From an uncultured bacterium (lineage in GTDB: Bacteria > Patescibacteriota > Minisyncoccia > Phycocordibacterales > GWA1-40-21), in contig CAILDB010000003.1 of assembly GCA_903832855.1 (NCBI GenBank), positions 15,398 through 79,397 of the forward strand: a stretch of 64,000 nucleotides of DNA. Reading direction: 5' to 3'. Each line of letters opens with the position of its first letter. The first letter of the stretch is position 1. Of this stretch, positions 1 to 64,000 are shown piece by piece. The notes under the pieces were generated by a model. That model was not told the origin of the DNA, searched no databases, and saw only the letters and a list, made by a program, of their open reading frames with translations. The position numbers and the translations under genes are program-made.

Positions 1-237
1 TTCTGCATTTGTCGCAAAAATTGTCTTGCATAAGAAGAAAGCGACTCCACATATCTGCGTTGTCCCTCAGCAAAAATAGTATCAAAAGCAAGAGATGATT
101 TCCCGGAACCAGAAAGTCCCGTGAAGGCGATCATTTTGTTGCGAGGCATTTCCACAGTAATATTCTTCAGATTATTCGTCCGAGCTCCTTTTACTATTAT
201 TTTGTCAGCTATTTCATTAAAACCAGTTTTTGTCATA
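1..237 (-). CDS. uvrA: Excinuclease ABC subunit A (UvrA), N-terminal fragment; gene continues beyond window start
   Basis: Reverse-strand translation from ATG at 235-237 gives [73 protein letters not shown].... This is the UvrA N-terminal ABC Walker-A region; it is absent from the ORF track because it is truncated. Confidence 0.85.
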
Positions 238-390
238 TTATTAAACACTAAATGCCCCAGCGGTAAGCGCTAGGGGTTATCTATGAATTTATATTACTCC
301 CTAAATCATCTTGTTGCAAGATGATCGGGCGAACACTTTTAAAAAAAGTGTTTTAGCCTTTCCCTATCAAAAAGGCAAATTTTCCTTTTT

Positions 391-771
391 TTATTTCAAC
401 ACCTCCAGAAACTGCTCCGCGAGCTCATCAATAGAATAAAGTGCTTTTACGAGAAACTTTTTGGCGCCAAGCTTTAGGCCCATCTCCATATCATTTTTTT
501 GGCCAAGATTTGAGACAATGACAACAGGAATATCTTTTGTATTTACATCCTCTTTCAATTTTCTCAAAATATCAAAACCACTCATTCCTGGAAGCATAAG
601 ATCAAGGCCTATGATATCCACTTTCTGTGTCTTCAAAATTTCAAACATTTCTTCACCACTTTTTGCATTAAAAACAAACTCCCCCATTTCAAAAAGTTTT
701 TTACCAAGTAAACTATTTAAAAATAAATCGTCTTCAACTATTAGAATTCTTTTTTTATTGTCTTCTGTCAT
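391..771 (-). CDS. Response regulator, receiver domain only (CheY-like)
   Basis: 126 aa. ILIVEDD...D-x-x-LPGMSGFDIL...K receiver signature, no output domain. Directly downstream of the histidine kinase. Confidence 0.8.
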   Translation of the reverse strand: MTEDNKKRILIVEDDLFLNSLLGKKLFEMGEFVFNAKSGEEMFEILKTQKVDIIGLDLMLPGMSGFDILRKLKEDVNTKDIPVVIVSNLGQKNDMEMGLKLGAKKFLVKALYSIDELAEQFLEVLK

Positions 772-778
772 ATGTCTA

Positions 779-2062
779 TTATACTTTATCTGCTGAAATT
801 GGTAAAGTGATATCCACAGTCGTACCTTTACTCAAAACCGAGGATAATTTGATCTCACCACCATGCATTTCTATTACTTTGTTTGTGGCATAAAGCCCCA
901 CACCAGTCTCATTTGGGTCTAGAAGCATAGCATTTTTACCTCTAAAGAACTTTTGGAAGATGTATTCCATATCTGCGGAGTCTATTCCTATTCCAGTATC
1001 TTTCACAATTATTTTTGCGCTTGAATTTTCTCTTTCAACTGTTACAAACACTTTTCCTTTTGGCGCGTATCTAAAAGCATTATCAAAAACATTTGTAATA
1101 ACTATACTAAGCATTTTTTCATCGCCATTTATCTTAAATGATTCCATCTTTTCGTAAACTAAATCGATTCCTTTTTCCTCAATCAAAAAGTTAAGATCAT
1201 GAATAACATTTTTGATTAAATCTGTAAGAATAAAATCTTTTCTATTTAATTTGATTTCCCCATCACCCAAATCATATTCCGCCGACTTCAAAAGCTCGCC
1301 CACAATATCAATAGAGTGAACAACTTTACCTAATCCTTCCGTCAAAAGCTCTTTATTTGTGCAATTTTCATCACGAATAGCGGTATCCAGTGCCCACCGA
1401 GCACCTGCAAGCGGAGTTCGTAGCTGGTGAGAGATAGCAGTCAAAAATATTTTCTTTACTTTATCGATTTCGTTTATTTGAACAAATTTCCTTTCAAGTC
1501 TTTCCTTTTCATATCTCTGATAAAGCACATCTTTAATTATCTTATAAAGATAGAAAACCATAAGTGAGTAAAGCGCAAGGTGTAAGATGTGTTTGATAAT
1601 ATAGACAGGATTCGTCAGATAATTTGGATCAAGAAAAATGAGAAGAAATAATGCAACTATAGAAGCAATCCCCATATTTCTGGTTACTCGAATATCCAAA
1701 TACAAGCTTGAAATCAGGGGCACAAAAAACATTGCAAACATCATTGAACTATCCAAATTCCCCGTAGCATATATAAAAAGTGCATAAAAAATTATAAAAA
1801 CATAACCGGTGTGAACCCAAAAGGATGGTTTTTTAAATACTGCGGAGACAATAAAAATAATTACTTGATAAACAAGCATTACTGCAATGATAGTAAAATA
1901 CATTTCTCTATGAATAATCCACGGAAAAAGTGAAGGATAAAAAAGTGGTAATAAAATAAATAGAAGAAAAAATAAAATTGGAATACTTTTTATAATAGAA
2001 GCCAGTCCAACAGATTTTGTAGAGTTATTATCCAAACTTTCTTTTTGTGCGTCATTTTCCAT
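779..2062 (-). CDS. Membrane sensor histidine kinase
   Basis: 427 aa. Multiple N-terminal TM helices, an H-box (ISHQLRTPL) and a C-terminal HATPase_c region (GIGIDSADMEYIFQKFFRG...GLGL). Confidence 0.8.
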   Translation of the reverse strand: MENDAQKESLDNNSTKSVGLASIIKSIPILFFLLFILLPLFYPSLFPWIIHREMYFTIIAVMLVYQVIIFIVSAVFKKPSFWVHTGYVFIIFYALFIYATGNLDSSMMFAMFFVPLISSLYLDIRVTRNMGIASIVALFLLIFLDPNYLTNPVYIIKHILHLALYSLMVFYLYKIIKDVLYQRYEKERLERKFVQINEIDKVKKIFLTAISHQLRTPLAGARWALDTAIRDENCTNKELLTEGLGKVVHSIDIVGELLKSAEYDLGDGEIKLNRKDFILTDLIKNVIHDLNFLIEEKGIDLVYEKMESFKINGDEKMLSIVITNVFDNAFRYAPKGKVFVTVERENSSAKIIVKDTGIGIDSADMEYIFQKFFRGKNAMLLDPNETGVGLYATNKVIEMHGGEIKLSSVLSKGTTVDITLPISADKV

Positions 2063-2095
2063 ACCTCACTATTATACACGATTTTCCTTGCCCAT

Positions 2096-4186
2096 TCAAA
2101 CTTTTTTCTTGAAGAAAGTTTGCGTGGGCTTTTTTTTCTTGTCCACAGCTTTGGCTTTCTTTTCTATAATTATTTCAATTTGAGCGATTTCATCTCGAAG
2201 AAGTGCTGCTGTCTCAAAATCAAGAATTTTTACAGCCTCGGTCATCTGTTTCTGTTTTTCTTTAATTAGAGTTTTGAGCTTATTTCCGTAAATACCGATG
2301 TCAATCTGCATCAATTCTGAGACAGCCTTCTCATGTTCAGTATTCATTTGATCGGTAATATCTTTAATTTTCTTTATAATAGTTTTTGGAGTTATGCCGT
2401 GTTTTGTATTGTAAGCGGTCTGAATTGCTCTTCTTCTATTTGTTTCTGAGATCGCTCTCGTAATTGAGCCGGTAATGTTGTCTGCATAAAGGACAACTTT
2501 TCCTTTCACATTTCTCGCTGCCCTACCGATAGTCTGAATCAATGATGTCTCCGAACGCAAAAACCCTTCTTTGTCGGCATCAAGAATTCCAATAAATTCA
2601 ACCTCCGGCAAGTCCAAACCTTCACGAAGTAAGTTCACACCGACAATACAATCAAACTTCCCTCTTCTAAAATCAGAGAGAATTCCAATTCTATCTATCG
2701 TTTTGATATCGCTGTGCAAATATTCTGCTTTCACACCTTTTTCTTTTAGAAATACGCTCAAATCTTCCGCCATCTTTTTTGTAAGAGTTGTCGCAATTAC
2801 ACGACCGCCGCCTTTTACAACTCTTTCCGTTTCTTCAATGAAATCAAAAACCTGTCCTTTGTAACCGGACTCCTTGCTTTCCGCAATTTTCCTAATCTCA
2901 ACCTCCGGATCAATAAGCCCAGTGGGACGAATTACTTGCTCAACAATATTTTCTGAATTCGCTTTTTCATAATCTCCCGGAGTCGCAGTAGTAAAAATTG
3001 CTTGACCAATTTTATTTTCAAATTCGTCAAATTTCAAAGGTCTGTTGTCCATTGCGCTTGGTAATCTAAAACCATATTCCACAAGTGTTTTTTTTCTTGA
3101 TTTATCACCCTCAAACATTCCTCTGATTTGCGGTATCGTAACATGCGATTCATCTATAATAGTGAGGAAATCTGCCGTTCCATCGGCTTTATGCGGAAAA
3201 TATGAGAGAAGCGTGCTTGGCGCTTCTCCAGCAAGCTGACCAGAAAAATATCTGGAATAATTTTCAATTCCATTACAATAGCCAACTTCACGGATAAGAG
3301 CTAAATCATAATTTGTCCTTCTTTTTAATCTTTCCGCTTCAAGATTTTTTCCATCTTTTTTTAATTCCGCCAATCTTTTTTCCAAATCAATTTTAATTTC
3401 TTTTATTGCCCTCGCCTGTTGTTCCTTACCTGTAATAAAATGCTTGGCAGGAAAAACAAAAATGTCTTTTAGATCTTCTTCAATAATTCTATTTGTGACT
3501 GAATCTATTTTTGCAACTTTAGAAACAAAATCTCCATCAAAAGAAATTTTGTAAATAACTTTTTCGTTTACCGGCATTATTTCCACGGCATTTCCGACTG
3601 CACGAAAGTCTCCCGGACTTAAATCTGCGTTTGTCCTTTCAAAATGAATGTTTACCAGCTTTTTTATTATTTCCTGCCTGCTAGATTTTTCTCCTTTTGA
3701 AATTTTAATATTTACACTTAAATATTCTTCCGGATTTCCAAGATTGTAAATACAGGAAACGGATGCGACAATAATCACATCCTTTCTCGTCAAAAGTGCC
3801 TGTGTAGAAGCGTGACGAAGCCTATCAATTTCCTCATTTATCATTGCCTCCTTTTCAATGTAAGTATCAGTCACCGGCATATAGGCCTCTGGCTGATAAT
3901 AATCATAATAGGAAACAAAATAATGCACAGCGTTATTTGGAAAAAATTCTTTGTATTCTTGAGCAAGTTGAGCCGCGAGAGTTTTGTTGTGTGCAATTAC
4001 AAGAGTTGGTTTATCGTACTGAGCAATCACATTTGCCATTGTAAAAGTTTTTCCTGAACCCGTCACACCAAAAAGAGTTTGCTTCATCGCACCATTTTCT
4101 AGCCCAGAAACAAGCGACTTTATCGCCTCCGGCTGATCCCCAGCTGGTTTCCAATCTGATTTTATTTGAAAATTATGTTGTGACAT
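2096..4186 (-). CDS. uvrB: Excinuclease ABC subunit B
   Basis: 696 aa. GVTGSGKTFTMA Walker A and the conserved UvrB helicase and UvrC-interaction C-terminal coiled coil. Arrangement is uvrA-[two-component system]-uvrB. Confidence 0.95.
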   Translation of the reverse strand: MSQHNFQIKSDWKPAGDQPEAIKSLVSGLENGAMKQTLFGVTGSGKTFTMANVIAQYDKPTLVIAHNKTLAAQLAQEYKEFFPNNAVHYFVSYYDYYQPEAYMPVTDTYIEKEAMINEEIDRLRHASTQALLTRKDVIIVASVSCIYNLGNPEEYLSVNIKISKGEKSSRQEIIKKLVNIHFERTNADLSPGDFRAVGNAVEIMPVNEKVIYKISFDGDFVSKVAKIDSVTNRIIEEDLKDIFVFPAKHFITGKEQQARAIKEIKIDLEKRLAELKKDGKNLEAERLKRRTNYDLALIREVGYCNGIENYSRYFSGQLAGEAPSTLLSYFPHKADGTADFLTIIDESHVTIPQIRGMFEGDKSRKKTLVEYGFRLPSAMDNRPLKFDEFENKIGQAIFTTATPGDYEKANSENIVEQVIRPTGLIDPEVEIRKIAESKESGYKGQVFDFIEETERVVKGGGRVIATTLTKKMAEDLSVFLKEKGVKAEYLHSDIKTIDRIGILSDFRRGKFDCIVGVNLLREGLDLPEVEFIGILDADKEGFLRSETSLIQTIGRAARNVKGKVVLYADNITGSITRAISETNRRRAIQTAYNTKHGITPKTIIKKIKDITDQMNTEHEKAVSELMQIDIGIYGNKLKTLIKEKQKQMTEAVKILDFETAALLRDEIAQIEIIIEKKAKAVDKKKKPTQTFFKKKV

Positions 4187-4206
4187 TTTTGAAAATTTCT
4201 GGCTTG

Positions 4207-4246
4207 CCCCGTAGTGAACCGAGCCTTCGAGGTTCTACTACTGGGG
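4207..4246. repeat. Short copy of palindromic repeat family PR1 (CCCCGTAGTGAA...TTCTACTACTGGGG)
   Basis: Imperfect inverted repeat 21 nt upstream of the uvrB start codon. The arm sequence is shared with copies at 7732, 32646, 33287, 38496, 50710, 53678 and 60227. Confidence 0.5.
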
Positions 4247-4324
4247 TTTGACATACAAGATACGATTATGTTAGATTTTACAAGGAAATGCAAGTACACC
4301 ACAACAAGACAAAGGAGAAATGAA

Positions 4325-4960
4325 ATGGAACGCAAAGGAATAATTGGCTGGGTAAACCCTTATAAAAAGGGCGGTCCGCCTTCGGGACCAGAAAAACGTG
4401 ATGGTGAACAACCAAACGATGGGAATGTTCTGATGAATCGGTTCCTCAGAATGTCGCCATCAATGAGATTCCGGCTTACAACGAAAATGCCGGACGGCAG
4501 ACGGACAGAGCGTTGCCCAGTTCAGGAACGCATCCAGGCCAGAATCAAGAAATTCGCTTGGACAGATGTACCTGAGGAACAAACTGGCTTCCTTAACACA
4601 TTGAGCCAGTTCTTCTCGCCATGGATGATCGTGGACGGCCTTACAAAGGGTGAAGCCCGTCTGCTACACCTCATCGCCATGCACTTTCAAGGCAGGGCTA
4701 TGAGCGGGATTTATCATCCAAAGGAATGGCGATATAAGAAAGGAAAAAGGATCACTCGGGAGCAATTCATGACTGGCCTCGCAAAGTTCATGAGAAGTAT
4801 GATTGCTACAGGTGGGCTCGTATCTGAAAAGAAAGTACGCACTTACCCCAATATCGGTCTAATGTTTTCCCCCCGTGATTGGGCAACTGTAGAGAGGGTT
4901 ATCGAGGGAAAATATTTCTACCAACTCATCGAGTTCATTAATACTGGCCTCAAACACTAA
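4325..4960 (+). CDS. Hypothetical protein, in a GC-rich insert (ORF-track frame opens at 4214)
   Basis: Open frame 4214-4960. The in-frame ATG at 4325 is preceded by AGGAG at 4313-4317. The 5' part of the long ORF overlaps the PR1 hairpin, so a later start is likelier. No recognisable domain. G+C is visibly higher than in uvrB or tgt. Confidence 0.5.
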   Translation: MERKGIIGWVNPYKKGGPPSGPEKRDGEQPNDGNVLMNRFLRMSPSMRFRLTTKMPDGRRTERCPVQERIQARIKKFAWTDVPEEQTGFLNTLSQFFSPWMIVDGLTKGEARLLHLIAMHFQGRAMSGIYHPKEWRYKKGKRITREQFMTGLAKFMRSMIATGGLVSEKKVRTYPNIGLMFSPRDWATVERVIEGKYFYQLIEFINTGLKH

Positions 4961-4977
4961 ACAGTCACCAGACTGTC

Positions 4978-5010
4978 GCACCACGCAATCCAGCGTGGTG
5001 CTTTTTTATT
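4978..5010 (+). terminator. Rho-independent terminator
   Basis: GCACCACGC-aatccag-GCGTGGTGC followed by TTTTTTATT. Confidence 0.6.
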
Positions 5011-5094
5011 GCAATTGACGACAAAAATAATCGTGCTAGTATGTAAAAAGAAGGAAGAGTTCTCCTTAAACAAAGCAAAAGAAAGAAGGTGGGT

Positions 5095-5478
5095 ATGAAG
5101 AAAAAAGAGAAGGAACTGACTCCTGAGCAGAAAGTGGAATTGCTCAAGGAATTCGACGAGGCAATGAAAAAGATCGTCCTGCCCGTAGGCGTATTTTTTG
5201 CGGTAATCAGTCGCGGGCCCAAGAGTGGTATCGATAAAGGTGTAATTATTAGCGTCAGAGAACATGGCTGTTCCTGGTTGTTCACGGACATAAATCAGCA
5301 AAAAGTCCTGAAACAAGGAGGTACGAAACTACTGTTGAAGGATGCGGGTGCATTAGAAAAAAAGGCACGTGCCTCAATTCGGCGAAAATTGAAAAAAAAC
5401 GGTTCGTACGAATTTTATGGACACGGCCCAAGGTGCACTGCAGTCAGAGAGGTTCTCTTCAACACATTCAACCTCTAA
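5095..5478 (+). CDS. Hypothetical protein (GC-rich insert; ORF track starts at GTG 5089)
   Basis: 127 aa from ATG 5095 (MKKKEKELTPEQKVELLKEFDEAMKK...). Preceded by GAAGGTGG, with a candidate TTGACG...TAGTAT promoter around 5020-5050. No known domain. Confidence 0.5.
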   Translation: MKKKEKELTPEQKVELLKEFDEAMKKIVLPVGVFFAVISRGPKSGIDKGVIISVREHGCSWLFTDINQQKVLKQGGTKLLLKDAGALEKKARASIRRKLKKNGSYEFYGHGPRCTAVREVLFNTFNL

Positions 5479-5495
5479 GAGAATCGATTGTGTTT

Positions 5496-5528
5496 GGCCG
5501 TCGCGAGTACGCGACGGCCTTTTTTATT
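5496..5528 (+). terminator. Rho-independent terminator, probably bidirectional since it abuts the tgt stop
   Basis: GGCCGTCGCG-agta-CGCGACGGCC followed by TTTTTTATTTT. Confidence 0.65.
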
Positions 5529-6747
5529 TTAAATATTTCTCCAAAAAGCTTTTCTTAAATTCAAAAAATGTGCCATCAATAATTGACTGACGAATTTGTT
5601 TTACGAGATTTACGAGAAAATAAACATTGTGAATGGAGGCAAGCGTGCCAGCAAGCATTTCCTTGCCATGAAAAAGATGTGAGAGGTATGCTTTGGAATA
5701 ATTTTTGCAGGTGTAACATTCGCAATCATTTTCAATTGGAGAAATATCGGTGCGAAATTCTGTGTTCATGATATGAATTTTGCCGGTTTTTGTATAAATT
5801 GTGCCGTTTCTACCAAGTCGTGTGGGCAAAACACAATCAAAAAGATCCACGCCGTTTTCAATTCCCATAAATAAATCTTCCGGTTCACCAATTCCTAGCA
5901 AGTGCCTTGGCTTATCTTCTGGCAAAATACTATTGACCCATTTTACCGCTGTGGACATATCTTCTTTTGCAAATGAACCACCAATCCCAAATCCGTCAAA
6001 CTTTTTGCCGTCAACCTCAACTTCAGAAATAAATTTTGCCGAATCTTTTCTTAACCTCTCTTCCCTACCACCCTGCACAATTCCAAAAAGTGCAACTTTA
6101 TTTTCAGAATTTAATTTATTATGTTCTTCAAGAGACCTTCGTGCCCAATTATGAGTTCTTTCAAGTGCTTCTTCCTGATATTTCAAATCTTCTGTCGGAG
6201 ATGTGCACTCATCAAAAGCAAAAATAATATCTGCGCCAAGATTGTGTTGAATTTGAATTGATTTTTCCGGAGTAATGTAATGCACCGAGCCATCAAGATG
6301 TGATGTGAAAGAAACCCCATCCTGACCTATTTTTGCAAGCCGTGGCGCATCGGAATCGTCAAATCTTTCAGGAATTAAAAGTGATGGGTCAACAGTCTGA
6401 ACAACTTTTGAAATCCCTTTTTTGTACGCAGCGCCAAGCGAAAAAACTTGAAAGCCGCCAGAGTCGGTCATTGTGGGCCCACTCCAATTCATCATTTTTC
6501 CCAGTCCGCCCATTTTTTTGACCGCTTCATCTCCCGGCTGTAAATATAAATGATAAGTGTTCGCCAAAACAACCTGAGTCCCAGCATCTCGCACTTGTTC
6601 AGGATTGAGCGACTTCACAGTTCCCTTTGTGCCAACTACAACAAAAGCCGGCGTCTCTATCTGGCCGTGTGCCGTCTCCAAAACCCCAGCTCGCGCCAGT
6701 GTGCCTCCCCCGAGCTTGGATTGTATTGTAAATTTAAAACTTGACAT
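5524..6747 (-). CDS. tgt: Queuine tRNA-ribosyltransferase
   Basis: 407 aa. LANTYHLYLQPGD, MTDSGGFQVFSL and the zinc site CxCxxC...H (CECYTCKNYSKAYLSHL). Confidence 0.9.
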   Translation of the reverse strand: MSSFKFTIQSKLGGGTLARAGVLETAHGQIETPAFVVVGTKGTVKSLNPEQVRDAGTQVVLANTYHLYLQPGDEAVKKMGGLGKMMNWSGPTMTDSGGFQVFSLGAAYKKGISKVVQTVDPSLLIPERFDDSDAPRLAKIGQDGVSFTSHLDGSVHYITPEKSIQIQHNLGADIIFAFDECTSPTEDLKYQEEALERTHNWARRSLEEHNKLNSENKVALFGIVQGGREERLRKDSAKFISEVEVDGKKFDGFGIGGSFAKEDMSTAVKWVNSILPEDKPRHLLGIGEPEDLFMGIENGVDLFDCVLPTRLGRNGTIYTKTGKIHIMNTEFRTDISPIENDCECYTCKNYSKAYLSHLFHGKEMLAGTLASIHNVYFLVNLVKQIRQSIIDGTFFEFKKSFLEKYLK

Positions 6748-6806
6748 CTTATTTAGAAAGAATAGTATTATTTTCGGAAGAAAGCAACCAAAAAAGGAGA
6801 ACTGGA

Positions 6807-7027
6807 TGAAAAATGAAGATATTCATGAACGGTCCGTGATGCTGGCAGGTCTTCTGGTTGATGCCGAGAAACTGGTTTCCAGTATAAAGGCACAGCTGGA
6901 AATTGTGCAGGGTGAATGTACACACGAACGTGCCGAAGAATACAGAAGGCACTGGGTTGGATCTTGTCCATACTGTGGGGAAAAGTTCATGGCAAAAGAA
7001 GATGTCGATCGTATATACTCCGAATGA
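6807..7027 (+). CDS. Hypothetical small Cys-containing protein, 73 aa (GC-rich cassette)
   Basis: AAAGGAGA SD 6-7 nt before the ATG at 6807. Protein is MKNEDIHERSVMLAGLLVDAEKL...GECTHERAEEYRRHWVGSCPYCGEKF..., with a CxxH...CxxC possible metal site. Followed by its own terminator. Confidence 0.45.
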
Positions 7028-7046
7028 TCAGAAGAGGTGCAACGCG

Positions 7047-7078
7047 AGCGAGGAAAATATTTCCTCGCTCTTTTTTTA
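7047..7078 (+). terminator. Rho-independent terminator
   Basis: GAGCGAGGAA-aatat-TTCCTCGCTC followed by TTTTTTT. Confidence 0.6.
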
Positions 7079-7084
7079 TTTCGA

Positions 7085-7160
7085 CAAGCAAGGAGCAAAG
7101 TGGAAAATTCTTATTTTACATTTTGTCCGAGCGAAGTCGAAAGAAAGGGTAGGGCCCCTT
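7085..7160. repeat. Copy of GC-rich repeat module (GAGCAAAGTGGAAAATTCTTATTTTACATTTTGTCCGAGCGAAGTCGAAAG)
   Basis: Near-identical to the module inside the composite repeat at 19330-19400 (GAGCAAGGTGGAAAATCTTATTTTACATCTTGTCCGAGCGAAGTCGAAGC). Confidence 0.5.
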
Positions 7161-7654
7161 TATTTCACTCCCAAAAGTTCTATCTCAAAATAAAGAGTTG
7201 AATTTGCAGGAATTGGACCGTTTGAACTTGCACCATATCCTAGATTTGGTGGAATAACGAGAATTCTTTTTCCGCCAACTTTCATACCAGTCACACCAAG
7301 GTCCCAACCTTCAATAACTTGCCCCGCACCAAGTGTAAATGTAAATGGTGTTCCTCTATCAATCGAACTATCAAACTTTGTGCCATCTGTAAGTACCCCG
7401 ACATAATTTACAGTAATACTTTTACCAGCTACTGCTTCTGCACCTGTTCCAACAACTTCATCTTTAATTCCTAATTGTGTATTATTCACTTGATTTAAAT
7501 TATTAGTACCTGTTGCATTTTGATCTACCTCTGCGACTTGCTGTGTGTCAGCTGTTCCCAGAAACTGATCAAAAATTCCACCGACCCATCCGACAAAAAC
7601 TAAGACTACAATAACTGCGATTGTAATTGCTATACCTTTTGTTGTTTTATTCAT
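7160..7654 (-). CDS. FKBP-type peptidyl-prolyl cis-trans isomerase, membrane-anchored
   Basis: 164 aa. N-terminal TM, then an FKBP domain (GDxVxVxYxGxLxDGxxFDSS...FxLGxGxVIxGWDxGVxGMKVGGKRxLxIPP). Confidence 0.8.
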   Translation of the reverse strand: MNKTTKGIAITIAVIVVLVFVGWVGGIFDQFLGTADTQQVAEVDQNATGTNNLNQVNNTQLGIKDEVVGTGAEAVAGKSITVNYVGVLTDGTKFDSSIDRGTPFTFTLGAGQVIEGWDLGVTGMKVGGKRILVIPPNLGYGASSNGPIPANSTLYFEIELLGVK

Positions 7655-7731
7655 AATTTTAAAATACGACTATTAATAATAGTTACCAGTATATCACAAT
7701 GAAAACTTTTACAAAAGCAAATATGTTGATA

Positions 7732-7799
7732 CCCCGTAGTGAAATTTGCCATTGATTTTTAAAAAGTTGAACTTTTTGATGGCAAATTCTACTACGGGG
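7732..7799. repeat. PR1 palindromic repeat (CCCCGTAGTGAAATTTGCCAT ... ATGGCAAATTCTACTACGGGG)
   Basis: 21-bp arms form a near-perfect inverted repeat around a 26-bp spacer. The right arm is immediately followed by TGATATAAT (7801-7809) and the ATG of the next gene at 7815. Confidence 0.6.
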
Positions 7800-7814
7800 T
7801 GATATAATGTTTAT

Positions 7815-8522
7815 ATGAGTATTAAAAATTGGTTCTTAGGACATATTAAAAGAAAAGCAGAAGAAGAACCTGTTACTATTGCTGAACTCAAAAAAATTGT
7901 TGAAAAAAGGATGTCTATTACAAATGATGAATTCCAAAAAGGATACGAGCTCATAGAAAAATATCCTCGTTCTGTCAGCATTTTGGGTTCTGCAAGATTT
8001 AATGAGGACAACAAATATTATCAGGCGGCAAGGTCATTAGGTTATAGAATAGCCAAGGAGCTCAAATATGCTGTCGTGACAGGCGGAGGGCCTGGAATTA
8101 TGGAAGCAGCAAATAGAGGCGCGTATGAGGCAAGAGGCAAATCACTTGGCTTCACAATTAAACTTCCAAAGGAACAGAAAGTAAATAAATATGTGACAGA
8201 GTTTGTTGAATTTGAATATTTCTTTAGCAGAAAGACGATACTTTTCTTTTCCGCCGAATGCTATGTTTATTTTCCGGGAGGATTCGGGACATTGGATGAA
8301 TTACTTGAAATTGTGACTTTAATACAAACAAAAAAGATTCCCAGAACACCGGTTATTTTAGTCGGTAGAGAATTTTGGCAACCATTTATTGATTTAATGA
8401 AAACAAAACTTTTAGACGAAAATGAAACAATCAGTCCAGATGATATTAATATTTATCAAATAGTTGATTCCGAAGACGAAATATTAAAAATAATTAAAAA
8501 CGCTCCGTTTAGACAGGAATAA
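7815..8522 (+). CDS. LOG-family protein (TIGR00730 Rossmann-fold, cytokinin riboside 5'-monophosphate phosphoribohydrolase-like)
   Basis: 235 aa. GGGPGIMEA and PGGFGTLDEL motifs. Confidence 0.8.
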   Translation: MSIKNWFLGHIKRKAEEEPVTIAELKKIVEKRMSITNDEFQKGYELIEKYPRSVSILGSARFNEDNKYYQAARSLGYRIAKELKYAVVTGGGPGIMEAANRGAYEARGKSLGFTIKLPKEQKVNKYVTEFVEFEYFFSRKTILFFSAECYVYFPGGFGTLDELLEIVTLIQTKKIPRTPVILVGREFWQPFIDLMKTKLLDENETISPDDINIYQIVDSEDEILKIIKNAPFRQE

Positions 8523-8523
8523 C

Positions 8524-8683
8524 AAAGCAAAAAGGTTTTTGTAAAAAATAACCTCGTAGCAAAATGCTTTTGAATTGACTTGGGAGCGCGACGGCGCGAG
8601 CACGAGGAATTTTTTAGCAAAAAAATATCCGTGCAATTCAAAAGCTTTTTGTGGAGAGGTTTTTACAAAAACCTTTTTGCTTT
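8524..8683. repeat. Nested palindromic GC-rich repeat, family A core, filling the convergent intergenic gap
   Basis: The outer 24-bp perfect inverted repeat AAAGCAAAAAGGTTTTTGTAAAAA / TTTTTACAAAAACCTTTTTGCTTT encloses the core TTTTGAATTGACTTGGGAGCGCGACGGCGCGAGCACGAGGAATTTTTTAGCAAAAAAATATCCGTGCAATTCAAAAG. The same core is at 23349-23435 and 25838-25925. Confidence 0.55.
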
Positions 8684-8691
8684 CTTTTTCC

Positions 8692-9009
8692 TTATTTAAT
8701 AGAAGTAATCTCCACTTTAAAATATGGCTGTCTGTGTCCGTTCTTTTTAAAATATCTGCTTTTTTGTTTGTAGTGAATAACTGTAACTGTAGGAAGTTTA
8801 CCAATTTCTATGATTTTCCCCTCTACTTTTGCACCATCAATAAAAGGAGTTCCGATAGTAGTATCTTTGCCGTTATCCACAAGCAAAACCTTATCAAAAA
8901 CGACTTTATCGCCTTCTTTGAAGTCATCCCCGAGCTTTTCTATTTCCAAGAAATCGCCCTTTGACGCTTTGTATTGTTTTCCACCTGTTTTTATAACTGC
9001 AAATTCCAT
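8692..9009 (-). CDS. rplU: 50S ribosomal protein L21
   Basis: MEFAVIKTGGKQYKASKGDFLEIEKL... is a typical L21 N-terminus. The ORF-track start at 9045 adds 12 unlikely residues. Confidence 0.85.
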   Translation of the reverse strand: MEFAVIKTGGKQYKASKGDFLEIEKLGDDFKEGDKVVFDKVLLVDNGKDTTIGTPFIDGAKVEGKIIEIGKLPTVTVIHYKQKSRYFKKNGHRQPYFKVEITSIK

Positions 9010-9046
9010 GTAAAATATCTTACACGAAAATCTAGAGAATTGCAAG

Positions 9047-10039
9047 TTATTTTAAATATTTTTCAATATTCGCTAAATGCTCGAGATATGTGACGGCATA
9101 ATGCATATTACCATCCTTATCAGCAATGAAATACAAATATTTTGTTTTAGTTGGAGTTACAGCAGAAATAATTGCGTCAAGTCCTGGATTTGATATTGGT
9201 GTTGGTGGAAGCCCAAGATGTGTGTAACTATTGTATGGGGAATCTATTTTTAAATCATCAGGAGTAATATCAAAAGTTCCCTTACCATTTATATATTTAA
9301 ATGACACATCTACCTGAAGTGGCATTTTCAAGGATATTCTCTTCCAAAGAATTCCAGCAATAATTTCTCTCGTCTCGGTCGTCCTCGCCTCCCCTTCCAA
9401 AATTGAGGCCATCTTAATCACATCACTAATTGGTTTTTTAAATGCGATAATTTGAGAATTTACAGTATCAAGTCTTTTCGTAAAAGTATTTTCCATAATA
9501 CTGATAATATCTGCAACACTTTGGTTTGGTAGAAAATTGTATGTATCAGGGAAAAGATAACCTTCCTTTGGAGTAGCGAGTTTCAAAAATGTTTTTTTAT
9601 CAAAACTTGGTATTTTTTTTACAAGAATATCAGCAATTTCTTTTACATCTAGTCCTTCTGGAATCAAGACCTTAATAGTGATGAGATCATACTCTCCATT
9701 TGCTAGTTTAGAAACAATTTGAAAAAGATTTTGACTTTTTTGCAAATAATAATCCCCCGCCATTATTTTTCCACGCATCAAAATATATGAAAAAGATTTA
9801 AACCAAAATTCTGATTTAATAATCCCTTTTCCCTTCAAAATAGTCGCAGTGGAAGAAAGCGTCTCACCTTTTGAAATTGTCAAAACAATATCTACCGGAA
9901 AATCTTTTGGAGCAGAATTAATAGAAAAAATAAAAACAACCAGAATGACAATTACTACTGCAATTTCCCCAAACAAAATAAAATTTTTACCAGTAGGTCC
10001 TGCATCCATATTATATAGGTAAATTTGAAGGTGCTTCAA
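9047..10039 (-). CDS. mltG: Endolytic murein transglycosylase MltG/YceG family
   Basis: 330 aa. N-terminal TM plus YceG-like domain (ASILEGEA...NPGLDAI). Confidence 0.75.
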   Translation of the reverse strand: MKHLQIYLYNMDAGPTGKNFILFGEIAVVIVILVVFIFSINSAPKDFPVDIVLTISKGETLSSTATILKGKGIIKSEFWFKSFSYILMRGKIMAGDYYLQKSQNLFQIVSKLANGEYDLITIKVLIPEGLDVKEIADILVKKIPSFDKKTFLKLATPKEGYLFPDTYNFLPNQSVADIISIMENTFTKRLDTVNSQIIAFKKPISDVIKMASILEGEARTTETREIIAGILWKRISLKMPLQVDVSFKYINGKGTFDITPDDLKIDSPYNSYTHLGLPPTPISNPGLDAIISAVTPTKTKYLYFIADKDGNMHYAVTYLEHLANIEKYLK

Positions 10040-11300
10040 ACTTTCTTGATGGAATTCTGGTCAATGTCGGTGTCTGAGAGACAATCTGACTAGGAAAGTG
10101 AAATAAAGTCGCAAGTTCTTCGGTGTTTAATATGAATGATTTTGATGGACCAAGATTCCTGTATGGTATTTGAAAAAATGAACGCAATTTGTAAGCATTG
10201 AACATATCCATTCTTAATTCCTCAGCATCACCCTGATATATGGATTTGAAAGGCCAAGGAAATATTCTTATTAAATCTTTTTGCCAATCATCAGTATCAG
10301 TTACATTTAATGGAACAAAACCATTAAGATTTGCTGAATTAAATGACTTCAAACACGAAATTGCAGAACTAATATAGTTTGGCTGAAAACTTTCCTTTTT
10401 AGCAAAATAAATAGTCCTAATTTTACAATCAAACGGCATTTTGTTTGCACTTCTCTCCACTGCAGCGATGGTCTCTGTCTGTACTTTTGTTGGACTTGGA
10501 ATTTTAGAAAATTTATCATCCTTTTCTATCTTCATAAAGTCAGGAATTGTCTCCATTTTTAATTTTTTGACAACATCCTTTATATCCTTCTTCCAATCTT
10601 TCTTACCCATCCATCTGCCATTTAAAAATCTTTTTTCTTCCTGATGTTTCTGTATGAGGATTTGTATCCAAGAATTTTCACCCTTTTTCATTGAGGCGAG
10701 AAATTCAAACAAAGAATTCAACGGATCTATTTTGTATTCGTCCTTCTGATCTGCATCAAGTCCATAATCAATGTATGTTTTTATTGGATAAGGGTCCGGT
10801 TTAGCCAGCCCATATTGTATCCCAAAATATGAGTATGTATCCGTATTATATTCAAACTTTTCTGTATAGTCTGCGACATCATTTATTTCTATGTTTGGAT
10901 ATTGAGCGTATAATTGTGCTTCAACCAAATTTTTGTATTTCTCCCAGGTCCAAATATAAATATGTATTTCTCCCTGATTTGACACAAACTCAAAAGAAAA
11001 CCATGGCTTAACTTTACCATCAAGAAACGCCTCAGTATAGGCCTTTGGTCCGTTCTGTGCGAGAAAGGAAAAAAATGTTTCCATTGAGACAGGTGACTTA
11101 AATATTTCCTTTGGGAGTTTTATTTCAAGTAAAACTTTTTTCATCTTATTCATAAATTTGAGCTGTGCATGTCGTAACCTCAGCATCAAGTAAACAAGAA
11201 TAAACATAATAGGCAGAGCAACAGGAAGAATAATTATTAAATAGTGAAAGACCACTGGAAACAGTCCTGTAGAAATTGATGATAAAAATTGGTTAAACAT
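10011..11300 (-). CDS. Hypothetical membrane-anchored protein
   Basis: 429 aa. N-terminal TM, no recognisable motif. AT-rich like the native genes. Confidence 0.5.
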   Translation of the reverse strand: MFNQFLSSISTGLFPVVFHYLIIILPVALPIMFILVYLMLRLRHAQLKFMNKMKKVLLEIKLPKEIFKSPVSMETFFSFLAQNGPKAYTEAFLDGKVKPWFSFEFVSNQGEIHIYIWTWEKYKNLVEAQLYAQYPNIEINDVADYTEKFEYNTDTYSYFGIQYGLAKPDPYPIKTYIDYGLDADQKDEYKIDPLNSLFEFLASMKKGENSWIQILIQKHQEEKRFLNGRWMGKKDWKKDIKDVVKKLKMETIPDFMKIEKDDKFSKIPSPTKVQTETIAAVERSANKMPFDCKIRTIYFAKKESFQPNYISSAISCLKSFNSANLNGFVPLNVTDTDDWQKDLIRIFPWPFKSIYQGDAEELRMDMFNAYKLRSFFQIPYRNLGPSKSFILNTEELATLFHFPSQIVSQTPTLTRIPSRKFEAPSNLPI

Positions 11301-11342
11301 TACTACTATTATAATTCATAATAAAAGAAAAGGCAAAATCAA

Positions 11343-11377
11343 AAAGCCCGCGAATGAGAATTCGCGGGCTTTTTGAT
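11343..11377. terminator. Bidirectional intrinsic terminator hairpin
   Basis: AAAAAGCCCGCGAATgagaATTCGCGGGCTTTTT. Confidence 0.55.
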
Positions 11378-11384
11378 TTCTGTC

Positions 11385-12422
11385 TTATTTTATAATTTCG
11401 TATTTCCCGTCCTTATTTTTTCTGAAAAACTTTTTGTTTTGTAGGTTTATGATAATCGTATTTTCTTTCACATATCTCTCCTTCAAAACCTTTGTAATTA
11501 CATCCTCTTTTGTCATTGGACCATTCTTTTCTATCAAACCCCTGATGACATCTTTGACCACTCCAGAAGCATAACCCCACTCTTTAAGAGCGTAAAGTCC
11601 TCTTCCGACAAGCACAAATCTAGGATCTTTAATGAGCTCGTTGTGTGTGGTAGCAATGTGCGCTTTTTTATTAAATGTCGCTGTGATTGCTTTTGCAACT
11701 TCTTTGAAGTGAATTGGTGAACCGTGTCTTCTGATGACAAGAAAGGCATAATCCCTCATACCTTTTGTACTGATGTTTGGCGATTCTGTTCTTCCCCATT
11801 CACCGAGAGCATTTTTACCAATTTTTTTGGAAAGAGTAAGCCATCTTTTTGCAATCTCCTGATTTTTGTATTGTTCAGAAACACCTTCAAGATATGTCAA
11901 AAAGTTTTTGATAATATCTTCTTCAGAAAGTAGGTCTTCATATTTCAAACTTTCATAAAGTTTCCTCAAAGCACCGTGGACCTTGTCTGCAAGATCAGCC
12001 TCAATAAACCATCTGTGTTTAAAATCCTCGTCTTCTTTAAATTTATTAAATGGATGTCCGATAACAAGAATAAAGTTCATACAACTCTGTATAGAAGGTT
12101 CAGTAGAAATTGTATCCAATAATTCCTTTTCTGTAACTATTCCACCGAGTTTGTGAATTAATTTTTCTGTCTCTTCAAAAGCCGGCTTTTCTGCACCATA
12201 TTGTTCTGATTTTCTGATAATATCAATAGCGTGATTTTCTATTTGTCTGACTCTTTCTCTGGTAATCCCATATGTTTTACCAATTGCATCAAGAGTCATC
12301 GGCTCAGGATCTTTTCCGAGGCCATATCTTTTTGTAATAATGTCTATAGATCTATCAGATAGAGCTGACAATAATCTCTTCACAACTTGCTTTGGCTTAA
12401 AACTAATTGATGATGTTGACAT
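11385..12422 (-). CDS. Sigma-70 region-4-like HTH domain protein with a long unknown C-terminal domain
   Basis: The N-terminus LDAIGKTYGITRERVRQIENHAIDIIRK matches the sigma-70 region 4 HTH. There is no region 2, and the 250-aa C-terminal part is unassigned. Confidence 0.5.
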   Translation of the reverse strand: MSTSSISFKPKQVVKRLLSALSDRSIDIITKRYGLGKDPEPMTLDAIGKTYGITRERVRQIENHAIDIIRKSEQYGAEKPAFEETEKLIHKLGGIVTEKELLDTISTEPSIQSCMNFILVIGHPFNKFKEDEDFKHRWFIEADLADKVHGALRKLYESLKYEDLLSEEDIIKNFLTYLEGVSEQYKNQEIAKRWLTLSKKIGKNALGEWGRTESPNISTKGMRDYAFLVIRRHGSPIHFKEVAKAITATFNKKAHIATTHNELIKDPRFVLVGRGLYALKEWGYASGVVKDVIRGLIEKNGPMTKEDVITKVLKERYVKENTIIINLQNKKFFRKNKDGKYEIIK

Positions 12423-12508
12423 AAAAAAAATTATTATTAATAAAATACAACCAATGTCTTAAATGCAAGGATACCATTTATCAAAAATAAAGTCAACTGC
12501 TTTACAAT

Positions 12509-14920
12509 TTAGATTATAAAGTTGATAATTTTGTTCTTGACAAAGATCGTTTTTTTAATAGGGGTTTCAAGAGTCCACTTGAAAATATCCTTATTTGATA
12601 AGGCTATTTTGGTGATTTCATCTTCATTTAGGTCGCTATTGACATCTATCACTCCACGCACTTTTCCATTTATCTGAATCGGCATTTTAATTTTTCCGGA
12701 AACAATTTTTGAACTTTCCCATTTTGGCCAGTCCGCCAAAGTAATTGATTTTTTGTTACCAAATTTTGCCCAGATTTCTTCACAAATGTGCGGAGTAAAA
12801 GGTGACAATATTTTTATAAAATCTAAATATGTTTCTCTACTTATTTTTTCTTGATTTTCTAAACCATTTGCAAATATCATCATTCCAGATATAGCAGTAT
12901 TGAAGTTCATACTTTCAATATCCTCACCAACTTTTTTAATTGTTTTGTTAATCAGAGTTATTATTTCTTCACTATCAGAAAAATTGTCCGTTACACGATC
13001 CTGTAATTTCCAAACCTTTTCCAAAAATCTTTTTGAACCAACGATATTATCTGAACTCCATGTAATAGACTGGTCAAATGGCCCCATAAACATTTCATAG
13101 GTTCTTAATGAATCTGCTCCAAGATTTTTTACAATTTCATCTGGGTTTATGACATTTCCTCTGGACTTTGACATTTTTTCTCCGTCTTCACCTAAAACAA
13201 ATCCCTGTGAAGTTCTCTTTTGATAAGGTTCGTTTGTCGGTACTAATTTTAGATCAAAAAGAAACTTATGCCAAAATCTGGAATACAAAAGGTGAAGAGT
13301 CGTGTGTTCCATTCCACCGTTGTACCAATCGACAGGTGTCCAGTATTTTAATTTCTCTATATTTGCAAATTCCTTTTTATTTTTTGGATCTGCATATCGA
13401 AGATAATACCAAGAAGAACCCGCCCAGTTTGGCATTGTATCAGTTTCTCTCTTTGCTTTTCCACCACACTTTGGACATTTTGTATTTACCCATTTTGAAA
13501 TTAATGCTAAAGGAGATTCGCCTGTATCGGTTGGTTGGTATTTTTTTACAAGCGGTAGTTTTAAAGGCAAGTCCTTTTCTTTGAGTGCAACTATTCCACA
13601 CTTCTCACAATGAACGACAGGAATCGGTTCGCCCCAATAATGTTGTCTGGAAAAAATCCAATCACGAAGCTTATAGGTTGTTGTCATTTTTCCACCTGCA
13701 AACTTTGTAATTTCAGACATTATTTCTTCGTTGTTTCGGCCGTTGAATTTTCCAGAATTGATCATTACACCACTTTCAATGTATGCTTGCTCTGCCGACT
13801 TGGAGGCTTCGCCTCCAAGTGAGATAACCTCCTTAATTGGCAAATTGTATTTTTTTGCAAAAGCAAAATCGCGGTCGTCGTGAGCTGGAACAGCCATCAC
13901 GGCACCAGTTCCATATCCGCCTAGGACATAGTCGGCAACAAAAACGGGAAACTCCTCGCCGTTCACAGGATTTATAATTTTGATTCCTTTCAGTTCAATT
14001 CCCGTCTTGTCCTTTCCATCTGCCGTCCTTTCCATCTCAGGTCTACCTTTTACTTCTTTTATATACTTATCTACTTCTTGCCAATTTTTAACCTGTGAAC
14101 TTAATTGTTGAACGAGCTCGTTCTCTGGTGCAAGTACAACATATGTAACACCAAACAAAGTATCTGGTCTTGTTGTAAATACCTTTATTTTTTTATCGCT
14201 ATTTTTTATTTTAAATTCTATTTCTGCACCTTCACTTTTTCCTATCCAATTTCTTTGCTGAATTTTAATTTTTTCCAAATAATTTACATCATCAAGGTCC
14301 TTTTCCAATCTATCTGCGTATTTGGTAATCGCAAGCATCCATTGTTCTTTCTCCTTCTTTTCAACGACTGTGCCACATCTCTCACAACAACCATTGATTA
14401 CCTCTTCATTAGCCAAACCAGTTTTGTCTTTCGGGCACCAGTTTATTAGCATCTTTTTTTTGTATGCCAATCCGTTTTCATATAGCTTCAAAAATATCCA
14501 CTGTGTCCATTTGTAATAATTTGGATCACTGGTATTTATTTCGCGTAACCAATCAAAAGAAAAACCAATTGATTTGAGTTGTCTTCTAAAAGTATTCGTA
14601 TTATTTTTTGTAACTACAGTAGGATGTATCCCGGTCTTAATAGCATAGTTTTCTGTCGGCAATCCAAATGCGTCCCATCCAATCGGATACAAAACATTGT
14701 ATCCCTCCATTCTTTTTTTCCTGCAAATCACATCCATTGCGGTGTCGGTTCGAACATGCCCCATATGAATACCATCACCAGATGGATAAGGAAATTCTAT
14801 AAGACCATAGAACTTTTTCTTTTTTGAATCTTCTTTTACAGAAAAGGTTTTTTCTTTATCCCAAATTTTCTGCCACTTCTTCTCAATTTTCTTGTGATCG
14901 TAATTTTGCGTCTTTTTCAT
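12509..14920 (-). CDS. leuS: Leucyl-tRNA synthetase
   Basis: 803 aa. HMGH and KMSKS motifs, with the CP1 editing domain. Confidence 0.95.
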   Translation of the reverse strand: MKKTQNYDHKKIEKKWQKIWDKEKTFSVKEDSKKKKFYGLIEFPYPSGDGIHMGHVRTDTAMDVICRKKRMEGYNVLYPIGWDAFGLPTENYAIKTGIHPTVVTKNNTNTFRRQLKSIGFSFDWLREINTSDPNYYKWTQWIFLKLYENGLAYKKKMLINWCPKDKTGLANEEVINGCCERCGTVVEKKEKEQWMLAITKYADRLEKDLDDVNYLEKIKIQQRNWIGKSEGAEIEFKIKNSDKKIKVFTTRPDTLFGVTYVVLAPENELVQQLSSQVKNWQEVDKYIKEVKGRPEMERTADGKDKTGIELKGIKIINPVNGEEFPVFVADYVLGGYGTGAVMAVPAHDDRDFAFAKKYNLPIKEVISLGGEASKSAEQAYIESGVMINSGKFNGRNNEEIMSEITKFAGGKMTTTYKLRDWIFSRQHYWGEPIPVVHCEKCGIVALKEKDLPLKLPLVKKYQPTDTGESPLALISKWVNTKCPKCGGKAKRETDTMPNWAGSSWYYLRYADPKNKKEFANIEKLKYWTPVDWYNGGMEHTTLHLLYSRFWHKFLFDLKLVPTNEPYQKRTSQGFVLGEDGEKMSKSRGNVINPDEIVKNLGADSLRTYEMFMGPFDQSITWSSDNIVGSKRFLEKVWKLQDRVTDNFSDSEEIITLINKTIKKVGEDIESMNFNTAISGMMIFANGLENQEKISRETYLDFIKILSPFTPHICEEIWAKFGNKKSITLADWPKWESSKIVSGKIKMPIQINGKVRGVIDVNSDLNEDEITKIALSNKDIFKWTLETPIKKTIFVKNKIINFII

Positions 14921-14957
14921 ATTTTCTTATAATACAACAAAATAAGAAAAGAAAAAA

Positions 14958-14996
14958 GCCCCAATTTTTTTAACCGTTAAAAAATTGGGGCTTTTC
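14958..14996. terminator. Bidirectional intrinsic terminator hairpin
   Basis: AAGCCCCAATTTTTTaaccgttAAAAAATTGGGGCTTTT. Confidence 0.55.
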
Positions 14997-16055
14997 CTAT
15001 TCTTCCATCTCCGGCTTCACCACTTCCAATAATTCCAGTCCAGATTCCTTGCCGGTAATTCTCACAACATCCTTATCTATTTTTTTGAATTCTTTGTTTG
15101 AAGCATTGAAATGATTCACTGTTGTTGCGAGAGAGCTTCCGAGCTTTCCCTGGTATTCTTCATAGCTTCGCAAATGCTTTTGCAAACTTTCCACATTTTT
15201 CCTGATTTCAAGCGCCGATTCTTCTATCTGAAGTGCTTTGAGCCCCTGCAAAACTGTCTGCAAGTATGCAAGGAAAGATGTAGGCGAGACAATGATGACA
15301 TGCTTTTCTTTGAATGCGTACTCTATCAAATCACGAGTATTTATTTTCATTGCACCAACTTGGGAAATGAGAAGATCGTAATAAATCGCTTCGTGCGGAA
15401 TAAACATAAATGCAAAATCCATAGTTCCCTCTTTTGGCTTCACATATTTTGCCGTTTCGTCTATTCTTCTTTTTAAATCATCTCTAAATAATTTCTCCAA
15501 CTTTTCTCTTTCGGCTGGATTTTTTTCTTCAACAAGACGATTGTAATTTTCCAGAGAAAACTTTGAGTCAATGGGAATTATTTTTTCTTTTACAAATACC
15601 ACCGCGTCCACTATCGTGCCATCTGTGAAAGCGTATTGCATTTGATAACTTCCGGTAGGCAAAACATTTTTCAAAAGTGTCTCAAGAAAATATTCGCCAA
15701 GAATTCCCCTTTGTTTTGGATTTTTCAAAACATCTTGAAGTGATTGAAGTTGGTCGGCAAAAGAAACAACCTGCTTGTTAGTCTCATCAAGTCTCGTGAG
15801 CTTTTCTGTAATATCTCGAATTATTTTAAATGACTCACTGGATTGATGTTTGAGTGATTCATTCATTTCTTTTGAGGTATCACCCATTTTCTTATCCACA
15901 GTTCTAGTGAGTTCGTTCATTTGCTCTAAAAGAAGTTTGAGTCCAATCCCTTCGCCGTCAGATGAGCCGGCTTTCCTTTTCAAAAGCATATAAATAACAC
16001 CGAAAAGTAAGATAGCAATAATTGCGAGAAAAATGTAAATCACAACTTGGTTCAT
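14997..16055 (-). CDS. rmuC: DNA recombination protein RmuC-like (ORF extends to 16172; likely start MNQVVIY at 16055)
   Basis: N-terminal TM and coiled coil, with a conserved RmuC-type C-terminal region. Confidence 0.6.
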   Translation of the reverse strand: MNQVVIYIFLAIIAILLFGVIYMLLKRKAGSSDGEGIGLKLLLEQMNELTRTVDKKMGDTSKEMNESLKHQSSESFKIIRDITEKLTRLDETNKQVVSFADQLQSLQDVLKNPKQRGILGEYFLETLLKNVLPTGSYQMQYAFTDGTIVDAVVFVKEKIIPIDSKFSLENYNRLVEEKNPAEREKLEKLFRDDLKRRIDETAKYVKPKEGTMDFAFMFIPHEAIYYDLLISQVGAMKINTRDLIEYAFKEKHVIIVSPTSFLAYLQTVLQGLKALQIEESALEIRKNVESLQKHLRSYEEYQGKLGSSLATTVNHFNASNKEFKKIDKDVVRITGKESGLELLEVVKPEMEE

Positions 16056-16115
16056 AAAAGTATTATAGCACCATGGCAAGACAAAACAAAACGAATATGA
16101 TAATATGTTGTCATT

Positions 16116-16565
16116 ATGATACACACAGAAATAAAACAAAAAGTGAAGGAAGCAATGCTCGCCAAAGATCAAGTCAGACTTTTGGTTTTGAGAAATATGC
16201 TTTCAGCGTTTACAAATGAGCTTGTTGCAAAGAAGAGAAAGCCAGATGAAATGCTAAGTGATGAAGATGCAATAGCAGTAATTAGCAGACTTACAAAGCA
16301 GAGAAAAGATTCCATTGATCAATTTACAAAAGGTGGAAGAATGGATCTTGTTGAAAATGAACAAGCTGAATTAAAAATTCTTGGAACATTCCTACCGCAA
16401 ATGATGAGCAAAGATGAAATCAAAATTGTCGCAGAAAAGAAAAAAGCCGAGCTTGGAATTACAGATAAAACAAAATCGGGAATGCTAATGGCGGGAATTA
16501 TGAAAGAACTCAAGGGAAAGGCGGACGGAAGTGATGTGAAAGAAGTTGTGGAGGGGTTGTTTTAA
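16116..16565 (+). CDS. GatB/YqeY domain protein
   Basis: 149 aa. Typical YqeY helical domain. Confidence 0.7.
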   Translation: MIHTEIKQKVKEAMLAKDQVRLLVLRNMLSAFTNELVAKKRKPDEMLSDEDAIAVISRLTKQRKDSIDQFTKGGRMDLVENEQAELKILGTFLPQMMSKDEIKIVAEKKKAELGITDKTKSGMLMAGIMKELKGKADGSDVKEVVEGLF

Positions 16566-16590
16566 AGAAAGTCAAAAAAGATAGGATCAT

Positions 16591-16628
16591 GGCCCCCGAA
16601 TGCAGCATTCGGGGGCCATTTTCTTTCC
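16591..16628 (+). terminator. Rho-independent terminator
   Basis: GGCCCCCGAatgcagcaTTCGGGGGCC followed by ATTTTCTTT. Confidence 0.6.
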
Positions 16629-16641
16629 CCCAATTTCGTGC

Positions 16642-16671
16642 TTGACAAGGCAATGCCATCTGCGGTATAAT
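16642..16671 (+). promoter_or_regulatory. Canonical sigma-70-type promoter (TTGACA-18-TATAAT)
   Basis: TTGACA at 16642-16647 and TATAAT at 16666-16671. A CAGGAGG SD lies about 10 nt before the ATG at 16719. Confidence 0.5.
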
Positions 16672-16718
16672 GCTGTCTGGGTTGTTCAACATAAACAGTT
16701 AAGTCAGGAGGTATCTAA

Positions 16719-16958
16719 ATGAGGAGAGTGTCAGACGAAACCTTGACCGCAGAAGTGAAAACTCTGTTCAAGGAAGGCAGGTCGGTGAATTGGGCGACGA
16801 AGGTGGCCTTTCATCGGCACGGGATATTCGACCGTCCGAGATTTGGAAGAATTTGTCAGGCGGTCGAAAAAGCGTTGGGGATAAGTCCCCCAGCATCACT
16901 GAAAGTCGAGCAGACCGCGCATGCCCCGTATTATTACGAAACTGGGCAATACGCCTGA
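16719..16958 (+). CDS. Hypothetical 79-aa protein (GC-rich stand-alone cassette)
   Basis: MRRVSDETLTAEVKTLFKEGRSVNWATKVAFHRHGIFDRPRFGRICQAVEKALGISPPASLKVEQTAHAPYYYETGQYA. Own promoter, SD and terminator. Markedly higher G+C than its neighbours. Confidence 0.5.
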   Translation: MRRVSDETLTAEVKTLFKEGRSVNWATKVAFHRHGIFDRPRFGRICQAVEKALGISPPASLKVEQTAHAPYYYETGQYA

Positions 16959-16978
16959 GAAGTTGACCTTCTCTAACG

Positions 16979-17008
16979 CCGAGTGCACCCGCGCTCGGCT
17001 TTTTTATT
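16979..17008 (+). terminator. Rho-independent terminator
   Basis: GCCGAGTGCAcccGCGCTCGGC followed by TTTTTTATT. Confidence 0.6.
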
Positions 17009-17123
17009 GCCGAAAATGATAAAAAATGTTATATTCTTTTAGCGAATGAGATGTTATGGCTAAAACAATTTTTATCTGATAAAAATTGTTCGCCCGAACA
17101 TTTTTGAAGCAAAAATGTTTTAG

Positions 17124-17195
17124 GGCTCTATCGTCTAACGGTTAGGACATAGCCTTCTCAAGGCTAGAATCGCGGTTCGATTCCGCGTAGAGTCA
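17124..17195 (+). tRNA. tRNA-Glu (anticodon CUC)
   Basis: Manual cloverleaf. Acceptor GGCTCTA/TAGAGTC, D-arm GTCT-AACGGTTA-GGAC, anticodon arm TAGCC-TTCTCAA-GGCTA (CTC), T-arm CGCGG-TTCGATT-CCGCG. No CCA encoded. Confidence 0.8.
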
Positions 17196-17363
17196 CAAAA
17201 ATTTGCGGAGCATAATTTTTGTGATTTTTAAACGCAAAAGTTTTTGCGTTTAAAAAGAATCGAAAGACGGAGGCCGACGGGCCGAGTCGGGGTCGCAAGA
17301 TTTTTCAGCAGAAAAATACTTGTGACCGAAAGCGTACTCGCGTTTCCGCGTAGAGTCACAAAT
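17181..17363. repeat. Direct duplication of the tRNA-Glu 3' end (TCCGCGTAGAGTCACAAA at 17181-17198 and 17345-17362) bracketing a ~150-bp GC-rich structured element (module B)
   Basis: The second copy lies 164 nt downstream of the first. The intervening GACGGAGGCCGACGGGCCGAGTCGGGGTCGCAAGATTTTTCAGCAGAAAAATACTTGTGACCGAAAG is homologous to 51130-51205 and 19290-19345. Confidence 0.5.
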
Positions 17364-17467
17364 TTAGTAACTCGTGACTACATAAATAGTTTCCATAATT
17401 TCTATTGCATTTTTTATATAAAAGAATAGTATTGAATTTAGAAGATCTTAAACACAGGAAGGATAAT

Positions 17468-17617
17468 ATGAAAAAGGTGAAGATTGTTTATCGTCTGAAG
17501 AGGTGGATAAGTGAGCCGTCAATTACTTCTTTTGGCTCAAACCAGTATTATCCAAGATGGGAGTCCGTCTTGAAAGATTTAGGATGCCTATTCACACTGG
17601 GTTTATACAAACCGTAA
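17468..17617 (+). CDS. Hypothetical 49-aa basic protein (first gene of a GC-rich two-gene cassette)
   Basis: AGGAAGG SD before the ATG at 17468. Protein is MKKVKIVYRLKRWISEPSITSFGSNQYYPRWESVLKDLGCLFTLGLYKP. The ORF-track version starts further upstream at 17405. Confidence 0.4.
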   Translation: MKKVKIVYRLKRWISEPSITSFGSNQYYPRWESVLKDLGCLFTLGLYKP

Positions 17618-17664
17618 CCGCTCTCACAGAGCGAAGAAACCCGACAAGAAAGGAAACCGTAATG

Positions 17665-17817
17665 ACAAAGCGTGATTACGCACGAAAGGCCGAACTTCTT
17701 GCCGAACTTGCTAGTCTTGAGATTAGGGATAGCGACGAGGGTAACTTCAACATAGCTGATGAGTATCTTGACAGAGCTAAGTCAGCTATCAAAAAAATGC
17801 GGGAAACGCACGAGTGA
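17665..17817 (+). CDS. Hypothetical 50-aa acidic helical protein (second gene of the cassette)
   Basis: AAAGGAAACCGTA-ATG. Protein is MTKRDYARKAELLAELASLEIRDSDEGNFNIADEYLDRAKSAIKKMRETHE, followed by a terminator. Confidence 0.4.
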   Translation, partial: TKRDYARKAELLAELASLEIRDSDEGNFNIADEYLDRAKSAIKKMRETHE

Positions 17818-17833
17818 GTATGAAAGTGAGTGC

Positions 17834-17865
17834 GAGCACATCAGCAATGGTGTGCTCTTTTTTTA
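17834..17865 (+). terminator. Rho-independent terminator
   Basis: GAGCACAtcagcaatggTGTGCTC followed by TTTTTTT. Confidence 0.6.
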
Positions 17866-17904
17866 TCTACTCTTTCCGCAAAAATTTTTGCCAGAACAAA
17901 AACT

Positions 17905-19206
17905 TTACCGGGCAAGCCACTCTTCTTCCTGCCTCACTAGGAGTTCCTCTGCTTTTTCCGGCTCAGCCATTATTTCTAAAACAAATTTTTCCATTCTCAT
18001 TGATTGGGAACCTTTTACCAAAATTAAATCGCCTTCTTTTATTTCATTTTGAAATTCTTTTCCTGCAGTCACGGAGTCATCATATTGGAAAATCTTTCCT
18101 TCATCAAGATTGGCATCAAGTGCACCTTCGGCCAATTTCTTTGACCTCATTCCCACGGTCAAAATCAAATCGCAAAATTCTCCGGCAATTTTTCCGGCAT
18201 TGTAATGTTCCTCAGAAGAAAGCTTCCCAAGTTCCATCATATCTCCAAGAACGGCTATTTTCCTACCTTTTGTTTTAATATCATTGAGAGTTTGCAATGC
18301 AGATGCAACGGCAAGTGGCGAAGAATTGTAAGTATCATCAATAATAGTTGAGCCCTTAATTCCTTTTATCAATTTCATTCTGCCTTTTGGCGTGTCATGC
18401 TCGGCAAACATTTCATTTATTTTTACAGGATTTATTTTATTTACAAAGCCGACAGCGACAGACGCGAGGATAGAATAAATATTTGGAATTCCAACAGAAC
18501 CACGAACAAACATTGGCAAACTATTTCCCTCATAATTTATTCTAAATGAAATACCCATAACTTTTTTATTACTCTCTCCATCCTCATACAAATAATCCAA
18601 ATTTTCTGCCTTTACATTTGCTGGATTATCAAAACCATATTTAATAATTTGACCAGAAAAATCTTTGCTCATCTCTACCGAGTCCTCATCATCGGCATTT
18701 ATTACCAGCGTTCCACCAGTTTTCAGCGCCCGAACAAGATACCATTTTTCATTTATCAAATCGTCTCTAGACTCAAAAAACTCAATATGCACCGGCACTT
18801 TTGCAAATTTTGTAATAACAACAATGTCCGGCTTAAGCCACTTAGTTATTTTTCTAATGTCCCCCGGCCTATCCGCACCCACTTCAAGCACAAGCCACTC
18901 TGGATATTTTTCTTTGAAAATAATAGACGAAAGTCCAACCAAGATATTTTTAATCCACATCAGAGGATTACTCCAAGCATTCTGACATCCGAGAATTGTC
19001 AGTGGAATTCCAATATCGCTATTAAAACTTTTTTCACTTTTTCGGACAAAAAAAGAGCCGGACATTGCAGTGTAAATAGCATCTTTGGTAGATGTCTTAC
19101 CCACACTTCCAGTCACAGCAACAATCTTTGGCTTGTATTTCCTCAAAACCATTCTTGCCTCAAGCTCCATCGTTTTTGAAATTATCTTCTTAAAAATGTC
19201 TTTCAT
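17905..19206 (-). CDS. murF: UDP-N-acetylmuramoyl-tripeptide--D-alanyl-D-alanine ligase
   Basis: 433 aa. VTGSVGKTSTKD P-loop and Mur ligase middle and C domains. Confidence 0.9.
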   Translation of the reverse strand: MKDIFKKIISKTMELEARMVLRKYKPKIVAVTGSVGKTSTKDAIYTAMSGSFFVRKSEKSFNSDIGIPLTILGCQNAWSNPLMWIKNILVGLSSIIFKEKYPEWLVLEVGADRPGDIRKITKWLKPDIVVITKFAKVPVHIEFFESRDDLINEKWYLVRALKTGGTLVINADDEDSVEMSKDFSGQIIKYGFDNPANVKAENLDYLYEDGESNKKVMGISFRINYEGNSLPMFVRGSVGIPNIYSILASVAVGFVNKINPVKINEMFAEHDTPKGRMKLIKGIKGSTIIDDTYNSSPLAVASALQTLNDIKTKGRKIAVLGDMMELGKLSSEEHYNAGKIAGEFCDLILTVGMRSKKLAEGALDANLDEGKIFQYDDSVTAGKEFQNEIKEGDLILVKGSQSMRMEKFVLEIMAEPEKAEELLVRQEEEWLAR

Positions 19207-19225
19207 AACCTAATATTACCACAAA

Positions 19226-19492
19226 AAATCTCGCAAGAAAAATTTGAAAATTTTGCTAGGGGTGGCGATCCTGTTCCTTTTGAAATACATTGCGCAGGCC
19301 GACTGGGCCGAGCATAACAAATTTTCAGCAGAATATTACTTCGACGAGCGAGGAGCAAGGTGGAAAATCTTATTTTACATCTTGTCCGAGCGAAGTCGAA
19401 GCAAGAAGATTCTTATCTTCTTATGTGCGTATTTCAAAAGGAATAGGTCGACAGGACCCCGTGAAATTTTCTAATTTTTCTTGCGAGATTTT
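19226..19492. repeat. Composite GC-rich nested-palindrome repeat (family A ends + module B + 7085-type module)
   Basis: Outer 31-bp inverted repeat AAAAATCTCGCAAGAAAAATTTGAAAATTTT / AAAATTTTCTAATTTTTCTTGCGAGATTTTT (one mismatch). Inner ends GCTAGGGGTGGCGATCCTGTTCCTTTTGAA ... AAAAGGAATAGGTCGACAGGACCCCGTGAAATTTT are shared with the 23333 and 25824 copies. Fills the ftsI-murF gap. Confidence 0.6.
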
Positions 19493-19495
19493 TAC

Positions 19496-21211
19496 CTACC
19501 TATCAGGTGCTATCTCATAATAATTTATTAAAAACTTTGCTGTGTCAATAAATGGCATCGTCAAAGTCTGAGAAGCATAATTTACATTTTTCGGCTCAAC
19601 TGTATAAAGTAAGACCAAAAATCTAGGATTGTAGGCAGGAAAATATCCAAAAAATGAGTGCAAATATCTATCAGGATAATATCCTCCACCTTCCGCTCCT
19701 GGCCTTGCTATCTGCGCTGTCCCCGTCTTTGCAGCAATACTGTAGCGATCCATTTTCACAGCTCCATTCAAAAGTGCCTTGTCCACGACTTCCACAAGCA
19801 TTCTGGTTATTTCATCTGCGGATGATTTCTTGATTACCTGCTGTGCTTCATTTACATATGAAATATTTTTTGCAGGAGCAAGTTCATAATTTATTTTTTT
19901 AACAACATGAGGAGTAATAAGTTTTCCACCATTTGCCAAAACTGAAAGTGCTCTTGCTGTAATTATCGGCGTCATAGAAATTCCCTGACCGAAGGATGCA
20001 TTATAAAATTCTACAGTAGTTTTTACTTTTAGATTTTCTATACTCCCCGCTGCTTCACTTGGCAAATCAATTCCCGTTTCCATTCCAATTCCAAATTTTT
20101 TGAAATATTCTGTAAATTTTTCATTACCCATCTGACTTTCTACAAATGAAGCTCCTGTATTTAATGAATTATTAAGAACTATTTGCATATTCACAACTCC
20201 TCTTCCCGCCCCATCATAATTTGAAACTTTATATCCATCAACCATAAGAAATCCCTTGTCATTATAAGTTGTTTTGGCTGTCACTACACCAGAATCAATT
20301 CCAGAAGCCATTGTGATTGCTTTTATAATAGAACCCATTTCATAGGCGTTACTCACCAAAGGGTTTCCCAAAACAGAAAAATCCGTAACACTTCCGTAAT
20401 CATTTGGATTAAAAGTAGGCGTCGTTGCCATCGCATAAATTTCTCCTGTTTTTGGATCAAGAATTACCCCACCTGTCGTTTTTGAACTCCATGTCTTACT
20501 CACCTCGGCGATTTTTGACTCAAGAAAGCTCTGAACTTCTGGTTCTATGGAAGTCACGATATCACCTTTCTTAGAATCAAATAAATTATTTTTAATATTT
20601 AAAAATATTTCAGCATAAGGGTTCACATACATTTTTGTGTCAGACCTTTCAAGCGTATCATTATAATATTTTTCAAGTCCGTATCTGCCTTCAAGCAAAT
20701 CGCCATTATATCCCACAAAGCCAACTACATTGGATGCTAGCTGTCCACCAGGATAAAACCTAGCCTTATCTGTTCCGATGAAAACACCAGGGATTTTCAT
20801 ATCAGCTATTGCCAGAGCGGACTTTTCCGGAACCTTTTTCATTATTTCTTCATACGGGTCGTTTACTTTCGTAGCTTTTTGTAAAAATGTTGTCTTATCA
20901 ATTTCTAGTATTGATGATATTTTTGTAAAGACTTCATCAGGATTTTTCATTAAAGATGGGTTGACAGATAGAGTGTATTCATTTTTCAAAGCTGCAGCAG
21001 AAATAACTGATCCATCTTTTGATGTAAAGAAAATAGTTCCTCTATCAAAAACACCATTTACATTTATTGTTTGTTTTTTTTCGGAAATAATATTAAATTC
21101 CTCCCCTTTTACTACCTGCAGAAAATATAATCTGACAAATAAAATAAAAGCAATAAGAATAACAAAACCAAATATAATTCTAACCCTAAAAACAAAGTGA
21201 CTAGATTTCAT
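19496..21211 (-). CDS. ftsI: Peptidoglycan D,D-transpeptidase FtsI (PBP3-like class B PBP)
   Basis: 571 aa. N-terminal TM, then SxxK (SIIK), SxN and KTGT motifs. Sits in the dcw position after ftsL. Confidence 0.85.
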   Translation of the reverse strand: MKSSHFVFRVRIIFGFVILIAFILFVRLYFLQVVKGEEFNIISEKKQTINVNGVFDRGTIFFTSKDGSVISAAALKNEYTLSVNPSLMKNPDEVFTKISSILEIDKTTFLQKATKVNDPYEEIMKKVPEKSALAIADMKIPGVFIGTDKARFYPGGQLASNVVGFVGYNGDLLEGRYGLEKYYNDTLERSDTKMYVNPYAEIFLNIKNNLFDSKKGDIVTSIEPEVQSFLESKIAEVSKTWSSKTTGGVILDPKTGEIYAMATTPTFNPNDYGSVTDFSVLGNPLVSNAYEMGSIIKAITMASGIDSGVVTAKTTYNDKGFLMVDGYKVSNYDGAGRGVVNMQIVLNNSLNTGASFVESQMGNEKFTEYFKKFGIGMETGIDLPSEAAGSIENLKVKTTVEFYNASFGQGISMTPIITARALSVLANGGKLITPHVVKKINYELAPAKNISYVNEAQQVIKKSSADEITRMLVEVVDKALLNGAVKMDRYSIAAKTGTAQIARPGAEGGGYYPDRYLHSFFGYFPAYNPRFLVLLYTVEPKNVNYASQTLTMPFIDTAKFLINYYEIAPDR

Positions 21212-21527
21212 TTGTATTCAAAGATAATGATTCACTATTACCTGCCTTTGATACAAAGATTTGTTTTGAATTGTCAATAAAGCCGTCGCCCTTGGCTGTT
21301 TCTAGTGTTATTGCATTTTTTGCCTGTAAATATTGATATTCTAGGCCATTTACCTCCAAAGTAAGAGATGCTGACTTATTTGCGAGCACGGTGTTTTCCC
21401 TGATACTCACTGTAATTTGAATAATTGAAAAGAAATATGATGCGACTAAAAGTCCACAAGAAACTGCCAAAATCCAAAAGATTTTTTTGCTCGGATTATT
21501 TATTTGTTCTTGTATTGCTTTAGTCAT
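21201..21527 (-). CDS. ftsL: Putative cell division protein FtsL (small bitopic protein)
   Basis: 108 aa with a single TM, between rsmH and ftsI. Assignment rests on synteny only. Confidence 0.45.
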   Translation of the reverse strand: MTKAIQEQINNPSKKIFWILAVSCGLLVASYFFSIIQITVSIRENTVLANKSASLTLEVNGLEYQYLQAKNAITLETAKGDGFIDNSKQIFVSKAGNSESLSLNTNEI

Positions 21528-22413
21528 TTTTTTTAAATATTCGCAGTTTAGCGCTTCTTGATCTTGGATTTTCCCTTAATTCATTTTCACTTGCCGTGAT
21601 TGGTTTTTTATTTATCGGTTTTCCTAAACCTTTTTCCTTCCATTCTCTAAAAGTATCTTTTACTATTCTATCTTCCGTACTATGAAATGAAATTATTGCT
21701 ATTCTTCCGCTGGGTGCTAGAAGGTCAATACTCTTTCTCAAACCTTCTTTCAGCGCCTCCACTTCATCATTTACCGCCATTCTGATTGCCTGAAATGTCT
21801 TTGTGGCGAAGTGTATTTTCCCTTTTTCGTAAGACACAGGAACTGCACTTTTAATTATCGCTACAAGCTCATCTGTCATTTCTATCGGTTTCTTTTCTCT
21901 TGCTTCAATTATTTTTCTTGCAATTCTTCTTGAATATTTTTCGTCAGAATATCCGTAAAATATATCTGCGAGTGTCTCCTCTCCCCAAGAATTTAAAATC
22001 ATCTTGGCTGTAATCTGATCTTCTCCGGCAGTGTTTGAGAATGTCATCAGAAGTGGTTCATTGTTTTTGAAAGTGAAACCTCTTCCCGATAAATCCAACT
22101 GGTCGGAACTAAGTCCGAGATCCAGAATTATTCCATTTACATTTTTCACACCTACCTTTTCGAGCACAGAATCAATTTTTCTGTAATCGGAGAGAAAAGC
22201 CTGAAAATCACAACCATCTTTACAAATTTTTGTCGTCGCTCTGTTTATTGCTTCACTATCTCTGTCTGTCGCAATTATTTTTATTTTTGAACCAAACCTT
22301 TTAAAAATTTCTTCGCTATGTCCCCCCGCACCGAGTGTCCCGTCAAAGACCACATTATTTGGCTTCAAATCAAGTCCGTTTATTGTCTCATCCAGTAAAA
22401 CCGCTTTGTGCAT
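21520..22413 (-). CDS. rsmH: 16S rRNA (cytosine1402-N4)-methyltransferase RsmH/MraW
   Basis: 297 aa. DGTLGAGGHS SAM motif. Confidence 0.9.
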   Translation of the reverse strand: MHKAVLLDETINGLDLKPNNVVFDGTLGAGGHSEEIFKRFGSKIKIIATDRDSEAINRATTKICKDGCDFQAFLSDYRKIDSVLEKVGVKNVNGIILDLGLSSDQLDLSGRGFTFKNNEPLLMTFSNTAGEDQITAKMILNSWGEETLADIFYGYSDEKYSRRIARKIIEAREKKPIEMTDELVAIIKSAVPVSYEKGKIHFATKTFQAIRMAVNDEVEALKEGLRKSIDLLAPSGRIAIISFHSTEDRIVKDTFREWKEKGLGKPINKKPITASENELRENPRSRSAKLRIFKKND

Positions 22414-22416
22414 ATT

Positions 22417-22851
22417 TTATAGTGCTCCTGCTTGACCAAGCTTTTCTGCAAGCTGATCTGCTTCTCTTGCGACCTTTTCTTTAACGCCACGCCATACTTC
22501 TTCGTTCCAAATTTCAACTCTGTCCTGAACTCCAACAACTGCAACTTTATTTAAAAGATTTGCTCTCTTGATTAAAAAATCCGGAAGTAACATTCTGCCG
22601 ATTGCGTCCACTTCAGCTTCCACCGCACCTCCAAACATATATCTATTGAAACTTCTATTGTCTGTTTGAAGCATTGAAGACTCTGAAAGTTTTCCTGAAA
22701 TATTTTTCCATTGAGAAAGTGTAAAGACAAAAAGACATCCATCAAGTCCAGGAGTGACGACAATTTTTTTGCCCAATTCTTTTCTAAATTTCACCGGAAG
22801 TGAAATTCTTTTTTTGTCATCTAGCGTATGTGTGTATTCTCCAATTAACAT
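22417..22851 (-). CDS. mraZ: Transcriptional regulator MraZ
   Basis: 144 aa. Two MraZ/SpoVT-AbrB repeats with DxxxR (LDDKKRISLP... and DAIGRMLLP). Confidence 0.9.
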   Translation of the reverse strand: MLIGEYTHTLDDKKRISLPVKFRKELGKKIVVTPGLDGCLFVFTLSQWKNISGKLSESSMLQTDNRSFNRYMFGGAVEAEVDAIGRMLLPDFLIKRANLLNKVAVVGVQDRVEIWNEEVWRGVKEKVAREADQLAEKLGQAGAL

Positions 22852-22878
22852 ATTAGTTTTTGTGAGATTTTTAATTTA

Positions 22879-22923
22879 CCACTTCATCCCACTTCTTATA
22901 CATTTTATAACACTTCATCCCAC
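22879..22923 (-). promoter_or_regulatory. Candidate MraZ operator: two direct repeats GTGGGATGAAGTG upstream of mraZ
   Basis: On the mraZ strand, GTGGGATGAAGTG occurs twice, 31 bp apart, flanking an A/T-rich putative -10. E. coli MraZ binds TGGGN direct repeats. Confidence 0.3.
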
Positions 22924-23065
22924 AGTGCAACACAAAGTTATCCACAGGGTACCTTGCCCTGTTTTATGTGTCAGATTTGGTGTTATTGACTAAAAAAATA
23001 TTAAGTATAATATACCTATCGGATGTTAAATGACCGTTAATTGACTAAACAAAAAGAGGCGAGAA

Positions 23066-23224
23066 ATGATAGCTAACCCTGTACCTGTTGAAACGATACC
23101 TATGTGGTGGCTTATAGGACGGTGGATCATGTTGATCGTTGTTCTTTTCGCACTAGCAATTGTAGCCTGCTTTATCTACTGCATGCGCAAATTCGAGAAG
23201 GAAAAGGAACAAGGCAAATCATGA
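23066..23224 (+). CDS. Hypothetical 52-aa single-TM protein (below the ORF-track length cutoff)
   Basis: ATG at 23066. Protein is MIANPVPVETIPMWWLIGRWIMLIVVLFALAIVACFIYCMRKFEKEKEQGKS. Terminator downstream. G+C higher than flanks. Confidence 0.4.
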   Translation: MIANPVPVETIPMWWLIGRWIMLIVVLFALAIVACFIYCMRKFEKEKEQGKS

Positions 23225-23254
23225 GATGAAATCACAATCAAACAAGACAGTAGT

Positions 23255-23292
23255 CCTCGTTCGGAATTTCCGAGCGAGGGCTTTTTTTATCA
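23255..23292 (+). terminator. Rho-independent terminator
   Basis: CCTCGTTCGGaatttCCGAGCGAGG followed by GCTTTTTTTAT. Confidence 0.55.
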
Positions 23293-23303
23293 AGATACGG
23301 ATG

Positions 23304-23481
23304 ACACAAAATTAAGAGACTGAAAATTTTGTTAGGGGTGGCGATCCTGTTCCTTTTGAACTGACTTGGGAGGCTGACTGAGCCGAGCACGAGGAATTTT
23401 TTAGCAAAAAAATATCCGTGCAGTTCAAAAGGAATAGGTCGACAGGACCCCGTGAAATTTTCAGTCTTTTAATTTTGTGTC
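23304..23481. repeat. Composite nested-palindrome repeat, family A
   Basis: Outer inverted repeat ACACAAAATTAAGAGACTGAAAATTTT / AAAATTTTCAGTCTTTTAATTTTGTGT. Inner sequence GTTAGGGGTGGCGATCCTGTTCCTTTTGAACTGACTTGGGAGGCTGACTGAGCCGAGCACGAGGAATTTTTTAGCAAAAAAATATCCGTGCAGTTCAAAAGGAATAGGTCGACAGGACCCCGTGAAATTTT. Confidence 0.6.
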
Positions 23482-24943
23482 AATTTTTAGGAGGTCTAAG
23501 AAGTGGAAAAATCTGACATTCTTTTGCTGGTTTGTTCATCAAGAAACTAAACAATCTTTCAGAAAGCCCGAAGCCACAAGTTGGTGGCATTCCATATTCC
23601 ATTGCTTCCACAAATTCCCCATCCGTCATCTGCGCCTCCTCATCACCCTCTTCTAAAAGTTTTGCCTGTTCCATAAATCTATCCATCTGATCTATCGGAT
23701 CATTAAGCTCACTAAATCCCTTACCCATTTCAGAACCAGCAAGAATCACCTGAAATCTTTCTACTAAATTTGTATCCTTTTCCATTCTCTTTGCAAGTGG
23801 TTCCATCATCACAGGAACATTTATAAGAAATCCCGGACCTGCGATTTGCTTTCTGCAATATTTCCACAAATTATCTACTGCTCTATTCAAATTAAAACCT
23901 TTTTTATTATCATACTCCACTTTCAATTCCCTAAGTTTTTTTTCAATTTCAGGAAGTTTTGCAGAAGTAACATCCACATCGGTCATTTTTTTAATTATTT
24001 CTACATAATCATAAATTTCCCATTCTTTTTCAAAATCAATTTCAAAATCTTTTATTTTAAACTTCATCGTGCCAAATGTTTCCATCGCAACTCTTCTGTA
24101 AAGTTCTTTTATCAATTCCATTCCCTGATTGTAGTCCGCATACGCCCAGTAAAATTCCATCATTGAATAATCCTGCAAATGTTCGGCATCCATTCCTTCG
24201 TTTCGAAAATTTCTACCAATTTCAAAAACTTTTGGAAAACCAGCAATCATAAGACGCTTGAGCCAAAGCTCAGGAGAAATTCTCAAATAAATATCTAGGT
24301 CAAGTGCATTATGATGTGTGATAAAAGGTCTCGCCTCTGCACCTCCCGGAACAGATTCTAAAATAGGCGTCTCAACTTCCATAAAACTTTTTTCTACCAG
24401 AAAACTTCTGATAGACGCCCAGAATTTTTCTCTTTTTATTATAATCTCTTTTACATCCTCATTAAAAAGAATATCTAAATATCTTTTGCGGAGTTTTTCT
24501 TCTTCATCTTGAAGCCCGTGCCATTTTTCAGGAAGTGGTCGCAAACTTTTTGAAAGCATTTTCCAAGAAGTTACCTGCAATGTTTTCTCGCCTCTTTTGG
24601 TAGTAAAAAGTGTTCCTCCAACCTCTATAAAATCGCCAATATCAATGACTTTTTGGAAAAAATCAAATGTTTCAGCTCCTATATCATCTTTCTTGATAAG
24701 CCCTTGAAACTTGGCCGTGCCATCGTAAATATTAAAAAATACCAAAGCTCCCTGCTCGCGAAGTGACATTAGTCTCCCGGTAAGATGAATATCTTTATTT
24801 TCTAAAAGTGAATCGTATTTTTCTATAACCTCGTTCAATGAAAAATCCCTTCTGGATGATGATGGGTAAGGATTTACTCCAGCATCTCTTAAGATTTTTA
24901 ATTTCTCTATTCTATTATTTCTTATTTCTACTAATGAACTCAT
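23480..24943 (-). CDS. lysS: Lysyl-tRNA synthetase (class II)
   Basis: 487 aa. N-terminal OB anticodon-binding fold and class II motifs 1-3. Confidence 0.95.
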   Translation of the reverse strand: MSSLVEIRNNRIEKLKILRDAGVNPYPSSSRRDFSLNEVIEKYDSLLENKDIHLTGRLMSLREQGALVFFNIYDGTAKFQGLIKKDDIGAETFDFFQKVIDIGDFIEVGGTLFTTKRGEKTLQVTSWKMLSKSLRPLPEKWHGLQDEEEKLRKRYLDILFNEDVKEIIIKREKFWASIRSFLVEKSFMEVETPILESVPGGAEARPFITHHNALDLDIYLRISPELWLKRLMIAGFPKVFEIGRNFRNEGMDAEHLQDYSMMEFYWAYADYNQGMELIKELYRRVAMETFGTMKFKIKDFEIDFEKEWEIYDYVEIIKKMTDVDVTSAKLPEIEKKLRELKVEYDNKKGFNLNRAVDNLWKYCRKQIAGPGFLINVPVMMEPLAKRMEKDTNLVERFQVILAGSEMGKGFSELNDPIDQMDRFMEQAKLLEEGDEEAQMTDGEFVEAMEYGMPPTCGFGLSERLFSFLMNKPAKECQIFPLLRPPKN

Positions 24944-24952
24944 TTTTGTGGA

Positions 24953-25423
24953 TTATTTGATATCCATAATTTTATATTCCATCATACCAGATGGGCAAGT
25001 ATATTTAAAAGAATCGTGTTTGTTTTTCCCGAGGATTGCAGCGCCAAGTGGTGACCTGTTTGAAATTTTCCCTTTTGCCATATCGGCTTCTTCCGAGCCA
25101 ACTATTTGAAAAACCTTTTTTGTTCCGCATCCAGCTTTTTCCAAAGTCACAGTGCTACCTATCATCACATGATCACCGTGTCTGTCTTCAAAAACCGATG
25201 CATTTTTCAAAATTATTTCAAGTTTTGAAATCCTATCCTCAGTATTTGCCTGATTTTCTCTAGCTTCATGATATTCGGCGTTTTCGGACAGGTCGCCAAG
25301 ACCCCTAGCATAATCCAAACTCTCCGCGACCTCCTTTCTCTTATTCGTCTTTAAATCCTTCAGCTCCTCCACGAGTGCATCATACTTCTCCTTTGTTAAA
25401 TATTCTCTTTTTTCATCAGGCAT
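24953..25423 (-). CDS. greA: Transcription elongation factor GreA
   Basis: 156 aa. N-terminal coiled coil (DLSENAEYHEARE) and FKBP-like C-terminal domain. Confidence 0.9.
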   Translation of the reverse strand: MPDEKREYLTKEKYDALVEELKDLKTNKRKEVAESLDYARGLGDLSENAEYHEARENQANTEDRISKLEIILKNASVFEDRHGDHVMIGSTVTLEKAGCGTKKVFQIVGSEEADMAKGKISNRSPLGAAILGKNKHDSFKYTCPSGMMEYKIMDIK

Positions 25424-25554
25424 AATATTATTGGTTAATTATTAAAGTGCCACCATTCTACCAAACTATGGGTTGATAGTCAAAATTTTGCATAAAAAAA
25501 ACGACCCGAACCCCATTACAGGATCCAGGTCGTAGATCGTGTTGTCGGCGAGAA

Positions 25555-25698
25555 TTACTTCGCCTGCCAGCAGATCGTTCCCGAGTTCTTCATACAGAAT
25601 TCTGTCATCTTGTAGCTCTGAGGGTCTGAAACCAAGTGCCACACGATGACTGTGAGAAGAATCGCAGAAACCGACATACAAATAATCAACCTTTTCAT
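25555..25698 (-). CDS. Candidate 47-aa hydrophobic peptide with perfect AGGAGG SD (alternative: overlapping 93-aa ORF 25466..25747)
   Basis: AGGAGG lies 7 nt before the ATG at 25698. Protein is MKRLIICMSVSAILLTVIVWHLVSDPQSYKMTEFCMKNSGTICWQAK. It overlaps, in another frame, the 93-aa ORF listed in the track. The region is GC-rich. Confidence 0.35.
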   Translation of the reverse strand: MKRLIICMSVSAILLTVIVWHLVSDPQSYKMTEFCMKNSGTICWQAK

Positions 25699-25805
25699 CT
25701 TCAATCCTCCTAACTACTAGTATACACCCTTTCGTATCTTTTGTCAAGCATTTTTACATTTTCTTTTTATAAGTCCAAAAATAGCTTGCAAAATAAGGCT
25801 TTTTG

Positions 25806-25958
25806 CCAAAAATTTTGTTAGGGGTGGCGATCCTGTTCCTTTTGAACTGACTTGGGAGCGCGACTGGCGCGAGCACGAGGAATTTTTTAGCAAAAAAATA
25901 TCCGTGCAGTTCAAAAGGAATAGGTCGACAGGACCCCGTGAAATTTTTCGGCTGAAAA
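25806..25958. repeat. Composite nested-palindrome repeat, family A
   Basis: GTTAGGGGTGGCGATCCTGTTCCTTTTGAACTGACTTGGGAGCGCGACTGGCGCGAGCACGAGGAATTTTTTAGCAAAAAAATATCCGTGCAGTTCAAAAGGAATAGGTCGACAGGACCCCGTGAAATTTTT, about 95% identical to the 23333 copy, with short flanking inverted repeats. Confidence 0.6.
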
Positions 25959-25960
25959 TA

Positions 25961-27646
25961 TTATTTAAAATACTCCGGTGTATTTGTTCCCATCCAATCA
26001 AGAAGTCCACGCATTATATACACACCTCCCATAGTATTTGTGACTGGACCTTTTTCCATTATCACAGCAAAAGCGTATTTTGGATTGTCATAAGGGAAAA
26101 AACCGGTGACCCAGGAATTTACAAATTGTTTGTAAACACCAAGCTCGGCAGTTCCTGTCTTTGCAGCGACTTTTACATCAGGAGTATTGAGCCCGACGGC
26201 TACCCCATCCGTCACACCAAGTCGCATTCCCTCTTTTACAACTTTATAATAACCTGAATCAAAATTTAATTTTTCTGATTTTGAAATCTGTGTTGTATCA
26301 CCGAGAAGAATTGTCGGTGCAAGAAGTGTGCCTTCGTTTGCAATACTTGCTACAGCTCTCACTGCCTGAATAGGACTAACCTGAAAACCGTATTGCCCGA
26401 TGGATGTATGATATGTGTCACCAATCCTCCAATCTTCCCCATTAAAATTCGCTTTTTTCCATTCGGGAGTTGGAATTGTTCCGGAAACATTATTAAAAAA
26501 GTCACCGGGAACATCTCGTCCAAAACCAAACATTGTCATATATTTATCTATATTTGCAATTCCTAAACCCTTTTGACCCTCATATCCTCCACCAACTTCA
26601 TAAAAATAAACATCAGAAGATACGGCTAGAGCGTGTCGCATATCCACATAACCTTGCGCTTTCCAATCTTTGAAAATTGTAGGATGAGCTGGATCATAGG
26701 GATTTGCGATTGAAATATATGCGGTACCCAAAATATTTGTAAGCGGGTCAATCACTTTTTCACTCTGTGCTGCCATCGCCATATATGGCTTTACGATAGA
26801 ACCCGGAGTATAAAGCCCGCCGGTAACCCTATCCAAAAAAGGTTTGTTTTTATCTTTTAAATATTTATTCACAGCACTACTGTTTCCGTCGGTCATAGAT
26901 TGCGAATCGTATTCAGGATAACTTGCTGATGCAAGAATTTCTCCAGTATGTATGTCCATTATTACACCTGCTCCACCAGAAAATCCGACTTGTCGAGAAA
27001 GTGCGGAAATTAAATTATAAAATTCGCTTTGAACTCTAGAATCAATGGAAAGTTTTAAATCTTTCCCGTCTACCTCTGAGCGTACGACACTTTCTGTCTG
27101 CACTTTACCGAGAGCGTTTATTTCAACTATTCTTACACCGTTTTGCCCAGAAAGTGCCTGATCGTAGACCTTTTCAACGCCATCTTTACCGACAAAAACA
27201 TCACTATAATAGAAACCGTATTTATCTTTTGAGGGATATTTTAAATATCCGACTGTGTGAGCAAGTCCTGAAATGTTTGCATATGTTCTATCCGGAAATT
27301 CTAGATTATTTTTATTTTCTGTATTCCACGCGAGATTAATATCATTCCTATCAGAGATAACTCCTCTTTTTGCAAAAATAAGAGTGTTTCGCATTATATT
27401 ATTTTCGCTTCTTTGAAAATATGCGAGGCCGTTTACGATTTGTAAATTAAAAACACGAAAAAGAAATAGGACAAAAATTATAACAAAAAATATGGATAAA
27501 AAAATAATTGTTCTGACAGATATTGCCTTCTCTATCCTACCCTCAAACTGATGAACATTAAAATTCGGCAGATTACTGGAATCCAAAGAAATCTCATCCG
27601 GATCAATGTCTTTGATCCTATCTTTATAAAAATTGTTTTTTGCCAT
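25961..27646 (-). CDS. mrdA: Peptidoglycan D,D-transpeptidase MrdA (PBP2)
   Basis: 561 aa. N-terminal TM, SxxK (SIVK), SxD/N and KTGTAE motifs. Follows mreBCD. Confidence 0.9.
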   Translation of the reverse strand: MAKNNFYKDRIKDIDPDEISLDSSNLPNFNVHQFEGRIEKAISVRTIIFLSIFFVIIFVLFLFRVFNLQIVNGLAYFQRSENNIMRNTLIFAKRGVISDRNDINLAWNTENKNNLEFPDRTYANISGLAHTVGYLKYPSKDKYGFYYSDVFVGKDGVEKVYDQALSGQNGVRIVEINALGKVQTESVVRSEVDGKDLKLSIDSRVQSEFYNLISALSRQVGFSGGAGVIMDIHTGEILASASYPEYDSQSMTDGNSSAVNKYLKDKNKPFLDRVTGGLYTPGSIVKPYMAMAAQSEKVIDPLTNILGTAYISIANPYDPAHPTIFKDWKAQGYVDMRHALAVSSDVYFYEVGGGYEGQKGLGIANIDKYMTMFGFGRDVPGDFFNNVSGTIPTPEWKKANFNGEDWRIGDTYHTSIGQYGFQVSPIQAVRAVASIANEGTLLAPTILLGDTTQISKSEKLNFDSGYYKVVKEGMRLGVTDGVAVGLNTPDVKVAAKTGTAELGVYKQFVNSWVTGFFPYDNPKYAFAVIMEKGPVTNTMGGVYIMRGLLDWMGTNTPEYFK

Positions 27647-27655
27647 TTTTTTGGG

Positions 27656-27913
27656 TTAATAGAATTTTAGCATTTTTTTCAGCCAAAATGAAATGAGAAA
27701 AAAAGCTAGAAAAAATACAAAGAAAAAATGACTAAAGCCAAAAAAATGAATACCATTTCCCCCATAAATTGAATCAAATAGATATCCGAGAATAATAGCT
27801 TCTGCAAAAAAATTAAAATAGAAAACTAAACAAATCGCAAATATAAATGTCAGCCACCATGGCAAAACAAAAAAGGATATAAATAAGGCAATTGAAGCAA
27901 ATACTCTTAACAT
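27656..27913 (-). CDS. mreD: Putative rod shape-determining protein MreD (short)
   Basis: 85 aa, fully hydrophobic (2-3 TM), positioned between mreC and mrdA. Assignment rests on synteny only. Confidence 0.4.
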   Translation of the reverse strand: MLRVFASIALFISFFVLPWWLTFIFAICLVFYFNFFAEAIILGYLFDSIYGGNGIHFFGFSHFFFVFFLAFFLISFWLKKMLKFY

Positions 27914-27914
27914 A

Positions 27915-28715
27915 TTATTTTTTCTTCCCTACAATTTCAACAAAACTTAATTCCTGAATATTTACAGGACTCTTAAAAAGCACTGACTGAAAAGAATCTG
28001 TGGATTTTGATTCAACTTTTTCTACAATTCCAAAAATATTTGAACTAATAGAAGGTATGACAATACTATCGCCTTCTTTTATTCCAATCTCTTTCGGAAC
28101 CTGAACTGTAAAATTTCCATCACCCACACCCATAGCTTCCTGTGTCACATTGTTAGGACCAATCAAAACACTTATTTTTTCTCCGGGACTTGAATAAAGT
28201 TTAATTTTTGATGAGTAATCATAGACCTCTACCACCTCGCCGATAAATACAGAAACATCTGCCATCACTTTTTCTCCAACAAAAATACCATCATTTTTAC
28301 CAGCATCTACAATAATAATGTCATAAGGAGAAATTCCTGGCTTTACTAAAATAGAAGCTATCGTTAGATTTTCTGATTGTTTTTTCCTGTTAAAAAAATC
28401 CTTTAGTGTTTCATTTTCCTTTTTTACTAAATCAAAAAACAAGAGGTCCTTACTTGCATTTTCTATTTGCAGAGATAATTTTTTATTTTCTTCAATCAAG
28501 GATTTCTTTGACCTGAATGTTTCTATATTGCTATTCCATATTGTCACGACTGAATTAGAAAATTTCCAAAGTGGAGTCCCTATTTTTAATAAGATATTTT
28601 GAGAAAAATTAGCAGAAAGTAACCATATAAATAAAGCAACAAGAATCAGAATAGCAATTATCTTCAGAAGATTTCTTTGCGGTTTTTTTTCTCTACTTTT
28701 TACGAGGTAATTCAT
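27915..28715 (-). CDS. mreC: Rod shape-determining protein MreC
   Basis: 266 aa. N-terminal TM, coiled coil, C-terminal beta-rich domain. Sits in the mreB-mreC-mreD order. Confidence 0.75.
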   Translation of the reverse strand: MNYLVKSREKKPQRNLLKIIAILILVALFIWLLSANFSQNILLKIGTPLWKFSNSVVTIWNSNIETFRSKKSLIEENKKLSLQIENASKDLLFFDLVKKENETLKDFFNRKKQSENLTIASILVKPGISPYDIIIVDAGKNDGIFVGEKVMADVSVFIGEVVEVYDYSSKIKLYSSPGEKISVLIGPNNVTQEAMGVGDGNFTVQVPKEIGIKEGDSIVIPSISSNIFGIVEKVESKSTDSFQSVLFKSPVNIQELSFVEIVGKKK

Positions 28716-29754
28716 CTTCGTTTAATATTAGGACCTCTTCAAAACCATCTAGATTTTCTATAATAATTCCTGCACCACGAGCGACTGCTGTCAGGGGGTC
28801 TTGTGTCACATAAACAGGAATTTTTAAATAATCAAAAAGCAAAGTGTCTAAACCTTTTATGAGCGCACCACCGCCAATCAAATGAATTCCTCTAGACATA
28901 ACATCTGCCAAAATTTCCGGAGGGGTCGTTTCCAAAACCTCTTTCGTGGCTTCAAGCAAACTTTCAATGGACTGTGACATTGCTTCTCTAATATCTGAAT
29001 CAGTAATAATAACTTCCCTCGGCAAACCTGTAATTAAATCCCTTCCTTTAATAGATGCCTCCATCGGTTCACCGGGAACGACATTACCAACACTCATTTT
29101 AATAATTTCGGCAGTTTTTTCTCCAATCAAAATTTTAAATTCACTTCTGATATAAGAAATAATATCATTATTTAATTTATCTCCGGCTATTCGGACATTT
29201 TTTGACCTGACCACTCCAGAAAGAGAAATAACAGCAATATCCGTGGTACCTCCGCCAATATCAATAATCATATTCCCCACAGGGTCTTTTATCGGCAAAC
29301 GAATTCCGATAGCTCCGGCCATCGGTTGCTCTACAATGTATACTTCTCTTGCTCCAGCATTTTTTGTCGCATCCCGTACTGCGCGAATTTCAACATTTGT
29401 CACTCCGCTTGGCACACCGATGACAACTCTTGGCCCGAGCATTTTCGGTAAATATTCTTCAGCCCTTCTTAAAAGATGTGCAATCATTTCTTCTGTAATT
29501 TCAAAATCAGAAATCACGCCATCCACGAGGGGGCGCACAGCAACAATGTGAGCTGGCGTTCTGCCAAGCATTTCTTTTGCTTGCGTACCTACAGCCACCA
29601 CCCTACCGGTTTTTTGATTGAGTGCTACGACAGATGGCTCATTTATCACGATTCCTTTTCCAGCAATATAAACAAGCGTATTTGCAGTTCCCAAATCTAT
29701 TCCGATATCATTGGAAAGGTATTTTCTTACTTTTTTTTTCGTCTCTTCAAACAT
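28693..29754 (-). CDS. mreB: Rod shape-determining protein MreB
   Basis: 353 aa. IGIDLGTANTLVY...DIGGGTTD actin-fold signatures. Confidence 0.95.
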   Translation of the reverse strand: MFEETKKKVRKYLSNDIGIDLGTANTLVYIAGKGIVINEPSVVALNQKTGRVVAVGTQAKEMLGRTPAHIVAVRPLVDGVISDFEITEEMIAHLLRRAEEYLPKMLGPRVVIGVPSGVTNVEIRAVRDATKNAGAREVYIVEQPMAGAIGIRLPIKDPVGNMIIDIGGGTTDIAVISLSGVVRSKNVRIAGDKLNNDIISYIRSEFKILIGEKTAEIIKMSVGNVVPGEPMEASIKGRDLITGLPREVIITDSDIREAMSQSIESLLEATKEVLETTPPEILADVMSRGIHLIGGGALIKGLDTLLFDYLKIPVYVTQDPLTAVARGAGIIIENLDGFEEVLILNEDELPRKK

Positions 29755-29755
29755 T

Positions 29756-31012
29756 TTATTTATTCTTTTCTACGAATTCCAGAATGTCTTTCTCTTTCAC
29801 CATTTCTACTTTTCCACTCGCTCTATCCTTTACTTCAAAAACTCCTTCGGCTAAACCTTTCTCGCTCACCACAATCCTAAGTGGAATTCCAAGCAAATCC
29901 GAATCATTAAACTTTTCACCTGCACGAAGGTCGCGGTCGTCATAAAGCGTTTCTATGCCCATTTTTTCTAGCTTTTCATACAAATCTTTGGCCGATTTCT
30001 TAACCTTATCACTATCTCCGGAAATTTCAATGATGTGCACAGAAAATGGCGCAATAGCTTTTGGCCAGACCAAACCCTTGTCATCGGCAAAAACCTCCAC
30101 CACGGTTCCCATTACTCTACCCGGACCAATACCATAACACCCCATAAATACCGATAATTTTTCATTTTTCTCGTTCACATAATAAAGGCCTAGCGGTTCG
30201 GAAAATTTTGTTCCTAATGTAAAAATATTTCCAACTTCAGAAGCTTTCTTCTCTACTAATTTTGTATTTCCGCATTTAGGACATGCCGGCTGTTCCTTGA
30301 TAACTTCAGAATTTACTGCGATCATACATTTATCACAGCAATTAATAATATCCTCTCCAGCAGAAGTGACTGTCTGAAATTCGTGAGAATATTTTGAAAA
30401 ACTTCCTCCGGAAGCAAAAGTAATGTAGGTAATATCTCCAAGTCCAACTTTTTCAAAAACCTTTTTGTATGCTATTTTTGCTTTTTCATAAAAAATATTG
30501 TGTTCATTTTCATCCTTGGAAAAAGAATACAAATCTTTCATCAAAAATTCTCTACTACGCATTATTCCACTTTTTGCACGGGCTTCATTTCTAAATTTTG
30601 TTTGAATTTGGTATGGATAAGTCGGCAAGTCTCTGAAAGATCTGATATGATTTTTCATAAGAGCAGTAAGCGGTTCCTCGTGAGTAAAGGCAAGACCAAG
30701 TTCCGTATTATTTAAAAGTTTTGTCTTAAACCAAATGTCCATTTTTTGTGAATCCCATCTGTCAGTCGCTTTCCAAGGTGCACTATCTTGAAGAGCTGTG
30801 AGAAAAAGTTCTTGCCCACCAATTGCGTTCATTTCTTCCCTGATGATATTATTTATTTTATTTAAAACTCGTAAGCCAAGTGGTAAATAAGAGTAGACTC
30901 CCGCTATTTCTTTGTTTACATATCCGGCTCGTGTCAAAAGAATCGCATTTTTTGAAACCTCATCTTTTGGCCCATCCTTCCTTGTTTTTGTAAGTAATTT
31001 ACTTTGTAACAT
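29756..31012 (-). CDS. proS: Prolyl-tRNA synthetase (short form without editing insertion)
   Basis: 418 aa. Class II core and C-terminal anticodon-binding domain. Confidence 0.85.
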   Translation of the reverse strand: MLQSKLLTKTRKDGPKDEVSKNAILLTRAGYVNKEIAGVYSYLPLGLRVLNKINNIIREEMNAIGGQELFLTALQDSAPWKATDRWDSQKMDIWFKTKLLNNTELGLAFTHEEPLTALMKNHIRSFRDLPTYPYQIQTKFRNEARAKSGIMRSREFLMKDLYSFSKDENEHNIFYEKAKIAYKKVFEKVGLGDITYITFASGGSFSKYSHEFQTVTSAGEDIINCCDKCMIAVNSEVIKEQPACPKCGNTKLVEKKASEVGNIFTLGTKFSEPLGLYYVNEKNEKLSVFMGCYGIGPGRVMGTVVEVFADDKGLVWPKAIAPFSVHIIEISGDSDKVKKSAKDLYEKLEKMGIETLYDDRDLRAGEKFNDSDLLGIPLRIVVSEKGLAEGVFEVKDRASGKVEMVKEKDILEFVEKNK

Positions 31013-31128
31013 AATATGTGAATATTACATTAAAATTTAATAAAAACAAACACTTGACCTAAAATGATAAGTATGCTAGTTTAATTTAGGATAGAAGGTA
31101 CAACAACAACACTAAAAGGAGACTTGAT

Positions 31129-31461
31129 ATGCATGATCATCACAAATGGGCAAATCTGACATTTGCACGAATGCAAATAATGGAGAACATTATAGCGGTG
31201 ATATTCCTGTTTACAGGGATAATCCGTGAATATCATCTGGGCCATTTCGCCTACCATACGCATTCAAAGCTGGGACTTTTCTGTGACTATATGGAAAAAG
31301 TGGCAGAAAATGACGGGCTTTGGAACGCGCTTGAGAAAAAAAGAAAAAAACTGATGGGAGCGAAAAAACTCATCATTTACGAGATATCAGCGTTTAACAC
31401 CGTCTTCGCAAGGCAAAAGTTGAGAAGGGTTCTCAACCAATGCAAGACAAAACATCAGTGA
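31129..31461 (+). CDS. Hypothetical 110-aa protein (GC-enriched stand-alone cassette)
   Basis: AAAGGAGAC SD before the ATG. Protein is MHDHHKWANLTFARMQIMENIIAVIFLF.... Terminator follows. Confidence 0.45.
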   Translation: MHDHHKWANLTFARMQIMENIIAVIFLFTGIIREYHLGHFAYHTHSKLGLFCDYMEKVAENDGLWNALEKKRKKLMGAKKLIIYEISAFNTVFARQKLRRVLNQCKTKHQ

Positions 31462-31477
31462 GATTCTGTTCTCACAC

Positions 31478-31510
31478 CCGCGCCCCACAAGGCGCGGTTT
31501 TATTTTGCTG
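31478..31510 (+). terminator. Rho-independent terminator
   Basis: CCGCGCCccacaaGGCGCGG followed by TTTTATTTT. Confidence 0.55.
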
Positions 31511-31511
31511 A

Positions 31512-32630
31512 TTACTTTATCAATCTACCAATATCCTTAAATGTCAAAACAATCATAAGTAAAATTAGAAGACCGAAGCCAATCGTATTTAAAATGTTTG
31601 CAATTATCGGTTTAATATTTTTTCTTGTTATTCCTTCAATCGCTACAAAAAGCACTCGCCCACCATCAAGCGCCGGAAAAGGCACAAGATTTATCATTCC
31701 AAGATTGATTGAGATGAGAGCGATGAATCCGAGAAAATATGAAAGGCCAAAATATTTTGCTTGACCTACCATTTCCGCAATTCCCACTGGCCCAGTCACT
31801 TGAGAAAAATCCGCCTTGCCTACTATCGCATTTTTTATCAAATCATAAATTCCAACGATTACTTTTCCTGAAGTTATGATAGTCGTTTTTCCTCCTTCAT
31901 AAAAAGAACGCAAAATTCCAAATTTAATGATGCCTACAGTATCCATTCCAATACCTATCACTCGCACTCCTCCGGAAATATCCGGAATGATATCAAGCTC
32001 AGTCTGTTTGCCACTTCTTTCATAAATAATTTTTACAGATGAGACAGAATCCTTCACAACTTTTTGGACTTCCGCGAGTGTCGGCACAGTAAAACTTTCC
32101 GTCCCATTTGAAATACTGGAAATTCTGTCACCAATTGTAATTCCTGCTTTTTCCGCAGGAGAATTTTTCATTACAGAAAGAACAATCGTAGAAATATTTG
32201 TTGCGACATTTTTGTATTCAGAGTCCACAGAGGAAATAAGTCCAACAGCAAAAGATGAAGAAATTAAAATCCATGCAAAAATTAAATTAAATAAAATTCC
32301 GGAAAGCAAAATCGCAACTTGTTTCCATTTTGAGACATTTACAAAACTTTTTCCTTTTCCGTCTTTGCGAGGAAGCTCCTGACGAAGCAATCCATCCGCT
32401 TCTTCTGTAACTCCGTCTTCCCCAAAAATCTTCACAAATCCCCCGAAAGGAATCGCCCCGATAGAATATTTCGTCCCCCCTTTCCCCCACGACAAAATCC
32501 TTGGTGGAAACCCCACACAAAATTCATCCACCCTCACCCCACACATTTTTGCCACTATGAAATGCCCCAGCTCGTGCACAAAAACAAGCATAGCGAGAAC
32601 CACGAGAAAAAGTATTATTGTTAGTATCAT
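31512..32630 (-). CDS. rseP: Site-2 protease RseP (zinc metalloprotease with PDZ)
   Basis: 372 aa. HELGHF zinc motif in TM1, PDZ domain, LDGG motif. Confidence 0.9.
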   Translation of the reverse strand: MILTIILFLVVLAMLVFVHELGHFIVAKMCGVRVDEFCVGFPPRILSWGKGGTKYSIGAIPFGGFVKIFGEDGVTEEADGLLRQELPRKDGKGKSFVNVSKWKQVAILLSGILFNLIFAWILISSSFAVGLISSVDSEYKNVATNISTIVLSVMKNSPAEKAGITIGDRISSISNGTESFTVPTLAEVQKVVKDSVSSVKIIYERSGKQTELDIIPDISGGVRVIGIGMDTVGIIKFGILRSFYEGGKTTIITSGKVIVGIYDLIKNAIVGKADFSQVTGPVGIAEMVGQAKYFGLSYFLGFIALISINLGMINLVPFPALDGGRVLFVAIEGITRKNIKPIIANILNTIGFGLLILLMIVLTFKDIGRLIK

Positions 32631-32645
32631 TTAGATATTCTATCA

Positions 32646-32716
32646 CCCCGTAGTGAATTTTGCCATCAGGTTTTCAGAAAAACCCAATGTTTTCAAATGG
32701 CAAAATCTACTACAGG
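32646..32716. repeat. PR1 palindromic repeat (CCCCGTAGTGAATTTTGCCAT ... ATGGCAAAATCTACTACAGGG)
   Basis: 21-bp inverted arms. On the rseP strand the arm is followed by TGATAGAAT and then the rseP ATG about 15 nt on. Confidence 0.6.
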
Positions 32717-32734
32717 GTATCAAAAAAACTGAAA

Positions 32735-33286
32735 CTACAAAGAAACCTCTTTCTCTTTTTTTGCCAAAGTTGCTTCTAGATTTTTGTTGCCTTCGTCAAT
32801 TGTTTTTTGCATTTCGTCTTTCAAACGGAATTTGTCGTCCTCACCCATTCCGCCAAGTTTTTCTCGGGCTTGAATTTCATTCCAAATCACATCTCGAATA
32901 CCTCGCAATGAAACCTTTGCATCTTCCATTTTTGATTTGGCGGTCTTCAAAAGAAGTGTGCGTCTGTCTGCGGTAAGTTCTGGAAAAGAAACTCTCACGC
33001 CTTTGTCATCTGCCGTGACTGACACGCCAAGATCTGAAACCAAAATTGCTTTTTCTATTTCTTTTGTCTGACCTTTGTCCCAAGGAGAAATACGAAGAGA
33101 GCGAGCATCTTCAATATTTACACTTGCCATTTGATTGATAGGCATTTTCTGGCCGTACACTTCTACTAGCACTCCATCAAGAAGCGCTGGACTCGCCATC
33201 CCCGTCCTAATACTCAAAAATTCTTTTTTCAACCATTCCTCCACACCCTTCACTTCATCCTTCAATTTTTTAAAATCGTATAACAT
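32735..33286 (-). CDS. frr: Ribosome recycling factor
   Basis: 183 aa, typical Frr throughout. Confidence 0.95.
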   Translation of the reverse strand: MLYDFKKLKDEVKGVEEWLKKEFLSIRTGMASPALLDGVLVEVYGQKMPINQMASVNIEDARSLRISPWDKGQTKEIEKAILVSDLGVSVTADDKGVRVSFPELTADRRTLLLKTAKSKMEDAKVSLRGIRDVIWNEIQAREKLGGMGEDDKFRLKDEMQKTIDEGNKNLEATLAKKEKEVSL

Positions 33287-33417
33287 CCCGATAGTAAAAT
33301 TTCAAATTGTTTTTATATTTATGAAAACTTTTTGAAATTTTTATTATTTTTAATAATATTTCGACACATTTAGCATGACCTATAGTAAAAACAAAATGAT
33401 TTGAAATTTACTACGGG
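33287..33417. repeat. PR1 repeat, long-spaced form (CCCGATAGTAAAATTTCAAATTG ... TGATTTGAAATTTACTACGGG)
   Basis: The left arm starts 1 nt upstream of the frr ATG. Arms are homologous to those of the 38496 copy, with an AT-rich spacer of about 80 bp. Confidence 0.5.
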
Positions 33418-33454
33418 ACAAGTCCTGATAAATTTTCTTCACTTAATATTATCA

Positions 33455-33500
33455 CGAAAAGAGTAAAAGAAAAAGGGCTCGCTGTCATGATGACTAGCGA
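33455..33500 (-). terminator. Rho-independent terminator (minus strand)
   Basis: On the minus strand, GGGCTCGCTagtcatcatgacAGCGAGCCC followed by TTTTTC, just after the 33526 stop. Confidence 0.55.
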
Positions 33501-33525
33501 GCCCGGTACCGGCAGAAATGCCACA

Positions 33526-33936
33526 CTACTTGATTGGGCTTTGGGAGGTGAGGATTTTGTCGTAAATGCACTCGCCTCCAGTCGGGTTTTTGAACTCAAC
33601 AAACTTCCTCACAACGATGTATATTCCACCGTTTGTAACCAAGTTGTCGCCTGCCAAACTAAAAAGTCTGGGCGGGCAAATTATTGCAGGAATACCAGGT
33701 GCCTTGAGAAAGGCGTAACGCCTGTCCGAAACCATGATGATTCCCACAACCTCGTTAGTAGTACCTACCACGAGGTTCTCGTTGTAGTTCGGATAGCCGA
33801 GGGCTTCGGCTTTTCCAAAAGCTCTACCAGAATCAAAACCCTTAAGAGGCAGTAAGAATCCAATAGCAATCAAAACTACAATTACTACGACGAGCATTAT
33901 CAATCCAATCGCCGTAATTCCACTTTTCATTTTCAT
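33526..33936 (-). CDS. Hypothetical secreted or membrane-anchored protein (GC-rich cassette)
   Basis: 136 aa. AAGGAGAAG SD. N-terminal hydrophobic anchor MKMKSGITAIGLIMLVVVIVVLIAIGFLL. No known domain. G+C higher than its neighbours frr and holB. Confidence 0.5.
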   Translation of the reverse strand: MKMKSGITAIGLIMLVVVIVVLIAIGFLLPLKGFDSGRAFGKAEALGYPNYNENLVVGTTNEVVGIIMVSDRRYAFLKAPGIPAIICPPRLFSLAGDNLVTNGGIYIVVRKFVEFKNPTGGECIYDKILTSQSPIK

Positions 33937-34064
33937 AAAGAACTTCTCCTTATTTTCTATTTAGTTCGTCTGAAGGACCGCCTTCAGATTCTGAATTTAC
34001 TATATCAAGAACATCCTTAAGAGTAAAGCTCGCCAATGGCAAGGTCTGACCTTGCCATTAAATT

Positions 34065-34778
34065 TTAAATAATTAAAGCGAGATGTTCTAGGAGGATTTT
34101 GAGAGATGGAGCGGGGTCACTTGCATATGAACGACATTTTTCTAGTTCCTCAAGAATGAAAAGTTCTTTGGGAGTGGCTTGAGAGATTTGAGTTTTTTTG
34201 TAAAATTCTGATTCCAAGGAATTGAGAAAATTAATTGCTTGAATTCGGCTTTCTTTTTCGTCGGAGATATCGTCAAGCAAGTCCTTGATTAGTTTGAGAC
34301 GCTCGCCGAGATTTGATGAAAGAAAATCCTTTGGGTTAATTTGGGAATCAGCGGTGGCGGATGATTTTTGCGAGCCCAGATCAGGGCTCACAAAAATCAT
34401 CCTTGACTTGAGCGTCGGCAAAAGATTCCCCGCCGAAGGTGAGATAAGAAAAAAACAAGTTCCGCCAGATGGTTCTTCAAACATTTTGAGCATTGCGTTT
34501 TGTGCTTGTTCGGTAATAAAATTTGCATAAATTACAGAAATTCGTAAATCGCCCATCGTCGGCTTTTGAAAATGATTATCTTTTATCATTCTTCCAGACT
34601 CCACATTTAATGTATCAAATTCCGCAAACCAAAAATCCGGATTGCCTTGCGTCTTAAATCCAATTTCTTTTTCAACAAAATCAAAAACCTGCTTTTTCAC
34701 TTCCTCACCGGAAGCATTTATGCAATAAGCGTGGTGCAACTTGCCAGTTTTTTTATAAAAATCTTTTAACTGTTTCAT
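34065..34778 (-). CDS. holB: DNA polymerase III delta' subunit-like clamp-loader protein
   Basis: 237 aa. AAA+ lid region NAMLKMFEEPSGGTCFFLIS...LPTLKSR. Confidence 0.7.
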   Translation of the reverse strand: MKQLKDFYKKTGKLHHAYCINASGEEVKKQVFDFVEKEIGFKTQGNPDFWFAEFDTLNVESGRMIKDNHFQKPTMGDLRISVIYANFITEQAQNAMLKMFEEPSGGTCFFLISPSAGNLLPTLKSRMIFVSPDLGSQKSSATADSQINPKDFLSSNLGERLKLIKDLLDDISDEKESRIQAINFLNSLESEFYKKTQISQATPKELFILEELEKCRSYASDPAPSLKILLEHLALII

Positions 34779-34807
34779 CTTGGTAATATTACCACATCTG
34801 TCTCATA

Positions 34808-34930
34808 ATTTCTGTCATTCCCGTGCATACGGGAATCCATCCCCTCCGTCTTTGCGAGGGTATTCCCGAAGCAACCTAGTTCTGATTCTCTAGATTGCCA
34901 CGTCGGAAACCTCCTCGCAATGACAGACAA
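34808..34930. repeat. GTCATTCC hairpin repeat (family 2) with flanking TTTNTGTCATT inverted ends
   Basis: TCTGTCATTCCCGtgcataCGGGAATCCATCCC... Hairpin units of the same design recur at 37795 and 38371. Confidence 0.5.
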
Positions 34931-34962
34931 AAAAAAGAGCCCCGACCAGAGCGTCGGGCTCT
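34929..34962 (-). terminator. Rho-independent terminator (minus strand) for the 34998..35183 gene
   Basis: Minus strand reads AGAGCCCGACgctctgGTCGGGGCTC followed by TTTTTTTT. Confidence 0.5.
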
Positions 34963-34997
34963 TTGTCGGGGATCACTTCCAATAATCACGATAACTC

Positions 34998-35183
34998 TCA
35001 ATACCGATACTCGCGTATTGCCGAGTTATCACAATCAAGGCACTTACGCCGACTTCGCACGACTCTCCCCAACCTCATCGGATGTGTGCCTCTTCTGCTT
35101 GATGGCAACGAACCCGTGCGCCATCTTACATTAATACACTTTTCACATAGTGCCATTCGTCTTACCTTGACCTTTTTAGCCAT
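34998..35183 (-). CDS. Hypothetical 61-aa basic zinc-ribbon protein (GC-rich)
   Basis: GGAG SD before the ATG at 35183. Protein is MAKKVKVRRMALCEKCINVRWRTGSLPSSRRGTHPMRLGRVVRSRRKCLDCDNSAIREYRY, with CxxC...CxxC. It does not align convincingly to L28, L33 or S14. Confidence 0.45.
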   Translation of the reverse strand: MAKKVKVRRMALCEKCINVRWRTGSLPSSRRGTHPMRLGRVVRSRRKCLDCDNSAIREYRY

Positions 35184-35250
35184 AAGAACACTCCTTTCTT
35201 TTCTCCTAAAAAATACTAGCACAATCAAGTCATAGCAACAAGCGAATGAG

Positions 35251-35410
35251 TGTTGCCATATTTCAGTGTCCGCAGGCGAGCTTGCAAGGCGCGATGTGGT
35301 GTAATTTTGTTGAGCGTAATCGCGAGACAAAACTATACCAACAGCGCAAGCCGCCGAGGATTAGGAAATTTTCCGGCTGGGGAAAATTTCTGCACTGAAA
35401 TATGGCAATA
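35251..35410. mobile_element. 160-bp GC-rich structured element (family 3, copy 1) with 18-bp terminal inverted repeats and flanking 8-bp direct repeat CGAATGAG
   Basis: Terminal inverted repeats TGTTGCCATATTTCAGTG / CACTGAAATATGGCAATA. CGAATGAG sits at 35243-35250 and again at 35411-35418. About 95% identical to 40956-41115. Confidence 0.5.
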
Positions 35411-35421
35411 CGAATGAGCCT

Positions 35422-36441
35422 CTATCTCTTCGCAATAATAGATTTCTTGTAAACATCCAAATGTTCCAGAGCAATTCCTGTACCTTTTGCCACACAGTAA
35501 AGCGGATCTTTTGCCACGACGGCTTTCACACCAGTTCTGCGAAAAACGAGCTCCGCCATATTGCGAAGCATTGATGAACCGCCTGTCAAAATAATTCCCC
35601 TGTCAATAATATCTGCAGAAAGTTCCGGTGGCGTCTCTTGCAAAACATCTTTTATCGCTTTTATCATATCTCGAAGCTCGCGTGAAATTGCTTTTACAAT
35701 TTCATTTGTTTTTATTTCTGTTGAACGAGGAAGTCCTGTCAGAAAATCGCGTCCTTTGATAGTCAGCGAAAGTTCTTCTTCCATCGGCACAGCACTTCCA
35801 ATTTTTATTTTAATTTCTTCAGCAGTTTTATCTCCAATTGCAAGATTGAAAGTTTTTTTAATATAATCGGCAATAGCAGCATCAATTTTATTTCCAGCAC
35901 ATTTCACGGAAGTTGAAGAAACAATTCCTCCAAGAGAAATCACCGCCACATCTGTCGTCCCTCCGCCAATATCCACCACCATATTTCCCATCGGTTCGTA
36001 AATTGGAATTCCTGCGCCGATAGCAGCGAGAATCGGCTCTTTGACAACATAAGCATTTTTGGCTCCTGCTTTTATTGCAGCTTCTATCACCGCGCGTCTT
36101 TCTGTGGAAGTCACACCAGCTGGAACAGAAATCATAACTTCTGGTTTAAAAATATTCCATTTGCCGAGTGCTTTGTTTATAAAATATTTGAGCATTGCTT
36201 CCGTCACGCGATAATCAGCGATAACTCCGTCTTTCATCGGTCTGTAAGCGATAATGCTATCTGGCGTTTTTCCAATCATTTTTTTTGCTTCTTCACCGAC
36301 GGCGAGAATTTTGTTGTCTTGTTCAGAAACCGCAACCACAGATGGCTCAAAGAGAACCACACCTTTCCCCGGCAAAAAAACGAGAGTGCTCGTTGTTCCT
36401 AAGTCAATTCCAATTTTTCTGATAAAAAATGACATATTCAC
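35422..36441 (-). CDS. Second MreB/Mbl-like actin homologue
   Basis: 339 aa. IGIDLGTTSTLVF...DIGGGTTD. Distinct from the mreB at 28693. Confidence 0.85.
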   Translation of the reverse strand: MNMSFFIRKIGIDLGTTSTLVFLPGKGVVLFEPSVVAVSEQDNKILAVGEEAKKMIGKTPDSIIAYRPMKDGVIADYRVTEAMLKYFINKALGKWNIFKPEVMISVPAGVTSTERRAVIEAAIKAGAKNAYVVKEPILAAIGAGIPIYEPMGNMVVDIGGGTTDVAVISLGGIVSSTSVKCAGNKIDAAIADYIKKTFNLAIGDKTAEEIKIKIGSAVPMEEELSLTIKGRDFLTGLPRSTEIKTNEIVKAISRELRDMIKAIKDVLQETPPELSADIIDRGIILTGGSSMLRNMAELVFRRTGVKAVVAKDPLYCVAKGTGIALEHLDVYKKSIIAKR

Positions 36442-36492
36442 TTCAATATATCACTTCTTATTTTTTTTACAATCTTATGTTATACTCGCCGT

Positions 36493-37788
36493 ATGAATTT
36501 ACAAATTGAAGGCGGAAGAAAACTTCACGGTACAATAGTCACAAAAACATCAAAAAATGGAGCGATGGGAATTATTTGTGCTTCCCTTTTAAACAAAGGC
36601 AAAACGATAATAAAAAATGTTCCTAAAATTGAAGAGGTTTTCAGAATGATTGAAGTTTTGGAAAGCATCGGCGTGGCAATCAAATGGAACGAAAATGATC
36701 TTGAAATTGAACCCAAGAAACTTGACCTGAAAAAAATTAACAAGGAATCTGCCGAAAAAACCAGAAGCGTCATAATGCTCATCGGCCCGCTTATGCACTT
36801 TTTCAAGAAGTTTTCATTGCCACAGTCCGGTGGTTGCAAACTCGGCGCCCGCACTCTCACTCCGCACTTTTTTGCCCTTGAGAATTACGGCCTAAAAATT
36901 GAAACGAAATCAAAAAGCTATGAAATTACTGCTAAGAAACTCAAACCCGCTGAATTCGCCCTTTACGAATCCGGCGACACTGTCACAGAAAATGCAATAA
37001 TGGGAGCCGTACTTATCCCCGGGAAAACCGTCATCAAATTCGCCTCTCCAAACTATATGGTTCAGGACCTTTGTTTTTTCCTACAAGATTTGGGAGTAAA
37101 AATTGAAGGTGTTGGCACAAGCACACTTGTAATTTACGGACAAAAAGAAATTAATAAAAATATTACATATTGTCTCGGCGAAGATCCGATTGACTCAATG
37201 TTTTTCATCTCTTCTGCCATCCTCACCAATTCCACAATTGAAATAAAAAGATGCCCGATTGATTTTCTTGAAATTGAACTTCTTAAACTCAAAAAAATGG
37301 GCTTCAAATACAAACTTTCAAAAACTTACAAAGGACTAAACGGCAGAATAAATTTGGTTGATATAAAAACATTTCCTTCCAAGCTCACTGCACTCGCCGA
37401 TAAAATAGAAGCCCATCCATACCCCGGAATGAATATAGACAACCTTCCATTTTTTGTTGTTATCGCGACACAAGCAAAAGGTCAAACTTTGATTCACGAT
37501 TGGGTTTATGAAAAACGCGCGATTCATTATAAAGAATTGGACAAGCTCGGTGCCGACACCATACTCGCCGACCAACACAGATTTTATGTAAATGGAAAAA
37601 CAGAGCTTAAACCCGCAGAAGTTATTTGCCCACCAGCTCTAAGGCCCGCCGCCATCATCCTCATCGGGATGCTTTCTGCAAAAGGCACATCCATTTTACG
37701 AAATGTTTACAGCATCAATCGCGGGTATGAAGAAATATCAAAACGACTTAATTCTATTAGAGCAAAAATAAAAGTTTTTAGAGAATAG
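36493..37788 (+). CDS. murA: UDP-N-acetylglucosamine 1-carboxyvinyltransferase
   Basis: 431 aa, EPSP-synthase fold with the catalytic Cys region. Confidence 0.9.
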   Translation: MNLQIEGGRKLHGTIVTKTSKNGAMGIICASLLNKGKTIIKNVPKIEEVFRMIEVLESIGVAIKWNENDLEIEPKKLDLKKINKESAEKTRSVIMLIGPLMHFFKKFSLPQSGGCKLGARTLTPHFFALENYGLKIETKSKSYEITAKKLKPAEFALYESGDTVTENAIMGAVLIPGKTVIKFASPNYMVQDLCFFLQDLGVKIEGVGTSTLVIYGQKEINKNITYCLGEDPIDSMFFISSAILTNSTIEIKRCPIDFLEIELLKLKKMGFKYKLSKTYKGLNGRINLVDIKTFPSKLTALADKIEAHPYPGMNIDNLPFFVVIATQAKGQTLIHDWVYEKRAIHYKELDKLGADTILADQHRFYVNGKTELKPAEVICPPALRPAAIILIGMLSAKGTSILRNVYSINRGYEEISKRLNSIRAKIKVFRE

Positions 37789-37794
37789 TTCTCC

Positions 37795-37830
37795 TCTGTC
37801 ATTCCTGCGTAGGCAGGAATCAAGAATAAA
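37795..37830. repeat. GTCATTCC hairpin repeat (family 2) unit
   Basis: TCTGTCATTCCTGCgtagGCAGGAATCA immediately after the murA stop. Confidence 0.45.
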
Positions 37831-37859
37831 AGGTACCTGACCCCATTATCCCCTAAATA

Positions 37860-38276
37860 CTAATCACCATTGCCCTCTACATGATAACAAAACGCCTTAA
37901 AACGTTTTCCTCCCTCATGAAACTTGTTAAGTCCTGTAGGAACTTCGGAAGGATCAACACTAAGAATACCATCTTTGTCCTTTACTATTTTATAAGCAGA
38001 AACATGATATGTCCAAAAGATATCACCAACAGAAAAATGATGTCCGCCACTTTTACTATCCTCAGCCACAATCTTTTGTAATACCTGTAGGTTTGGAAGA
38101 TTCCAGTAACTATAGCCACCGGGTGCAATTTTACCAGTATCCTTAAACGTATAATGATTTAATTTCATTTGCAGGTCATTAGCTTCTTCCCAAGACAAAT
38201 CATCGTATACAGTCGACAATTTTAATTTAGGAGCAACTTCAATATTTTCTGTCTGTGCCAATATTTTTTCTTTCAT
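37860..38276 (-). CDS. Hypothetical protein
   Basis: 138 aa, no recognisable domain, AT-rich native composition. Confidence 0.5.
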   Translation of the reverse strand: MKEKILAQTENIEVAPKLKLSTVYDDLSWEEANDLQMKLNHYTFKDTGKIAPGGYSYWNLPNLQVLQKIVAEDSKSGGHHFSVGDIFWTYHVSAYKIVKDKDGILSVDPSEVPTGLNKFHEGGKRFKAFCYHVEGNGD

Positions 38277-38320
38277 ATTTTTATAAAATTTTATTTATTA
38301 ATTTCGACAACTTCATTCTA

Positions 38321-38344
38321 CTCTCTCTCTCTCTCTCTCTCTCT
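38321..38344. repeat. (CT)12 dinucleotide microsatellite
   Basis: CTCTCTCTCTCTCTCTCTCTCTCT read directly. Confidence 0.9.
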
Positions 38345-38370
38345 TGCAAGTTCGGGTTTGTGGACAACTT

Positions 38371-38437
38371 CTCTGGATTCCCGCCTTCGCGGGAATGACA
38401 GAAGGGATGGATTCCGTTCTCCAACGGAATGACGGAG
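38371..38437. repeat. Two tandem GTCATTCC-type hairpin units (family 2, opposite orientation)
   Basis: GGATTCCCGCcttcGCGGGAATGAC then ...GGATTCCGTTctccaaCGGAATGAC. Stem bases co-vary relative to the 34814 and 37800 copies. Confidence 0.45.
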
Positions 38438-38495
38438 AATGCAAGTACAGATATTGAAAAAGAAGCTGTTTTGTGGCAGAATGCTAAGAATGAAT

Positions 38496-38631
38496 CCCGT
38501 AGTAGAATTTCAAATTACTGCCTTTCGTTTTTTACTATAGGGTTGCCATTTTATCGAAATTATCAACATATTAATTAGAGTTTCAAATTGTAAATAGGGC
38601 AGTAAAAAACAATTTGAAATTTCACTACAGG
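38496..38631. repeat. PR1 repeat, long-spaced form (CCCGTAGTAGAATTTCAAATT ... AATTTGAAATTTCACTACAGG)
   Basis: The right arm ends at 38631, and the priA ATG is at 38632. Confidence 0.55.
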
Positions 38632-40533
38632 ATGAAACTTATTGAAGTCATACCTATTTCTAGGGGCATACCAAAGGAGTCGTTGAACTATTTTTCGTCT
38701 GTTGCCGTGCCTGTGGGCTCGGTGGTGAAAGTTCCTCTTCGAAAGAAAATTATTCCAGCAATTGTCGTGTCGGAAAGAGATGTGGAAGAAGCAAAATCAG
38801 ATATCAAGAATTCTTCTTTTCCGCTCAGGAAAATTGAGAAAGCAAAATTCGCGAAATTTTTGACTTCGGATTTTGTGGAGGCCGGAAGAGAGACGGCAAA
38901 ATATTTTGCTGGCTCCACGGGCTCCGTTTTGTTTTCTTTGGTTCCAAAAGTTCTGCTTGAAAATGTGGAAAAAATAAAAATTCATAAGATTGAAGAGGCA
39001 GAAAATAAAAAAACTCAACATCATGAAAAATATGTTGTGCAGGCAACCGACGAAGAAAGATACGCAAATTATAAAAGTTTGATAAGAGAAGAGTTTGCAA
39101 AAAACTTGTCTGTTTTCTTTTGCTTGCCGACAATTCAAGATATTAAAAAAGCAACCGAAAAACTGCAGAAAGGAATAGAAAAATACACTTACATTTTGCA
39201 CGGTTCATTGAACGAAAAAGAAATAATAGAAACAGTCAATAAAATTCTCGCTGAAACACACCCTGTCTTGATCATAGGCACAGGAGGCTTTCTATCCATA
39301 CCAAGGTCCGACCTTGGCACTCTCATAATAGACAGAGAAAATTCTAGAGCATACAAAAATCAAGGACGACCATATCTAGATATCAGATATTTTGCGGAAA
39401 AGTATGCCGAACAAGCAAAAATAAAATTGGTATTTGGCGACTTACTTTTAAGGACGGAAACAATCTGGCGATTTAAAAATGGAGAGTTAGTAGAAATTTC
39501 TCCTTTGAAATTCAGATCACTTTCCACTATGACCGAGGAAATTATAGAAATGAAAGAAATTTCAGAAAATTCACTAGAGAAAAAGAAATTCAGAGTGATA
39601 AGTGACAGGTTGGAGGGCTTAATAAAGAAAAATATAGAAAATAACGAGCATCTTTTTATTTTTGTCGGTAAAAGAGGTCTCTCGCCTTCTGTCGTTTGCG
39701 CTGATTGCGGGACGATAGTGGCCTGTAGAACCTGTGGTGCTCATACCGTGCTTCACAAAGCATCGGAGGAAAACTTTTTCCTTTGTCATAAATGCGGAGA
39801 AAGGAGAAGTGCACTAGAAAAATGCGCAAAATGCGATAGCTGGAAACTCACGACTCTTGGAATTGGTTCAGAGCTCATTGAACAAATGCTTTTAGAAAAA
39901 TTCCCCAACCAAAAAATATTTAAACTTGACTCGGATAGTTCGCCAACACACAAAAAGGCCTCACAAATAATAGAAAAGTTTTATGCCTCTCCGCAAGGAA
40001 TTCTCATCGGTACAGAAATGGCACTTTTGTATCTTACAGAGAAAATTGAAAATTCTGCGGTTGTTTCAATGGATTCTTTTTTCTCAATTCCTGATTATAG
40101 AATAAATGAAAGAGTTTTAAATATTTTGCTTAAAATTAGGTCAATTACAGACAGAAATTTTATTATTCAGACAAGGGACTCTTCACAAAAGGTCTTTGAC
40201 TATGCTTCCAAAGGAAATCTCATTGATTTTTATAAAGATGAAATTTATATGAGAGAAAAACTCGGCTATCCACCTTTTTCTGTACTTATAAAAATAATAA
40301 TTGCCGGAACAAAAAATGAGGTTTTACAAAGTGTGGAATATTTACAAAAAGAACTCACACCATTTGAAATAAATGTTTTTCCTGCTTTCATCCCCGGAGC
40401 CAAAGGCAAATATGCCGTCAATGGAATTGTAAAAATCCCAAAAAAGGACTGGCCAAATGAAAAAATTCTCGGTGTCCTCAAAACCCTTCCACCAAACTTC
40501 TCGGTAAATATAGATCCGGAGAGTTTACTTTAA
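38632..40533 (+). CDS. priA: Primosomal protein N' (PriA)-like, with degenerate Walker A / DExH motifs
   Basis: ORF-track frame starts at 38614; the ATG at 38632 is the likely start. C-terminal CxxC zinc-binding cluster CADCGTIVACRTCGAHTVLHKASEENFFLCHKCGERRSALEKCAKC. Motif I is HGSLNEKE instead of GxGKT, and motif II is LIIDRENS instead of DEEH. Confidence 0.75.
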   Translation: MKLIEVIPISRGIPKESLNYFSSVAVPVGSVVKVPLRKKIIPAIVVSERDVEEAKSDIKNSSFPLRKIEKAKFAKFLTSDFVEAGRETAKYFAGSTGSVLFSLVPKVLLENVEKIKIHKIEEAENKKTQHHEKYVVQATDEERYANYKSLIREEFAKNLSVFFCLPTIQDIKKATEKLQKGIEKYTYILHGSLNEKEIIETVNKILAETHPVLIIGTGGFLSIPRSDLGTLIIDRENSRAYKNQGRPYLDIRYFAEKYAEQAKIKLVFGDLLLRTETIWRFKNGELVEISPLKFRSLSTMTEEIIEMKEISENSLEKKKFRVISDRLEGLIKKNIENNEHLFIFVGKRGLSPSVVCADCGTIVACRTCGAHTVLHKASEENFFLCHKCGERRSALEKCAKCDSWKLTTLGIGSELIEQMLLEKFPNQKIFKLDSDSSPTHKKASQIIEKFYASPQGILIGTEMALLYLTEKIENSAVVSMDSFFSIPDYRINERVLNILLKIRSITDRNFIIQTRDSSQKVFDYASKGNLIDFYKDEIYMREKLGYPPFSVLIKIIIAGTKNEVLQSVEYLQKELTPFEINVFPAFIPGAKGKYAVNGIVKIPKKDWPNEKILGVLKTLPPNFSVNIDPESLL

Positions 40534-40545
40534 ATTAAAGCGAGG

Positions 40546-40573
40546 TTGACAAGTTTAGTCAGAAATGTATAAT
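40546..40573 (+). promoter_or_regulatory. Canonical sigma-70-type promoter (TTGACA-16-TATAAT)
   Basis: TTGACA at 40546-40551 and TATAAT at 40568-40573. AAAAGGAGGT SD before the ATG at 40612. Confidence 0.5.
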
Positions 40574-40611
40574 TTTATTGGATGTAAATAGTAAACAAAA
40601 GGAGGTACACA

Positions 40612-40866
40612 ATGCCAATTCTAGGCGTAAAGATAGTAATAGTTCCAGATCAAGAAAACGGAATAGTGAAAATCATAAATGATCATCCAGGTTCGCAGTC
40701 TATGATATACAACCATATCTTGATCATCTATGATGATGGTACTTTCAAACTCATAGCAGCAATAGCGAAATCTTTCGGGCAGCATGGGGCCCGCACAATT
40801 GCTCTGGGAGTATCGTATGGTCTGCCGATTGAAACCGATCCAGACTTCTACAAAAAACTCAAGTAA
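40612..40866 (+). CDS. Hypothetical 84-aa protein (stand-alone cassette)
   Basis: MPILGVKIVIVPDQENGIVKIINDHPGSQSMIYNHILIIYDDGTFKLIAAIAKSFGQHGARTIALGVSYGLPIETDPDFYKKLK. Own promoter and terminator. Confidence 0.5.
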   Translation: MPILGVKIVIVPDQENGIVKIINDHPGSQSMIYNHILIIYDDGTFKLIAAIAKSFGQHGARTIALGVSYGLPIETDPDFYKKLK

Positions 40867-40870
40867 GCTA

Positions 40871-40920
40871 CCCACCAACGGGAAGGAAAATTCATCCTTC
40901 TGTGCGGTGGGTTTTTCTTT
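40871..40920 (+). terminator. Rho-independent terminator
   Basis: CCCACCaacgGGAAGGAaaattcaTCCTTCtgtgcGGTGGG followed by TTTTTCTTTT. Confidence 0.55.
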
Positions 40921-40955
40921 TGCAAAAATTTTGCTAAATAAAATAAACGAGCCAG

Positions 40956-41115
40956 TGTTGTCATATTTCTGTGTCCGCAGGCGAGCTTGCATGGCGCGAT
41001 GTGGTGTAATTTTGCGAAGTGTATTCACGAGCAAAACTATACCAACAGCGCAAGCCGCCGAGGATTAAGAAATTTTCCGGCTGGGGAAAATTTCTGCACA
41101 AAAATATGACAATAC
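40956..41115. mobile_element. 160-bp GC-rich structured element (family 3, copy 2)
   Basis: Terminal inverted repeats TGTTGTCATATTTCTGTG / CACAAAAATATGACAATA. Interior is about 95% identical to 35251-35410, and terminal-stem and internal-hairpin positions carry compensatory changes. Confidence 0.5.
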
Positions 41116-41155
41116 TGGCGAGTTTTTATTTAACAAAATTTTTGTAAAAGAAAAC

Positions 41156-41977
41156 CTACCTTAAATCATAGTGCACCTTGTTGCCATAACGAAGATCTAG
41201 ATGATTGAGTTTGCTTAGAAACGCTGTGCTTGTGCTGATGGCATTACTTTGCAACATTGCGTCAATGTCACTCAAGCTTGTTTCAAATGTTTGAGATTCG
41301 TTGAAATTTATTTGTCCGCCAGCTTCAAGGTCAATTTCGTATTCATTATCGGGAAGCGATGACAAACTGACTGGTGCGAAACCAAGCTCTTTCAATTTAT
41401 TCATAAAAGCATAAAGTCGTAAAAATTTTGGATTGCCAACATAGGTATTGCCGATTGGATTTTCAAAAGTTCCGCCATAAAAATACAAAAAAGAATTACC
41501 AATAATTTCCGGAGCTTCCGTGTAAATAAATCCACTCTTGTCCAAAAAGTAACAGCTCTTTACTCCCCTTTCTTTGGACTCACACCAAATGCCGACAGGT
41601 GTCCTTTCCGAAATAATTATTTTAATAGAATTTTTGCCCGTAATTCTCACCAACGCTCTATCCACTTTTAGAAAATCCTTTTTCAACGAATTTCCTATTG
41701 TCATCCACGGTAGAATCAAAACATTAGAACGAGAAAAAAGCCCAAGGTATCTGCCATCCAAAGTCTTTTGCACATTTTGAGCCAAGTCATCTGCATTCAA
41801 GGTGGTCATCCCAACTACCTCTATCTTTTTTACATTCAAAACTCCGCTTCCAGAAAACCACGCAAGTGTTCCAAATAAAACAATAAATAAAACCAAAAAC
41901 CAAAGAAATTTTCTTCCCCAAATTATTCTCCTTCTCTGTTTCAGAGAATGTCTTATGTCTCTCGGCGAATTTGTCAT
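41156..41977 (-). CDS. ftsQ: Cell division protein FtsQ/DivIB-like
   Basis: 273 aa. N-terminal TM, then POTRA-like and FtsQ beta domains. Confidence 0.65.
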   Translation of the reverse strand: MTNSPRDIRHSLKQRRRIIWGRKFLWFLVLFIVLFGTLAWFSGSGVLNVKKIEVVGMTTLNADDLAQNVQKTLDGRYLGLFSRSNVLILPWMTIGNSLKKDFLKVDRALVRITGKNSIKIIISERTPVGIWCESKERGVKSCYFLDKSGFIYTEAPEIIGNSFLYFYGGTFENPIGNTYVGNPKFLRLYAFMNKLKELGFAPVSLSSLPDNEYEIDLEAGGQINFNESQTFETSLSDIDAMLQSNAISTSTAFLSKLNHLDLRYGNKVHYDLR

Positions 41978-41983
41978 TAAAAA

Positions 41984-43264
41984 TTAGGACTTTTTTCCGA
42001 TGTATTCTGCACCCCCCATATATTTTCTCAAAACCTCCGGAATCTTAATACTTCCGTCTTCTTGCTGATTATTTTCTACAATCTGAATAAGAATTCTCGG
42101 AGTTGCAAGCGCAGTATTATTGAGTGAGTGAGCAAATTTCATTTTTCCATCATCGTCTTTGTATCTGGTATTTAATCTTCTGCATTGGAAATCATGGAAA
42201 TACGAGCAGGAATGCGTCTCACCATATTTATTTTGAGATGGACGCCAAACCTCCACATCATACTTTTTCACCTGACCAAGCCCGAGATCTCCTCCACAAT
42301 TTGCAACCACATGATAAGGCAAATTTAAAGCTTGCAAAAGTTCTTCAACGTTCGAAAGAAGCTCTTCGTGAAGTGCAACGCTTTTTTCATGGCTTGCTTC
42401 ACACCATATTACTTGCTCAAATTTATAAAATTCGTGAAGTCTGTAAAGCCCCTTGACATCCTTGCTATAACTGCCCGCCTCCCTTCTGAAACACGGCGAA
42501 AATGCGAGTTTTTTGATAGGTAAATCTTTCTTGTCAAGTACCTTGTCAGCATTGTAGCTCATAGTCGCCACTTCGGCAGTTCCGGCAAGATAATCATTGT
42601 CTTGAGTCTTGTACAAATCATCCTCCCCCTGTGGCAAATATCCAGTTCCCAGAAGTGTTTCTCTACGCACGAGTGATGGCACAAACAAAAGCTTGTATTC
42701 ACTTTTCTTTTCTCTGAAAAAGTCCATCACAAATTGCCAAAGCGCAAATTCCATAAGTGCACCTTCGTTTTTCAAAAAGTATCCACGGAATCCGGCAACC
42801 TTTGCGCCAATTTCAAAATCCGCCAAATCCAATTTCTCCATCAGTTCAATATGATCTTTTGGTCTGTAAGTAAAATTTGGCTTCTCACCCCAAGCACGCA
42901 CTTCCACATTATCCGCGTCGCTATCGCCTTCTGGCACAGACATATCTGGAATATTTGGAACCTGAAGCATAAGAGCTTGCCAAACTTTCATAACTTCCTT
43001 CATTTTTTCTTCTTCTTTTTGAAGCTCATCTTTCAGAAGCTTCATATCTTCAAGTAGATTTTTCTTTTCTAGGGCGTCCTTCATAGAAGGTAATCTCTTG
43101 CTTGCTTCATTTTGTTTTGCTCTTTTTTCTTCAACCAAAAGTGTAAGAGCTTTTCTCTCATCATCGGCTTTAATAAGCGCCTCCACATCAAACTTCAAAT
43201 GCTTTTTCTTTGCACCCTCCGCAATCAACTCTTTATTTTCTCGTATAAATTTTATATCTAACAT
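41984..43264 (-). CDS. serS: Seryl-tRNA synthetase
   Basis: 426 aa. N-terminal coiled-coil arm and class II core. Confidence 0.95.
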   Translation of the reverse strand: MLDIKFIRENKELIAEGAKKKHLKFDVEALIKADDERKALTLLVEEKRAKQNEASKRLPSMKDALEKKNLLEDMKLLKDELQKEEEKMKEVMKVWQALMLQVPNIPDMSVPEGDSDADNVEVRAWGEKPNFTYRPKDHIELMEKLDLADFEIGAKVAGFRGYFLKNEGALMEFALWQFVMDFFREKKSEYKLLFVPSLVRRETLLGTGYLPQGEDDLYKTQDNDYLAGTAEVATMSYNADKVLDKKDLPIKKLAFSPCFRREAGSYSKDVKGLYRLHEFYKFEQVIWCEASHEKSVALHEELLSNVEELLQALNLPYHVVANCGGDLGLGQVKKYDVEVWRPSQNKYGETHSCSYFHDFQCRRLNTRYKDDDGKMKFAHSLNNTALATPRILIQIVENNQQEDGSIKIPEVLRKYMGGAEYIGKKS

Positions 43265-43315
43265 AATTCATATATTATCAAGAAAATACAAAATAGACAA
43301 CTCTTTTGCACATAT

Positions 43316-43344
43316 TTGACTTTTGATAAAATACCGAATAATAT
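43316..43344 (+). promoter_or_regulatory. Candidate sigma-70-type promoter (TTGACT-17-TAATAT) driving the 16S-like element
   Basis: TTGACT at 43316-43321, 17-nt spacer, TAATAT at 43339-43344. Confidence 0.4.
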
Positions 43345-43350
43345 AACATT

Positions 43351-43558
43351 AGGCACAAACTGGGAAATAGATGAGCAATACGCGAGTTATCTTCGGTAGG
43401 CATCAGCTACGGCCGAAAAGGAGCTCTCGTCCCATCAGCTTGTTGGCGAGGTAATGGCTCACCAAGGCTCACGGGTAGCTAGCGCGAGAGGGTCGCTGGC
43501 CATGCAGTTTGCGCTTAGCTCCGTTCCAATGTAATGTTGGGCGGAGCGCCTTTTTTTT
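43351..43558 (+). ncRNA. Putative ~210-nt small RNA whose body mimics 16S rRNA (E. coli positions ~180-310, helices h8-h12), with its own intrinsic terminator
   Basis: CCCATCAGCTTGTTGGCGAGGTAATGGCTCACCAAGGCTCACGGGTAGCTAGCGCGAGAGGGTCGCTGGCCAT compares with the bacterial 16S consensus GATTAGCTAGTTGGTGAGGTAATGGCTCACCAAGGCGACGATCCGTAGCTGGTCTGAGAGGATGATCAGCC. Ends in GCGCT..CCG/CGGAGCGCC followed by TTTTTTTT (43509-43558). Intergenic between serS and dprA. Confidence 0.35.
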
Positions 43559-43600
43559 ATTTCTACTTTTCATAAAAATAATATATAATCATTTGCAGAT

Positions 43601-44476
43601 ATGTCATTAAAAGATTTTGAAGTTTATACAATTAAGAAGGCAGAGATGCCCGAATTGCTTCAGGAAATTCCGGATTGCCCGGAAAAACTTTTTGTTCAGG
43701 GTAAGATGCCGGGACCAGAAACCAAATTGCTTTGTGTTGTTGGCTCTCGCAAATTCACACCATACGGAAAAGAGGCCTGCGAGAAGCTTATCTCTGGTCT
43801 TCGCGGATATGACATTACTATTGTTTCTGGACTTGCAATGGGAATTGACGGTATTGCACATCAAGCAGCACTTTCTGCAGGACTAAAAACTATCGCAGTT
43901 CCGGGTTCAGGACTTTCAGAAAAAGTTTTATCACCACGAACAAATATTCCTATTGCAAATAAAATTTTGGAATCAGGTGGTGCGATGCTTTCCGAATTTG
44001 AAATGGATTTCATCGCCACACCATATAGCTTTCCACAAAGAAACAGAATTATGGCGGGGCTTTCTCACGCCACACTTGTCATAGAAGCGGAAATAAAATC
44101 TGGCACACTCATCACTTCCAAATACGCGACAGAATACAACAGAGATGTCTTTACTGTGCCAGGCTCAATTTTTTCAAAAAATTCTGATGGCCCAAACATG
44201 CTTATCAGACTTGGTGCGACACCCATTCGCACAAGTTCAGATATTTTGGAAGCCCTTGGCTTCAAAACAGATGAGGAACCGCAAAATCTTACGCTGAAAT
44301 ATTCTGATTGCTCACCCGAAGAATTACTTGTAGTTGAAATTCTGCAAAATCCAATGTCAAAAGACGACCTCGTCAGAAAAATGAAAATGCCAATTTCACA
44401 AGCGAGTGCTGTAATTTCAATAATGGAAATAAAAGGATTGCTCGAAGAAAGTATGGGAGAAATGCGTTTGATTTAA
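43601..44476 (+). CDS. dprA: DNA processing protein DprA/Smf
   Basis: 291 aa. Rossmann-like DprA core (VVGSRKFTPYGKEACEKLISGLRGYDITIVSGLAMGIDGIAHQAAL) and C-terminal winged helix. Confidence 0.85.
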   Translation: MSLKDFEVYTIKKAEMPELLQEIPDCPEKLFVQGKMPGPETKLLCVVGSRKFTPYGKEACEKLISGLRGYDITIVSGLAMGIDGIAHQAALSAGLKTIAVPGSGLSEKVLSPRTNIPIANKILESGGAMLSEFEMDFIATPYSFPQRNRIMAGLSHATLVIEAEIKSGTLITSKYATEYNRDVFTVPGSIFSKNSDGPNMLIRLGATPIRTSSDILEALGFKTDEEPQNLTLKYSDCSPEELLVVEILQNPMSKDDLVRKMKMPISQASAVISIMEIKGLLEESMGEMRLI

Positions 44477-44481
44477 ATTTC

Positions 44482-44509
44482 TTGACTTTATTTTCATAAG
44501 TAGTATAGT
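44482..44509 (+). promoter_or_regulatory. Canonical sigma-70-type promoter (TTGACT-16-TATAGT)
   Basis: TTGACT at 44482-44487 and TATAGT at 44504-44509. AAAAAGGAGAAG SD before the ATG at 44552. Confidence 0.5.
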
Positions 44510-44551
44510 TTTCAGGTACTGTTCTAGGAAACCGAGAAAAAAGGAGAAGTT

Positions 44552-44815
44552 ATGTCTAGGCGTCATGGATATGGTGAAAAGCCGAAAGTCAAAGGACGGG
44601 AGAACATGTCCAAAAGAGAAATAACGAGGTACGAGAACAAGGTCGTCTTGGTCGCTGGACAGGAAGTCATGTATGCGACCGAAAAGAAGACCGGGACCGT
44701 GGCTTCTGTGGAAGCAACCGCGTGCAATCTCGCGCTTGAAAAAAGCGGGTTTGTCGCCGTCTCGTTCGATGACGGACAACTGTGGATCGAACACGATAAA
44801 CTTGCGGCGATCTGA
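44552..44815 (+). CDS. Hypothetical 87-aa protein (GC-rich stand-alone cassette)
   Basis: MSRRHGYGEKPKVKGRENMSKREITRYENKVVLVAGQEVMYATEKKTGTVASVEATACNLALEKSGFVAVSFDDGQLWIEHDKLAAI. Own promoter and terminator. Confidence 0.5.
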   Translation: MSRRHGYGEKPKVKGRENMSKREITRYENKVVLVAGQEVMYATEKKTGTVASVEATACNLALEKSGFVAVSFDDGQLWIEHDKLAAI

Positions 44816-44835
44816 AATAGCGATCGACCAAACCC

Positions 44836-44866
44836 CCGGCGCATGTAATTGCGCCGGTTTTTTTTG
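44836..44866 (+). terminator. Rho-independent terminator
   Basis: CCGGCGCatgtaattGCGCCGG followed by TTTTTTTT. Confidence 0.55.
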
Positions 44867-44922
44867 TAAAAAATAAAAAAAAATTTGCAACAAATGATAT
44901 TTGTGTGTAATACTATACATTA

Positions 44923-47100
44923 ATGAAATTATTAATTGTAGAATCGCCTTCAAAAGCGAAAACAATAGAAAAATATTTGGAAGGAGAATTTGTCGTCAAA
45001 GCGAGCGTAGGACACATTCGCGACCTTCCAAAAAGTAACAAACAAGCCATCGATATTCCCGGTGGTTTTATTCCCCATTATGAAATTTCCCCTGGGAAAG
45101 AAAAAGTTGTAGCTGAAATCCGTTCCCTTTCCAAAAAAGCTGATGAGGTATTGCTCGCAACCGACCCTGACCGAGAAGGAGAAGCTATTGCATGGCACAT
45201 CAAAGAGGCAGTGGGACTGAAAAATCCAAAAAGAATTTGTTTCTATGAAATTACGAAAGATGCGGTCAAAGAAGCGATTAAAAATCCTCGCGAAATAGAT
45301 GACAATTTGAGAAAAGCCCAAGAAGCGCGACGCGTGCTGGATAGAATTGTCGGATATGATTTGTCCGGTATGATTTGGAAAAAGGTGCGATATGGACTTT
45401 CTGCTGGACGCGTGCAATCCCCTGCCCTCCGTATAATAATGGAAAGAGAAAGAGAAATCCGCGCGTTTATTCCGGAAAAATTTTGGGTAATTACCGCAGA
45501 CACTGAAGCAAACAAAAAAGATTTGATTTCTTTTGTCTGTGAAAAAGAACCTCGTGATATTAAAGAAGTTGAAAAGATTCTTGAGGTTGGCAAAAAAGAA
45601 AAATGGACGATAAAAAGTGTAAATGAAACAGAAGCCAAAAGAAGTCCAAAAGCGCCATTTACAACTTCTACTTTGCAACAAACTGCAAGTACACGACTCG
45701 GTTTTGCTCCATCAAAGACGATGGGTGTGGCACAGAAGCTCTACGAGGCCGGTCTTATCACATACATGAGGACAGACAGCACAAATATGAGTGTGGTTGC
45801 ACTTGACCAAATTTCCGCAGTTGTAAACAAAGAATACGGTGCAGATTTTGCAAAAAGAAATGTTTACGTAACAAAAAGCAAAAATGCTCAGGAGGCTCAC
45901 GAAGCTGTAAGACCAACAGATATGAGTAAAAAGGTTGCAGGATTTACAGATGAACAAAAAAGACTTTATCGTTTGATTTGGCAGAGAACAATCGCTTCAC
46001 AAATGACAGATGCAAAAATTTTGAGAACAAAAATAACCGCACAAGTCGGTGATGGCACACAAACTCCGGATTTTTCTACAAATGGTTCGCGAACACTTTT
46101 TGAAGGCTGGCTCAAAGCTGACCCAGAAGCCAGAGGCGAAGATGTAGAACTTCCTGTAGTCAAAGATGGCGATGAAGTTAAATTACTTGAATTAAACAGC
46201 GAAGAAAAATCCACCGAACCACCAAACAGATACACCGAAGCTGGCCTCATTAAGGAACTAGAAAAAAGAGGTATTGGAAGACCTTCCACATATGCATCAA
46301 TTATGAAAACTCTTGATGAAAGAGACTACGTCAGAAAAGAAGGTAAGACGTTAATACCGACAGACACAGGAGATGTCGTAAGCACATTTCTTGAAAATAA
46401 TTTCGCAAACTATATCAGTGATACCTTTACTGCAGAAATGGAAGATGAGCTCGATGATATTGCAACTGGAAAAAGAGAATATTTAAAAACTCTTAAAGAT
46501 TTTTACGGACCTTTTGCAAAAGAAGTAAAAGAAAAAAATAAAATTGAAAAAGTAAATAATCTCGGCGAAGCGGATGAAAAACACAAATGTCCTGTCTGCG
46601 GTGGGCCGATGGTAATCAAACTTTCCAAAACTGGAAGATTTATGAGTTGTGCAAAATTCCCAGATTGTGTGGGAGCGAGAAAAATAGACGGCGAAGAAAT
46701 GGCTGGGCCAAAGGAAACCGGCGAAATGTGTCCGGAATGTAAAAAAGGTAAACTCGTAGAAAGAGAAGGCCGTTTTGGCAAATTTATTTCTTGTTCAAAT
46801 TATCCAAAATGTAAATTTATCAAAAAAGATGCCGAGCTCGAAAGACAAAATAGCACCGGTGTCGCCTGCCCAATTTGCAAAACAGGAATGATGACCGAGA
46901 GACGAGGAAGATTTGGTAACTTTTACAGTTGTTCAAATTATCCAAAATGCAAAAATATTACAAAAGCAAAACCAACCGGCAACATCTGCCCTACTTGTGG
47001 TGCCCTGATGATGGCCGGAACAAAAACAATTCCGGAAAGATGCTCAAACAACAAATGTCCAAACAACAGACCGGATAAATTGGAGAAAAAACAATCTTAG
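44923..47100 (+). CDS. topA: DNA topoisomerase I
   Basis: 725 aa. TOPRIM (LLIVESPSKAKTI...DPDREGE), catalytic Tyr region and three C-terminal CxxC zinc ribbons. Confidence 0.95.
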   Translation: MKLLIVESPSKAKTIEKYLEGEFVVKASVGHIRDLPKSNKQAIDIPGGFIPHYEISPGKEKVVAEIRSLSKKADEVLLATDPDREGEAIAWHIKEAVGLKNPKRICFYEITKDAVKEAIKNPREIDDNLRKAQEARRVLDRIVGYDLSGMIWKKVRYGLSAGRVQSPALRIIMEREREIRAFIPEKFWVITADTEANKKDLISFVCEKEPRDIKEVEKILEVGKKEKWTIKSVNETEAKRSPKAPFTTSTLQQTASTRLGFAPSKTMGVAQKLYEAGLITYMRTDSTNMSVVALDQISAVVNKEYGADFAKRNVYVTKSKNAQEAHEAVRPTDMSKKVAGFTDEQKRLYRLIWQRTIASQMTDAKILRTKITAQVGDGTQTPDFSTNGSRTLFEGWLKADPEARGEDVELPVVKDGDEVKLLELNSEEKSTEPPNRYTEAGLIKELEKRGIGRPSTYASIMKTLDERDYVRKEGKTLIPTDTGDVVSTFLENNFANYISDTFTAEMEDELDDIATGKREYLKTLKDFYGPFAKEVKEKNKIEKVNNLGEADEKHKCPVCGGPMVIKLSKTGRFMSCAKFPDCVGARKIDGEEMAGPKETGEMCPECKKGKLVEREGRFGKFISCSNYPKCKFIKKDAELERQNSTGVACPICKTGMMTERRGRFGNFYSCSNYPKCKNITKAKPTGNICPTCGALMMAGTKTIPERCSNNKCPNNRPDKLEKKQS

Positions 47101-47107
47101 TTGATTT

Positions 47108-48637
47108 TTGCCACCAAATCTATACTATATAGATATGGCCACCATAAAAGAAATAACCGACTTGATGGATCTACCATCAAAAGAAAATGTAGACCTCGTA
47201 ACAAAGGCCTATAATTTTGCTGAGAAAGCACACGAGGGACAGAAGAGATTTTCTGGTGAACCTTACTTTATCCATGTGTATGAGACTGCCAAAATTCTTG
47301 CGGAGATGAAAATGGATGCCGCCACTATTTCAGCTGGGCTTTTACACGACTCCATAGAAGATGGCGTCGCCACAGAAGAATGTATCAAGACAGAATTTGG
47401 TGATGAAATTTTATTTCTTGTAAATGGTGTAACAAAACTCGGAAAAGTTAAATACAGAGGTGCTGAAAGACACATTGAAAGTTTAAAAAAGTTTTTGGTT
47501 GCAATCGCACAGGATCTCAGGGTTTTGATTATTAAACTTGCGGACCGTCTTCACAATATGCGAACGCTTGAGTTTGTCCGTGAGGATAAACAGCAAAGAA
47601 TCGCACTCGAGACATTACAGATTTATGCTCCGCTCGCCTACCGACTTGGTATTAGAAAAGTATCTAGGGAACTTGAAGACTTAGCCTTCAAAAATTTAAA
47701 TCCGAAAGAATATGAGGAAACCCTTAAATTTGTAAAAGCAAAGAAAGAACAGGATTTACCAAAGCTGGAAAAATTTGTGAAATCCGTGAAAAAAGCTTTG
47801 GCATTAGAGGGATTCACTACAATAAAAACCGACTATAGGTTAAAAGGTATTTATAGTTTACACAGAAAGCTTGGAGAAAAAGGTCAAGACATAGATAAAG
47901 TTTATGACATTCTTGCCCTTAGAGTTTGCGTAGAAACAGTGGCGGACTGTTATGCCGTTCTAGGCATTATTCATGGCATCTGGAGGCCATTACCCGGAAG
48001 AATCAAGGATTACATCGCCTTTCCAAAGCCAAACGGCTACCAAAGCTTGCACACCACTATTTTTACTGGTGACGGCTCCATAGTAGAAGTGCAAATCAGG
48101 ACAAATGAAATGCATCAGAAAGCTGAGTACGGTATTGCCTCCCACATTGTTTACAAGGAAAATGGAAGTACCAAAAAAGCTGAAACTGTAAATTGGTTCA
48201 AATATTTTTTGCCAAAGTTTATCAACTTTGCAAAAACAAACGAGGAAAAAGATATTCCGGGGTGGGTGGCAGAACTTGCCGAATCAACCCGCGACAATAA
48301 TGGCGAAGATAAGGAAGACTACTTGGAGGATTTAAAGGCAGACGTTTTTTCACACAGAATTTTTATTTTTACTCCAAAAGGAGAAGTGGTAGACCTACCA
48401 GTAGGCTCAAGTATCCTTGATTACGCATATATGATCCACTCAGATATCGGCAACCATACCAATAGTGCTAAAATAAATGGCAAGATTGCGGCAATTAAAA
48501 CCGAATTAAAAAATGGTGATATTGTGGAAATCATTACAAAAGAAAGTAGTAAACCAAGTACAAAATGGATAGAAATGGTAAAGACTTCAATGGCAAAAAG
48601 ACACATTAAGGAATTTTTGGAGAAAGAGAAAAAGTGA
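47108..48637 (+). CDS. Short bifunctional (p)ppGpp synthetase/hydrolase Rel/SpoT homologue (HD + synthetase + TGS, no ACT or C-terminal regulatory region)
   Basis: 509 aa. HD motif (HD...LHDSIEDG), synthetase core and TGS domain near the C-terminus. The start may be the ATG at 47135 (MATIKEI). Confidence 0.8.
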   Translation: MPPNLYYIDMATIKEITDLMDLPSKENVDLVTKAYNFAEKAHEGQKRFSGEPYFIHVYETAKILAEMKMDAATISAGLLHDSIEDGVATEECIKTEFGDEILFLVNGVTKLGKVKYRGAERHIESLKKFLVAIAQDLRVLIIKLADRLHNMRTLEFVREDKQQRIALETLQIYAPLAYRLGIRKVSRELEDLAFKNLNPKEYEETLKFVKAKKEQDLPKLEKFVKSVKKALALEGFTTIKTDYRLKGIYSLHRKLGEKGQDIDKVYDILALRVCVETVADCYAVLGIIHGIWRPLPGRIKDYIAFPKPNGYQSLHTTIFTGDGSIVEVQIRTNEMHQKAEYGIASHIVYKENGSTKKAETVNWFKYFLPKFINFAKTNEEKDIPGWVAELAESTRDNNGEDKEDYLEDLKADVFSHRIFIFTPKGEVVDLPVGSSILDYAYMIHSDIGNHTNSAKINGKIAAIKTELKNGDIVEIITKESSKPSTKWIEMVKTSMAKRHIKEFLEKEKK

Positions 48638-48638
48638 A

Positions 48639-49616
48639 CTAAATAGAAAAATTACTTACAGAATACAAATCATCATCTGCGGATTTTTTATCATCTGCCG
48701 ATCTATCATCCACAGGTGCTTCGGCGGGATTAATTGACAAACCTTCAATATGTTTCTCTAGCATTTCATTACCATTTTTCTTTTCGCCTTTTTGTCTTTC
48801 CACAACTTCAAGAATTGCACGCAAATCCTCATTTGAAAAATAATCTATTGTAATCTTTCCACCAATTTCTTTTTGCTCTATTTGAACTCTGGTACCAAAG
48901 GATTCTGTGAGCTTACCTTCAATTTCCATTATCACAGGGTCAAACATTCTCTCTTTCTTTCTGGCTCTTTCAAAAGCGATTTTTCTGGCAACAAGCTCAG
49001 CCTCTCTGACAGTCATTTTCTTATAAATAATTTCTCGGAACACTGTTTCCTGCTCTTCTTTCCTGTCAGCAAGCATAAGAAGGGGTCTGGTATGACCTTC
49101 GGAAATTTTACCTGCAGAAAGTGCCTCAAGCATATGTTCCGGCAAATCAAGAATTCTTAAACTGTTTGAAACATATTCTCTACTTTTACCGATTTTTTGT
49201 GCAACTTGAATGTGTTTAAATCCAAATTCATCTGTAAGTTTTTTAAATGCCTTTGCCCTATCCACAGCATTCAAATCTTCTCTTTGTAAATTTTCAATAA
49301 TTGCAAGTTCAAGTTTCATCAAATCGCTTTCATCAGAAGAACGAATGACCACCGGCACTTGAGCAATCCCTGCGAGCTTGGAAGCGCGCAATCTTCTCTC
49401 ACCGGAAATAAGCTCGTACTCCACAGCAAGTCCACCCTCCTCGGTTTGAATTTCTTTTCTCGTCACAACAAGAGGCTGTAGCACACCATACTGTTTGATG
49501 GAGTCCGCAAGATCTCGCAGTCGTGCTTCATCAAACTCCTTCCTCGGCTGAAAAGGATTTGGATTTACTTTTCCCGTATCTACCCAAAAAATTGAATCGC
49601 TATAAAATTGTGTCAT
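48639..49616 (-). CDS. parB: ParB/Spo0J-like partition protein (no adjacent parA)
   Basis: 325 aa. ParB box LQPLVV...GERRLRA, HTH, and a C-terminal acidic tail. Confidence 0.8.
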   Translation of the reverse strand: MTQFYSDSIFWVDTGKVNPNPFQPRKEFDEARLRDLADSIKQYGVLQPLVVTRKEIQTEEGGLAVEYELISGERRLRASKLAGIAQVPVVIRSSDESDLMKLELAIIENLQREDLNAVDRAKAFKKLTDEFGFKHIQVAQKIGKSREYVSNSLRILDLPEHMLEALSAGKISEGHTRPLLMLADRKEEQETVFREIIYKKMTVREAELVARKIAFERARKKERMFDPVIMEIEGKLTESFGTRVQIEQKEIGGKITIDYFSNEDLRAILEVVERQKGEKKNGNEMLEKHIEGLSINPAEAPVDDRSADDKKSADDDLYSVSNFSI

Positions 49617-49715
49617 GTTGTTTAATTATTTGTCTTCTATTTTAGCACAAATTTTTCAAAACAAGAAAGTCCCCGCGCTTTATTTTTTCACAGAAATAAG
49701 CTATATTATAAGTAC

Positions 49716-49801
49716 GCCAGAGTGTTGAAATGGTAAACAAACTCGACTCAAAATCGAGCGCTCGTAAGGGCTTGTGGGTTCAAGTCCCACCTCTGGCACC
49801 A
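49716..49801 (+). tRNA. tRNA-Leu (anticodon CAA), CCA encoded
   Basis: Acceptor GCCAGAG/CTCTGGC, 3-bp D-stem, anticodon arm CTCGA-CTCAAAA-TCGAG (CAA), long variable arm, T-arm GTGGG-TTCAAGT-CCCAC, discriminator A plus CCA. Confidence 0.85.
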
Positions 49802-49808
49802 GAACAAA

Positions 49809-50708
49809 ATGAAACCTAAAATTCTTGTAATCCTCGGCCCCACGGCCACAGGCAAAAGTGACCTTGCGGTGGATTTGGCTTTGAAATTTAACGGCGAAAT
49901 TATTTCTGCGGATTCAAGACAAGTTTACAAAGGAATGGATCTCGGTACAGGGAAAATTACAAAAAATGAAATGCTGGGTGTTCCCCACTATATGTTGGAC
50001 ATTGTAAATCCAAAAACTGTTTACAATGTTGCAAAATATAAAGCTAGAGCCGACAAAATAATTGCCGACATAATCAAAAGAGGAAAACTGCCAATAATTT
50101 GTGGAGGTACAGGTTTTTACATTGATTCGGTGGTCAAAAATATTACTCTGCCAGATGTTCCACCAAACGACAAACTCAGAGAAAAACTGGAGAAAGAAAG
50201 CATCGAAAAATTACTGAAGCTCCTAAATAAACTTGATCCTGAAATTTCCAAAACAATTGATTCAAAAAACAAAAGAAAGATAATTCGTGCTATTGAAATA
50301 GCAAAAGTTCTTGGAAAAGTTCCACCTATTAAAACGGAGTCAAGATACGATGCAATTCAAATTGGCCTTATAGCACCTGATCAAATCCTAAAAGATAGAA
50401 TATTTAAACGCCTTGTCAAGAGGATTGACATCGGCATGCTCAAAGAGGGGCAAAGACTTCACAAACAAGGTTTGAGTTTCAAAAGAATGGAAGCTCTGGG
50501 ACTAGAATACAGATATATGGCGAGATATTTGAGTGGACAAATTACGAAGGAACAAATGATTACCGAACTCAATTCAAAAATCTGGCAATTCGCCCGTCGC
50601 CAAAAAACTTGGTTTAAAAGAAACAAGCAAATATACTGGTTTGATATTATAAAAAAGAATAGTATAATTAAAGTCAATAATATTGTAAATAAGTTTTTAA
50701 AAGCGTAG
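49809..50708 (+). CDS. miaA: tRNA dimethylallyltransferase
   Basis: 299 aa. GPTATGKS P-loop. Starts 8 nt after the tRNA-Leu. Confidence 0.9.
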   Translation: MKPKILVILGPTATGKSDLAVDLALKFNGEIISADSRQVYKGMDLGTGKITKNEMLGVPHYMLDIVNPKTVYNVAKYKARADKIIADIIKRGKLPIICGGTGFYIDSVVKNITLPDVPPNDKLREKLEKESIEKLLKLLNKLDPEISKTIDSKNKRKIIRAIEIAKVLGKVPPIKTESRYDAIQIGLIAPDQILKDRIFKRLVKRIDIGMLKEGQRLHKQGLSFKRMEALGLEYRYMARYLSGQITKEQMITELNSKIWQFARRQKTWFKRNKQIYWFDIIKKNSIIKVNNIVNKFLKA

Positions 50709-50709
50709 T

Positions 50710-50745
50710 CCCGTAGTAAGAAATTCTTATTTCTTTACTACTGGG
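50710..50745. repeat. PR1-related short palindrome (CCCGTAGTAAGAAAT / ATTTCTTTACTACTGGG)
   Basis: Immediately after the miaA stop. Arms share the CCCGTAGTA motif. Confidence 0.45.
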
Positions 50746-50786
50746 ATAAAGAAAAAATAACAGAAGCGTTAGGATGGTATGGCGTT

Positions 50787-50984
50787 GTGGCGGTTGTGGG
50801 AGCCTATGCTCTGCTCAGTCTGGGCTTCGTAAACAGCGATTCCCTTTTCTTTCAATTATTAAACCTTACTGGTGCTATCGGAATTGCGATTGATGCTTAT
50901 TATGACAAAGATACTCAGCCAGTGGTTCTAAATGTAATTTGGGCAATAATAGCAATCATTGCAATAGTGAAAATACTTTTTTAG
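50787..50984 (+). CDS. Hypothetical 65-aa two-TM peptide (GTG start in ORF track)
   Basis: Hydrophobic throughout, no strong SD. Low support. Confidence 0.3.
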   Translation: MAVVGAYALLSLGFVNSDSLFFQLLNLTGAIGIAIDAYYDKDTQPVVLNVIWAIIAIIAIVKILF

Positions 50985-51025
50985 AGTTTATTTATTAATG
51001 ATTTTGTGCTATATTTTACTGGCAC

Positions 51026-51096
51026 GGGAGATTAGTGAAATGGTATCACAAGGCACTCCAAACGCTTTAGTGGGGGTTCGATTCCTCCATCTCCCG
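51026..51096 (+). tRNA. tRNA-Trp (anticodon CCA)
   Basis: Acceptor GGGAGAT/ATCTCCC, D-arm GTGA-AATGGTA-TCAC, anticodon arm AGGCA-CTCCAAA-CGCTT (CCA; 31-39 mismatch), T-arm GGGGG-TTCGATT-CCTCC, discriminator G. Boundaries +/-1 nt. Confidence 0.7.
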
Positions 51097-51227
51097 CAAA
51101 AAATCTCATTTATGAGTTTTTTTATGGAGGAATCGAAGACCGGAGCGCGACGGCGCGAGGCGGGGTCGAGCAAATTTTCAGCAGAAAATTATGCGTGACC
51201 GAACTTCCTACATCTCCCGCAATAATC
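51081..51227. repeat. Direct duplication of the tRNA-Trp 3' end (TTCCTCCATCTCCCGCAAAAAATC / CTTCCTACATCTCCCGCAATAATC) bracketing a ~105-bp GC-rich module-B element
   Basis: The inserted GACCGGAGCGCGACGGCGCGAGGCGGGGTCGAGCAAATTTTCAGCAGAAAATTATGCGTGACCGAAC is homologous to 17268-17340 (at tRNA-Glu), with compensatory GGCC/GGCC to GCGC/GCGC hairpin changes. Confidence 0.5.
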
Positions 51228-51231
51228 AAAA

Positions 51232-51262
51232 AGCCCCGCGTAATCGCGGGGCCTTTTGAATT
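51232..51262 (+). terminator. Rho-independent terminator
   Basis: GCCCCGCGtaatCGCGGGGC followed by CTTTTGAATT. Confidence 0.5.
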
Positions 51263-51480
51263 GATTATTTTTTTACTTCCTTGTGCGGAGTTGATTTTCT
51301 GCACCATTTGCAAAACTTCTTGAGCTCAATTTTGCGCTCAACTTTTTTCTTGTTTTTTCTGCTCCAATAATTGACCCTTTTACAGGTTTTGCAAGCAAGT
51401 TTGATTAATTGTATTTGTGACATAATTTAAATGTTAGGTGTCTAATATAACTTAAATTGAGATAAAATGCAAATCCTAAA

Positions 51481-53160
51481 TTACAATTCAATAGTTTCCG
51501 GAACCACAGTCTTGACCCTCCAAAACTTCTTGTGAAGTGTTTGCCCAGTCTCTTCAAGCTCCTTGCTACCCAAAAGATGCAGAATAATAACACCAGAAAT
51601 AATACCGATAATTCCGGAAAAGAATCCCTGACTCAAAATTCCAAGGAAAGTATTAATATGAAAGATTTTAACAAAAATATTCAAACACAAATAGGAAACA
51701 GCCCCCATTATCACTGAAGCTGAAAAACTCTGAAAAAGCACACCAAGGACATTCCCTGAAAAACCTTTAAAATCTTTTTCAAACATAAGCCAAAGCATTA
51801 TGCAGTTTATGATACTTGCGAGTGAAAAGCCAAGCGCAAGCATCAAAACAGAAGTATCGGCGAGCCCGTCCACCCTGAAAAGATGTTCTATAAAATATTT
51901 GAAGAAAAGTGATGAATTAAAAAGTTGAACCAATCCGAATGAAAAAGCTATGGTAAATACACCGGATAAAACACTAGTCCAAAGAGATTTACTCGTATTC
52001 CCCATCGCATAATATCCACGGACAAAAAGAAGTACTAGTGACTGTGCAACCACAGAAATTGAAAAAATGGCAAGGGTCGCAGCCACAAGCTTTGTGCTAG
52101 ACCAATCAAAATTCCCCGCTCCATAAATAACCCTGACTATTTGTGCACGAAGGACAATAAACAAAATACTTATCGGTACAGACCAAAAGATAATGTGTCT
52201 TGCACCAGTAATAATATGACTCAAAAAAGTCTCTCTGTTACCATCTGCAAAAAGTTTTGAAAGCATTGGAAAAGCTGCGATGGAATAACTTACACCAATT
52301 ATAGATAGCGGTACTGATTGTAAATTAAAAGCAAAATTAAAAACGGTAATTGAACCACTTTCCATAAGAGATGCGATACCAAGAAGAATAAGTACGGAAA
52401 ACTGTGACATTCCCAAAGTAATAGTTCGTGGTATAGAAACAATGACTATTTTTTTGACTTCCTGCCAGTTAATTTTGATTGATTTTAATGAGAAAATTCC
52501 GCTAGCCGAAACGAACGGAAGTTGAATGGCTAAATGCATAAGTGCACCCAGAATTACTCCATAAACAAGGCCGTAAATACCATAGATTGGATAGAAAAAG
52601 ACAATACCAATAATTATTCCTAAATTATAAAAAATTGGGCTAAGAGCATAAATCAAAAATCTTTTTCCTATCTGAGTAATACTCGCAAAGAAGTTTGAAA
52701 AACCAAGAAGAATTGGTGACAAAAGAAGAATTCTTGTCATCAAAATAAGTTCTGCTAGATGAGGACTGTTCTGCATTCCCTTAAAAATAAATGGGATAAG
52801 ATATGGAATCAAGAAAAATGCAATAATGCTTGTTGTAACAATTAAAATAGCAAAAAAGGAAAAGATACTGCCGATAAATTTTTTAGCATCTTCACTGCTT
52901 TGATTCATCTTTTCTGTAATAAACGGGATAAGAACCGAAAGAGAAACAATAGACGCAACAGAAACAAAAATAAAATCAGGAATTCTAAAAGAAGAATAAT
53001 AAATATCCAAAAATTGTCCAGTACCAAAAGATGATGCGAGCATTCTATCTCGAACGAGTCCTAAAATTTGAGACATTAAAGCAAAAAGCCCTAGCAAATA
53101 TGCCGCCTCGTGCAAGCCGTTTATTTCTCTATAAAAAACCTTGAAAAATCTTTTGACCAT
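51481..53160 (-). CDS. murJ: Lipid II flippase MurJ/MviN
   Basis: 559 aa, about 14 TM helices, MurJ-type N-terminal region. Confidence 0.85.
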   Translation of the reverse strand: MVKRFFKVFYREINGLHEAAYLLGLFALMSQILGLVRDRMLASSFGTGQFLDIYYSSFRIPDFIFVSVASIVSLSVLIPFITEKMNQSSEDAKKFIGSIFSFFAILIVTTSIIAFFLIPYLIPFIFKGMQNSPHLAELILMTRILLLSPILLGFSNFFASITQIGKRFLIYALSPIFYNLGIIIGIVFFYPIYGIYGLVYGVILGALMHLAIQLPFVSASGIFSLKSIKINWQEVKKIVIVSIPRTITLGMSQFSVLILLGIASLMESGSITVFNFAFNLQSVPLSIIGVSYSIAAFPMLSKLFADGNRETFLSHIITGARHIIFWSVPISILFIVLRAQIVRVIYGAGNFDWSSTKLVAATLAIFSISVVAQSLVLLFVRGYYAMGNTSKSLWTSVLSGVFTIAFSFGLVQLFNSSLFFKYFIEHLFRVDGLADTSVLMLALGFSLASIINCIMLWLMFEKDFKGFSGNVLGVLFQSFSASVIMGAVSYLCLNIFVKIFHINTFLGILSQGFFSGIIGIISGVIILHLLGSKELEETGQTLHKKFWRVKTVVPETIEL

Positions 53161-53220
53161 TTTACCCTAAAAAATTAAATTTATATCTTAGTTAGTATAA
53201 ATAAAAAATGACATAAAAGC

Positions 53221-53250
53221 AAAGTTCCACCTGTTGTAGGTGGAACTTCG
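53221..53250 (-). terminator. Rho-independent terminator of rnpB (minus strand)
   Basis: Minus strand reads GTTCCACCTacaacAGGTGGAAC followed by TTTGCTTTT. Confidence 0.5.
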
Positions 53251-53252
53251 TT

Positions 53253-53634
53253 GTATTGCCCTTGCGCCTATAAGCCGAATTCTGTCCACTCGTTTTTACA
53301 CGAGATGTACGATTATTTGTCTGGGCCAAATGTTGCCACTTGGCTCGTGCGACAACTCCTCTTGCGAGGCACGTGTCTTGCTCTCAGGTAAGGATTTAGC
53401 CGTTGCATTTTTGCCTTTCGACAAAACTATTCCCGAAGGAACCCTAGCCTTTCGGCATCGGCGTTTCTGTTCGCACCTCTTAGATTTCTCTATGCGGGCG
53501 TTACCCGCTACCCTTGTTCGCGGAATTTTTCGGCTCTGTCTCAGAGCCAAAAAATTCCGCGAGCCGAGAGTTCGGACTTTCCTCCAAACATCACCGAAGT
53601 GATGTTCAGCAATCGTCCAGCGCAATGGCAAAAA
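53253..53634 (-). ncRNA. rnpB: RNase P RNA, bacterial type
   Basis: Minus strand contains GGAGGAAAGTCCGAACTC (P4 5' strand), AAGGGTAGCGGGTAACGCCCGC, AACAGAAACGCCGATG and ACAGAATTCGGCTTAT (P4 3' strand). P1 pairs TTGCCATTGCGCTGG with AGGCGCAAGGGCAA. Both ORF-track ORFs here (53240..53602 + and 53296..53655 -) are spurious. Confidence 0.8.
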
Positions 53635-53677
53635 ACATAATATCATAGCCCCCAAAATAACGCAAGTTTTACCTTGA

Positions 53678-53813
53678 CCCCGTAGTAGATTTTTGGCTTG
53701 ATTTTTTTTGGGCCGACACGAGTATTCTATCCATATTTATAGCCATTTTTTATATTTTGATACACAATTGCTTAGTTGAAAAAAATCGGCCAAAGCCAAA
53801 AATTCACTACAGA
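53678..53813. repeat. PR1 repeat, long-spaced form (CCCCGTAGTAGATTTTTGGC ... GCCAAAAATTCACTACAGAG)
   Basis: Arms are about 100 bp apart, between the rnpB 5' end and the promoter of the 53906 operon. Confidence 0.5.
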
Positions 53814-53814
53814 G

Positions 53815-53843
53815 TTGACTTTTAACCTCAAAGGTGCTATTAT
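53815..53843 (+). promoter_or_regulatory. Canonical sigma-70-type promoter (TTGACT-17-TATTAT)
   Basis: TTGACT at 53815-53820 and TATTAT at 53838-53843, upstream of the GC-rich operon. Confidence 0.5.
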
Positions 53844-53905
53844 CTAACTTGGAGTTCTTTGACACAAAAAGTGTCAGTAGAAGCTAAAAATGTCGGTAAA
53901 CAAAA

Positions 53906-55183
53906 GTGCGAAAGCACAAAGGAGAAGACGCAATGAAAACGCTAGTATTCACGCTGTTCTTGATCTGTGCAATTATTATTGTACTTGCACCATTCGTGCT
54001 AATTGTAATGTGGGCCTATAAAAAGGCAGACATTCCACTTGGGCCAGAGACAAACTGGTTCGCTAAATGCCGCCCTGGTAAGTTTATGGGCGTCCTCTTA
54101 GGAGGAGACATCTCGAAATGGTTGAGTAATGTAAATGGGTTGAGCATAAAAGGTAAGGAAGGAATGTTCACCTATAACGAGGGTGACGACCCTACCATCA
54201 AGTTGATCGAGTCTGAGAATGAGGAAGAAGGTGGCAAAATCGGTCATCTTCCAAAACGCTTCTATGAGGCTCTGAATCAACCGCCCAAAAGAACATCGCT
54301 AGCCATGTCTGGTATCCATTGGATCTGGTTTAAACCAGTTGGTGGAATTCTTAAGAAGATGTCTAGGTGGCTCGAGTGGGTGGAAGTCTTGTCGGACGAA
54401 AAGAAAGACAAGAAAGAGACAGGGAAGAGTAACCAGATACTTGCGCAAAGAGTGAAACTACGCGAGGAGTTCATTTGGGACTTCTCCATCGGAATGCAGG
54501 TGTTGATGGTTGCTCTCGATATTGAGGCTGGTAAGGCAGACCCTGTAACTACGGGGGGCAAGAAAATGATTGGGGATCTGGTGGCTGAAAAAATCGCACT
54601 AGATTTCTATGCCGTGTTCACAGTGTACATCCTTTGCCCGTACAAGGCGGTGATCATCGCTGACTGGGTCAAGGCACTGAAAGCAGAATGGGAAGCAGTT
54701 TGTACAGATTATGCAAAGGCACATTCTGTTGATCAAGCCTTCATGAAGGAGCATCTCGATACAGAAGTCATCGATAAACTCTTCCAGAGTAACCCGAAAC
54801 TCCTCCAGAAGTACGGGTTCGTGATTGGCAATATTCAGTACGAAGGTGCTGGATTTAGCGGAGATAACGAAAAATTCCGTGATGCTAGTGGTATGGCATG
54901 GATGGCTCAACAGGAAGCTGCGGCGATTAAAACCAAGGCAGATGCTTCTGCTTATGAGATATTAACCAAAGCAACTGCAACAGGAAAAGCGAACAGGCTA
55001 GAAATAGCCGGCCTTCTAAAAAACCCAGAAATGGGGAAAGCGCTATTGTGGCAACGCGCCGTCAGCGGTCACAAAGGACCTTTGTTCCTCGGAAAAGGGT
55101 CCGGAAATGGCATGCTGATACAAGACACAGCGGAGAAGGAGCCCGCTCCTGTACCCACAACAAAAGAAGGAGTTAAGAAATGA
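53906..55183 (+). CDS. Hypothetical membrane-anchored protein, possibly SPFH/band-7-like (GC-rich)
   Basis: 425 aa. N-terminal TM (LVFTLFLICAIIIVLAPFVLIVMWAY). The C-terminal Ala/Glu-rich helical region (AQQEAAAIKTKADASAYEILTKATATGKANRLEIAGLLKN) is reminiscent of SPFH C-termini. Weak assignment. Confidence 0.45.
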   Translation: MRKHKGEDAMKTLVFTLFLICAIIIVLAPFVLIVMWAYKKADIPLGPETNWFAKCRPGKFMGVLLGGDISKWLSNVNGLSIKGKEGMFTYNEGDDPTIKLIESENEEEGGKIGHLPKRFYEALNQPPKRTSLAMSGIHWIWFKPVGGILKKMSRWLEWVEVLSDEKKDKKETGKSNQILAQRVKLREEFIWDFSIGMQVLMVALDIEAGKADPVTTGGKKMIGDLVAEKIALDFYAVFTVYILCPYKAVIIADWVKALKAEWEAVCTDYAKAHSVDQAFMKEHLDTEVIDKLFQSNPKLLQKYGFVIGNIQYEGAGFSGDNEKFRDASGMAWMAQQEAAAIKTKADASAYEILTKATATGKANRLEIAGLLKNPEMGKALLWQRAVSGHKGPLFLGKGSGNGMLIQDTAEKEPAPVPTTKEGVKK

Positions 55184-56187
55184 TAGCAAACATGTGGAGT
55201 ATGATATCCCCATGGATATGGTGGGTATTTACAATCACCATTGTGGTGCTTGTGACCTATCTTTGCTGGTGGTTCCGACATGTCATACGAAAAAAGTGGC
55301 AGTGGATTGTGAAGGTTCCATGGGGTCTCTTCATAAAACCAATTGGTCACAGTGTGAAGATAAAAATAAGCGAAAAGTTTTCGCGTCTTCGCACAAAGGT
55401 GCCGGTCATGACGATCAAGCAACCCGAGAAGAAGTTCTCGTGGTGGTTGCTAATCGGTGTAGGGTTCCTTGTCCTCATCATTTGGGGACTCTGGCGCCTT
55501 GCACTTAAAGTCGTGGGTCTTGGACACACGATAGCATCAGGAGGAAATGGTGGCTGGGGTATGTTGTGGGTACTGCTGCCCATAGCCATTGCAGGATTCC
55601 TGGTTGTACAACTGGTCCGTGTGTTCAAGCCAGCCAAAAGGAAAGAAGAAAAAAAAGCCGACGAGCTGGCAGATGAACAGACCAATAGACTGAGAGGAAA
55701 AGATTCCGCCAAGTCGAAAGTCGGCTGGGTGGGAGTGATTCTCAAGGTAGTAGGTTGGTTGATTCTCGCCGGCCTTGTGGTTGATATGGTCTCATATGTG
55801 AGATCGTGTAATGATGATAAGGTCAGGGTTGAAATGGCGCAGGTACAGGAGCAAGAAAAATCAACCCTTGGTGATTGGACATACTCATGGGAGTTACCAC
55901 CCGAGGGAGGTATTGGTTCCTGCCAAATAATAGAAAAGGGCTGGTGCAAGGCCCGAGTTCAAGAAGATAACATCAACCAGTGGCTGATCGTCGCATCCGA
56001 CGAATACAAACATAAAATCCATATGGTTGGAAAAAGAAATGGAGAAAAAGGGTCTGGACACTGGACCCAAAATACAGGTGAGTATGGAGATTGGGAATTA
56101 GAGAGGGTTTCTCGAAGAAGATGGGAGGGTTGGGCAACCACCTCAGAACATCCGGGAAAAAAGTTAGACATTGCCCTCTACAAATAA
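55180..56187 (+). CDS. Hypothetical polytopic membrane protein (GC-rich; ATGA overlap with upstream gene)
   Basis: 335 aa. Four predicted TM segments, a Lys/Glu-rich loop and a ~130-aa Trp/Gly-rich soluble C-terminal domain. No known domain. Confidence 0.45.
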   Translation: MIANMWSMISPWIWWVFTITIVVLVTYLCWWFRHVIRKKWQWIVKVPWGLFIKPIGHSVKIKISEKFSRLRTKVPVMTIKQPEKKFSWWLLIGVGFLVLIIWGLWRLALKVVGLGHTIASGGNGGWGMLWVLLPIAIAGFLVVQLVRVFKPAKRKEEKKADELADEQTNRLRGKDSAKSKVGWVGVILKVVGWLILAGLVVDMVSYVRSCNDDKVRVEMAQVQEQEKSTLGDWTYSWELPPEGGIGSCQIIEKGWCKARVQEDNINQWLIVASDEYKHKIHMVGKRNGEKGSGHWTQNTGEYGDWELERVSRRRWEGWATTSEHPGKKLDIALYK

Positions 56188-56195
56188 AGCAACCG

Positions 56196-56296
56196 GGACT
56201 GCCAGACATTCGTGTCTAGGCAGTCCCTTTTTTTGTAAAAAATTTGTTTTACAAAATACAAAACAGCCCGCCTGAGGCGGGCTGTTTTGTATTTTA
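56196..56296. terminator. Two tandem intrinsic terminator hairpins (bidirectional)
   Basis: GGGACTGCCagacattcgtgtctaGGCAGTCCC followed by TTTTTTTG, then AACAGCCCGCCtgaGGCGGGCTGTT followed by TTGTATTTT. Confidence 0.55.
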
Positions 56297-56303
56297 CTTT
56301 TTC

Positions 56304-56567
56304 TTAACCCTTTATTGTCCCCAAAATAAGATTTATTATTCCCAATACAGAAAACATTATGGCCATACCTACAAGACCCCATATCATACTACTCTTGCCA
56401 TTTTTCCTACCTTCTTCACTATCCGCTTTCCAAAGAAATTGTAATACACCATAAATAAAATAAACTGTCGCTAGACCAAACAGTACCCAAAGAATAGGCT
56501 CAATAATTTGAGTATTTATATTCTTCAAAAGTTGGTCAAAACTAATTCCTACAGTAGCAAAATTCAT
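56304..56567 (-). CDS. VirB2/TrbC-type T4SS pilin-like small membrane protein, paralogue 1 (no obvious signal peptide)
   Basis: 87 aa. Two hydrophobic helices separated by the charged loop KADSEEGRKNGK. Aligns with its neighbours: IYFIYGVLQFLWKADSEEGRKNGKSSMIWGLVGMAIMFSVLG. Confidence 0.5.
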   Translation of the reverse strand: MNFATVGISFDQLLKNINTQIIEPILWVLFGLATVYFIYGVLQFLWKADSEEGRKNGKSSMIWGLVGMAIMFSVLGIINLILGTIKG

Positions 56568-56617
56568 TTTGTTTAATGTAATTTCAAATTAATGAGAAAG
56601 AAAATTTTGTACGAGAA

Positions 56618-56986
56618 TTAGTGGAGATTTGATGGTAATTCTACTTTCTGTGCTGTCCCCCCCTCAGTAGTAAAGGTATTTTGTAAAACAGTCACAAGTC
56701 CCCAAATAGAGAATATAACAGCTATTCCTACTACTGCATAAATAATATTTGTCTTTGATTTTTTCTTTGCTTCCTCATCTCCAGCAATCGTGTATTGAAT
56801 AACTTCCCAAATAAAATACAAAATAGCAACAGAGCTCAATAAAGGAATACCCCATGCGACAACACCTGAAAAAAATGTCATCCATTTTCCAAGACCTGTT
56901 GATGGTATTTGCGTTGTTACTTGTGCAAATGCCAACATAGGAGAAAGAGTAACCAAACCTAACGAAGAAACTAATAATTTTTTCAT
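56618..56986 (-). CDS. VirB2/TrbC-type T4SS pilin-like protein, paralogue 2
   Basis: 122 aa. Signal peptide MKKLLVSSLGLVTLSPMLAFA, then helix, charged loop AGDEEAKKKSK and helix: IYFIWEVIQYTIAGDEEAKKKSKTNIIYAVVGIAVIFSIWGLVTVLQNTF. Confidence 0.55.
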   Translation of the reverse strand: MKKLLVSSLGLVTLSPMLAFAQVTTQIPSTGLGKWMTFFSGVVAWGIPLLSSVAILYFIWEVIQYTIAGDEEAKKKSKTNIIYAVVGIAVIFSIWGLVTVLQNTFTTEGGTAQKVELPSNLH

Positions 56987-57088
56987 AATCTTTCTAATAA
57001 ATTAAACCTAATAAATTAATAAACGACCTTATAATTCTACCATACTATTATACCATAACAAATATAGATATCCACAACCCAATAAACC

Positions 57089-57454
57089 TTAAGGTGTCGT
57101 GAGGTTATTAAGATCTATATTTGTTGGTATTTTTGTAGTACTATTTAAATCAAAAGTTTTTTGAAGTACTGCCACCAAACCCCATATAGAAAACACTACA
57201 GCGATAGCAATAACGCCCCAAAGCATAAATTGTTTACCCTCTTCTTTTTTTGTTGAGTCCTCTGCTCGTATAAATTTTATTACCCCCCAGATAAAAACAA
57301 TGATTAGCAAACCAGTAAGTATAGGAACAACGGGTTTAATAAACTGATTAATAACGACATTTTGCATCAAGTCCTTAAATGTATTGCTGACAGCAAAAGC
57401 AAAAAAGGGTGTAAGGCCAGAAATTAAAGCTAAAGAAATAATTATTTTTTTCAT
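57089..57454 (-). CDS. VirB2/TrbC-type T4SS pilin-like protein, paralogue 3
   Basis: 121 aa. Signal peptide MKKIIISLALISGLTPFFAFA. IVFIWGVIKFIRAEDSTKKEEGKQFMLWGVIAIAVVFSIWGLVAVLQKTF is about 55% identical to paralogue 2. Confidence 0.55.
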   Translation of the reverse strand: MKKIIISLALISGLTPFFAFAVSNTFKDLMQNVVINQFIKPVVPILTGLLIIVFIWGVIKFIRAEDSTKKEEGKQFMLWGVIAIAVVFSIWGLVAVLQKTFDLNSTTKIPTNIDLNNLTTP

Positions 57455-57457
57455 ATT

Positions 57458-57844
57458 TTATGGTTTTGTTATGGCATCAACCGTGCCTTTTATAATGACT
57501 GCGAGAACTTGTGCACCCAAAAGTAATGCAATACCGACGATGGTCCACAATAGCATATCGTGTGCTTTGGATATTTTGTCTGAATTTCCCATCGCCGAAA
57601 CGTATTTAAAACCGACAAAAACAAGTGCAAGAACACAGAGAACAGCTCCAACTTTTACAATTTCAGATAATGCATCTGATATAAACTTGATTAAGTCATT
57701 AGTTTTAAGAGGATTTGATATTCCCGTAGCACTTGATGGTTGTGCATTACCTGCTGCAAAAGACAGAGAAACACAAAACAATGTTGAAAGTATTATAAAT
57801 GCCATTAAAGAAATTGCTGTTTTTTTAAAAAAATTATTTTTCAT
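57458..57844 (-). CDS. VirB2/TrbC-type T4SS pilin-like protein, paralogue 4
   Basis: 128 aa. Signal peptide and helix-loop-helix core (VLCVLALVFVGFKYVSAMGNSDKISKAHDMLLWTIVGIALLLGAQVLAVII). Confidence 0.5.
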   Translation of the reverse strand: MKNNFFKKTAISLMAFIILSTLFCVSLSFAAGNAQPSSATGISNPLKTNDLIKFISDALSEIVKVGAVLCVLALVFVGFKYVSAMGNSDKISKAHDMLLWTIVGIALLLGAQVLAVIIKGTVDAITKP

Positions 57845-57846
57845 TT

Positions 57847-58257
57847 TTATGGTTTAAAAAATCTTAAATAATCTCCATTACCTGAAGCGAAAGTATTCAT
57901 TATAGTATAAACGATAAGCCACGCTCCTGCAACTAAAAGTATACCTGTAAAAATACTTCTAAACATATGCATTGCCGCCTCTCTTTCTGCTGGCTTATCT
58001 GGATGTGCAATGATTTTTGCTCCGGACCACATCATACCTATTGCAGCAAGTGGACCCGCAATTATAAGAAACCATTTTAATATAGCATTTATCATAGTGG
58101 TCAGATCAGAAAATGAGCAGGGCTGTTCTGGTGCTGGACCACCACAGGGAACCAAATTTGCTGCAAGAACCAAAACTGGTAAAAAGAAAAGCGCTGGCAA
58201 TACCCAAATTATTATTTTTCTAATCCCGTTAGAGATCTTTTGGTTATGAATTGTCAT
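57847..58257 (-). CDS. VirB2/TrbC-type T4SS pilin-like protein, paralogue 5 (divergent)
   Basis: 136 aa. Signal anchor, then AIGMMWSGAKIIAHPDKPAEREAAMHMFRSIFTGILLVAGAWLIVYTIM, the same helix-loop-helix topology. Confidence 0.45.
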   Translation of the reverse strand: MTIHNQKISNGIRKIIIWVLPALFFLPVLVLAANLVPCGGPAPEQPCSFSDLTTMINAILKWFLIIAGPLAAIGMMWSGAKIIAHPDKPAEREAAMHMFRSIFTGILLVAGAWLIVYTIMNTFASGNGDYLRFFKP

Positions 58258-58337
58258 CTTGTTTAAATATTAACATAATTTTTTTCTAAATTCGATACTC
58301 GGATTATCTACGGAAACAATCCGATTGTTTCCTATCT

Positions 58338-59621
58338 CTAACGGGATAGCAAATTATCTATAAGTCCGCTTGCGTCTTTGACTGAGCTACCGACATCTGA
58401 TCTACCAGAGGAAATATTTTCTATCATATTTTGGAAAATTTTGGATGTTTGAGCTGAATCTGGATCAAGCCAACCCTTTGACATAAGTGCGGAAGAATAA
58501 AAGACCGATTGAATAGCGTCACTTGGCAAAGCGGACAAAAGGTCATTTCTCGTCGGAGTTAAACCAGTTACAGAAGCGAAAGTATTTTCTATACTATTTG
58601 AAGTGAAAAGATAAATCATAGAAAGTGCTTGTGCAATATTTGGAGATGTCTTCAAAACACCAAAAGAATAGATATTTCCGAAGGTTGATTTTGTTTTACT
58701 TGTATCAAGCTGGGGAAGGTTTGCAACATCAAAATTTAGATTTGGGTTTTTGGCTTTTATATCATTGTATTCGGAAGCAAAACCAAAATACATCGCCAAA
58801 TCGCCACTCAAGAAAGAATTTTTTGAAGATGGTAATGCCCTGTTCCATGAATAGACGACTTTGAGAGGATTTGAAAAATCAGTGTAAAATTTGACAGCAG
58901 GTGATGAATCAGAATTGCCGAGTGTTGATTGTGCACCATCTACGCTATTACTAACTATCGGATTTCCTGTTTGAAAAATAAGAGAGGAAATTATTTCTTT
59001 TGCATTATCTACATTTTTAAATTCACCAAAGGCAACGGCACTCCTCGTGATATTTGAATTCACATCACTCTTTGTAATTCTACTAGCAAGGTCAGGAAAT
59101 TCTGACCACTTTTTCGGTGTCTGTGCTACGCCAGCGTCTGTAAAAATGTCTTTGTTAAAATACATTACTAGAGGGTCAACGACAAATGGAATTGCATAAA
59201 TGCCATCTGATTTTAAATAAACAGAAGAACCGTCTGTAAAAGTGTCCCTAAATAATCTTTCTTGATAACTCGTGAAAGGGATAGTGAAAAGTTTGATGCC
59301 ATCTTTATAAATAAAGTCCTGTGTAACAAGGACGACATCTGGGCCAACACCATTTGCAAGGGCATTTACTAAATCGCTTTCAAAAGTATCCTTGCTTTTT
59401 GCGGTGTAAGTCATTAAAAATCCGGTAACTCCGTCTTGACTTAATTTGGAGGTGAATGCATTGAAATCAGCCGAACTTATGGTGCCCCAGACCTTCAAAT
59501 TCACAAGCGCTGCACCACTTTGCCTACTTTTGTAAGTTGCAAAAAGGACAAGTCCGAGGACAATAAAAAAACCAAACACGGCGACGACTATTAGTTGAAA
59601 ATTGTTGTTGGAATTGTTCAT
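58338..59621 (-). CDS. Membrane-anchored extracellular solute-binding protein-like (SBP family 1 / MalE-like fold?)
   Basis: 427 aa. N-terminal TM, then an alpha/beta region whose motif spacing resembles sugar-binding SBPs (GPDVVLV...AIPFVVDPLVMYFNKDIF...KKWSEF). Moderate support. Confidence 0.45.
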   Translation of the reverse strand: MNNSNNNFQLIVVAVFGFFIVLGLVLFATYKSRQSGAALVNLKVWGTISSADFNAFTSKLSQDGVTGFLMTYTAKSKDTFESDLVNALANGVGPDVVLVTQDFIYKDGIKLFTIPFTSYQERLFRDTFTDGSSVYLKSDGIYAIPFVVDPLVMYFNKDIFTDAGVAQTPKKWSEFPDLASRITKSDVNSNITRSAVAFGEFKNVDNAKEIISSLIFQTGNPIVSNSVDGAQSTLGNSDSSPAVKFYTDFSNPLKVVYSWNRALPSSKNSFLSGDLAMYFGFASEYNDIKAKNPNLNFDVANLPQLDTSKTKSTFGNIYSFGVLKTSPNIAQALSMIYLFTSNSIENTFASVTGLTPTRNDLLSALPSDAIQSVFYSSALMSKGWLDPDSAQTSKIFQNMIENISSGRSDVGSSVKDASGLIDNLLSR

Positions 59622-59670
59622 TTGTTTGATTAGGGCCGAATTTTTTGCGGCAAAAAATTCGGCCCTTTAA

Positions 59671-60198
59671 TTATTTGTTCCTAAATATTATCCCATAATG
59701 CTGTGCCCCAGCACTAATTTCCCTATCATATTCAAAACCATTTTTCTTGAAAAGTTCTTTGGCTTTTTCCGCATCAAAAACAGAACTGCTGTGAGGTCCG
59801 ATGCCACCGAATGAACTTGCCCAATCCACGAGGAGCACCCTGCCACCTTTTTTCAAAATTCTTTTCATTTCCAAACATGGGTTGTCTTTATTTTCAAATT
59901 GGAAAAAAATATTTGCAGCAATCACGGCGTCCAAAGACATTGAACGAAGCTTCGTTCCACCCACATGTTCCAAATCCGCCCAAATCACATCCACATTTCT
60001 TTTGTGTTGAGAGTTTGCAAGATTTTTAATTTTCAAAAGCAAATCCTTCTGCACATCTATTGCATAAACCTTACCGTCGGGACCCACGGCATCTGACGCA
60101 GCCAATGTATAAAAACCCGAACCCGCACCAAAATCCGCCACGAAATTCCCCGGGCCTAAACTAAATTGTTTTACATTATCTCTTGGATCAGAAAACAT
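59671..60198 (-). CDS. Class I SAM-dependent methyltransferase
   Basis: 175 aa. Motif I VADFGAGSGFYT, motif II YAIDV, post-I acidic residue. Confidence 0.8.
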   Translation of the reverse strand: MFSDPRDNVKQFSLGPGNFVADFGAGSGFYTLAASDAVGPDGKVYAIDVQKDLLLKIKNLANSQHKRNVDVIWADLEHVGGTKLRSMSLDAVIAANIFFQFENKDNPCLEMKRILKKGGRVLLVDWASSFGGIGPHSSSVFDAEKAKELFKKNGFEYDREISAGAQHYGIIFRNK

Positions 60199-60226
60199 GA
60201 TTATTTTTAATGTGTTAATTATACCA

Positions 60227-60247
60227 CCCCGTAATAGAATTTGCCAT
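60227..60247. repeat. Single PR1 arm (CCCCGTAATAGAATTTGCCAT) fused to TGGTATAAT on the methyltransferase strand
   Basis: The minus strand reads ATGGCAAATTCTATTACGGGG-TGGTATAAT-(20 nt)-ATG of the 59671..60198 gene. No partner arm was found. Confidence 0.35.
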
Positions 60248-60279
60248 CAAAAGACTTTGTTGATAACTCAAAATCTATC

Positions 60280-60579
60280 TCAAACCTGAGATACATCCAT
60301 GTCGGTAGACAAACCTTGCACCAAAAGATCCAATCTTTCTTTTGTATTTTTCAAGATAACTTCTTTTTCTTCACGAAGCTCGGCTAAATATTCCTCTTCA
60401 GTTATATTGTTATCATTAAATTTCGCATCAAGATTTGCTGTAGCTCTGACCAGCTCTTCTTTAGAATCAGAAAGAATTTGTTCTATTTCTTTTTTAAACA
60501 AAGTAAGTTCTGCCTCTTTATCTTCGATTTTTTTTACATACTCGTCTATTAAATTTTTTATTTCTTGATCAATATCCAT
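60280..60579 (-). CDS. Hypothetical coiled-coil protein
   Basis: 99 aa, Glu/Lys-rich heptads, no known domain. Confidence 0.45.
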   Translation of the reverse strand: MDIDQEIKNLIDEYVKKIEDKEAELTLFKKEIEQILSDSKEELVRATANLDAKFNDNNITEEEYLAELREEKEVILKNTKERLDLLVQGLSTDMDVSQV

Positions 60580-60583
60580 ATTT

Positions 60584-60940
60584 TTATACTTTAAATAATT
60601 GTCTAACTCCTATTTTTGCACCTTGTCCGACAAGATGAACGGCATTAGCCGCCACTCTAAATGTCTTGTGTGCAACGCCTTCTTTGCCAAAAAAAAGTTT
60701 AAATGCACCTTGAGTATAATTACCAAATTTATAATCTTTCTTATACAAAGTTTTCATAGCATTAAGAAATAAAGCTGTGGGAGTTTTTAATACAATACCC
60801 ACTCCAGCATCAAGTGTATTATTTCCAAGATCGCCCAAAATATTCATAAATTCGGCATTCTCCCTTGCTATCTCAGCCTGAAAAGCAGGACTATGATCTC
60901 TTGCCTCTCTTGCCGCCATCATTGTATCTAAAATACTCAT
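60584..60940 (-). CDS. Hypothetical protein
   Basis: 118 aa, no known domain. Co-directional with and adjacent to 60280..60579. Confidence 0.45.
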   Translation of the reverse strand: MSILDTMMAAREARDHSPAFQAEIARENAEFMNILGDLGNNTLDAGVGIVLKTPTALFLNAMKTLYKKDYKFGNYTQGAFKLFFGKEGVAHKTFRVAANAVHLVGQGAKIGVRQLFKV

Positions 60941-61043
60941 ATGTTTATGATATCATACAATTAATTGTATGCATATGCTTTTATTTTAACATAAATATGG
61001 ATTATGGAAATGATTTCGAATATTTCATGATATAATTATAACC

Positions 61044-61544
61044 ATGGAAAATAAATTGATAAAAATATCTGCTTTAATATTTATCGTGCTGATTGCCGTT
61101 TGGGGTATTTATTTTTATTTTAATAAAAATTTACCAATTTCAATCGGAGATAAACTTGGTGGTATGAAAATAGTAAAAATTGAACCATATTCAAAAGAAA
61201 GTGAGATACCATTTGGGCCAAATAATATAAAAGTACTTTTAAAAGGACCGATTACTGTAAGCGGTGAATATGATCCTGCTGAGCCGTCGCCAGATATTCC
61301 ATGGTGGGAAAATTGTGTCGGTATCTTTAAACTTGATAAGGCGTCTGTTTCTCTTTTACCACAATTACCCTGGTTTAAAAGTGAAGGTTTAAATGGAGTC
61401 TGTTTTAATAATCAAGATTTTGCAAAAAGTATATTAGGTGAAAAGAAGAAAATGGTTACCATAAAAATCGATAATTATGAATTAAATGACTACCCGTCTA
61501 ATGTACAAAATGTAGTGGATTTTGTAGAGGTTGCAAACGAGTAG
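61044..61544 (+). CDS. Hypothetical membrane-anchored protein
   Basis: 166 aa, N-terminal TM (ISALIFIVLIAVWGIYFYF), no known domain. Confidence 0.45.
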   Translation: MENKLIKISALIFIVLIAVWGIYFYFNKNLPISIGDKLGGMKIVKIEPYSKESEIPFGPNNIKVLLKGPITVSGEYDPAEPSPDIPWWENCVGIFKLDKASVSLLPQLPWFKSEGLNGVCFNNQDFAKSILGEKKKMVTIKIDNYELNDYPSNVQNVVDFVEVANE

Positions 61545-61577
61545 GTTGCGGGAAAGAAAATTTTTGCAAAAGAAAAC

Positions 61578-63989
61578 CTAGATAAGCGTCACCGATGCAA
61601 GAGAATCCCCTTCACGGAGTTTCATTATGCGGACGCCTTGTGTTTGGCGACCGAGAGAAGGAATTTCTTTTATGTCCACGCGAATAACTTGACTCTTTTT
61701 TGAAATAGCAGCAATTTCTTCTTCGGTCTCACGCACAACTCTGGAAGAAATAATTTCACCGGTTTTTGCCGTAACTTTCATTGTCTTAATTCCCGAACCG
61801 CCTCTGTTTTGAACTTTGTATTCTTTCAGTGCCGTCTTTTTACCATAACCATTTGCACTCACGACGAGAAGCTCTGGATTTACATCACCTTTTTTGACAA
61901 TATCTGTGCCCACAATAAAGTCCCCTTTTTTAAGTTTCATCGCTCTCACGCCAGATGCATTTCTGCCCATCACTCGAATACTTTTATCTTTGAAATGGAT
62001 TGCCTGACCTTTTGCAGAAGTAATTACGACTTCATCACCTTCAGAAACAAACAAAGCAGAACGAAGTTCATCATTATCGTGAAGCGCGATAGCAAGCAAA
62101 CCATTTCTGCGAACATCTTTGAAACTTTCTGCATCCACTCTTTTTGCCGTACCGTTTTTGGTAACAAAAATAAGAGAGAGTTTCAAACTCTTGAGTTCTT
62201 TTGGCATTGCAAGGACGGAAGTTATTTTTTCTTCAGGAGAAATTGAAAGATAATTTACAATTGCCTTGCCTTTTGTGGCGCGTTTTCCTTCTGGCAAATC
62301 AAACATTTTAATCTGATACGCCTTACCTTTGTCTGAGAAGAAAAGAATGTCGTTGTGTGTGGAAGCGGTCAAGAAATGGGTGATAAAATCCTCTTCTTTT
62401 GTATCAAGATCCACCACACCCACCCCACCTCTTTTCTGCTTTCTGTATTCATCCGGATTTGTCCTCTTGACATATCCGCCAGAAGTCAAAACCAAAATAC
62501 TTTCTTCATCTGGAATCATATCTTCGTCAGACATTGCAGTCACACCGGATTTTACAACTTTTGTTCTTCTTTCATCACCATATTTTGCTTTGGCATCAGT
62601 CAGTTCGGTTTTTACAATTTCCAAAATTCTTCTTGGTTTTGACAAAATATCTGTGAGGTCTTTGATAAGAGCCTGCACTTCGGCGAGTTCATCTTCAATT
62701 TTCTTTCTTTCAAGTCCAGCGAGCTTTTGCAATTTCATTTCCAAAATTGCGTTTGCTTGAATTTCACTAAACTTGAAAGTCTTCATCAAATTCACTCTTG
62801 CCTCATCCACATCTTTGGACTTTTTGATAAGTTTAATAATCTCGTCAATATGATCCAGTGCTTTTTTCAAACCTAGCAAAATGTGTTCTCTGGCTTCTGC
62901 TTTTCTCAAATCAAATTCTGTGCGTCTCTTGATGACGACTTTTCTGTGACCGACGAAATGTTCCAAATATGTCTTCAATGACAAAGTTCTTGGCACACCA
63001 TCCACGAGTGCGAGCATATTGTAATGAAATGTCTCCTCAAGCTGTGTGTGTTTGTATAAAAAATTCAAAACTTTTTGTGGCTGAGCTCCAGCTTTCAGGT
63101 CAATTGCAATTCTAATATCTTTTGCGGACTCATCTCGAAGGCCTTTGATACCTTCCACTTTTTTCTCACGAACCAAGTCGGCGATTGCGATAATTAATTC
63201 AGCTTTATTTACTCTGAAAGGAATTGAGGTAATAATTATTTGAAATGTTCCTTTTTTGTCTTCCACAATTTCGGCAACTCCACGGCAAACCACACCTCCA
63301 CGGCCGTTTGTGTAAGCGTGAGTAATGTCTGTCTGATTGTAAACAATTCCGCCAATCGGAAAGTCCGGCCCTTTTATAAATTTAAGCAAATCATCTGTAG
63401 TCGCATCGCTGTTGTCTATTAGATGAAGAGTGGCGTCCACGACTTCGTTTAGATTGTGCGGAGGAATGTTGGTTGCCATACCGACTGCAATTCCCAAAGT
63501 TCCATTTAAAAGTAAGTTTGGCAAACCGGAAGGCAAAACAGATGGCTCTTTTTTTGTATTGTCATAGTTTGGAATAAAATTGACTGTGTCTTTGTCCAAA
63601 TCACGGAGCATTTCTCCGGCAATTTTAGACATTTTTGCTTCAGTGTATCTCATAGCAGCGGCAGAATCGCCATCAATATTTCCAAAGTTTCCTTGACCGA
63701 TAATCAGAGGATATCTGTAAGAAAAATCCTGCGCCATTTTCACCATTGTGTCATAGACGGCCACATCTCCGTGAGGGTGATAATTACCTAGCACTTCACC
63801 GACGACGGCTGCGGACTTTCTGGTTTTTGCACTTGAAGTAAGGCCGATTTCTTGCATCGCAAAAAGAATTCTTCTGTGCACGGGCTTGAGACCATCGCGA
63901 ACATCAGGAAGTGCGCGGTCAGTAATGACAGACATAGCATAGTCAATAAACGACTCTTTCATTTCAGTCGTGATGCTTCTGTCGGTCAT
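61578..63989 (-). CDS. gyrA: DNA gyrase subunit A
   Basis: 803 aa. N-terminus [45 protein letters not shown], catalytic Tyr region, and a C-terminal beta-pinwheel with repeated GxGG blades. Confidence 0.95.
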
Positions 63990-64000
63990 TTTTAAATCCA

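What the first reader, a model, noticed from the sequence alone, without database searches (positions are those of the whole stretch)
4200..44872. Population of short GC-rich stand-alone expression cassettes (E. coli-like promoter + SD + small ORF + intrinsic terminator) scattered among AT-rich core genes
At least twelve loci carry small unknown ORFs whose G+C is visibly far above that of flanking housekeeping genes: 4325-4960, 5095-5478, 6807-7027, 16719-16958, 17468-17817 (two ORFs), 23066-23224, 25555-25698, 31129-31461, 33526-33936, 34998-35183, 40612-40866 and 44552-44815. Several have textbook TTGACA-N16-18-TATAAT promoters (16642, 40546, 44482). They carry strong AGGAGG-type SD sequences that the core genes largely lack, and clean stem-loop plus T-run terminators. 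Nearly all abut one of the structured repeat families. This is not how an integron, prophage or genomic island usually looks. It resembles many independent micro-insertions of self-contained small genes, possibly hitch-hiking with the repeats. The products include basic zinc-ribbon, single-TM and acidic helical peptides. Their functions are unknown; TA modules, phage-defence accessories or symbiosis factors are speculative candidates.
Basis: partly seen in the sequence, partly recalled or inferred. Interest (0 to 1): 0.6.

Follow-up and report, generated by a model that had tools for sequence, protein, structure and literature searches.

The report
Stand-alone small-gene cassettes in a Paceibacteria chromosome
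An AT-rich, gene-dense chromosome of an uncultured ultra-small (CPR/Paceibacteria) bacterium carries about a dozen G+C-richer orphan genes between its housekeeping genes, each with its own promoter, ribosome-binding site and terminator, whereas the housekeeping genes use no ribosome-binding site at all.

Summary
The window is a Paceibacteria (Patescibacteria/CPR) chromosome with 37.6% G+C. All 13 small ORFs have third-position G+C of 0.40-0.65. All 50 core genes lie at 0.18-0.37, with no overlap. Each unit has a sigma-70-type promoter, a 13-60 nt leader, a strong Shine-Dalgarno (SD) site and an intrinsic terminator. No core gene start has a strong SD site, and 14 of 48 have a -10 box 5-10 nt before the ATG, which suggests leaderless mRNAs. 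Core gene order is conserved in relatives, but the cassette positions are empty there (6-69 bp) or hold unrelated SD-led orphan genes. Two cassettes (c01, c05a) have orthologues under strong purifying selection (dN/dS 0.04-0.14), so they encode real proteins and are not recent arrivals. c01 keeps its high G+C although synonymous sites are saturated. None matches Pfam, PHROGs, PADLOC, NCBIfam, phage, plasmid or viral collections. The link to repeats holds for about half and has no fixed geometry. Best reading: accessory small-protein genes built like phage morons, inserted singly into a rigid chromosome. Their function and source are unknown.

The parts
4248..5010 (+). Cassette c01. Promoter TTGACA-N18-TAGATT at 4248-4277, SD AAGGAGA, ORF 4325-4960 (211 aa, basic), terminator 4978-5001 plus T-run.
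   Evidence: An orthologue (P0009, on L169) gives dN/dS 0.135 overall and 0.076 in the core domain, with dS 1.3-1.5. GC3 is 0.505.
5015..5528 (+). Cassette c02. Promoter TTGACG-N16-TAGTAT at 5015-5042, SD GAAGGTGGGT, ORF 5095-5478 (127 aa), terminator 5496-5519.
   Evidence: The promoter, leader and first ~18 codons are conserved in L169, but the rest of the ORF is unrelated there. GC3 is 0.50.
6741..7078 (+). Cassette c03. Promoter at 6741-6768, SD AAGGAGA, ORF 6806-7027 (73 aa, acidic, with one CPYC motif), terminator 7046-7070.
   Evidence: An independent gene caller called it as a gene.
16589..17008 (+). Cassette c04. Upstream hairpin 16589-16619, perfect promoter 16642-16671, SD AGGAGGT, ORF 16719-16958 (79 aa), terminator 16978-16999.
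   Evidence: It has the highest G+C (0.525; GC3 0.575). In strain contig L008 a Bro-N-domain gene replaces YqeY upstream, and the junction falls exactly at the hairpin.
17372..17865 (+). Cassette c05, with two ORFs. c05a is 17468-17617 (49 aa, SD AGGAAGGA). c05b is 17662-17817 (51 aa, acidic, helical, SD AAGGAAA). One terminator at 17834-17857. The promoter is uncertain (best match 8/12).
   Evidence: c05a has a syntenic orthologue in L025 with pS 0.63, pN 0.05 and a conserved stop codon.
22986..23290 (+). Cassette c06. Promoter TTGACT-N16-TAATAT, SD AAGAGG, ORF 23066-23224 (52 aa, single transmembrane segment), terminator 23252-23282.
   Evidence: It is absent from the nearest species, where the MraZ-AspRS gap is 264 bp with no ORF. 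Support comes from sequence signals only.
25493..25747 (-). Cassette c07. Promoter 25747-25719 (11/12), SD AGGAGGA, ORF 25698-25555 (47 aa, single transmembrane segment), terminator 25533-25501.
   Evidence: The PBP-GreA gap is 69 bp in the nearest species (L170) and 537 bp here. The GreA promoter is retained in both.
31037..31505 (+). Cassette c08. Promoter 31037-31065 (9/12), SD AAGGAGA, ORF 31129-31461 (110 aa), terminator 31478-31497.
   Evidence: In L170 the same junction holds an unrelated SD-led 56-aa ORF on the same relative strand.
33465..34027 (-). Cassette c09. Promoter 34027-33999, SD AAGGAGA, ORF 33936-33526 (136 aa, N-terminal transmembrane anchor), terminator about 33504-33465.
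   Evidence: The RRF-HolB gap is 778 bp here, against a median of 45 bp in 55 relatives and 31-72 bp in the four nearest. The locus is the same in all 16 contigs read.
34931..35241 (-). Cassette c10. Weak extended -10 promoter at about 35241-35213 (by eye), SD AAGGAG, ORF 35183-34998 (61 aa, pI 11.3, two CxxC motifs), terminator 34958-34941.
   Evidence: The HolB-MreB gap is 6 bp in L170, and 1111 bp with different genes in L171. Support comes from sequence signals only.
40546..40920 (+). Cassette c11. Perfect promoter 40546-40573, SD AAGGAGGT, ORF 40612-40866 (84 aa), terminator about 40871-40920.
   Evidence: The exact protein occurs on 60 contigs.
44482..44866 (+). Cassette c12. Promoter TTGACT-N16-TATAGT at 44482-44509, SD AAGGAGA, ORF 44552-44815 (87 aa), terminator 44836-44857.
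   Evidence: GC3 is 0.59. The locus, between dprA and topA, is the same in all 19 contigs read.
53859..56240 (+). ORFs 53933-55183 (416 aa) and 55180-56187 (335 aa, four transmembrane-like segments), both SD-led, G+C 0.47, with a terminator after 56187.
   Evidence: x14 has 11 homologues in 1.8 billion representatives, and some of these weakly match the SPFH/Band 7 domain.

Best explanation
These are real accessory small-protein genes found only in this lineage. Each is an insulated, autonomous expression unit with a sigma-70-type -35/-10 promoter, a 13-60 nt leader carrying a strong SD site, a short ORF and a Rho-independent terminator. They were added one at a time into junctions between transcription units of a Paceibacteria chromosome whose core gene order is otherwise rigid.

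They are built and placed like phage 'morons': extra DNA between genes that are adjacent in relatives, with its own promoter and terminator and a deviant composition. Here they sit in a cellular chromosome.

They use SD-led translation initiation. The core genes do not: many appear to be leaderless, and none has an SD site.

Shown: the sequence signals, the compositional separation, the empty or differently filled sites in relatives, and purifying selection on c01 and c05a.

Inferred: that the promoters and SD sites work in vivo; that most units arrived by horizontal transfer from an unidentified pool, plausibly by natural transformation or phage; and that the products act at the cell envelope or on nucleic acids. 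The products include single-transmembrane peptides, a basic zinc-ribbon protein and basic or acidic helical proteins.
For: Composition: GC3 separates completely from the 50 core genes.

Signals: 13 of 13 units have a promoter, an SD site and a terminator. The SD contrast has p=1.3e-7. 14 of 48 core starts have a -10 box 5-10 nt upstream, against 4.4% of background ATGs (p=1e-8). None of the cassettes has one.

Empty or differently filled sites: L009/L170, L171 and L173. Gap statistics over 38-72 relatives show that the RRF-HolB and HolB-MreB junctions are normally tight, while YqeY-MurF, MraZ-AspRS, GreA-PBP and ProRS-RseP vary across the clade.

Coding: c01 has dN/dS 0.135, or 0.076 in its core domain; c05a has 0.04. 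Independent gene callers call most of the units.

Clade-wide pattern: in 108 related loci, large ORFs carry SD sites at the background rate (4.2% against 2.9%), while small intergenic ORFs are enriched (8.0%, odds ratio 2.9, p=1.5e-17).

Regulatory DNA: the c01 and c02 promoter, leader and terminator sequences are about 90% conserved against L169, where coding DNA is 78% identical and synonymous sites are saturated.

Literature: moron definition (PMC3594210); frequent horizontal transfer and competence genes in Patescibacteria (PMC12455944). dprA lies in the window.
Against: No donor was found. There is no match in Pfam, PHROGs, PADLOC, NCBIfam, IMG/VR, INPHARED or PLSDB.

I saw no insertion scars in the one junction I read base by base, and no integrase or transposase turned up in the window.

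c01 and c05a are as old as their neighbours. c01 keeps GC3 at 0.50-0.59 in both lineages at dS of about 1.3-1.5. That is not the decaying signature of a recent import.

Some SD-led ORFs filling these positions in relatives have host-like G+C, for example 0.30 in L170.

All contexts within the species are fixed.

Gain rather than loss is inferred by parsimony from only a few near relatives.

c06, c07 and c10 rest on sequence signals alone.

The organism's 16S 3' end was not available. The anti-SD motif was detected in only 48% of Parcubacteria 16S genes (PMC9297842).
Confidence: 0.6

Rival explanations
1. The units form a native, vertically inherited class of small regulated genes. Their higher G+C and SD-led leaders reflect how this class is expressed, or GC-biased gene conversion in recombining junctions, and not a foreign origin. 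Absence from relatives reflects loss during genome streamlining.
For: c01 and c05a have the same synonymous divergence as flanking core genes and lie in syntenic positions. c01 holds a stable GC3 of 0.50-0.59 in two lineages. SD-led small ORFs occur across the clade, some with host-like G+C. Loci are fixed within the species. No donor was found.
Against: c06, c07, c09 and c10 are missing from the nearest species. c09 is missing from all four near relatives, where the gaps are 31-72 bp. The same junctions hold unrelated cargo in different species. No homologue of any other cassette was found in 168 related loci.
Confidence: 0.25
2. The units are remnants or cargo of phages or other mobile elements (true morons, satellite fragments) that recombined into the chromosome.
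For: The architecture matches the moron definition (PMC3594210). One strain has a Bro-N-domain gene next to c04. Prophages and islands are reported in Patescibacteria (PMC12455944). Several products are small membrane proteins, as is the HK97 gp15 moron product (PMC3594210).
Against: No phage hallmark gene or integrase turned up in the window. PHROGs gave no hit. Eight viral-contig scans and an INPHARED tblastn search were negative. The units are scattered singly over 40 kb of housekeeping genes, not clustered.
Confidence: 0.08
3. Some or all of the ORFs are chance reading frames in G+C-rich non-coding DNA such as structured RNAs or repeat elements. Stop codons are A+T-rich, so G+C-rich DNA yields longer chance ORFs.
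For: The G+C-rich 'ORF' at 53240-53602 turned out to be the RNase P RNA gene. A G+C-rich 16S-like fragment lies at 43371-43503. c06, c07 and c10 have no comparative support and gene callers often skipped them.
Against: All 13 units combine an SD site at the correct spacing, an ATG and a terminator just after the stop. No other SD-led intergenic ORFs exist in the window. c01 and c05a are under purifying selection. None overlaps an Rfam match.
Confidence: 0.04
4. The genes arose de novo from pre-existing intergenic DNA or repeats.
For: They are orphan genes, short and mostly basic. The end of one repeat copy overlaps the putative c10 promoter.
Against: The homologous junctions in relatives are only 6-70 bp long, so the DNA itself is new, not just the ORF. 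Intergenic DNA elsewhere is A+T-rich, whereas the cassettes are G+C-rich. The expression signals are complete and strong.
Confidence: 0.03

Closest known systems
Phage morons (HK97/HK022; Juhala et al. 2000; reviewed in PMC3594210)
   Same: Both are extra DNA between genes that are adjacent in relatives. Both have their own promoter and intrinsic terminator, a G+C content that differs from the neighbours, and usually one small ORF, often a membrane protein.
   Different: These units lie in a cellular chromosome among housekeeping genes, not in a phage or prophage. At least two are anciently resident. No horizontal spread among genomes was demonstrated.
Lineage-restricted orphan (ORFan) genes of bacteria (PMC11293555, PMC12315717)
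   Same: Both are short, lack homologues outside the species or genus, show signs of purifying selection and have unknown function.
   Different: Orphan genes normally match their genome's G+C and GC3 (rho 0.96 in PMC11293555). Here GC3 does not overlap the core at all, and the translation-initiation signals differ from those of the core genes.
SD-independent translation with a few SD-bearing genes (Bacteroidota; the Parcubacteria subgroup lacking the anti-SD motif, PMC9297842; leaderless-rich Actinobacteria, PMC3898074)
   Same: The core genes lack SD sites, and many carry a -10 box right before the ATG, as in leaderless mRNAs.
   Different: Here the SD-bearing minority coincides with the accessory, G+C-rich orphan genes. 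I found no report of leaderless genes in Parcubacteria in the searchable library.
Integron gene cassettes
   Same: Both are small, mostly single-ORF units of unrelated function, and neighbouring units can sit in tandem (c01-c02).
   Different: Integron cassettes lack promoters, end in attC sites and cluster next to an integrase. These units have their own promoters and terminators, are dispersed, and have no integrase nearby.
Type I toxin-like or small membrane-protein genes
   Same: c06 and c07 are 47-52 aa single-transmembrane peptides in intergenic DNA with strong signals.
   Different: No antisense RNA or repeat structure was identified, and no family match was found. The resemblance rests on size and hydrophobicity only.

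Membership tests
Phage moron | Inserted between two genes that are adjacent in related genomes | tested here: met
   c07, c09 and c10: 69, 31 and 6 bp in L170 against 537, 778 and 643 bp here.
Phage moron | Own promoter and factor-independent terminator | tested here: met
   Met by sequence only: 13 of 13 units. No expression data are available.
Phage moron | Nucleotide composition differs from the flanking genes | tested here: met
   GC3 is 0.40-0.65 against 0.18-0.37.
Phage moron | Resides in a phage or prophage genome | tested here: not met
   The flanking genes are UvrB, TGT, LeuRS, MurF, PBPs, AspRS, GreA, RseP, RRF, HolB, DprA and TopA. There are no PHROG or viral matches.
Integron cassette | attC recombination site, promoterless ORF, array next to an intI integrase | tested here: not met
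   Each unit has its own promoter. The units are dispersed. No integrase appears among the genes called. attC sites were not searched with a model.
Type II toxin-antitoxin module | Bicistronic pair of small genes from known toxin and antitoxin families | tested here: not met
   Pfam, NCBIfam and PADLOC gave no hits. c01 and c02 are separate transcription units. Only c05a-c05b is bicistronic, and in L025 c05a stands alone.
Type I toxin | Small hydrophobic peptide plus an overlapping antisense RNA | tested here: inconclusive
   c06 and c07 are single-transmembrane peptides. I did not search for an antisense promoter or RNA.
Anti-phage defence system | Match to a known defence protein model | tested here: not met
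   PADLOC returned 0 families for 10 proteins.
Prophage or genomic island | Contiguous block with an integrase or hallmark genes, often next to a tRNA gene | tested here: not met
   The units are single genes spread over 40 kb. Only c04 and c05 flank a tRNA gene (tRNA-Glu), and that arrangement is syntenic in L025.
Lineage-restricted orphan gene | No homologue outside close relatives | tested here: met
   c01 has a single homologue in 5.8 billion proteins. The 90% clusters have 1-2 members. There are no hits in 168 related loci except for c05a. The other cassettes were not searched individually against the large protein database.
Leaderless or SD-independent core translation | No SD site at core starts; -10 box 5-10 nt before the start codon | tested here: met
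   by sequence only. Transcription start sites are not known.
SD-led initiation of the cassettes | An anti-SD sequence (CCUCC) at the 3' end of the organism's 16S rRNA | not testable with these tools
   There is no 16S gene in the window or in any fetched locus. The motif was found in only 48% of Parcubacteria 16S genes (PMC9297842).

The most novel reading that the evidence does not exclude
This Paceibacteria lineage runs two separate expression regimes. The streamlined core is A+T-rich and translated without SD sites, largely from leaderless mRNAs. A replaceable set of orphan small-protein genes occupies intergenic positions as insulated promoter-SD-ORF-terminator modules. The composition of these modules is actively held away from the genome's mutational equilibrium: c01 keeps GC3 above 0.5 at saturated synonymous divergence. 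On this reading the SD/anti-SD interaction is kept mainly as a dedicated channel for the accessory pool. The positions behave like chromosomal counterparts of moron sites, exchanging cargo behind conserved regulatory scaffolds, as in c02.
Probability: 0.2. Interest if true: 0.75.

Novelty: new variant of a known kind. Interest (0 to 1): 0.55.

Why it matters
CPR/Patescibacteria genomes are small and syntenic, and much of their gene content has no assigned function. Their lineage-specific small proteins are prime candidates for host attachment, phage exclusion and other functions tied to a symbiotic lifestyle.

The accessory genes here can be recognised by a simple, checkable signature: an SD-led leader, their own promoter and terminator, and raised GC3, set against an SD-less, leaderless core. 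That gives a practical way to list them in thousands of metagenome-assembled genomes and to correct gene calls, since several were missed by gene callers.

It also bears on why some Parcubacteria keep or lose the anti-SD sequence. And it poses a concrete puzzle in molecular evolution: what keeps a resident gene at GC3 of about 0.55 in a genome whose core sits at 0.30?

Tried and rejected
1. A concatenated query of all 12 proteins to the search for homologous proteins returned nothing, not even the identical sequences. That search was wasted.

2. I first read 17513-17628 as a conserved non-coding RNA because it is 83-88% identical to L025. I rejected this. The differences are about 14 synonymous against 4 non-synonymous, and the stop codon is conserved, so c05a codes for a protein.

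3. AlphaFold2 models of c12 and c01 had mean pLDDT of 46 and 36. They are unusable, so I ran no fold search.

4. Pfam, PHROGs, PADLOC, NCBIfam and PDB sequence searches gave no significant hit.

5. Eight viral-contig scans and tblastn against INPHARED phages and PLSDB plasmids found nothing.

6. The metagenome-contig scan with RseP returned only distant relatives (55% identity or less). It served for gap statistics but not for cassette orthology.

7. Searches for a 16S 3' end in the fetched loci, to check the anti-SD sequence, found none.

8. The recent-import model was rejected for c01 and c05a.

9. I looked for a target-site duplication around c09 and saw none.

10. Across relatives, the G+C of SD-led small ORFs tracks host G+C with a slope of 0.56, against 0.81 for ORFs without SD sites. 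This hints at a shared pool but is not decisive.

Full report
**What the window is**

The core ORFs encode UvrB, tRNA-guanine transglycosylase, LeuRS, RmuC, YqeY, MurF, two PBPs, MraZ/RsmH/FtsL, AspRS, GreA, MreBCD-type proteins, ProRS, RseP, RRF, HolB, SerRS, DprA, TopA, RelA/SpoT and ribosomal proteins.

A genome scan with MurF places the window in Patescibacteria, class Paceibacteria/Minisyncoccia. The nearest reference genome is JBAVTE01, with 78% amino-acid identity in MurF. All others are at 64% or less.

The same sequence, at 99.4-100% identity, recurs on dozens of contigs from independent metagenome assemblies. It is therefore not an assembly artefact.

**Checking the observation**

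Composition:
- Overall G+C is 0.376.
- The 50 core genes have G+C of 0.365 +/- 0.027 and GC3 of 0.297 +/- 0.047, with a maximum of 0.370.
- The 13 small ORFs have GC3 of 0.40-0.65. The separation from the core is complete (p=3.6e-8).

Promoters:
- Two are perfect 12/12 matches (16642 and 40546).
- The promoter at 44482 scores 10/12.
- The rest score 8-11/12.

Terminators:
- Every unit ends in a hairpin plus T-run 15-45 nt after the stop codon.
- These are among the strongest terminator-like sites in the region.

**The contrast in translation signals**

The sharpest contrast is in translation-initiation signals.
- All cassette starts have an SD site, with a median duplex energy of -8.5 kcal/mol.
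- The 47 core starts have none, with a median of +0.4 (p=1.3e-7).
- 14 of 48 core starts carry a -10 box with at least 5/6 matches, ending 5-10 nt before the ATG. Seven of these are perfect TATAAT. The background rate at other ATGs is 4.4% (p=1e-8). This is the signature of leaderless mRNAs.
- A scan of the whole window found no other SD-led intergenic ORFs except the operon at 53933-56187. That operon has the same G+C (0.47), so it belongs to the same class.

The claim about repeats is only half right. About 6-7 of the 12 units lie next to a repeat copy. Repeat copies also occur alone. In both pairs c06/c07 and c10/c11 the cassette lies on the same side of a directly oriented repeat copy but in opposite orientations.

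**Are they genes?**

c01:
- It has one homologue among 5.8 billion proteins (P0009). The homologue lies on a contig (L169) whose histidine kinase and response regulator are about 78% identical in DNA to those in the window.
- For c01, dN/dS is 0.135 with dS 1.5. For the adjacent kinase, dN/dS is 0.105 with dS 1.4.
- In the conserved central domain of c01, pN is 0.09, pS is 0.61 and dN/dS is 0.076.

c05a:
- It has a syntenic orthologue in L025, a species whose MurF is only 61% identical.
- pN is 0.05, pS is 0.63, and the stop codon is conserved.

Both genes are therefore under strong purifying selection. Both have been resident as long as their neighbours.

The other units are supported by their signals and by independent gene calls. 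None overlaps an Rfam hit. That control matters, because the G+C-rich 'ORF' at 53240-53602 proved to be the RNase P RNA gene.

**Are they insertions?**

Core gene order is conserved across the class. RRF-HolB is adjacent in 55 loci with a median gap of 45 bp. MurF-PBP has a median gap of 21 bp.

The nearest species (L009/L170) reads: MreB, 6 bp, HolB, 31 bp, RRF, 104 bp, RseP, a 56-aa SD-led ORF on the opposite strand, ProRS ... PBP, 69 bp, GreA, AspRS, 264 bp, MraZ.
- c10, c09, c07 and c06 are therefore absent there.
- The c08 position holds an unrelated orphan gene.

Other relatives:
- L171 has a 53-aa ORF and a 199-aa ORF in the c10 position, and 31 bp in the c09 position.
- L173 has 72 bp in the c09 position.
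- L025 keeps the YqeY, tRNA-Glu, repeat, c05a, MurF framework. It has unrelated 88-aa and 78-aa ORFs where c04 sits.
- Several junctions vary across the clade: YqeY-MurF, MraZ-AspRS, GreA-PBP and ProRS-RseP.

Within the species the cassettes are fixed at one locus. There is one exception. In strain contig L008 a Bro-N-domain gene replaces YqeY upstream of c04, and the junction falls exactly at hairpin 16589-16619.

**Features of the scaffold**

Against L169, the c01 promoter and leader, the c01 terminator, and the c02 promoter and leader are about 90% identical. Coding DNA is 78% identical and synonymous sites are saturated.

The c02 ORF itself becomes unrelated after about 18 codons. The regulatory scaffold is kept while the cargo differs.

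In L169, UvrB does not lie between the kinase and c01. The homology between the two sequences starts about 10 nt upstream of the -35 element.

**The wider clade**

In 108 related loci, large ORFs carry SD sites at the background rate (4.2% against 2.9%). Small intergenic ORFs are enriched (8.0%, odds ratio 2.9, p=1.5e-17).

The dichotomy is therefore a trait of the lineage. This genome has roughly five times more such units per kb than its relatives (about one per 5 kb against about one per 25 kb, by my estimate).

In A+T-rich relatives the SD-led small ORFs average 0.057 above host G+C. In G+C-rich relatives they average 0.04 below it. This is suggestive of a shared pool, but not decisive.

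The literature fits in part. The anti-SD motif was detected in only 48% of Parcubacteria 16S genes (PMC9297842). No paper in the searchable library pairs Parcubacteria with leaderless genes.

**Origin and function**

None of the cassette proteins matched any family or collection searched:
- Pfam, PHROGs, PADLOC, NCBIfam and PDB sequences.
- IMG/VR, for eight proteins.
- INPHARED phages and PLSDB plasmids.

The cassette proteins are also unrelated to each other. Structure predictions failed, with pLDDT of 36-46.

The products include:
- three single-transmembrane proteins (c06, c07, c09);
- a very basic protein with two CxxC motifs (c10);
- acidic helical peptides (c03, c05b);
- basic soluble proteins.

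**Interpretation**

The best reading is moron-like chromosomal cassettes. They are accessory orphan small-protein genes, added singly into transcription-unit boundaries, insulated by terminators, and expressed through SD-led leaders in a genome whose core does not use SD sites.

A foreign origin is plausible for most of them. It is not shown. c01 contradicts the simple picture of a recent import undergoing amelioration, because its GC3 stays at 0.50-0.59 in both lineages despite saturated synonymous sites. This remains unexplained. Selection on the mRNA or on codons, GC-biased gene conversion in recombining junctions, and repeated replacement from a diverged pool are all open.

The main rival is a native, vertically inherited gene class with differential loss. 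The rivals of chance ORFs, phage remnants and de novo birth are each disfavoured by specific tests, set out above.

**Verdict**

This is a new variant of known kinds (morons and orphan accessory genes). The added point of real interest is the coincidence of the accessory/core split with the split between SD-led and leaderless translation, and with a maintained difference in composition.

Noticed in passing
window 53255-53628 (-): RNase P RNA, class A (RF00010): 92.7 bits, just under the gathering score of 100, E=9e-29, full-length match. The G+C-rich 'ORF' 53240-53602 is this RNA, not a protein.
   Followed up: yes
window 43371-43503 (+): An isolated 133-nt fragment of bacterial 16S rRNA (RF00177 model positions 106-311, 52.6 bits, E=2e-14, G+C 0.57) lies in the spacer upstream of dprA, far from any rRNA operon. 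It could be a scrap of a pseudogene, a scrap of foreign DNA, or a binding-site mimic for a ribosomal protein.
   Followed up: partly
window 53859-56240 (+): A two-gene, SD-led operon with G+C 0.47. x14 (416 aa) has only 11 homologues in 1.8 billion representatives, and several of these weakly match the SPFH/Band 7 domain. x15 has four transmembrane-like segments. Compositionally it belongs with the small cassettes.
   Followed up: partly
core gene starts throughout the window, e.g. 771, 2062, 7815, 11300, 16055, 32630, 61044: A -10 box (often a perfect TATAAT) ends 5-10 nt before the ATG at 14 of 48 core genes. Operon-internal genes have A-rich upstream regions with no SD site. The core therefore appears to be leaderless or SD-independent.
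   Followed up: yes
window 19224-19493; L002 4380-4560: Strain contig L002 departs from the window exactly inside a repeat copy and continues with FtsK and EF-P in place of the PBP operon. The repeats therefore mark rearrangement breakpoints between strains.
   Followed up: partly
window 23305-23479, 25809-25947, 19224-19493, 8567-8683; 17257-17330 and 51130-51203: About 160-nt palindromic repeats lie directly after the stop codons of core genes, and a related element follows tRNA-Glu and tRNA-Trp. Their central parts are 79-89% identical to sequences in distant Paceibacteria (L093, L152, L101; L153, L021, L033). This suggests a conserved structured element or a MITE that spreads between lineages.
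   Followed up: partly
window 7726-7808, 32637-32723, 60218-60252, 4196-4215: The palindromic motif CACTACGGGGTG / CCCCGTAGTG sits immediately upstream of the -10 box of several leaderless core genes (7815, 31512). It may be an operator or a promoter-associated repeat.
   Followed up: no
L008 3-656 and window 16589-16619: One strain carries a Bro-N-domain gene with host-like G+C (GC3 0.28) upstream of c04 in place of YqeY. The junction is exactly at the hairpin that precedes the c04 promoter.
   Followed up: partly
window 5095-5478 vs L169 3525-3707: The c02 promoter, leader and first ~18 codons are conserved between the two species, but the rest of the ORF is unrelated. This looks like a cargo swap behind a conserved regulatory scaffold.
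   Followed up: partly
window 2096-4186 vs L169 2737-2772: UvrB lies between the histidine kinase and c01 in the window but not in the related contig L169. A core repair gene has therefore moved, or been inserted, at the cassette boundary.
   Followed up: no

What the first reader, a model, noticed from the sequence alone, without database searches (positions are those of the whole stretch)
7732..7817. PR1 palindromic repeats sit immediately upstream of start codons and are fused to extended -10 boxes (candidate mobile promoter or operator)
Eight PR1 arms or arm pairs were found: 4207, 7732, 32646, 33287, 38496, 50710, 53678 and 60227. In the transcribed orientation the outer arm ...ATGGCAAATTCTACTACGGGG is followed directly by TGATATAAT at the LOG gene, with the ATG 6 nt later. 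The same applies to TGATAGAAT at rseP and TGGTATAAT at the 59671..60198 methyltransferase. At frr and priA the arm ends 1 nt and 0 nt before the ATG. At uvrB it ends 21 nt before. Inner arm sequences differ between copies but remain complementary within each copy, and arm spacing ranges from about 12 to about 100 bp. This is the signature of a hairpin-forming element, not a fixed dimer operator. Either a MITE-like element carries an outward-facing extended -10 promoter that yields leaderless or near-leaderless mRNAs, or this is a structured cis-regulatory motif recognised by a global factor.
Basis: seen in the sequence. Interest (0 to 1): 0.6.

Follow-up and report, generated by a model that had tools for sequence, protein, structure and literature searches.

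The report
Promoter-targeting hairpin mini-transposons in Patescibacteria
The palindromes are copies of a small hairpin-shaped mobile DNA element, found across the tiny-genome Patescibacteria, that inserts exactly at existing promoter boxes and so only looks as if it carries the promoter.

Summary
The sequence facts hold. Eight PR1 copies lie in the window, all in non-coding DNA. Three abut TGnTAnAAT boxes and five lie within about 20 nt of a start codon.

The "mobile promoter" reading is wrong. Close relatives have empty sites at LOG and rseP: TGATATAAT-N6-ATG and TGATAGAAT-N6-ATG are already there. The window differs by exactly the element plus one extra TGATA, a 5-bp target-site duplication.

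In the 62-72-nt class, 77% carry a 3-5-nt flanking direct repeat. Of 42 four-nt duplications, 26 are TTGA, 22 of those read TTGAC, and 21 of 23 abutting TTGAC boxes have a -10 at 16-18 nt. Others sit on TATAAT or TGnTA.

Stem positions 13-21 co-vary and a G·T/A·C mismatch is conserved. Orientation relative to the promoter is random.

Best reading: a MITE-like element that targets sigma-70 promoter hexamers and regenerates them by its duplication. No transposase, Rfam family or paper was found.

A 40-nt variant is often flanked by duplicated gene 5' ends; this is unexplained.

The parts
7732..7799 (.). PR1 copy el2, 68 nt, long class. Arms CCCCGTAGTGAAATTTGCCAT / ATGGCAAATTCTACTACGGGG.
   Evidence: DNA fold -21.1 kcal/mol, z = -8.7. 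Absent from relative L122.
7727..7731 (+). Left copy of the 5-bp target-site duplication TGATA of el2.
   Evidence: L122 has a single TGATA in ...aatatgtTGATAtaatgtttatATG.
7800..7804 (+). Right copy of the TGATA duplication. It supplies the TG and the first TA of the box TGATATAAT.
7803..7808 (+). Pre-existing -10 hexamer TATAAT of the LOG gene, 6 nt before the ATG at 7815 (leaderless-type spacing).
   Evidence: Conserved as TGnTATAAT-N6-ATG in L122-L127, which have no element.
7708..7713 (+). TTTACA, the former -35 of the LOG promoter (16-nt spacer in the empty site), now displaced 73 bp by the insertion.
   Evidence: Read. Assigned by consensus only.
4207..4246 (.). PR1 copy el1, 40-nt short class (CCCCGTAGTGAACCGAG-loop-CGAGGTTCTACTAC-T-GGGG). 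It lies directly in front of TTGACA (4248-4253), N17, TTAGAT, the consensus promoter of the hypothetical gene at 4325, and 20 nt from the uvrB ATG on the other side.
   Evidence: Empty site in L128...gaaaattgcgg|TTTGACAtgtaag.
32646..32717 (.). PR1 copy el3, 72 nt, between frr and rseP. Flanked by TATCA (32641-32645 and 32718-32722), which is TGATA on the rseP strand. It abuts TGATAGAAT (32637-32645, minus strand), 6 nt before the rseP ATG.
   Evidence: Empty site in L132: tttcTGATAgaatgtttaaATG.
33287..33418 (.). PR1 copy el4, 132 nt. It abuts the frr ATG and lies inside what is the frr 5' UTR in relatives. No clear duplication.
38495..38632 (.). PR1 copy el5, 138 nt, flanked by TGAA|...|TGAA. 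Its last base is the A of the priA ATG.
50709..50746 (.). PR1 copy el6, 38-nt short hairpin directly after the stop codon of ORF 49809-50708.
53678..53814 (.). PR1 copy el7, 137 nt, flanked by TTGA (53674-53677 and 53815-53818). The right copy begins the consensus promoter TTGACT-N17-TATTAT (53815-53843).
60227..60256 (.). PR1 copy el8, truncated, about 27-30 nt of one arm only. It abuts TGGTATAAT (60218-60226, minus strand), 19 nt upstream of the methyltransferase ATG at 60198.
   Evidence: The arm matches the reverse complement of el2 for about 27 nt.

Best explanation
PR1 is a family of short (about 30-140 nt), non-coding, hairpin-forming mobile elements of the MITE kind, spread through Patescibacteria (mainly Paceibacterota).

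Anatomy. Each copy has conserved 12-nt inverted ends, one reading CCCCGTAGTGAA and the other CCCCGTAGTAGA. In a folded strand this gives a constant G·T plus A·C mismatch. A variable but self-complementary stem follows, and the longer forms have one or two small apical hairpins.

Shown here. Copies are insertions flanked by 4-5-bp target-site duplications. Occupancy differs between close relatives. At LOG and rseP the extended -10 box and its leaderless spacing to the ATG pre-date the insertion.

Inferred. The insertion machinery, an unidentified transposase acting in trans, prefers the upstream edge of sigma-70 promoter hexamers: TTGA of TTGAC(A/T), TATA of TATAAT, and TGnTA of the extended -10. 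Because the duplicated bases rebuild the hexamer on the gene side, the promoter part next to the gene survives. At -35 sites the whole promoter stays intact. At -10 sites the old -35 is pushed about 70 bp away, and the promoter is left as an extended -10 promoter, possibly helped by a weak -35-like ATGGCA in the arm 18 nt upstream.

The apparent fusion to -10 boxes and start codons therefore comes from target choice combined with this genome's frequent TAnAAT-N6-ATG gene starts. It is not cargo.
For: Empty sites.
- L122 versus the window at LOG differ by exactly 68 nt plus one TGATA.
- L132 versus the window at rseP differ by exactly 72 nt plus one TGATA.
- L128 versus the window at 4207: the element lies directly before TTTGACA.
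- The close relative L129 has an element at the same rseP position but with duplication TGTTA, matching its own box TGTTACAAT, and with a different central sequence. This points to an independent hit of the same promoter.

Duplications.
- 66 of 86 long-class copies have a direct repeat of at least 3 nt, against 12% with shuffled partners. The mode is 4 nt, and only 3 of 86 flanks are inverted.

Target.
- TTGA/TCAA makes up 26 of 42 four-nt duplications, against 1.2% of non-ORF 4-mers (p = 7e-40).
- C follows TTGA in 22 of 26, against 20% background (p = 2e-12).
- A -10 at 16-18 nt follows 21 of 23 abutting TTGAC boxes, against 28% of background TTGAC (p = 4e-10).
- About 18 further copies abut TATAAT-like boxes, often N6-7 before an ATG.

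Structure.
- Stem positions 13-21 are 68-96% Watson-Crick, against 32-79% with shuffled partners. Seven of these nine positions show all four pair types.
- 80 of 88 copies have one GTGA arm and one GTAG arm.

Other.
- Element orientation relative to the -35 is 12 versus 13.
- TAnAAT-N6-ATG also occurs at genes without PR1, at 771 and 16055.
Against: - No transposase or full-length element with these ends was found in the window or in 886 kb of fetched loci.
- About 20% of long-class copies, and window copies el4 and el6, show no duplication.
- The genome scan required near-perfect ends, so it favours young copies. The statistics come from that ascertained set.
- An attempted replication in 429 kb of metagenome loci fetched for the short class found no long-class copies to test.
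- Promoters are called from consensus only; no transcription start data exist.
- Preference of the enzyme and selection on survivors cannot be separated by sequence alone.
- The only empty site at a -35 is for the 40-nt copy, whose duplication is ambiguous. No empty site was obtained for a long-class TTGA copy.
- The short class has a constant flank (TGCYTG) on one side only and long flanking repeats, which a plain cut-and-paste model does not predict.
Confidence: 0.72

Rival explanations
1. Mobile promoter. The element itself carries an outward-facing extended -10 (and perhaps a -35) and brings it to genes, creating leaderless mRNAs.
For: Three window copies are followed directly by TGnTAnAAT. 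The inner arm ATGGCA lies 18 nt upstream of the -10 in el2 and el3 (read).
Against: Empty sites already hold the complete TGATATAAT-N6-ATG and TGATAGAAT-N6-ATG. More distant relatives without the element keep the same box. The flanking bases vary between copies (TTGA, TATA, CAAG, TGATA, TGTTA) and always match the other flank, so they are target and not element. Most copies abut no -10 at all.
Confidence: 0.03
2. Promoter adjacency comes from selection alone. The element inserts at any TNNA-like site, and in these compact genomes only insertions that leave a working promoter survive.
For: Intergenic regions are very short (about 15% of the window), so most tolerated sites are near promoters. 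The duplication set includes non-promoter words such as TAAA and CAAG.
Against: Selection would tolerate any position upstream of -35. Yet 26 of 42 duplications are exactly TTGA, with C next in 22 of 26. The same rseP box appears to have been hit independently in two relatives, at the same nucleotide. TAAA/TTTA words are about twice as common as TTGA/TCAA in non-ORF DNA but are rare among duplications.
Confidence: 0.15
3. REPIN/REP-type element moved as single-stranded DNA by a single-copy RAYT (HUH tyrosine transposase). It would then be a long-lived, vertically inherited passenger and not a classical MITE.
For: GTAG sits near each end. Conserved inverted ends flank a non-conserved but hairpin-keeping spacer, as described for REPINs (PMC3337134). 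The conserved mismatch suggests recognition of a folded strand. The distribution is very broad within one superphylum. One Patescibacteria locus encodes a RAYT-like protein.
Against: Clear 4-5-bp target duplications are present. These are not described for REPINs (no mention in the primary REPIN papers) and are not expected for HUH transposition (established knowledge of IS200/IS605). The 12-nt end is not itself a palindrome. The RAYT-like gene in L113 is flanked by a different palindrome, TCAAGGCGTCGCCTTGA, not by PR1, and scores 32.7 bits against a cut-off of 80.
Confidence: 0.12
4. Functional cis element (operator, nucleoid-protein site, insulator or terminator hairpin) recognised by a conserved Patescibacteria protein. 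Mobility would be secondary or ancient.
For: The 12-nt ends and the mismatch are conserved across very distant lineages. The 40-nt form is conserved in sequence, loop flanks included. Copies recur near translation genes: 7 of 120 loci hold rpsL-rpsG-fusA.
Against: Occupancy differs between close relatives at otherwise conserved promoters. Spacing is not fixed and orientation is random. Positions range from upstream of -35 to 5' UTR to after a stop codon. No Rfam family matches.
Confidence: 0.1

Closest known systems
Bacterial MITEs, especially Neisseria Correia elements (comparison from general knowledge, not tested here)
   Same: Short, non-coding and dispersed in intergenic DNA. They have terminal inverted repeats, target-site duplication and a hairpin potential, lie next to promoters, and vary in presence between relatives.
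   Different: Correia elements duplicate TA, are confined to Neisseria, and contribute promoter boxes from their own ends. PR1 duplicates 4-5 bp that belong to a pre-existing -35 or -10 hexamer. It carries no demonstrable promoter, spans a whole superphylum, and keeps its stem by compensatory change.
REPINs with RAYT transposases (PMC3337134, PMC3116915)
   Same: Conserved short inverted ends containing GTAG. The spacer is not conserved in sequence but always forms a hairpin. Copy number is high in extragenic DNA, and persistence within a lineage appears long.
   Different: PR1 has target-site duplications, and its ends are not themselves palindromes. No linked RAYT was found; the one RAYT-like gene seen has its own, different repeats.
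Integron attC sites (general knowledge)
   Same: Conserved outer inverted motifs, a variable but self-complementary centre of variable length, and conserved unpaired or mismatched bases that could mark one strand.
   Different: PR1 copies are scattered singly at promoters of housekeeping genes, not at the ends of cassettes in an array. They have flanking duplications, and no integrase is linked.
Site-selective transposons that use 'safe' targets (Tn7 at attTn7, IS elements inserting into REP sequences, yeast Ty3 at Pol III start sites; general knowledge)
   Same: Insertion at a defined, recurrent genomic feature where damage to the host is small.
   Different: The feature here would be the sigma-70 promoter hexamer itself, rebuilt by the duplication. 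I did not find this described.

Membership tests
MITE (non-autonomous DNA transposon) | Short, no coding capacity, many dispersed copies | tested here: met
   Copies are 30-140 nt. There are 8 in 64 kb and more than 120 loci in about 95 assemblies.
MITE (non-autonomous DNA transposon) | Terminal inverted repeats | tested here: met
   Ends CCCCGTAGT(GAA/AGA) are inverted at both termini in all complete copies.
MITE (non-autonomous DNA transposon) | Target-site duplication of fixed length | tested here: met
   66 of 86 long-class copies have a direct repeat of at least 3 nt, mode 4 nt, against 12% in the control. Two empty sites show exactly 5 bp. Window copies el4 and el6 and the short class are unclear.
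MITE (non-autonomous DNA transposon) | Presence/absence at orthologous sites | tested here: met
   LOG, rseP and the 4207 site are empty in relatives L122, L132 and L128.
MITE (non-autonomous DNA transposon) | Autonomous partner with the same ends encoding a transposase | tested here: inconclusive
   No arm pair at 0.3-4 kb enclosing an ORF with matching duplication was found in the window plus 886 kb. Whole genomes could not be scanned.
REPIN / REP-RAYT system | Two inverted conserved units with a hairpin-keeping spacer | tested here: met
.
REPIN / REP-RAYT system | Each unit (REP) is itself an imperfect palindrome | tested here: not met
   The 12-21-nt arm has no internal dyad. Only the whole 40-nt short form is an imperfect palindrome.
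REPIN / REP-RAYT system | Cognate RAYT gene flanked by the repeats | tested here: inconclusive
   A tblastn probe (an IS200 TnpA sequence recalled from memory) found one IS200 TnpA and one RAYT-like ORF in L113. That ORF scores 32.7 bits against a cut-off of 80 and is flanked by a different palindrome. None lies next to PR1.
REPIN / REP-RAYT system | Insertion without staggered-cut duplication (HUH chemistry) | tested here: not met
   4-5-bp duplications are present.
Element-borne (mobile) promoter | Promoter boxes absent from the empty site and brought by the element | tested here: not met
   The boxes are present in the empty sites.
Transcription-factor operator | Dyad with fixed spacing at a fixed place relative to promoters of a regulon | tested here: not met
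   Arm spacing ranges from about 5 to 110 nt and positions vary. Occupancy is polymorphic.
Any Rfam RNA family | Match at the gathering score | tested here: not met
   Only tRNAs reach the gathering score. At the E-value threshold there are only generic hairpin hits far below the cut-offs.

The most novel reading that the evidence does not exclude
PR1 may be a superphylum-wide, long-persisting hairpin element whose integration machinery reads sigma-70 promoter hexamers, or promoter DNA held by RNA polymerase holoenzyme. It would insert at the upstream edge of -35, -10 or extended -10 boxes and rebuild them by its duplication. That would be a promoter-directed 'safe landing' strategy not described for bacterial transposons. 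Its 40-nt variant may additionally insert inside the first 20-70 nt of essential genes together with a long duplication (or captured copy) of the gene's 5' end, which keeps the gene intact.
Probability: 0.25. Interest if true: 0.85.

Novelty: new variant of a known kind. Interest (0 to 1): 0.6.

Why it matters
Patescibacteria have tiny, gene-dense genomes that are thought to carry little mobile DNA, and their transcription signals are almost unstudied.

A repeat family that marks -35 and -10 boxes at nucleotide precision gives a free map of real promoters and of leaderless gene starts in uncultured lineages.

If targeting is enzymatic, it would be a new example of how a transposon survives in a compact genome: it lands where its own duplication repairs the damage.

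Filled and empty alleles at the same promoter offer natural experiments on promoter architecture, namely loss of the -35 with an extended -10 kept.

The conserved ends can also serve as a simple sequence marker for this group in metagenomes.

Tried and rejected
- Rfam, at gathering score over the whole window and at E-value threshold on two copies: only tRNAs and generic hairpin noise.
- Literature, by organism and topic terms and by the literal 12-mers: nothing relevant, only primer coincidences.
- Autonomous partner: I looked for arm pairs 0.07-4 kb apart with similar arms or equal flanks. This gave only longer non-coding copies (83-305 nt) and chance pairs. The apparent 3.9-kb 'composite' in L002 is two separate insertions around ribosomal protein genes.
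- RAYT link: an IS200 TnpA and a RAYT-like ORF exist in L113 but are flanked by a different palindrome.
- Phage vector: one hit in 2.9 million viral contigs.
- uvrB regulation idea for the short class: the short class is not next to uvrB in other genomes.
- Independent replication of the duplication and promoter statistics in loci fetched for the short class only: no long-class copies were present there.
- UUCG-type RNA tetraloops in the apical hairpins: on reading the loops are 3-nt (GAA/TTC, AAA/TTT), so they are no evidence for an RNA role.
- Element-borne -35: the arm motif ATGGCA/ATGCCA lies 18 nt from the -10 only when the duplication is TGnTA, and 15 nt when it is TATA. It is therefore not a general feature.

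Full report
**Observation**

The region 7732-7799 is a 68-nt near-perfect palindrome: CCCCGTAGTGAAATTTGCCAT...ATGGCAAATTCTACTACGGGG. It is followed by TGATATAAT, then 6 nt, then the ATG of a LOG-family gene. The 12-mer with up to 2 mismatches occurs 11 times against 1.96 expected, and no shuffle reaches 11.

All eight listed copies exist, and all lie in the roughly 15% of the window that is non-coding. The junctions at rseP (TGATAGAAT-N6-ATG), at the methyltransferase (TGGTATAAT, 19 nt to the ATG), and at frr, priA and uvrB are as described. Three distances need small corrections: frr 0 nt, priA overlaps by 1 nt, uvrB 20 nt.

Only three copies abut an extended -10. Two (4207 and 53678) abut -35 boxes, and one (50709) follows a stop codon. 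Every copy folds much better than shuffled sequence as single-stranded DNA.

**Whose genome**

The LOG protein occurs on ENA/Logan metagenome contigs. Its nearest named homologues, at 71-73% identity, are from Minisyncoccia, Taylorbacteria and Paceibacterota MAGs. The gene content (DUF8128, a sigma factor with a faint HARE-HTH hit) is consistent with this. The window therefore comes from a Paceibacterota (Parcubacteria) organism.

**The family is not species-specific**

I scanned one genome per GTDB species for CCCCGTAGTRRA-N15-45-TYYACTACDGGG.

- Nearly all are Patescibacteria: Paceibacterota, Zambryski-, Taylor-, Yonath-, Nealson-, Wolfe-, Yanofsky-, Kaiser-, Niyogi-, Nomura-, Azam- and Wildermuthbacteria, Minisyncoccia, MAGs labelled Saccharibacteria, and one Peregrinibacteria.
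- The outliers are a GC-rich 54-nt palindrome in two Frigoribacterium species and single hits in a 'Bdellovibrionales' and a Prevotella MAG.
- Viral contigs gave one hit.

Sizes fall into three classes:

- a short class of 30-44 nt;
- a long class of 62-72 nt;
- rarer copies of 83-305 nt.

**Mobility**

In the long class, 66 of 86 copies are flanked by a direct repeat of at least 3 nt (mode 4 nt, some 5). With shuffled partners the figure is 12%. Only 3 of 86 flanks are inverted. Longer copies also carry 4-nt repeats such as TTCA, CATA, TATG and CTTG.

Direct proof comes from relatives.

- LOG site. L122 (LOG 86% identical, same FKBP/LOG synteny) reads ...caaatatgtTGATAtaatgtttatATG. The window has the same sequence with 68 nt plus a second TGATA inserted.
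- rseP site. L132 reads tttcTGATAgaatgtttaaATG, where the window has TGATA-element-TGATA.
- 4207 site. L128 reads gaaaattgcgg|TTTGACAtgtaag, where the window has the 40-nt copy directly before TTTGACA.
- rseP site in L129. L122, L128 and L129 come from the same sample. L129 carries an element at the same rseP nucleotide, but both flanks read TGTTA, matching its own box TGTTACAAT. The central 30 nt differ far more than the flanking DNA does. This is most simply an independent insertion into the same promoter.

**The promoter is the target, not cargo**

All relatives examined keep TGnTAnAAT-N6-ATG at LOG, and a -10 six nt before the ATG at rseP, whether or not an element is present. The same TAnAAT-N6-ATG layout occurs at window genes without PR1, at 771 and 16055.

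In the empty LOG site a TTTACA lies 16 nt upstream of TATAAT. The insertion moves it 73 bp away and leaves an extended -10 promoter.

Across the family:

- 26 of 42 four-nt duplications are TTGA/TCAA, against a background of 1.2% (p = 7e-40).
- The next base is C in 22 of 26, against a background of 20% (p = 2e-12).
- 21 of 23 abutting TTGAC boxes have a -10 (A2, T6, at least 4/6 matches) at 16-18 nt, against 28% of other TTGAC words in non-ORF DNA (p = 4e-10).
- About 18 further copies abut TATAAT or TATACT boxes, often 6-7 nt before an ATG.
- TGATA, TGGTA and TGTTA duplications correspond to extended -10 boxes.
- CAAG/CTTG duplications often sit on TTGC-type -35 variants.

Loci carrying copies are enriched for translation operons. 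Seven of 120 hold rpsL-rpsG-fusA, and others hold tuf, rpsJ or lepA.

**Structure**

Oriented by their ends, 80 of 88 long copies have one arm GTAGTGAA and one arm GTAGTAGA. A folded strand therefore always carries a G·T plus an A·C at stem positions 10-11.

Positions 13-21 are 68-96% Watson-Crick, against 32-79% with shuffled partners. Seven of these nine positions show all four pair types, so the changes are compensatory. Position 4 is often mismatched. The centre holds one or two small GC hairpins with 3-nt loops.

Element orientation relative to the adjacent -35 is random, 12 versus 13. For -35-type insertions the element lies upstream of the transcript. Both facts point to a role at the DNA level rather than as an RNA.

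**Mechanism**

Shown: insertion with a 4-5-bp duplication, turnover between relatives, pre-existing promoters, and a selected or homogenised hairpin.

Inferred: an enzyme acting in trans makes a 4-5-nt staggered cut at the upstream edge of sigma-70 hexamers, and the duplication restores the hexamer next to the gene.

Selection alone is a weaker explanation. It would allow any site upstream of -35, whereas the insertions are nucleotide-precise and one box seems to have been hit twice.

It is open whether recognition is of the DNA words or of promoter DNA bound by polymerase. TTGAC, TATAAT and TGnTA share little sequence but are all sigma-70 contact points, which makes the second option worth testing.

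No transposase was found. A RAYT-like gene in L113 has its own, different repeats.

**Comparison with known families**

PR1 meets every sequence criterion of a MITE except a known autonomous partner.

It resembles REPINs in having conserved inverted ends with GTAG and a spacer that is not conserved but always forms a hairpin (PMC3337134). It differs in having target duplications, in having non-palindromic ends, and in lacking a linked RAYT.

It resembles attC sites in architecture only.

Nothing matching was found in Rfam or in the paper library.

**An unexplained extra: the short class**

The short class includes window copy 4207. Its sequence is CCCCGTAGTGAAnCGAG-loop-GAGnTTCTACTAC-T-GGGG, and it is strongly conserved, with a constant TGCYTG on one side.

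In at least 7 of 20 genome copies and 9-12 of 53 metagenome copies, the DNA upstream of the hairpin is a second copy (14-78 nt) of the 5' end of the gene that starts 1-40 nt downstream. That upstream copy ends exactly at the hairpin. The genes are lepA, fusA-like, uvrA, gatB (three tandem copies), mraZ, typA and tRNA-Thr. None of 86 long-class copies shows this.

Differences between the two gene copies fall mostly at third codon positions, so the upstream fragment is not simply decaying.

Candidate explanations are a very long target duplication, one-sided homologous capture of incoming DNA that ends at the hairpin, or one-ended transposition. None was tested. The window copy itself shows a plain insertion before a -35.

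**Limits**

- The statistics rest on copies with near-perfect ends.
- Promoters are inferred from consensus.
- No long-class TTGA-type empty site was obtained.
- The replication attempt found no long-class copies to test.

Noticed in passing
Loci L012, L051, L059, L095, L101, L106 (genomes) and L147, L154, L161, L178, L187 (metagenomes). The window's own short-class copy is at 4207-4246.: The 40-nt PR1 variant is often preceded by a duplicated 5' end (14-78 nt) of the gene that starts just after it. That copy ends exactly at the hairpin. In gatB (L154) the unit is repeated twice. Differences between the copies fall mostly at third codon positions. The mechanism is unknown.
   Followed up: partly
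Window 8515-8692, 19224-19493, 23302-23482, 25832-25924, 35250-35411, 40913-41154: At least two or three other inverted-repeat families are present. One has the core CCTGTTCCTTTTGAA...TTCAAAAGGAATAGG, seen at three places. Another has GTGTTGCCATATTTC...GAAATATGGCAATAC, seen at two. The genome seems rich in MITE-like palindromes beyond PR1.
   Followed up: no
Window 2063-4206 compared with L128 2737-2851: uvrB sits between the histidine kinase gene and the hypothetical gene in the window. It is absent from that intergenic region in a close relative. The junctions fall almost exactly at the uvrB stop region and ATG, so this is a gene-sized insertion or deletion.
   Followed up: partly
Window 33419-34064: About 640 nt lie between holB and frr, holding a small ORF and a terminator-like hairpin. 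This segment is absent in relatives, where the holB stop is 31 nt from the frr ATG and a TGATATAAT box overlaps the end of holB.
   Followed up: partly
Window 769-783, 16053-16067, 7803-7817, 32628-32642: TAnAAT-N6-ATG (leaderless-type spacing) occurs at the starts of the response-regulator, RmuC, LOG and rseP genes. The window holds 10 such sites against 5 expected. Leaderless starts appear to be a trait of this genome.
   Followed up: partly
Window 17183-17199 and 17346-17362: The 3' end of the tRNA at 17124-17195 (CCGCGTAGAGTCACAAA) is repeated about 160 nt downstream. This could be a remnant of an integrase attachment site.
   Followed up: no
L026, L039, L056, L083 (Frigoribacterium spp.): GC-rich 54-nt perfect palindromes share the same outer 12 nt, CCCCGTAGTGGA...TCCACTACGGGG, and recur in two actinobacterial species. 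They may be related to PR1 or may be convergent.
   Followed up: no
L113 84-1363: A Patescibacteria contig carries an IS200/IS605 TnpA next to a 225-aa RAYT-like ORF. That ORF is flanked on both sides by the palindrome TCAAGGCGTCGCCTTGA, which looks like a separate REP-like system.
   Followed up: partly

What the first reader, a model, noticed from the sequence alone, without database searches (positions are those of the whole stretch)
17124..17363. tRNA-Glu and tRNA-Trp each carry a duplicated 3' end bracketing a homologous 105-150-bp GC-rich structured module (att-site-like scar or tRNA-targeting mini-element)
At tRNA-Glu, TCCGCGTAGAGTCACAAA (17181-17198) recurs at 17345-17362. At tRNA-Trp, TTCCTCCATCTCCCGCAAAAAATC (51081-51104) recurs as CTTCCTACATCTCCCGCAATAATC (51204-51227). 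The sequences between the repeats are homologous to each other at about 80%: ...GGCCGACGGGCCGAGTCGGGGTCGCAAGATTTTTCAGCAGAAAAATACTTGTGACCGAA versus ...GCGCGACGGCGCGAGGCGGGGTCGAGCAAATTTTCAGCAGAAAATTATGCGTGACCGAA. The GGCC/GGCC to GCGC/GCGC stem change is compensatory. A duplicated tRNA 3' end is the classic footprint of site-specific integration, yet no integrase and no cargo lies between the repeats. Either the islands were deleted leaving attL-attR plus a structured remnant, or a miniature non-autonomous element uses tRNA 3' ends as targets in trans. The adjacent GC-rich cassettes (16719-16958, 17468-17817) may be residual cargo.
Basis: partly seen in the sequence, partly recalled or inferred. 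Interest (0 to 1): 0.6.

Follow-up and report, generated by a model that had tools for sequence, protein, structure and literature searches.

The report
tRNA-linked structured repeat element of Patescibacteria
Behind two tRNA genes sits a gene-less, highly folded ~120-165-base element, flanked by a second copy of that tRNA's own tail; it recurs behind many tRNA genes across the ultra-small Patescibacteria, matches no catalogued RNA family or paper I found, and most likely inserted itself into the tRNA genes.

Summary
tRNA-Glu carries an exact 19-nt repeat (17181-17199 and 17344-17362). tRNA-Trp carries an 18-nt repeat with one mismatch (51082-51099 and 51205-51222). Each pair brackets a homologous core (77% identical) with compensatory stem changes.

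An exact-pattern scan of 185,579 species genomes returned 78 loci, nearly all labelled Patescibacteria. About three quarters of copies with sequence upstream lie 17-70 nt behind a tRNA of at least 11 amino-acid types. Each unit has four parts:
- spacer hairpin(s);
- an inverted copy of that tRNA's T-loop and T-stem;
- a ~75-nt three-way-junction core (24 pairs, 97.8% paired, 14 covarying, G·U on the tRNA strand);
- a direct copy of the tRNA from C56 past its 3' end, sometimes including trailer and terminator (up to 62 nt).

No Rfam family matches. Close relatives have empty tRNA-Trp sites. Tandem copies occur, and so do arrays with accessory or defence-like genes between copies. No integrase was found.

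Best reading (0.5): a non-autonomous integrative element that enters the tRNA T-loop, supplies a replacement 3' end and displaces the original. The main rival is a resident functional RNA in the tRNA trailer. The mechanism is inferred, not shown.

The parts
17124..17196 (+). tRNA-Glu(CUC), intact. Its last part from the T-loop (17181-17199, including the 3-4 nt trailer CAAA) is direct-repeat copy 1.
   Evidence: ARAGORN; Rfam tRNA 60.3 bits; repeat.
17197..17256 (+). Spacer of the Glu/Lys-type unit, with two AU-rich hairpins: A about 17197-17221, B about 17225-17256 (UUUUUAAACGCAAAAGUUUUUGCGUUUAAAAA).
   Evidence: Sequence. The same two-hairpin spacer, with compensatory differences, lies behind tRNA-Glu and tRNA-Lys in L102, L103, L114, L117, L119 and L132.
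17257..17330 (+). Conserved core. J1/2 is GAAUCGAAAG, where AAUCGAA is the reverse complement of this tRNA's T-loop UUCGAUU. P2 spans 17266-17288 (3 bp, a GGA/GA internal loop, 4 bp, GACG loop). GG follows. P3 spans 17291-17327 (AGCA loop, bulged A at 17318). GAA follows.
   Evidence: CM R1 98.9 bits; pair counts; MFE z = -4.0 on the + strand; 98.6% identical to the L114 core.
17331..17343 (+). P4 mini-hairpin (A GCG UACU CGC G U), present in the 'class B' units behind Glu, Trp, Lys, Gly and Ala tRNAs.
   Evidence: Variants GCG/CGC, GUG/CAC, GCGG/CCGC and CAUG/CAUG with UACU or UAAU loops occur in other loci.
17344..17362 (+). Direct-repeat copy 2 of the tRNA-Glu 3' part: T-loop end, T-stem 3' strand, acceptor 3' strand, discriminator and trailer CAAA.
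   Evidence: Exact 19-nt match.
51026..51097 (+). tRNA-Trp(CCA), intact. Positions 51082-51099 form direct-repeat copy 1.
51105..51123 (+). Short spacer: weak hairpin CUCAU-UU-AUGAG followed by U7.
   Evidence: Sequence. Not called by the terminator scan.
51124..51137 (+). Left (inverted) arm AUGGAGGAAUCGAA. It is a perfect 14-nt complement of the real tRNA-Trp segment UUCGAUUCCUCCAU. It pairs less well with the distal copy.
   Evidence: Read.
51130..51203 (+). Conserved core of the Trp unit, with the same P2 and P3 architecture.
   Evidence: CM R1 91.0 bits; MFE z = -2.6 on the + strand against -0.1 on the - strand.
51205..51227 (+). Direct-repeat copy 2 of the tRNA-Trp 3' part. Its T-stem is CCUAC and its trailer CAAUAAU, which resemble the tRNA-Trp of relatives L157 and L161 rather than the window's own tRNA. 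I read it as the displaced older 3' end.
51233..51252 (+). Strong intrinsic terminator after the distal copy. In relatives with an empty site the equivalent terminator follows the tRNA directly.

Best explanation
Each repeat pair marks one copy of a gene-less, roughly 120-165-nt structured element specific to Patescibacteria. The element is inserted at the T-loop of a tRNA gene.

Reading from the tRNA T-loop, a unit has four parts:
- X: the tRNA from C56 to a few bases (sometimes tens of bases) past the 3' end. This copy now serves as the working 3' end of the tRNA.
- Spacer hairpin(s).
- X': an inverted copy of the T-loop, the T-stem 3' strand and, when fresh, the acceptor strand.
- A conserved three-way-junction core, which is four-way in class B.

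Behind the core lies a second X, the displaced original tRNA end, followed by the native trailer and terminator.

Shown:
- the anatomy described above;
- the covariation in the core and spacer;
- duplication that runs into non-functional trailer;
- empty and occupied orthologous sites;
- tandem copies and arrays carrying genes;
- the absence of a linked recombinase.

Inferred:
- The element moves as a small circle or folded single strand in which X pairs with X'. That pairing would form a hairpin copying the target duplex, capped by the spacer at one end and the core at the other.
- A recombinase supplied in trans exchanges strands at or near U55|C56.
- Only insertions into a tRNA with a matching 3' end survive, because the element replaces that end.
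- After insertion, X' and the distal X decay independently.

The element lies inside the tRNA transcription unit. It is therefore probably also made as RNA, and the core may work at the RNA level.
For: Distribution and linkage to tRNAs:
- 78 loci in species genomes, almost all labelled Patescibacteria.
- 73 of 125 tRNAs in those loci have a module within 200 nt downstream on the same strand.

Target-derived arms:
- The module's 3' flank copies the neighbouring tRNA's own end. The median exact match is 12 nt against 5 for mismatched pairs. Matches of 12 nt or more occur in 36/61 against 3/1104.
- Copies run past the discriminator into the trailer: 26-30 nt in L080 and 62 nt including the terminator hairpin in L157.
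- J1/2 is the reverse complement of the neighbour's own T-loop in about 40/56 units. Examples are UUCGAUU to AAUCGAA, UUCAAGU to ACUUGAA and UUCAAAU to AUUUGAA.
- Where the two direct copies differ, the left arm agrees with the tRNA copy 77 times and with the distal copy 34 times. This is what independent decay from one template predicts.
- None of 50 module-less tRNAs carries an inverted copy of its own end.

Structure:
- 24 pairs, 97.8% paired against 30-45% when partners are slid.
- 14 pairs show double changes.
- G·U pairs occur only on the tRNA strand.
- The spacer hairpin P0 has 11 of 15 pairs with compensatory changes.

Mobility:
- The miaA-tRNA-Trp-rpmG locus is occupied in the window and in L157, where the tRNA and module are inverted together.
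- It is empty in L158, L159, L161 and L162.
- L153 holds a perfect 144-nt tandem.
- Arrays carry accessory genes between copies: L082 has TIR, SLATT and PGDYG domains; L099 has cyclodipeptide-synthase-like, SET and peptidase genes; L148 has NYN, nucleotidyltransferase and GrpB.
Against: - No recombinase or transposase was found between the repeats or in any 8-kb locus. None was among the recurrent neighbour genes, which are all housekeeping. None was among 10 window ORFs tested.
- No free or circular form and no phage-borne copy was found.
- Core similarity is no higher within a genome or within one tRNA type than in the background. There is therefore no sign of recent bursts.
- The yqeY-tRNA-Glu-module arrangement recurs in distant genomes, which would also fit old vertical inheritance.
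- A junction with a conserved tandem-GA internal loop, a bulged A and fixed loops looks more like a functional RNA than a DNA recombination site.
- The sample was chosen by an exact 25-base pattern, so it over-represents intact cores.
- The left-arm/right-arm pairing beyond about 10 bp is only weakly better than cross-pairs (median -11.6 against -10.3 kcal/mol, P = 0.009).
Confidence: 0.5

Rival explanations
1. Resident functional RNA. The unit is a host-beneficial RNA domain in the tRNA 3' trailer. It is co-transcribed and cut out by RNase Z and RNase P because its closing helix and 3' tail imitate the tRNA T-arm and acceptor end. It then acts as a small RNA, or as a processing or stability element. 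The duplications are only how it was built locally, and it does not move.
For: - The module lies between the tRNA and its terminator. For Glu the order is promoter-like site at 17007-17035, tRNA, module, small ORFs, terminator at 17834-17857. For Trp the only strong terminator follows the distal copy.
- Covariation is strong and G·U pairs are strand-specific in P0, P2, P3 and P4.
- Internal-loop and loop nucleotides are invariant.
- Neighbouring genes are housekeeping and syntenic across distant genomes.
- There is no within-genome homogenisation.
Against: - It does not explain why each of at least 11 tRNA types independently acquired both an inverted and a direct copy of its own 3' end.
- It does not explain why the direct copy runs into trailer and terminator (62 nt in L157).
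- It does not explain why close relatives lack the unit at tRNA-Trp.
- It does not explain why copies bracket accessory-gene cargo.
- The acceptor part of the mimic decays freely in many copies, so tRNA-end mimicry is not maintained.
Confidence: 0.3
2. Scar of larger integrated islands. Ordinary integrase-carrying islands once sat at these tRNAs. Internal deletion left attL, attR and the att-proximal arm, and the 'module' is that arm.
For: Some copies do bracket 0.7-3.5 kb of accessory genes (L082, L083, L099, L148). The direct repeat begins in the T-loop, as with T-loop-type integrases (general knowledge of tRNA-targeting integrases).
Against: - The same deletion end-point would have to recur at dozens of tRNAs and genomes.
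- The cargo-bearing copies themselves contain no integrase.
- The core shows compensatory evolution and near-identity across distant genomes: 98.6% between the window and L114, and 93% between the window Trp unit and L109.
- L153 holds a perfect tandem of the 144-nt unit.
Confidence: 0.12
3. Chance repeat, or a tandem partial tRNA pseudogene unrelated to the intervening sequence.
For: Partial tRNA copies do occur near some modules (L083 4112-4185, L119 about 7055-7125).
Against: Repeat and module co-occur in dozens of loci. Direct copies of a tRNA end are found with modules: 38/74 tRNAs with a module, against 3/50 without one, and those 3 may hide divergent modules the model missed, which I did not check. 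Chance expectation is about 0.
Confidence: 0.02

Closest known systems
Genomic islands and prophages that integrate into the 3' part of tRNA genes (tyrosine-integrase att duplication, T-loop sublocation)
   Same: An intact tRNA lies at one end and a displaced partial 3' end at the other. The direct repeat starts in the T-loop. Occupied and empty sites both exist, as do tandem arrays and accessory or defence cargo in some copies.
   Different: The element carries no integrase. Most copies are 120-165 nt with no genes. It has a conserved RNA-like junction core and an inverted copy of the target next to it. The repeat length varies from 15 to 62 nt.
Folded single-strand attachment sites: CTX phage attP(+) and other Xer-exploiting elements, and integron attC sites
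   Same: The idea is the same: a hairpin formed by two inverted arms imitates the target duplex. Folding is strand-specific. No recombinase is needed within the element. Gene cassettes sit in arrays punctuated by the structured site.
   Different: The target is a tRNA T-loop, not dif or attI. No GTTRRRY/RYYYAAC boxes are present. Here the central part is the conserved part and the arms vary, the opposite of attC. Involvement of Xer or IntI is untested.
Bacterial MITEs and palindromic repeat elements (REP/BIME, Correia, RUP, IS200/IS605-derived palindromic elements)
   Same: Small, non-coding, multi-copy and intergenic. They fold into long hairpins when transcribed and break metagenome assemblies.
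   Different: The arms derive from the target and differ for each tRNA, rather than being the element's own terminal inverted repeats. There is no fixed short target-site duplication. Insertion is strictly at tRNA 3' ends, on the tRNA strand.
RNAs released by tRNA-processing enzymes through a tRNA-like end (plant tRNA-snoRNA dicistrons, mascRNA/MALAT1, the tmRNA tRNA-like domain)
   Same: A T-arm/acceptor-like helix with a discriminator lies at the 3' end of a transcript that starts at a tRNA. This could recruit RNase Z, RNase P and the CCA-adding enzyme.
   Different: The mimic copies the neighbouring tRNA exactly and then decays. No processing data exist. There is no sequence or Rfam similarity.
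TIGR-Tas stem-loop guide arrays (PMC12045711), also common in Patescibacteria
   Same: Hairpin-enclosed units with conserved internal motifs occur in the genomes of parasitic bacteria. Both may contain tandem G·A motifs.
   Different: TIGR units yield 36-nt dual-spacer guides next to a Nop-domain Tas gene. Here there are no variable spacers inside the unit, no Tas gene nearby, and the unit is tied to tRNA genes (neighbour scans).

Membership tests
tRNA-targeting integrative element (integrase type) | Direct repeat of the tRNA 3' segment flanking the insert, with the tRNA intact at one end | tested here: met
   window; 61 loci.
tRNA-targeting integrative element (integrase type) | Element-encoded tyrosine or serine integrase | tested here: not met
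   The 123-164 nt between the repeats hold no ORF. No recombinase domain appeared in cargo ORFs or recurrent neighbours or in 10 window ORFs. The whole genome was not available.
tRNA-targeting integrative element (integrase type) | Occupied and empty versions of the same site in related genomes | tested here: met
   tRNA-Trp is occupied in the window and L157, and empty in L158, L159, L161 and L162.
MITE | Terminal inverted repeats shared by all copies, and a short target-site duplication of fixed length | tested here: not met
   The arms copy each host tRNA. Repeat length ranges from 15 to 62 nt.
MITE | Small, non-coding and multi-copy within a genome | tested here: met
   The 64-kb window holds 2 canonical copies and 4 related ones. 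Nine assemblies each contribute two loci.
Integron attC / folded attP of Xer-exploiting elements | Imperfect palindrome that folds on one strand only | tested here: met
   G·U pairs occur on the + strand (GU in 18 sequences at one pair, and an invariant G44·U74). The - strand of the Trp unit folds no better than shuffles.
Integron attC / folded attP of Xer-exploiting elements | Conserved R/L boxes (GTTRRRY) or dif-like arms, and dependence on IntI or XerCD | tested here: not met
   No such boxes appear in the alignment. Enzyme dependence cannot be tested with these tools.
Any Rfam 15 RNA family | A match at or near the gathering score | tested here: not met
   Only tRNA hits in the window. Nothing in 17000-17500 at E<=10 except tRNA and noise. 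Only tRNA and LOOT in 16 module loci.
tRNA-like (minihelix-capped) processed RNA | A stacked T-stem/acceptor-like helix with a discriminator that RNase P, RNase Z or the CCA-adding enzyme can use | tested here: inconclusive
   A T-stem-like closing helix of about 10 bp is general. The acceptor-length helix is present only in a minority: an inverted 12-mer in 8/74, and duplex energy barely above controls.
TIGR-Tas array | Periodic dual-spacer units adjacent to a Nop-domain Tas gene | tested here: not met
   Units are single or few, have no variable spacers, and no Nop-domain neighbour was seen.

The most novel reading that the evidence does not exclude
The unit may be a protein-less mobile replicon of about 150 nt. 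It would be a dumbbell-shaped single-stranded circle (DNA or RNA) whose stem imitates the 3' third of a specific tRNA gene and whose conserved junction core carries the activity or recruits host tRNA or recombination enzymes. It would then integrate into, and travel with, tRNA genes across a whole phylum, occasionally carrying defence genes. That would be a new class of mobile element and would suggest a route by which accessory genes enter genomes where I found no linked recombinase.
Probability: 0.15. Interest if true: 0.95.

Novelty: new variant of a known kind. Interest (0 to 1): 0.72.

Why it matters
Patescibacteria have tiny genomes, and no recombinase or transposase turned up in any of the loci examined here. 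Even so, this window alone carries six copies of one structured-repeat superfamily.

A phylum-wide, gene-less element could do several things if it really does rebuild tRNA 3' ends and sometimes brackets defence or accessory genes:
- explain how these reduced genomes acquire variable genes at tRNA loci;
- explain assembly breaks next to tRNAs in metagenome bins;
- supply a new conserved RNA or DNA fold (three- or four-way junction, tandem G·A loop, fixed GACG and AGCA loops) with an unknown protein partner.

It is also a practical annotation problem. The units are unannotated, absent from Rfam, and create spurious small ORFs such as 17244-17429 and 50998-51198.

Tried and rejected
- Rfam at gathering and at E<=10: only tRNA and noise.
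- Self-cleaving ribozymes, SRP RNA, tmRNA, Y-RNA-like RNA, T-box and group I intron: considered from sequence and rejected. There is no Rfam signal and the core motifs do not fit. Group I introns of Patescibacteria tRNAs sit in the anticodon loop (PMC13011429).
- Viral contigs: the loose pattern gave 76 hits, all chance matches in high-GC phages. The canonical pattern gave 0.
- Linked recombinase: clustering of 1,126 ORFs from 78 loci gave only housekeeping families.
- Ungapped scoring of the closing helix was too crude. It was replaced by duplex energies, which showed that the long acceptor-length helix is not general.
- Within-genome or same-tRNA similarity of cores: no signal.
- The idea that the core inserts into a pre-existing palindrome behind tRNAs: rejected, because module-less tRNAs have none.
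- IS110 bridge-RNA-like and IscB/TnpB guide-RNA readings: rejected. The two arms are complementary to each other over the same target segment, and no such gene is nearby.
- TIGR-Tas: rejected.
- Two literature searches for a prior description found none.

Full report
**1. The observation**

ARAGORN and Rfam place tRNA-Glu(CUC) at 17124-17196, tRNA-Leu(CAA) at 49716-49801 and tRNA-Trp(CCA) at 51026-51097. The Glu repeat is an exact 19-mer, TTCCGCGTAGAGTCACAAA, at 17181-17199 and 17344-17362. The Trp repeat is 18 nt with one mismatch, at 51082-51099 and 51205-51222, followed by trailers that differ by a 1-nt indel.

The sequences between the repeats share a core, at 17257-17330 and 51130-51203, that is 77% identical. 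A degenerate 39-nt core pattern occurs exactly twice in the window and never in shuffles. The window is an AT-rich (about 37% GC) chromosome of a Minisyncoccia/Paceibacteria-type member of the Patescibacteria. It carries leuS, rmuC, yqeY, miaA, murJ and dprA.

**2. It is a large family**

Rfam has no match. I scanned one genome per species (185,579 species) with GACGGNNNGAGNCGGGGTCG-N20-32-GTGACCGAA. The scan returned 78 loci. Almost all are labelled Patescibacteria: Saccharibacteria, Paceibacteria, Minisyncoccia, Nomura-, Kaiser-, Taylor-, Morani-, Campbell-, Berkel- and Sungii-bacteria. The inner gap is nearly always 26 nt. The list may be capped.

A tRNA lies a few tens of bases upstream on the same strand in most copies, apart from those truncated by a contig end. 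At least 11 amino-acid types are represented: Ser, Trp, Tyr, Val, Arg, Glu, Lys, Ile, Gly, Ala and Leu. Many copies sit at contig ends, as expected of a repeat.

**3. Anatomy**

An alignment of 75 cores supports a three-way junction:
- J1/2 is (A)UUCGAAAG, AAUCGAAAG or AUGAGAAAG.
- P2 is a 3-bp helix whose middle pair covaries (C:G 49, A:U 15, G:C 5, U:A 4). It continues through an invariant GGA/GA internal loop to a 4-bp stem with a GACG loop.
- GG links P2 to P3.
- P3 is a 16-17-bp hairpin with an AGCA-type loop and an invariant bulged A.
- GAA follows.

Over 24 pairs, 97.8% of cells are paired, against 30-45% when partners are slid. Fourteen pairs show double changes. No shuffle reaches the observed covariation score. 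G·U pairs lie on the tRNA strand, so that strand folds, as RNA or as single-stranded DNA.

'Class B' units, which include the window's Glu unit, add a 3-4-bp hairpin P4 after GAA. Its variants are compensatory: GCG/CGC, GUG/CAC, GCGG/CCGC and CAUG/CAUG.

The spacer is also structured. In Ser, Val, Tyr and Trp units a hairpin P0 begins 2-3 nt after the discriminator, and 11 of its 15 pairs show compensatory changes. Glu and Lys units have two AU-rich hairpins that covary between genomes.

**4. The flanks are copies of the neighbouring tRNA**

Directly after the core, or after P4, comes a copy of that tRNA from C56 of the T-loop to the discriminator and beyond. It continues into the gene's own trailer, not into CCA. 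The median exact match is 12 nt, against 5 for mismatched tRNA-module pairs. Matches of 12 nt or more occur in 36/61 units against 3/1104 controls. The copy reaches 26-30 nt in L080 and 62 nt in L157, where it includes the terminator hairpin.

On the 5' side of the core, J1/2 and the preceding bases are the reverse complement of the same tRNA's T-loop and T-stem 3' strand. T-loops UUCGAAU, UUCGAUU, UUCAAGU, UUCAAAU and UUCGACC give AUUCGAA, AAUCGAA, ACUUGAA, AUUUGAA and GGUCGAA. This holds in about 40 of 56 units; the exception is the AUGAGAA variant.

The inverted arm usually matches through the T-stem only. The median perfect run is 4 nt beyond CGAAU, and in a few units it reaches 11-18 nt. 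The direct copy runs a median of 14 nt. Duplex energy between the left arm and its own right flank is only modestly better than between unrelated copies. The long 'acceptor minihelix' is therefore not a maintained feature.

Where the two direct copies differ, the left arm agrees with the tRNA copy 77 times, with the distal copy 34 times and with neither 87 times. That pattern is expected if the inverted arm and the distal copy were both made from the tRNA end and then decayed independently. It is not expected if they co-evolve as a helix.

In the window's Trp unit the left arm is a perfect 14-nt complement of the real tRNA. The distal copy instead carries the T-stem (CCUAC) and trailer of the tRNA-Trp seen in relatives L157 and L161. 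It looks like the displaced older end.

**5. Evidence that DNA moved**

*The tRNA-Trp locus.* I fetched the miaA-tRNA-Trp-rpmG-murJ locus from six relatives with MiaA identity of 61-81%. L157 has the module, and there the tRNA plus module are inverted relative to the window. In L158 and L159 the tRNA abuts miaA with no module. In L161 and L162 the tRNA is followed directly by its terminator and then by the next gene (in L161, rpmG). These are true empty sites.

*The tRNA-Glu locus.* L165 (YqeY 81% identical) has a divergent unit with the two hairpin loops swapped, plus a 14-nt direct repeat. The model misses this unit. L164 (84%) has scrambled module pieces upstream of the tRNA.

*Tandems and arrays.* L153 holds a perfect 144-nt tandem. 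Three loci show arrays in which copies of module plus tRNA end, or of tRNA end plus flank, bracket accessory genes:
- L082: 3 kb with ThsB-TIR-like, DUF4231/SLATT and PGDYG genes, flanked by a 178-nt repeat that is 97% identical.
- L099: 3.5 kb with cyclodipeptide-synthase-like, SET and trypsin-like genes. PEMT, nucleotidyltransferase and MerT genes lie beyond it.
- L148: four boundaries, with NYN, nucleotidyltransferase and GrpB genes.

L083 has 0.7 kb inserted between the tRNA and the unit, bounded by GGTCAC on both sides. None of 50 module-less tRNAs has an inverted copy of its own end. The arms therefore arrive with the module.

**6. What was not found**

No integrase or transposase turned up in any cargo or among recurrent neighbours. 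The neighbours are housekeeping genes (PilM/N/O, MiaA, ClpB, MurA, CCA-adding enzyme, RmuC, YqeY, ParB, TsaD, UDG), so the units sit in conserved synteny. None appeared among ten window ORFs either.

No copy exists in the viral collection. Cores in one genome, or behind one tRNA type, are no more alike than the background. Some cores are nevertheless almost identical between different assemblies, such as the window Glu unit and L114 at 98.6%.

**7. Transcription context**

For Glu, a promoter-like site at 17007-17035 precedes the tRNA. No terminator is called until 17834-17857, after the module and two small ORFs. For Trp, the only strong terminator (51233-51252) follows the distal copy. The units are therefore probably transcribed with the tRNA.

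**8. Interpretation**

The best fit (0.5) is a non-autonomous integrative element. It consists of X (tRNA C56 to the 3' end plus some trailer), spacer hairpin(s), X' and the core. It recombines at the T-loop of a tRNA gene with a matching 3' end, so its own X becomes the working tRNA end and the original end is displaced behind the core.

This accounts for:
- the fixed left boundary of the repeat at C56;
- the variable right boundary of the repeat;
- the trailer and terminator duplication;
- the empty sites, the tandems and the cargo arrays;
- the left arm matching the tRNA copy rather than the distal copy;
- the independent decay of the arm and the distal copy.

The free form, the strand-exchange point and the enzyme are all inferences. 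The X:X' hairpin capped by spacer and core resembles the target-mimicking folded attP of CTX phage and integron attC sites. I tested no recombinase, and the box motifs of those systems are absent.

The main rival (0.3) is that the unit is chiefly a functional RNA of the tRNA trailer. The rich, conserved junction architecture favours some RNA-level or protein-binding role, and the two readings are not exclusive. The 'scar of deleted islands' reading (0.12) needs the same deletion to happen many times. The 'unrelated pseudogene or chance' reading is refuted.

**9.

The 79-aa ORF at 16719-16958 has homologues at the same place in L164 and L165 (30-39% identity). It is a resident gene, not cargo. 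The ORF at 17557-17817 is absent from both relatives. An unrelated 124-aa ORF replaces it in L164, and a different neighbour gene follows the unit in L165. The segment between the unit and the Mur ligase gene is therefore variable and could be cargo, but this is not shown.

**10. Novelty**

I found no Rfam family and no paper in the searched library that describes this element. Group I introns of Patescibacteria tRNAs (PMC13011429) and TIGR-Tas arrays (PMC12045711) are different things. I classify it as a new variant of known kinds (tRNA-targeting integrative elements, structured miniature repeats). It carries an unusually elaborate conserved fold and arms derived from the target.

Noticed in passing
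window 8567-8636, 19277-19345, 23358-23424, 25839-25909 (+ strand): A second repeat family shares the module's two hairpins: the 4-bp stem with a GAC(U)G loop, and the long hairpin with an AGCA loop and bulged A. It has a different closing helix (CUUUUGAA...UUCAAAAG) and no tRNA nearby. Three copies sit inside a further conserved outer helix (GGGGUGGCGAUCCUGUUC...GGAAUAGGUCGACAGGACCCC). All are flanked by locus-specific inverted repeats. MFE z-scores are -6.5 to -8.3, and there is no Rfam hit. Similar tRNA-independent copies occur in L081, L093, L115, L124 and L125.
   Followed up: partly
L119 about 7055-7205: The 5' part of a tRNA-Glu-like sequence is fused directly to a divergent module (66.7 bits). 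The canonical tRNA-Glu and its module lie just downstream. It looks like an insertion into the T-loop of a full tRNA copy.
   Followed up: partly
L157 3006-3212 compared with window 51026-51227: The tRNA-Trp plus module unit is inverted between two close relatives (MiaA 81% identical), while miaA, rpmG and murJ keep their order. The unit has flipped as a block.
   Followed up: no
L165 4467-4683: A divergent unit behind tRNA-Glu has the GACGG-type loop and the CAGCAG-type loop on swapped hairpins. The covariance model does not find it, so model-based 'empty site' calls need checking by eye.
   Followed up: partly
window 53906-56187 (+ strand): Two adjacent ORFs (425 and 335 aa) with no Pfam match lie in the most GC-rich stretch of the window (0.474 against about 0.37). 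This may be foreign DNA.
   Followed up: no
window 43601-44476 (+ strand): A DprA (single-strand DNA processing for natural transformation) gene is present. It is relevant if the element travels as single-stranded DNA.
   Followed up: no
L100 4219-4346 and L143 2318-2449: LOOT RNA (RF03000) matches above the gathering score lie in loci that also carry modules.
   Followed up: no
L083 4112-4185 (- strand): A partial tRNA-Glu pseudogene (5' two-thirds, with an altered D-arm) lies just upstream of the real tRNA-Glu. A 30-nt stretch of it repeats perfectly in the tRNA.
   Followed up: no
L148 157-260, 3507-3594 and 5678-5707: The repeated sequence after the distal tRNA-Ser end (CCGCUACAAAAACUUUCUUUCGGAGUGACCC...GGAACGUUCGAAUCCCAGAU) looks like another structured boundary element, with its own T-loop-like motif. 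It recurs four times between accessory genes.
   Followed up: no
window 17244-17429 and 50998-51198: Mechanical ORFs of 61 and 66 aa run through the two modules. They are artefacts of the structured element and could be mis-annotated as genes. One related contig has a 66-aa gene called at the Trp module.
   Followed up: partly
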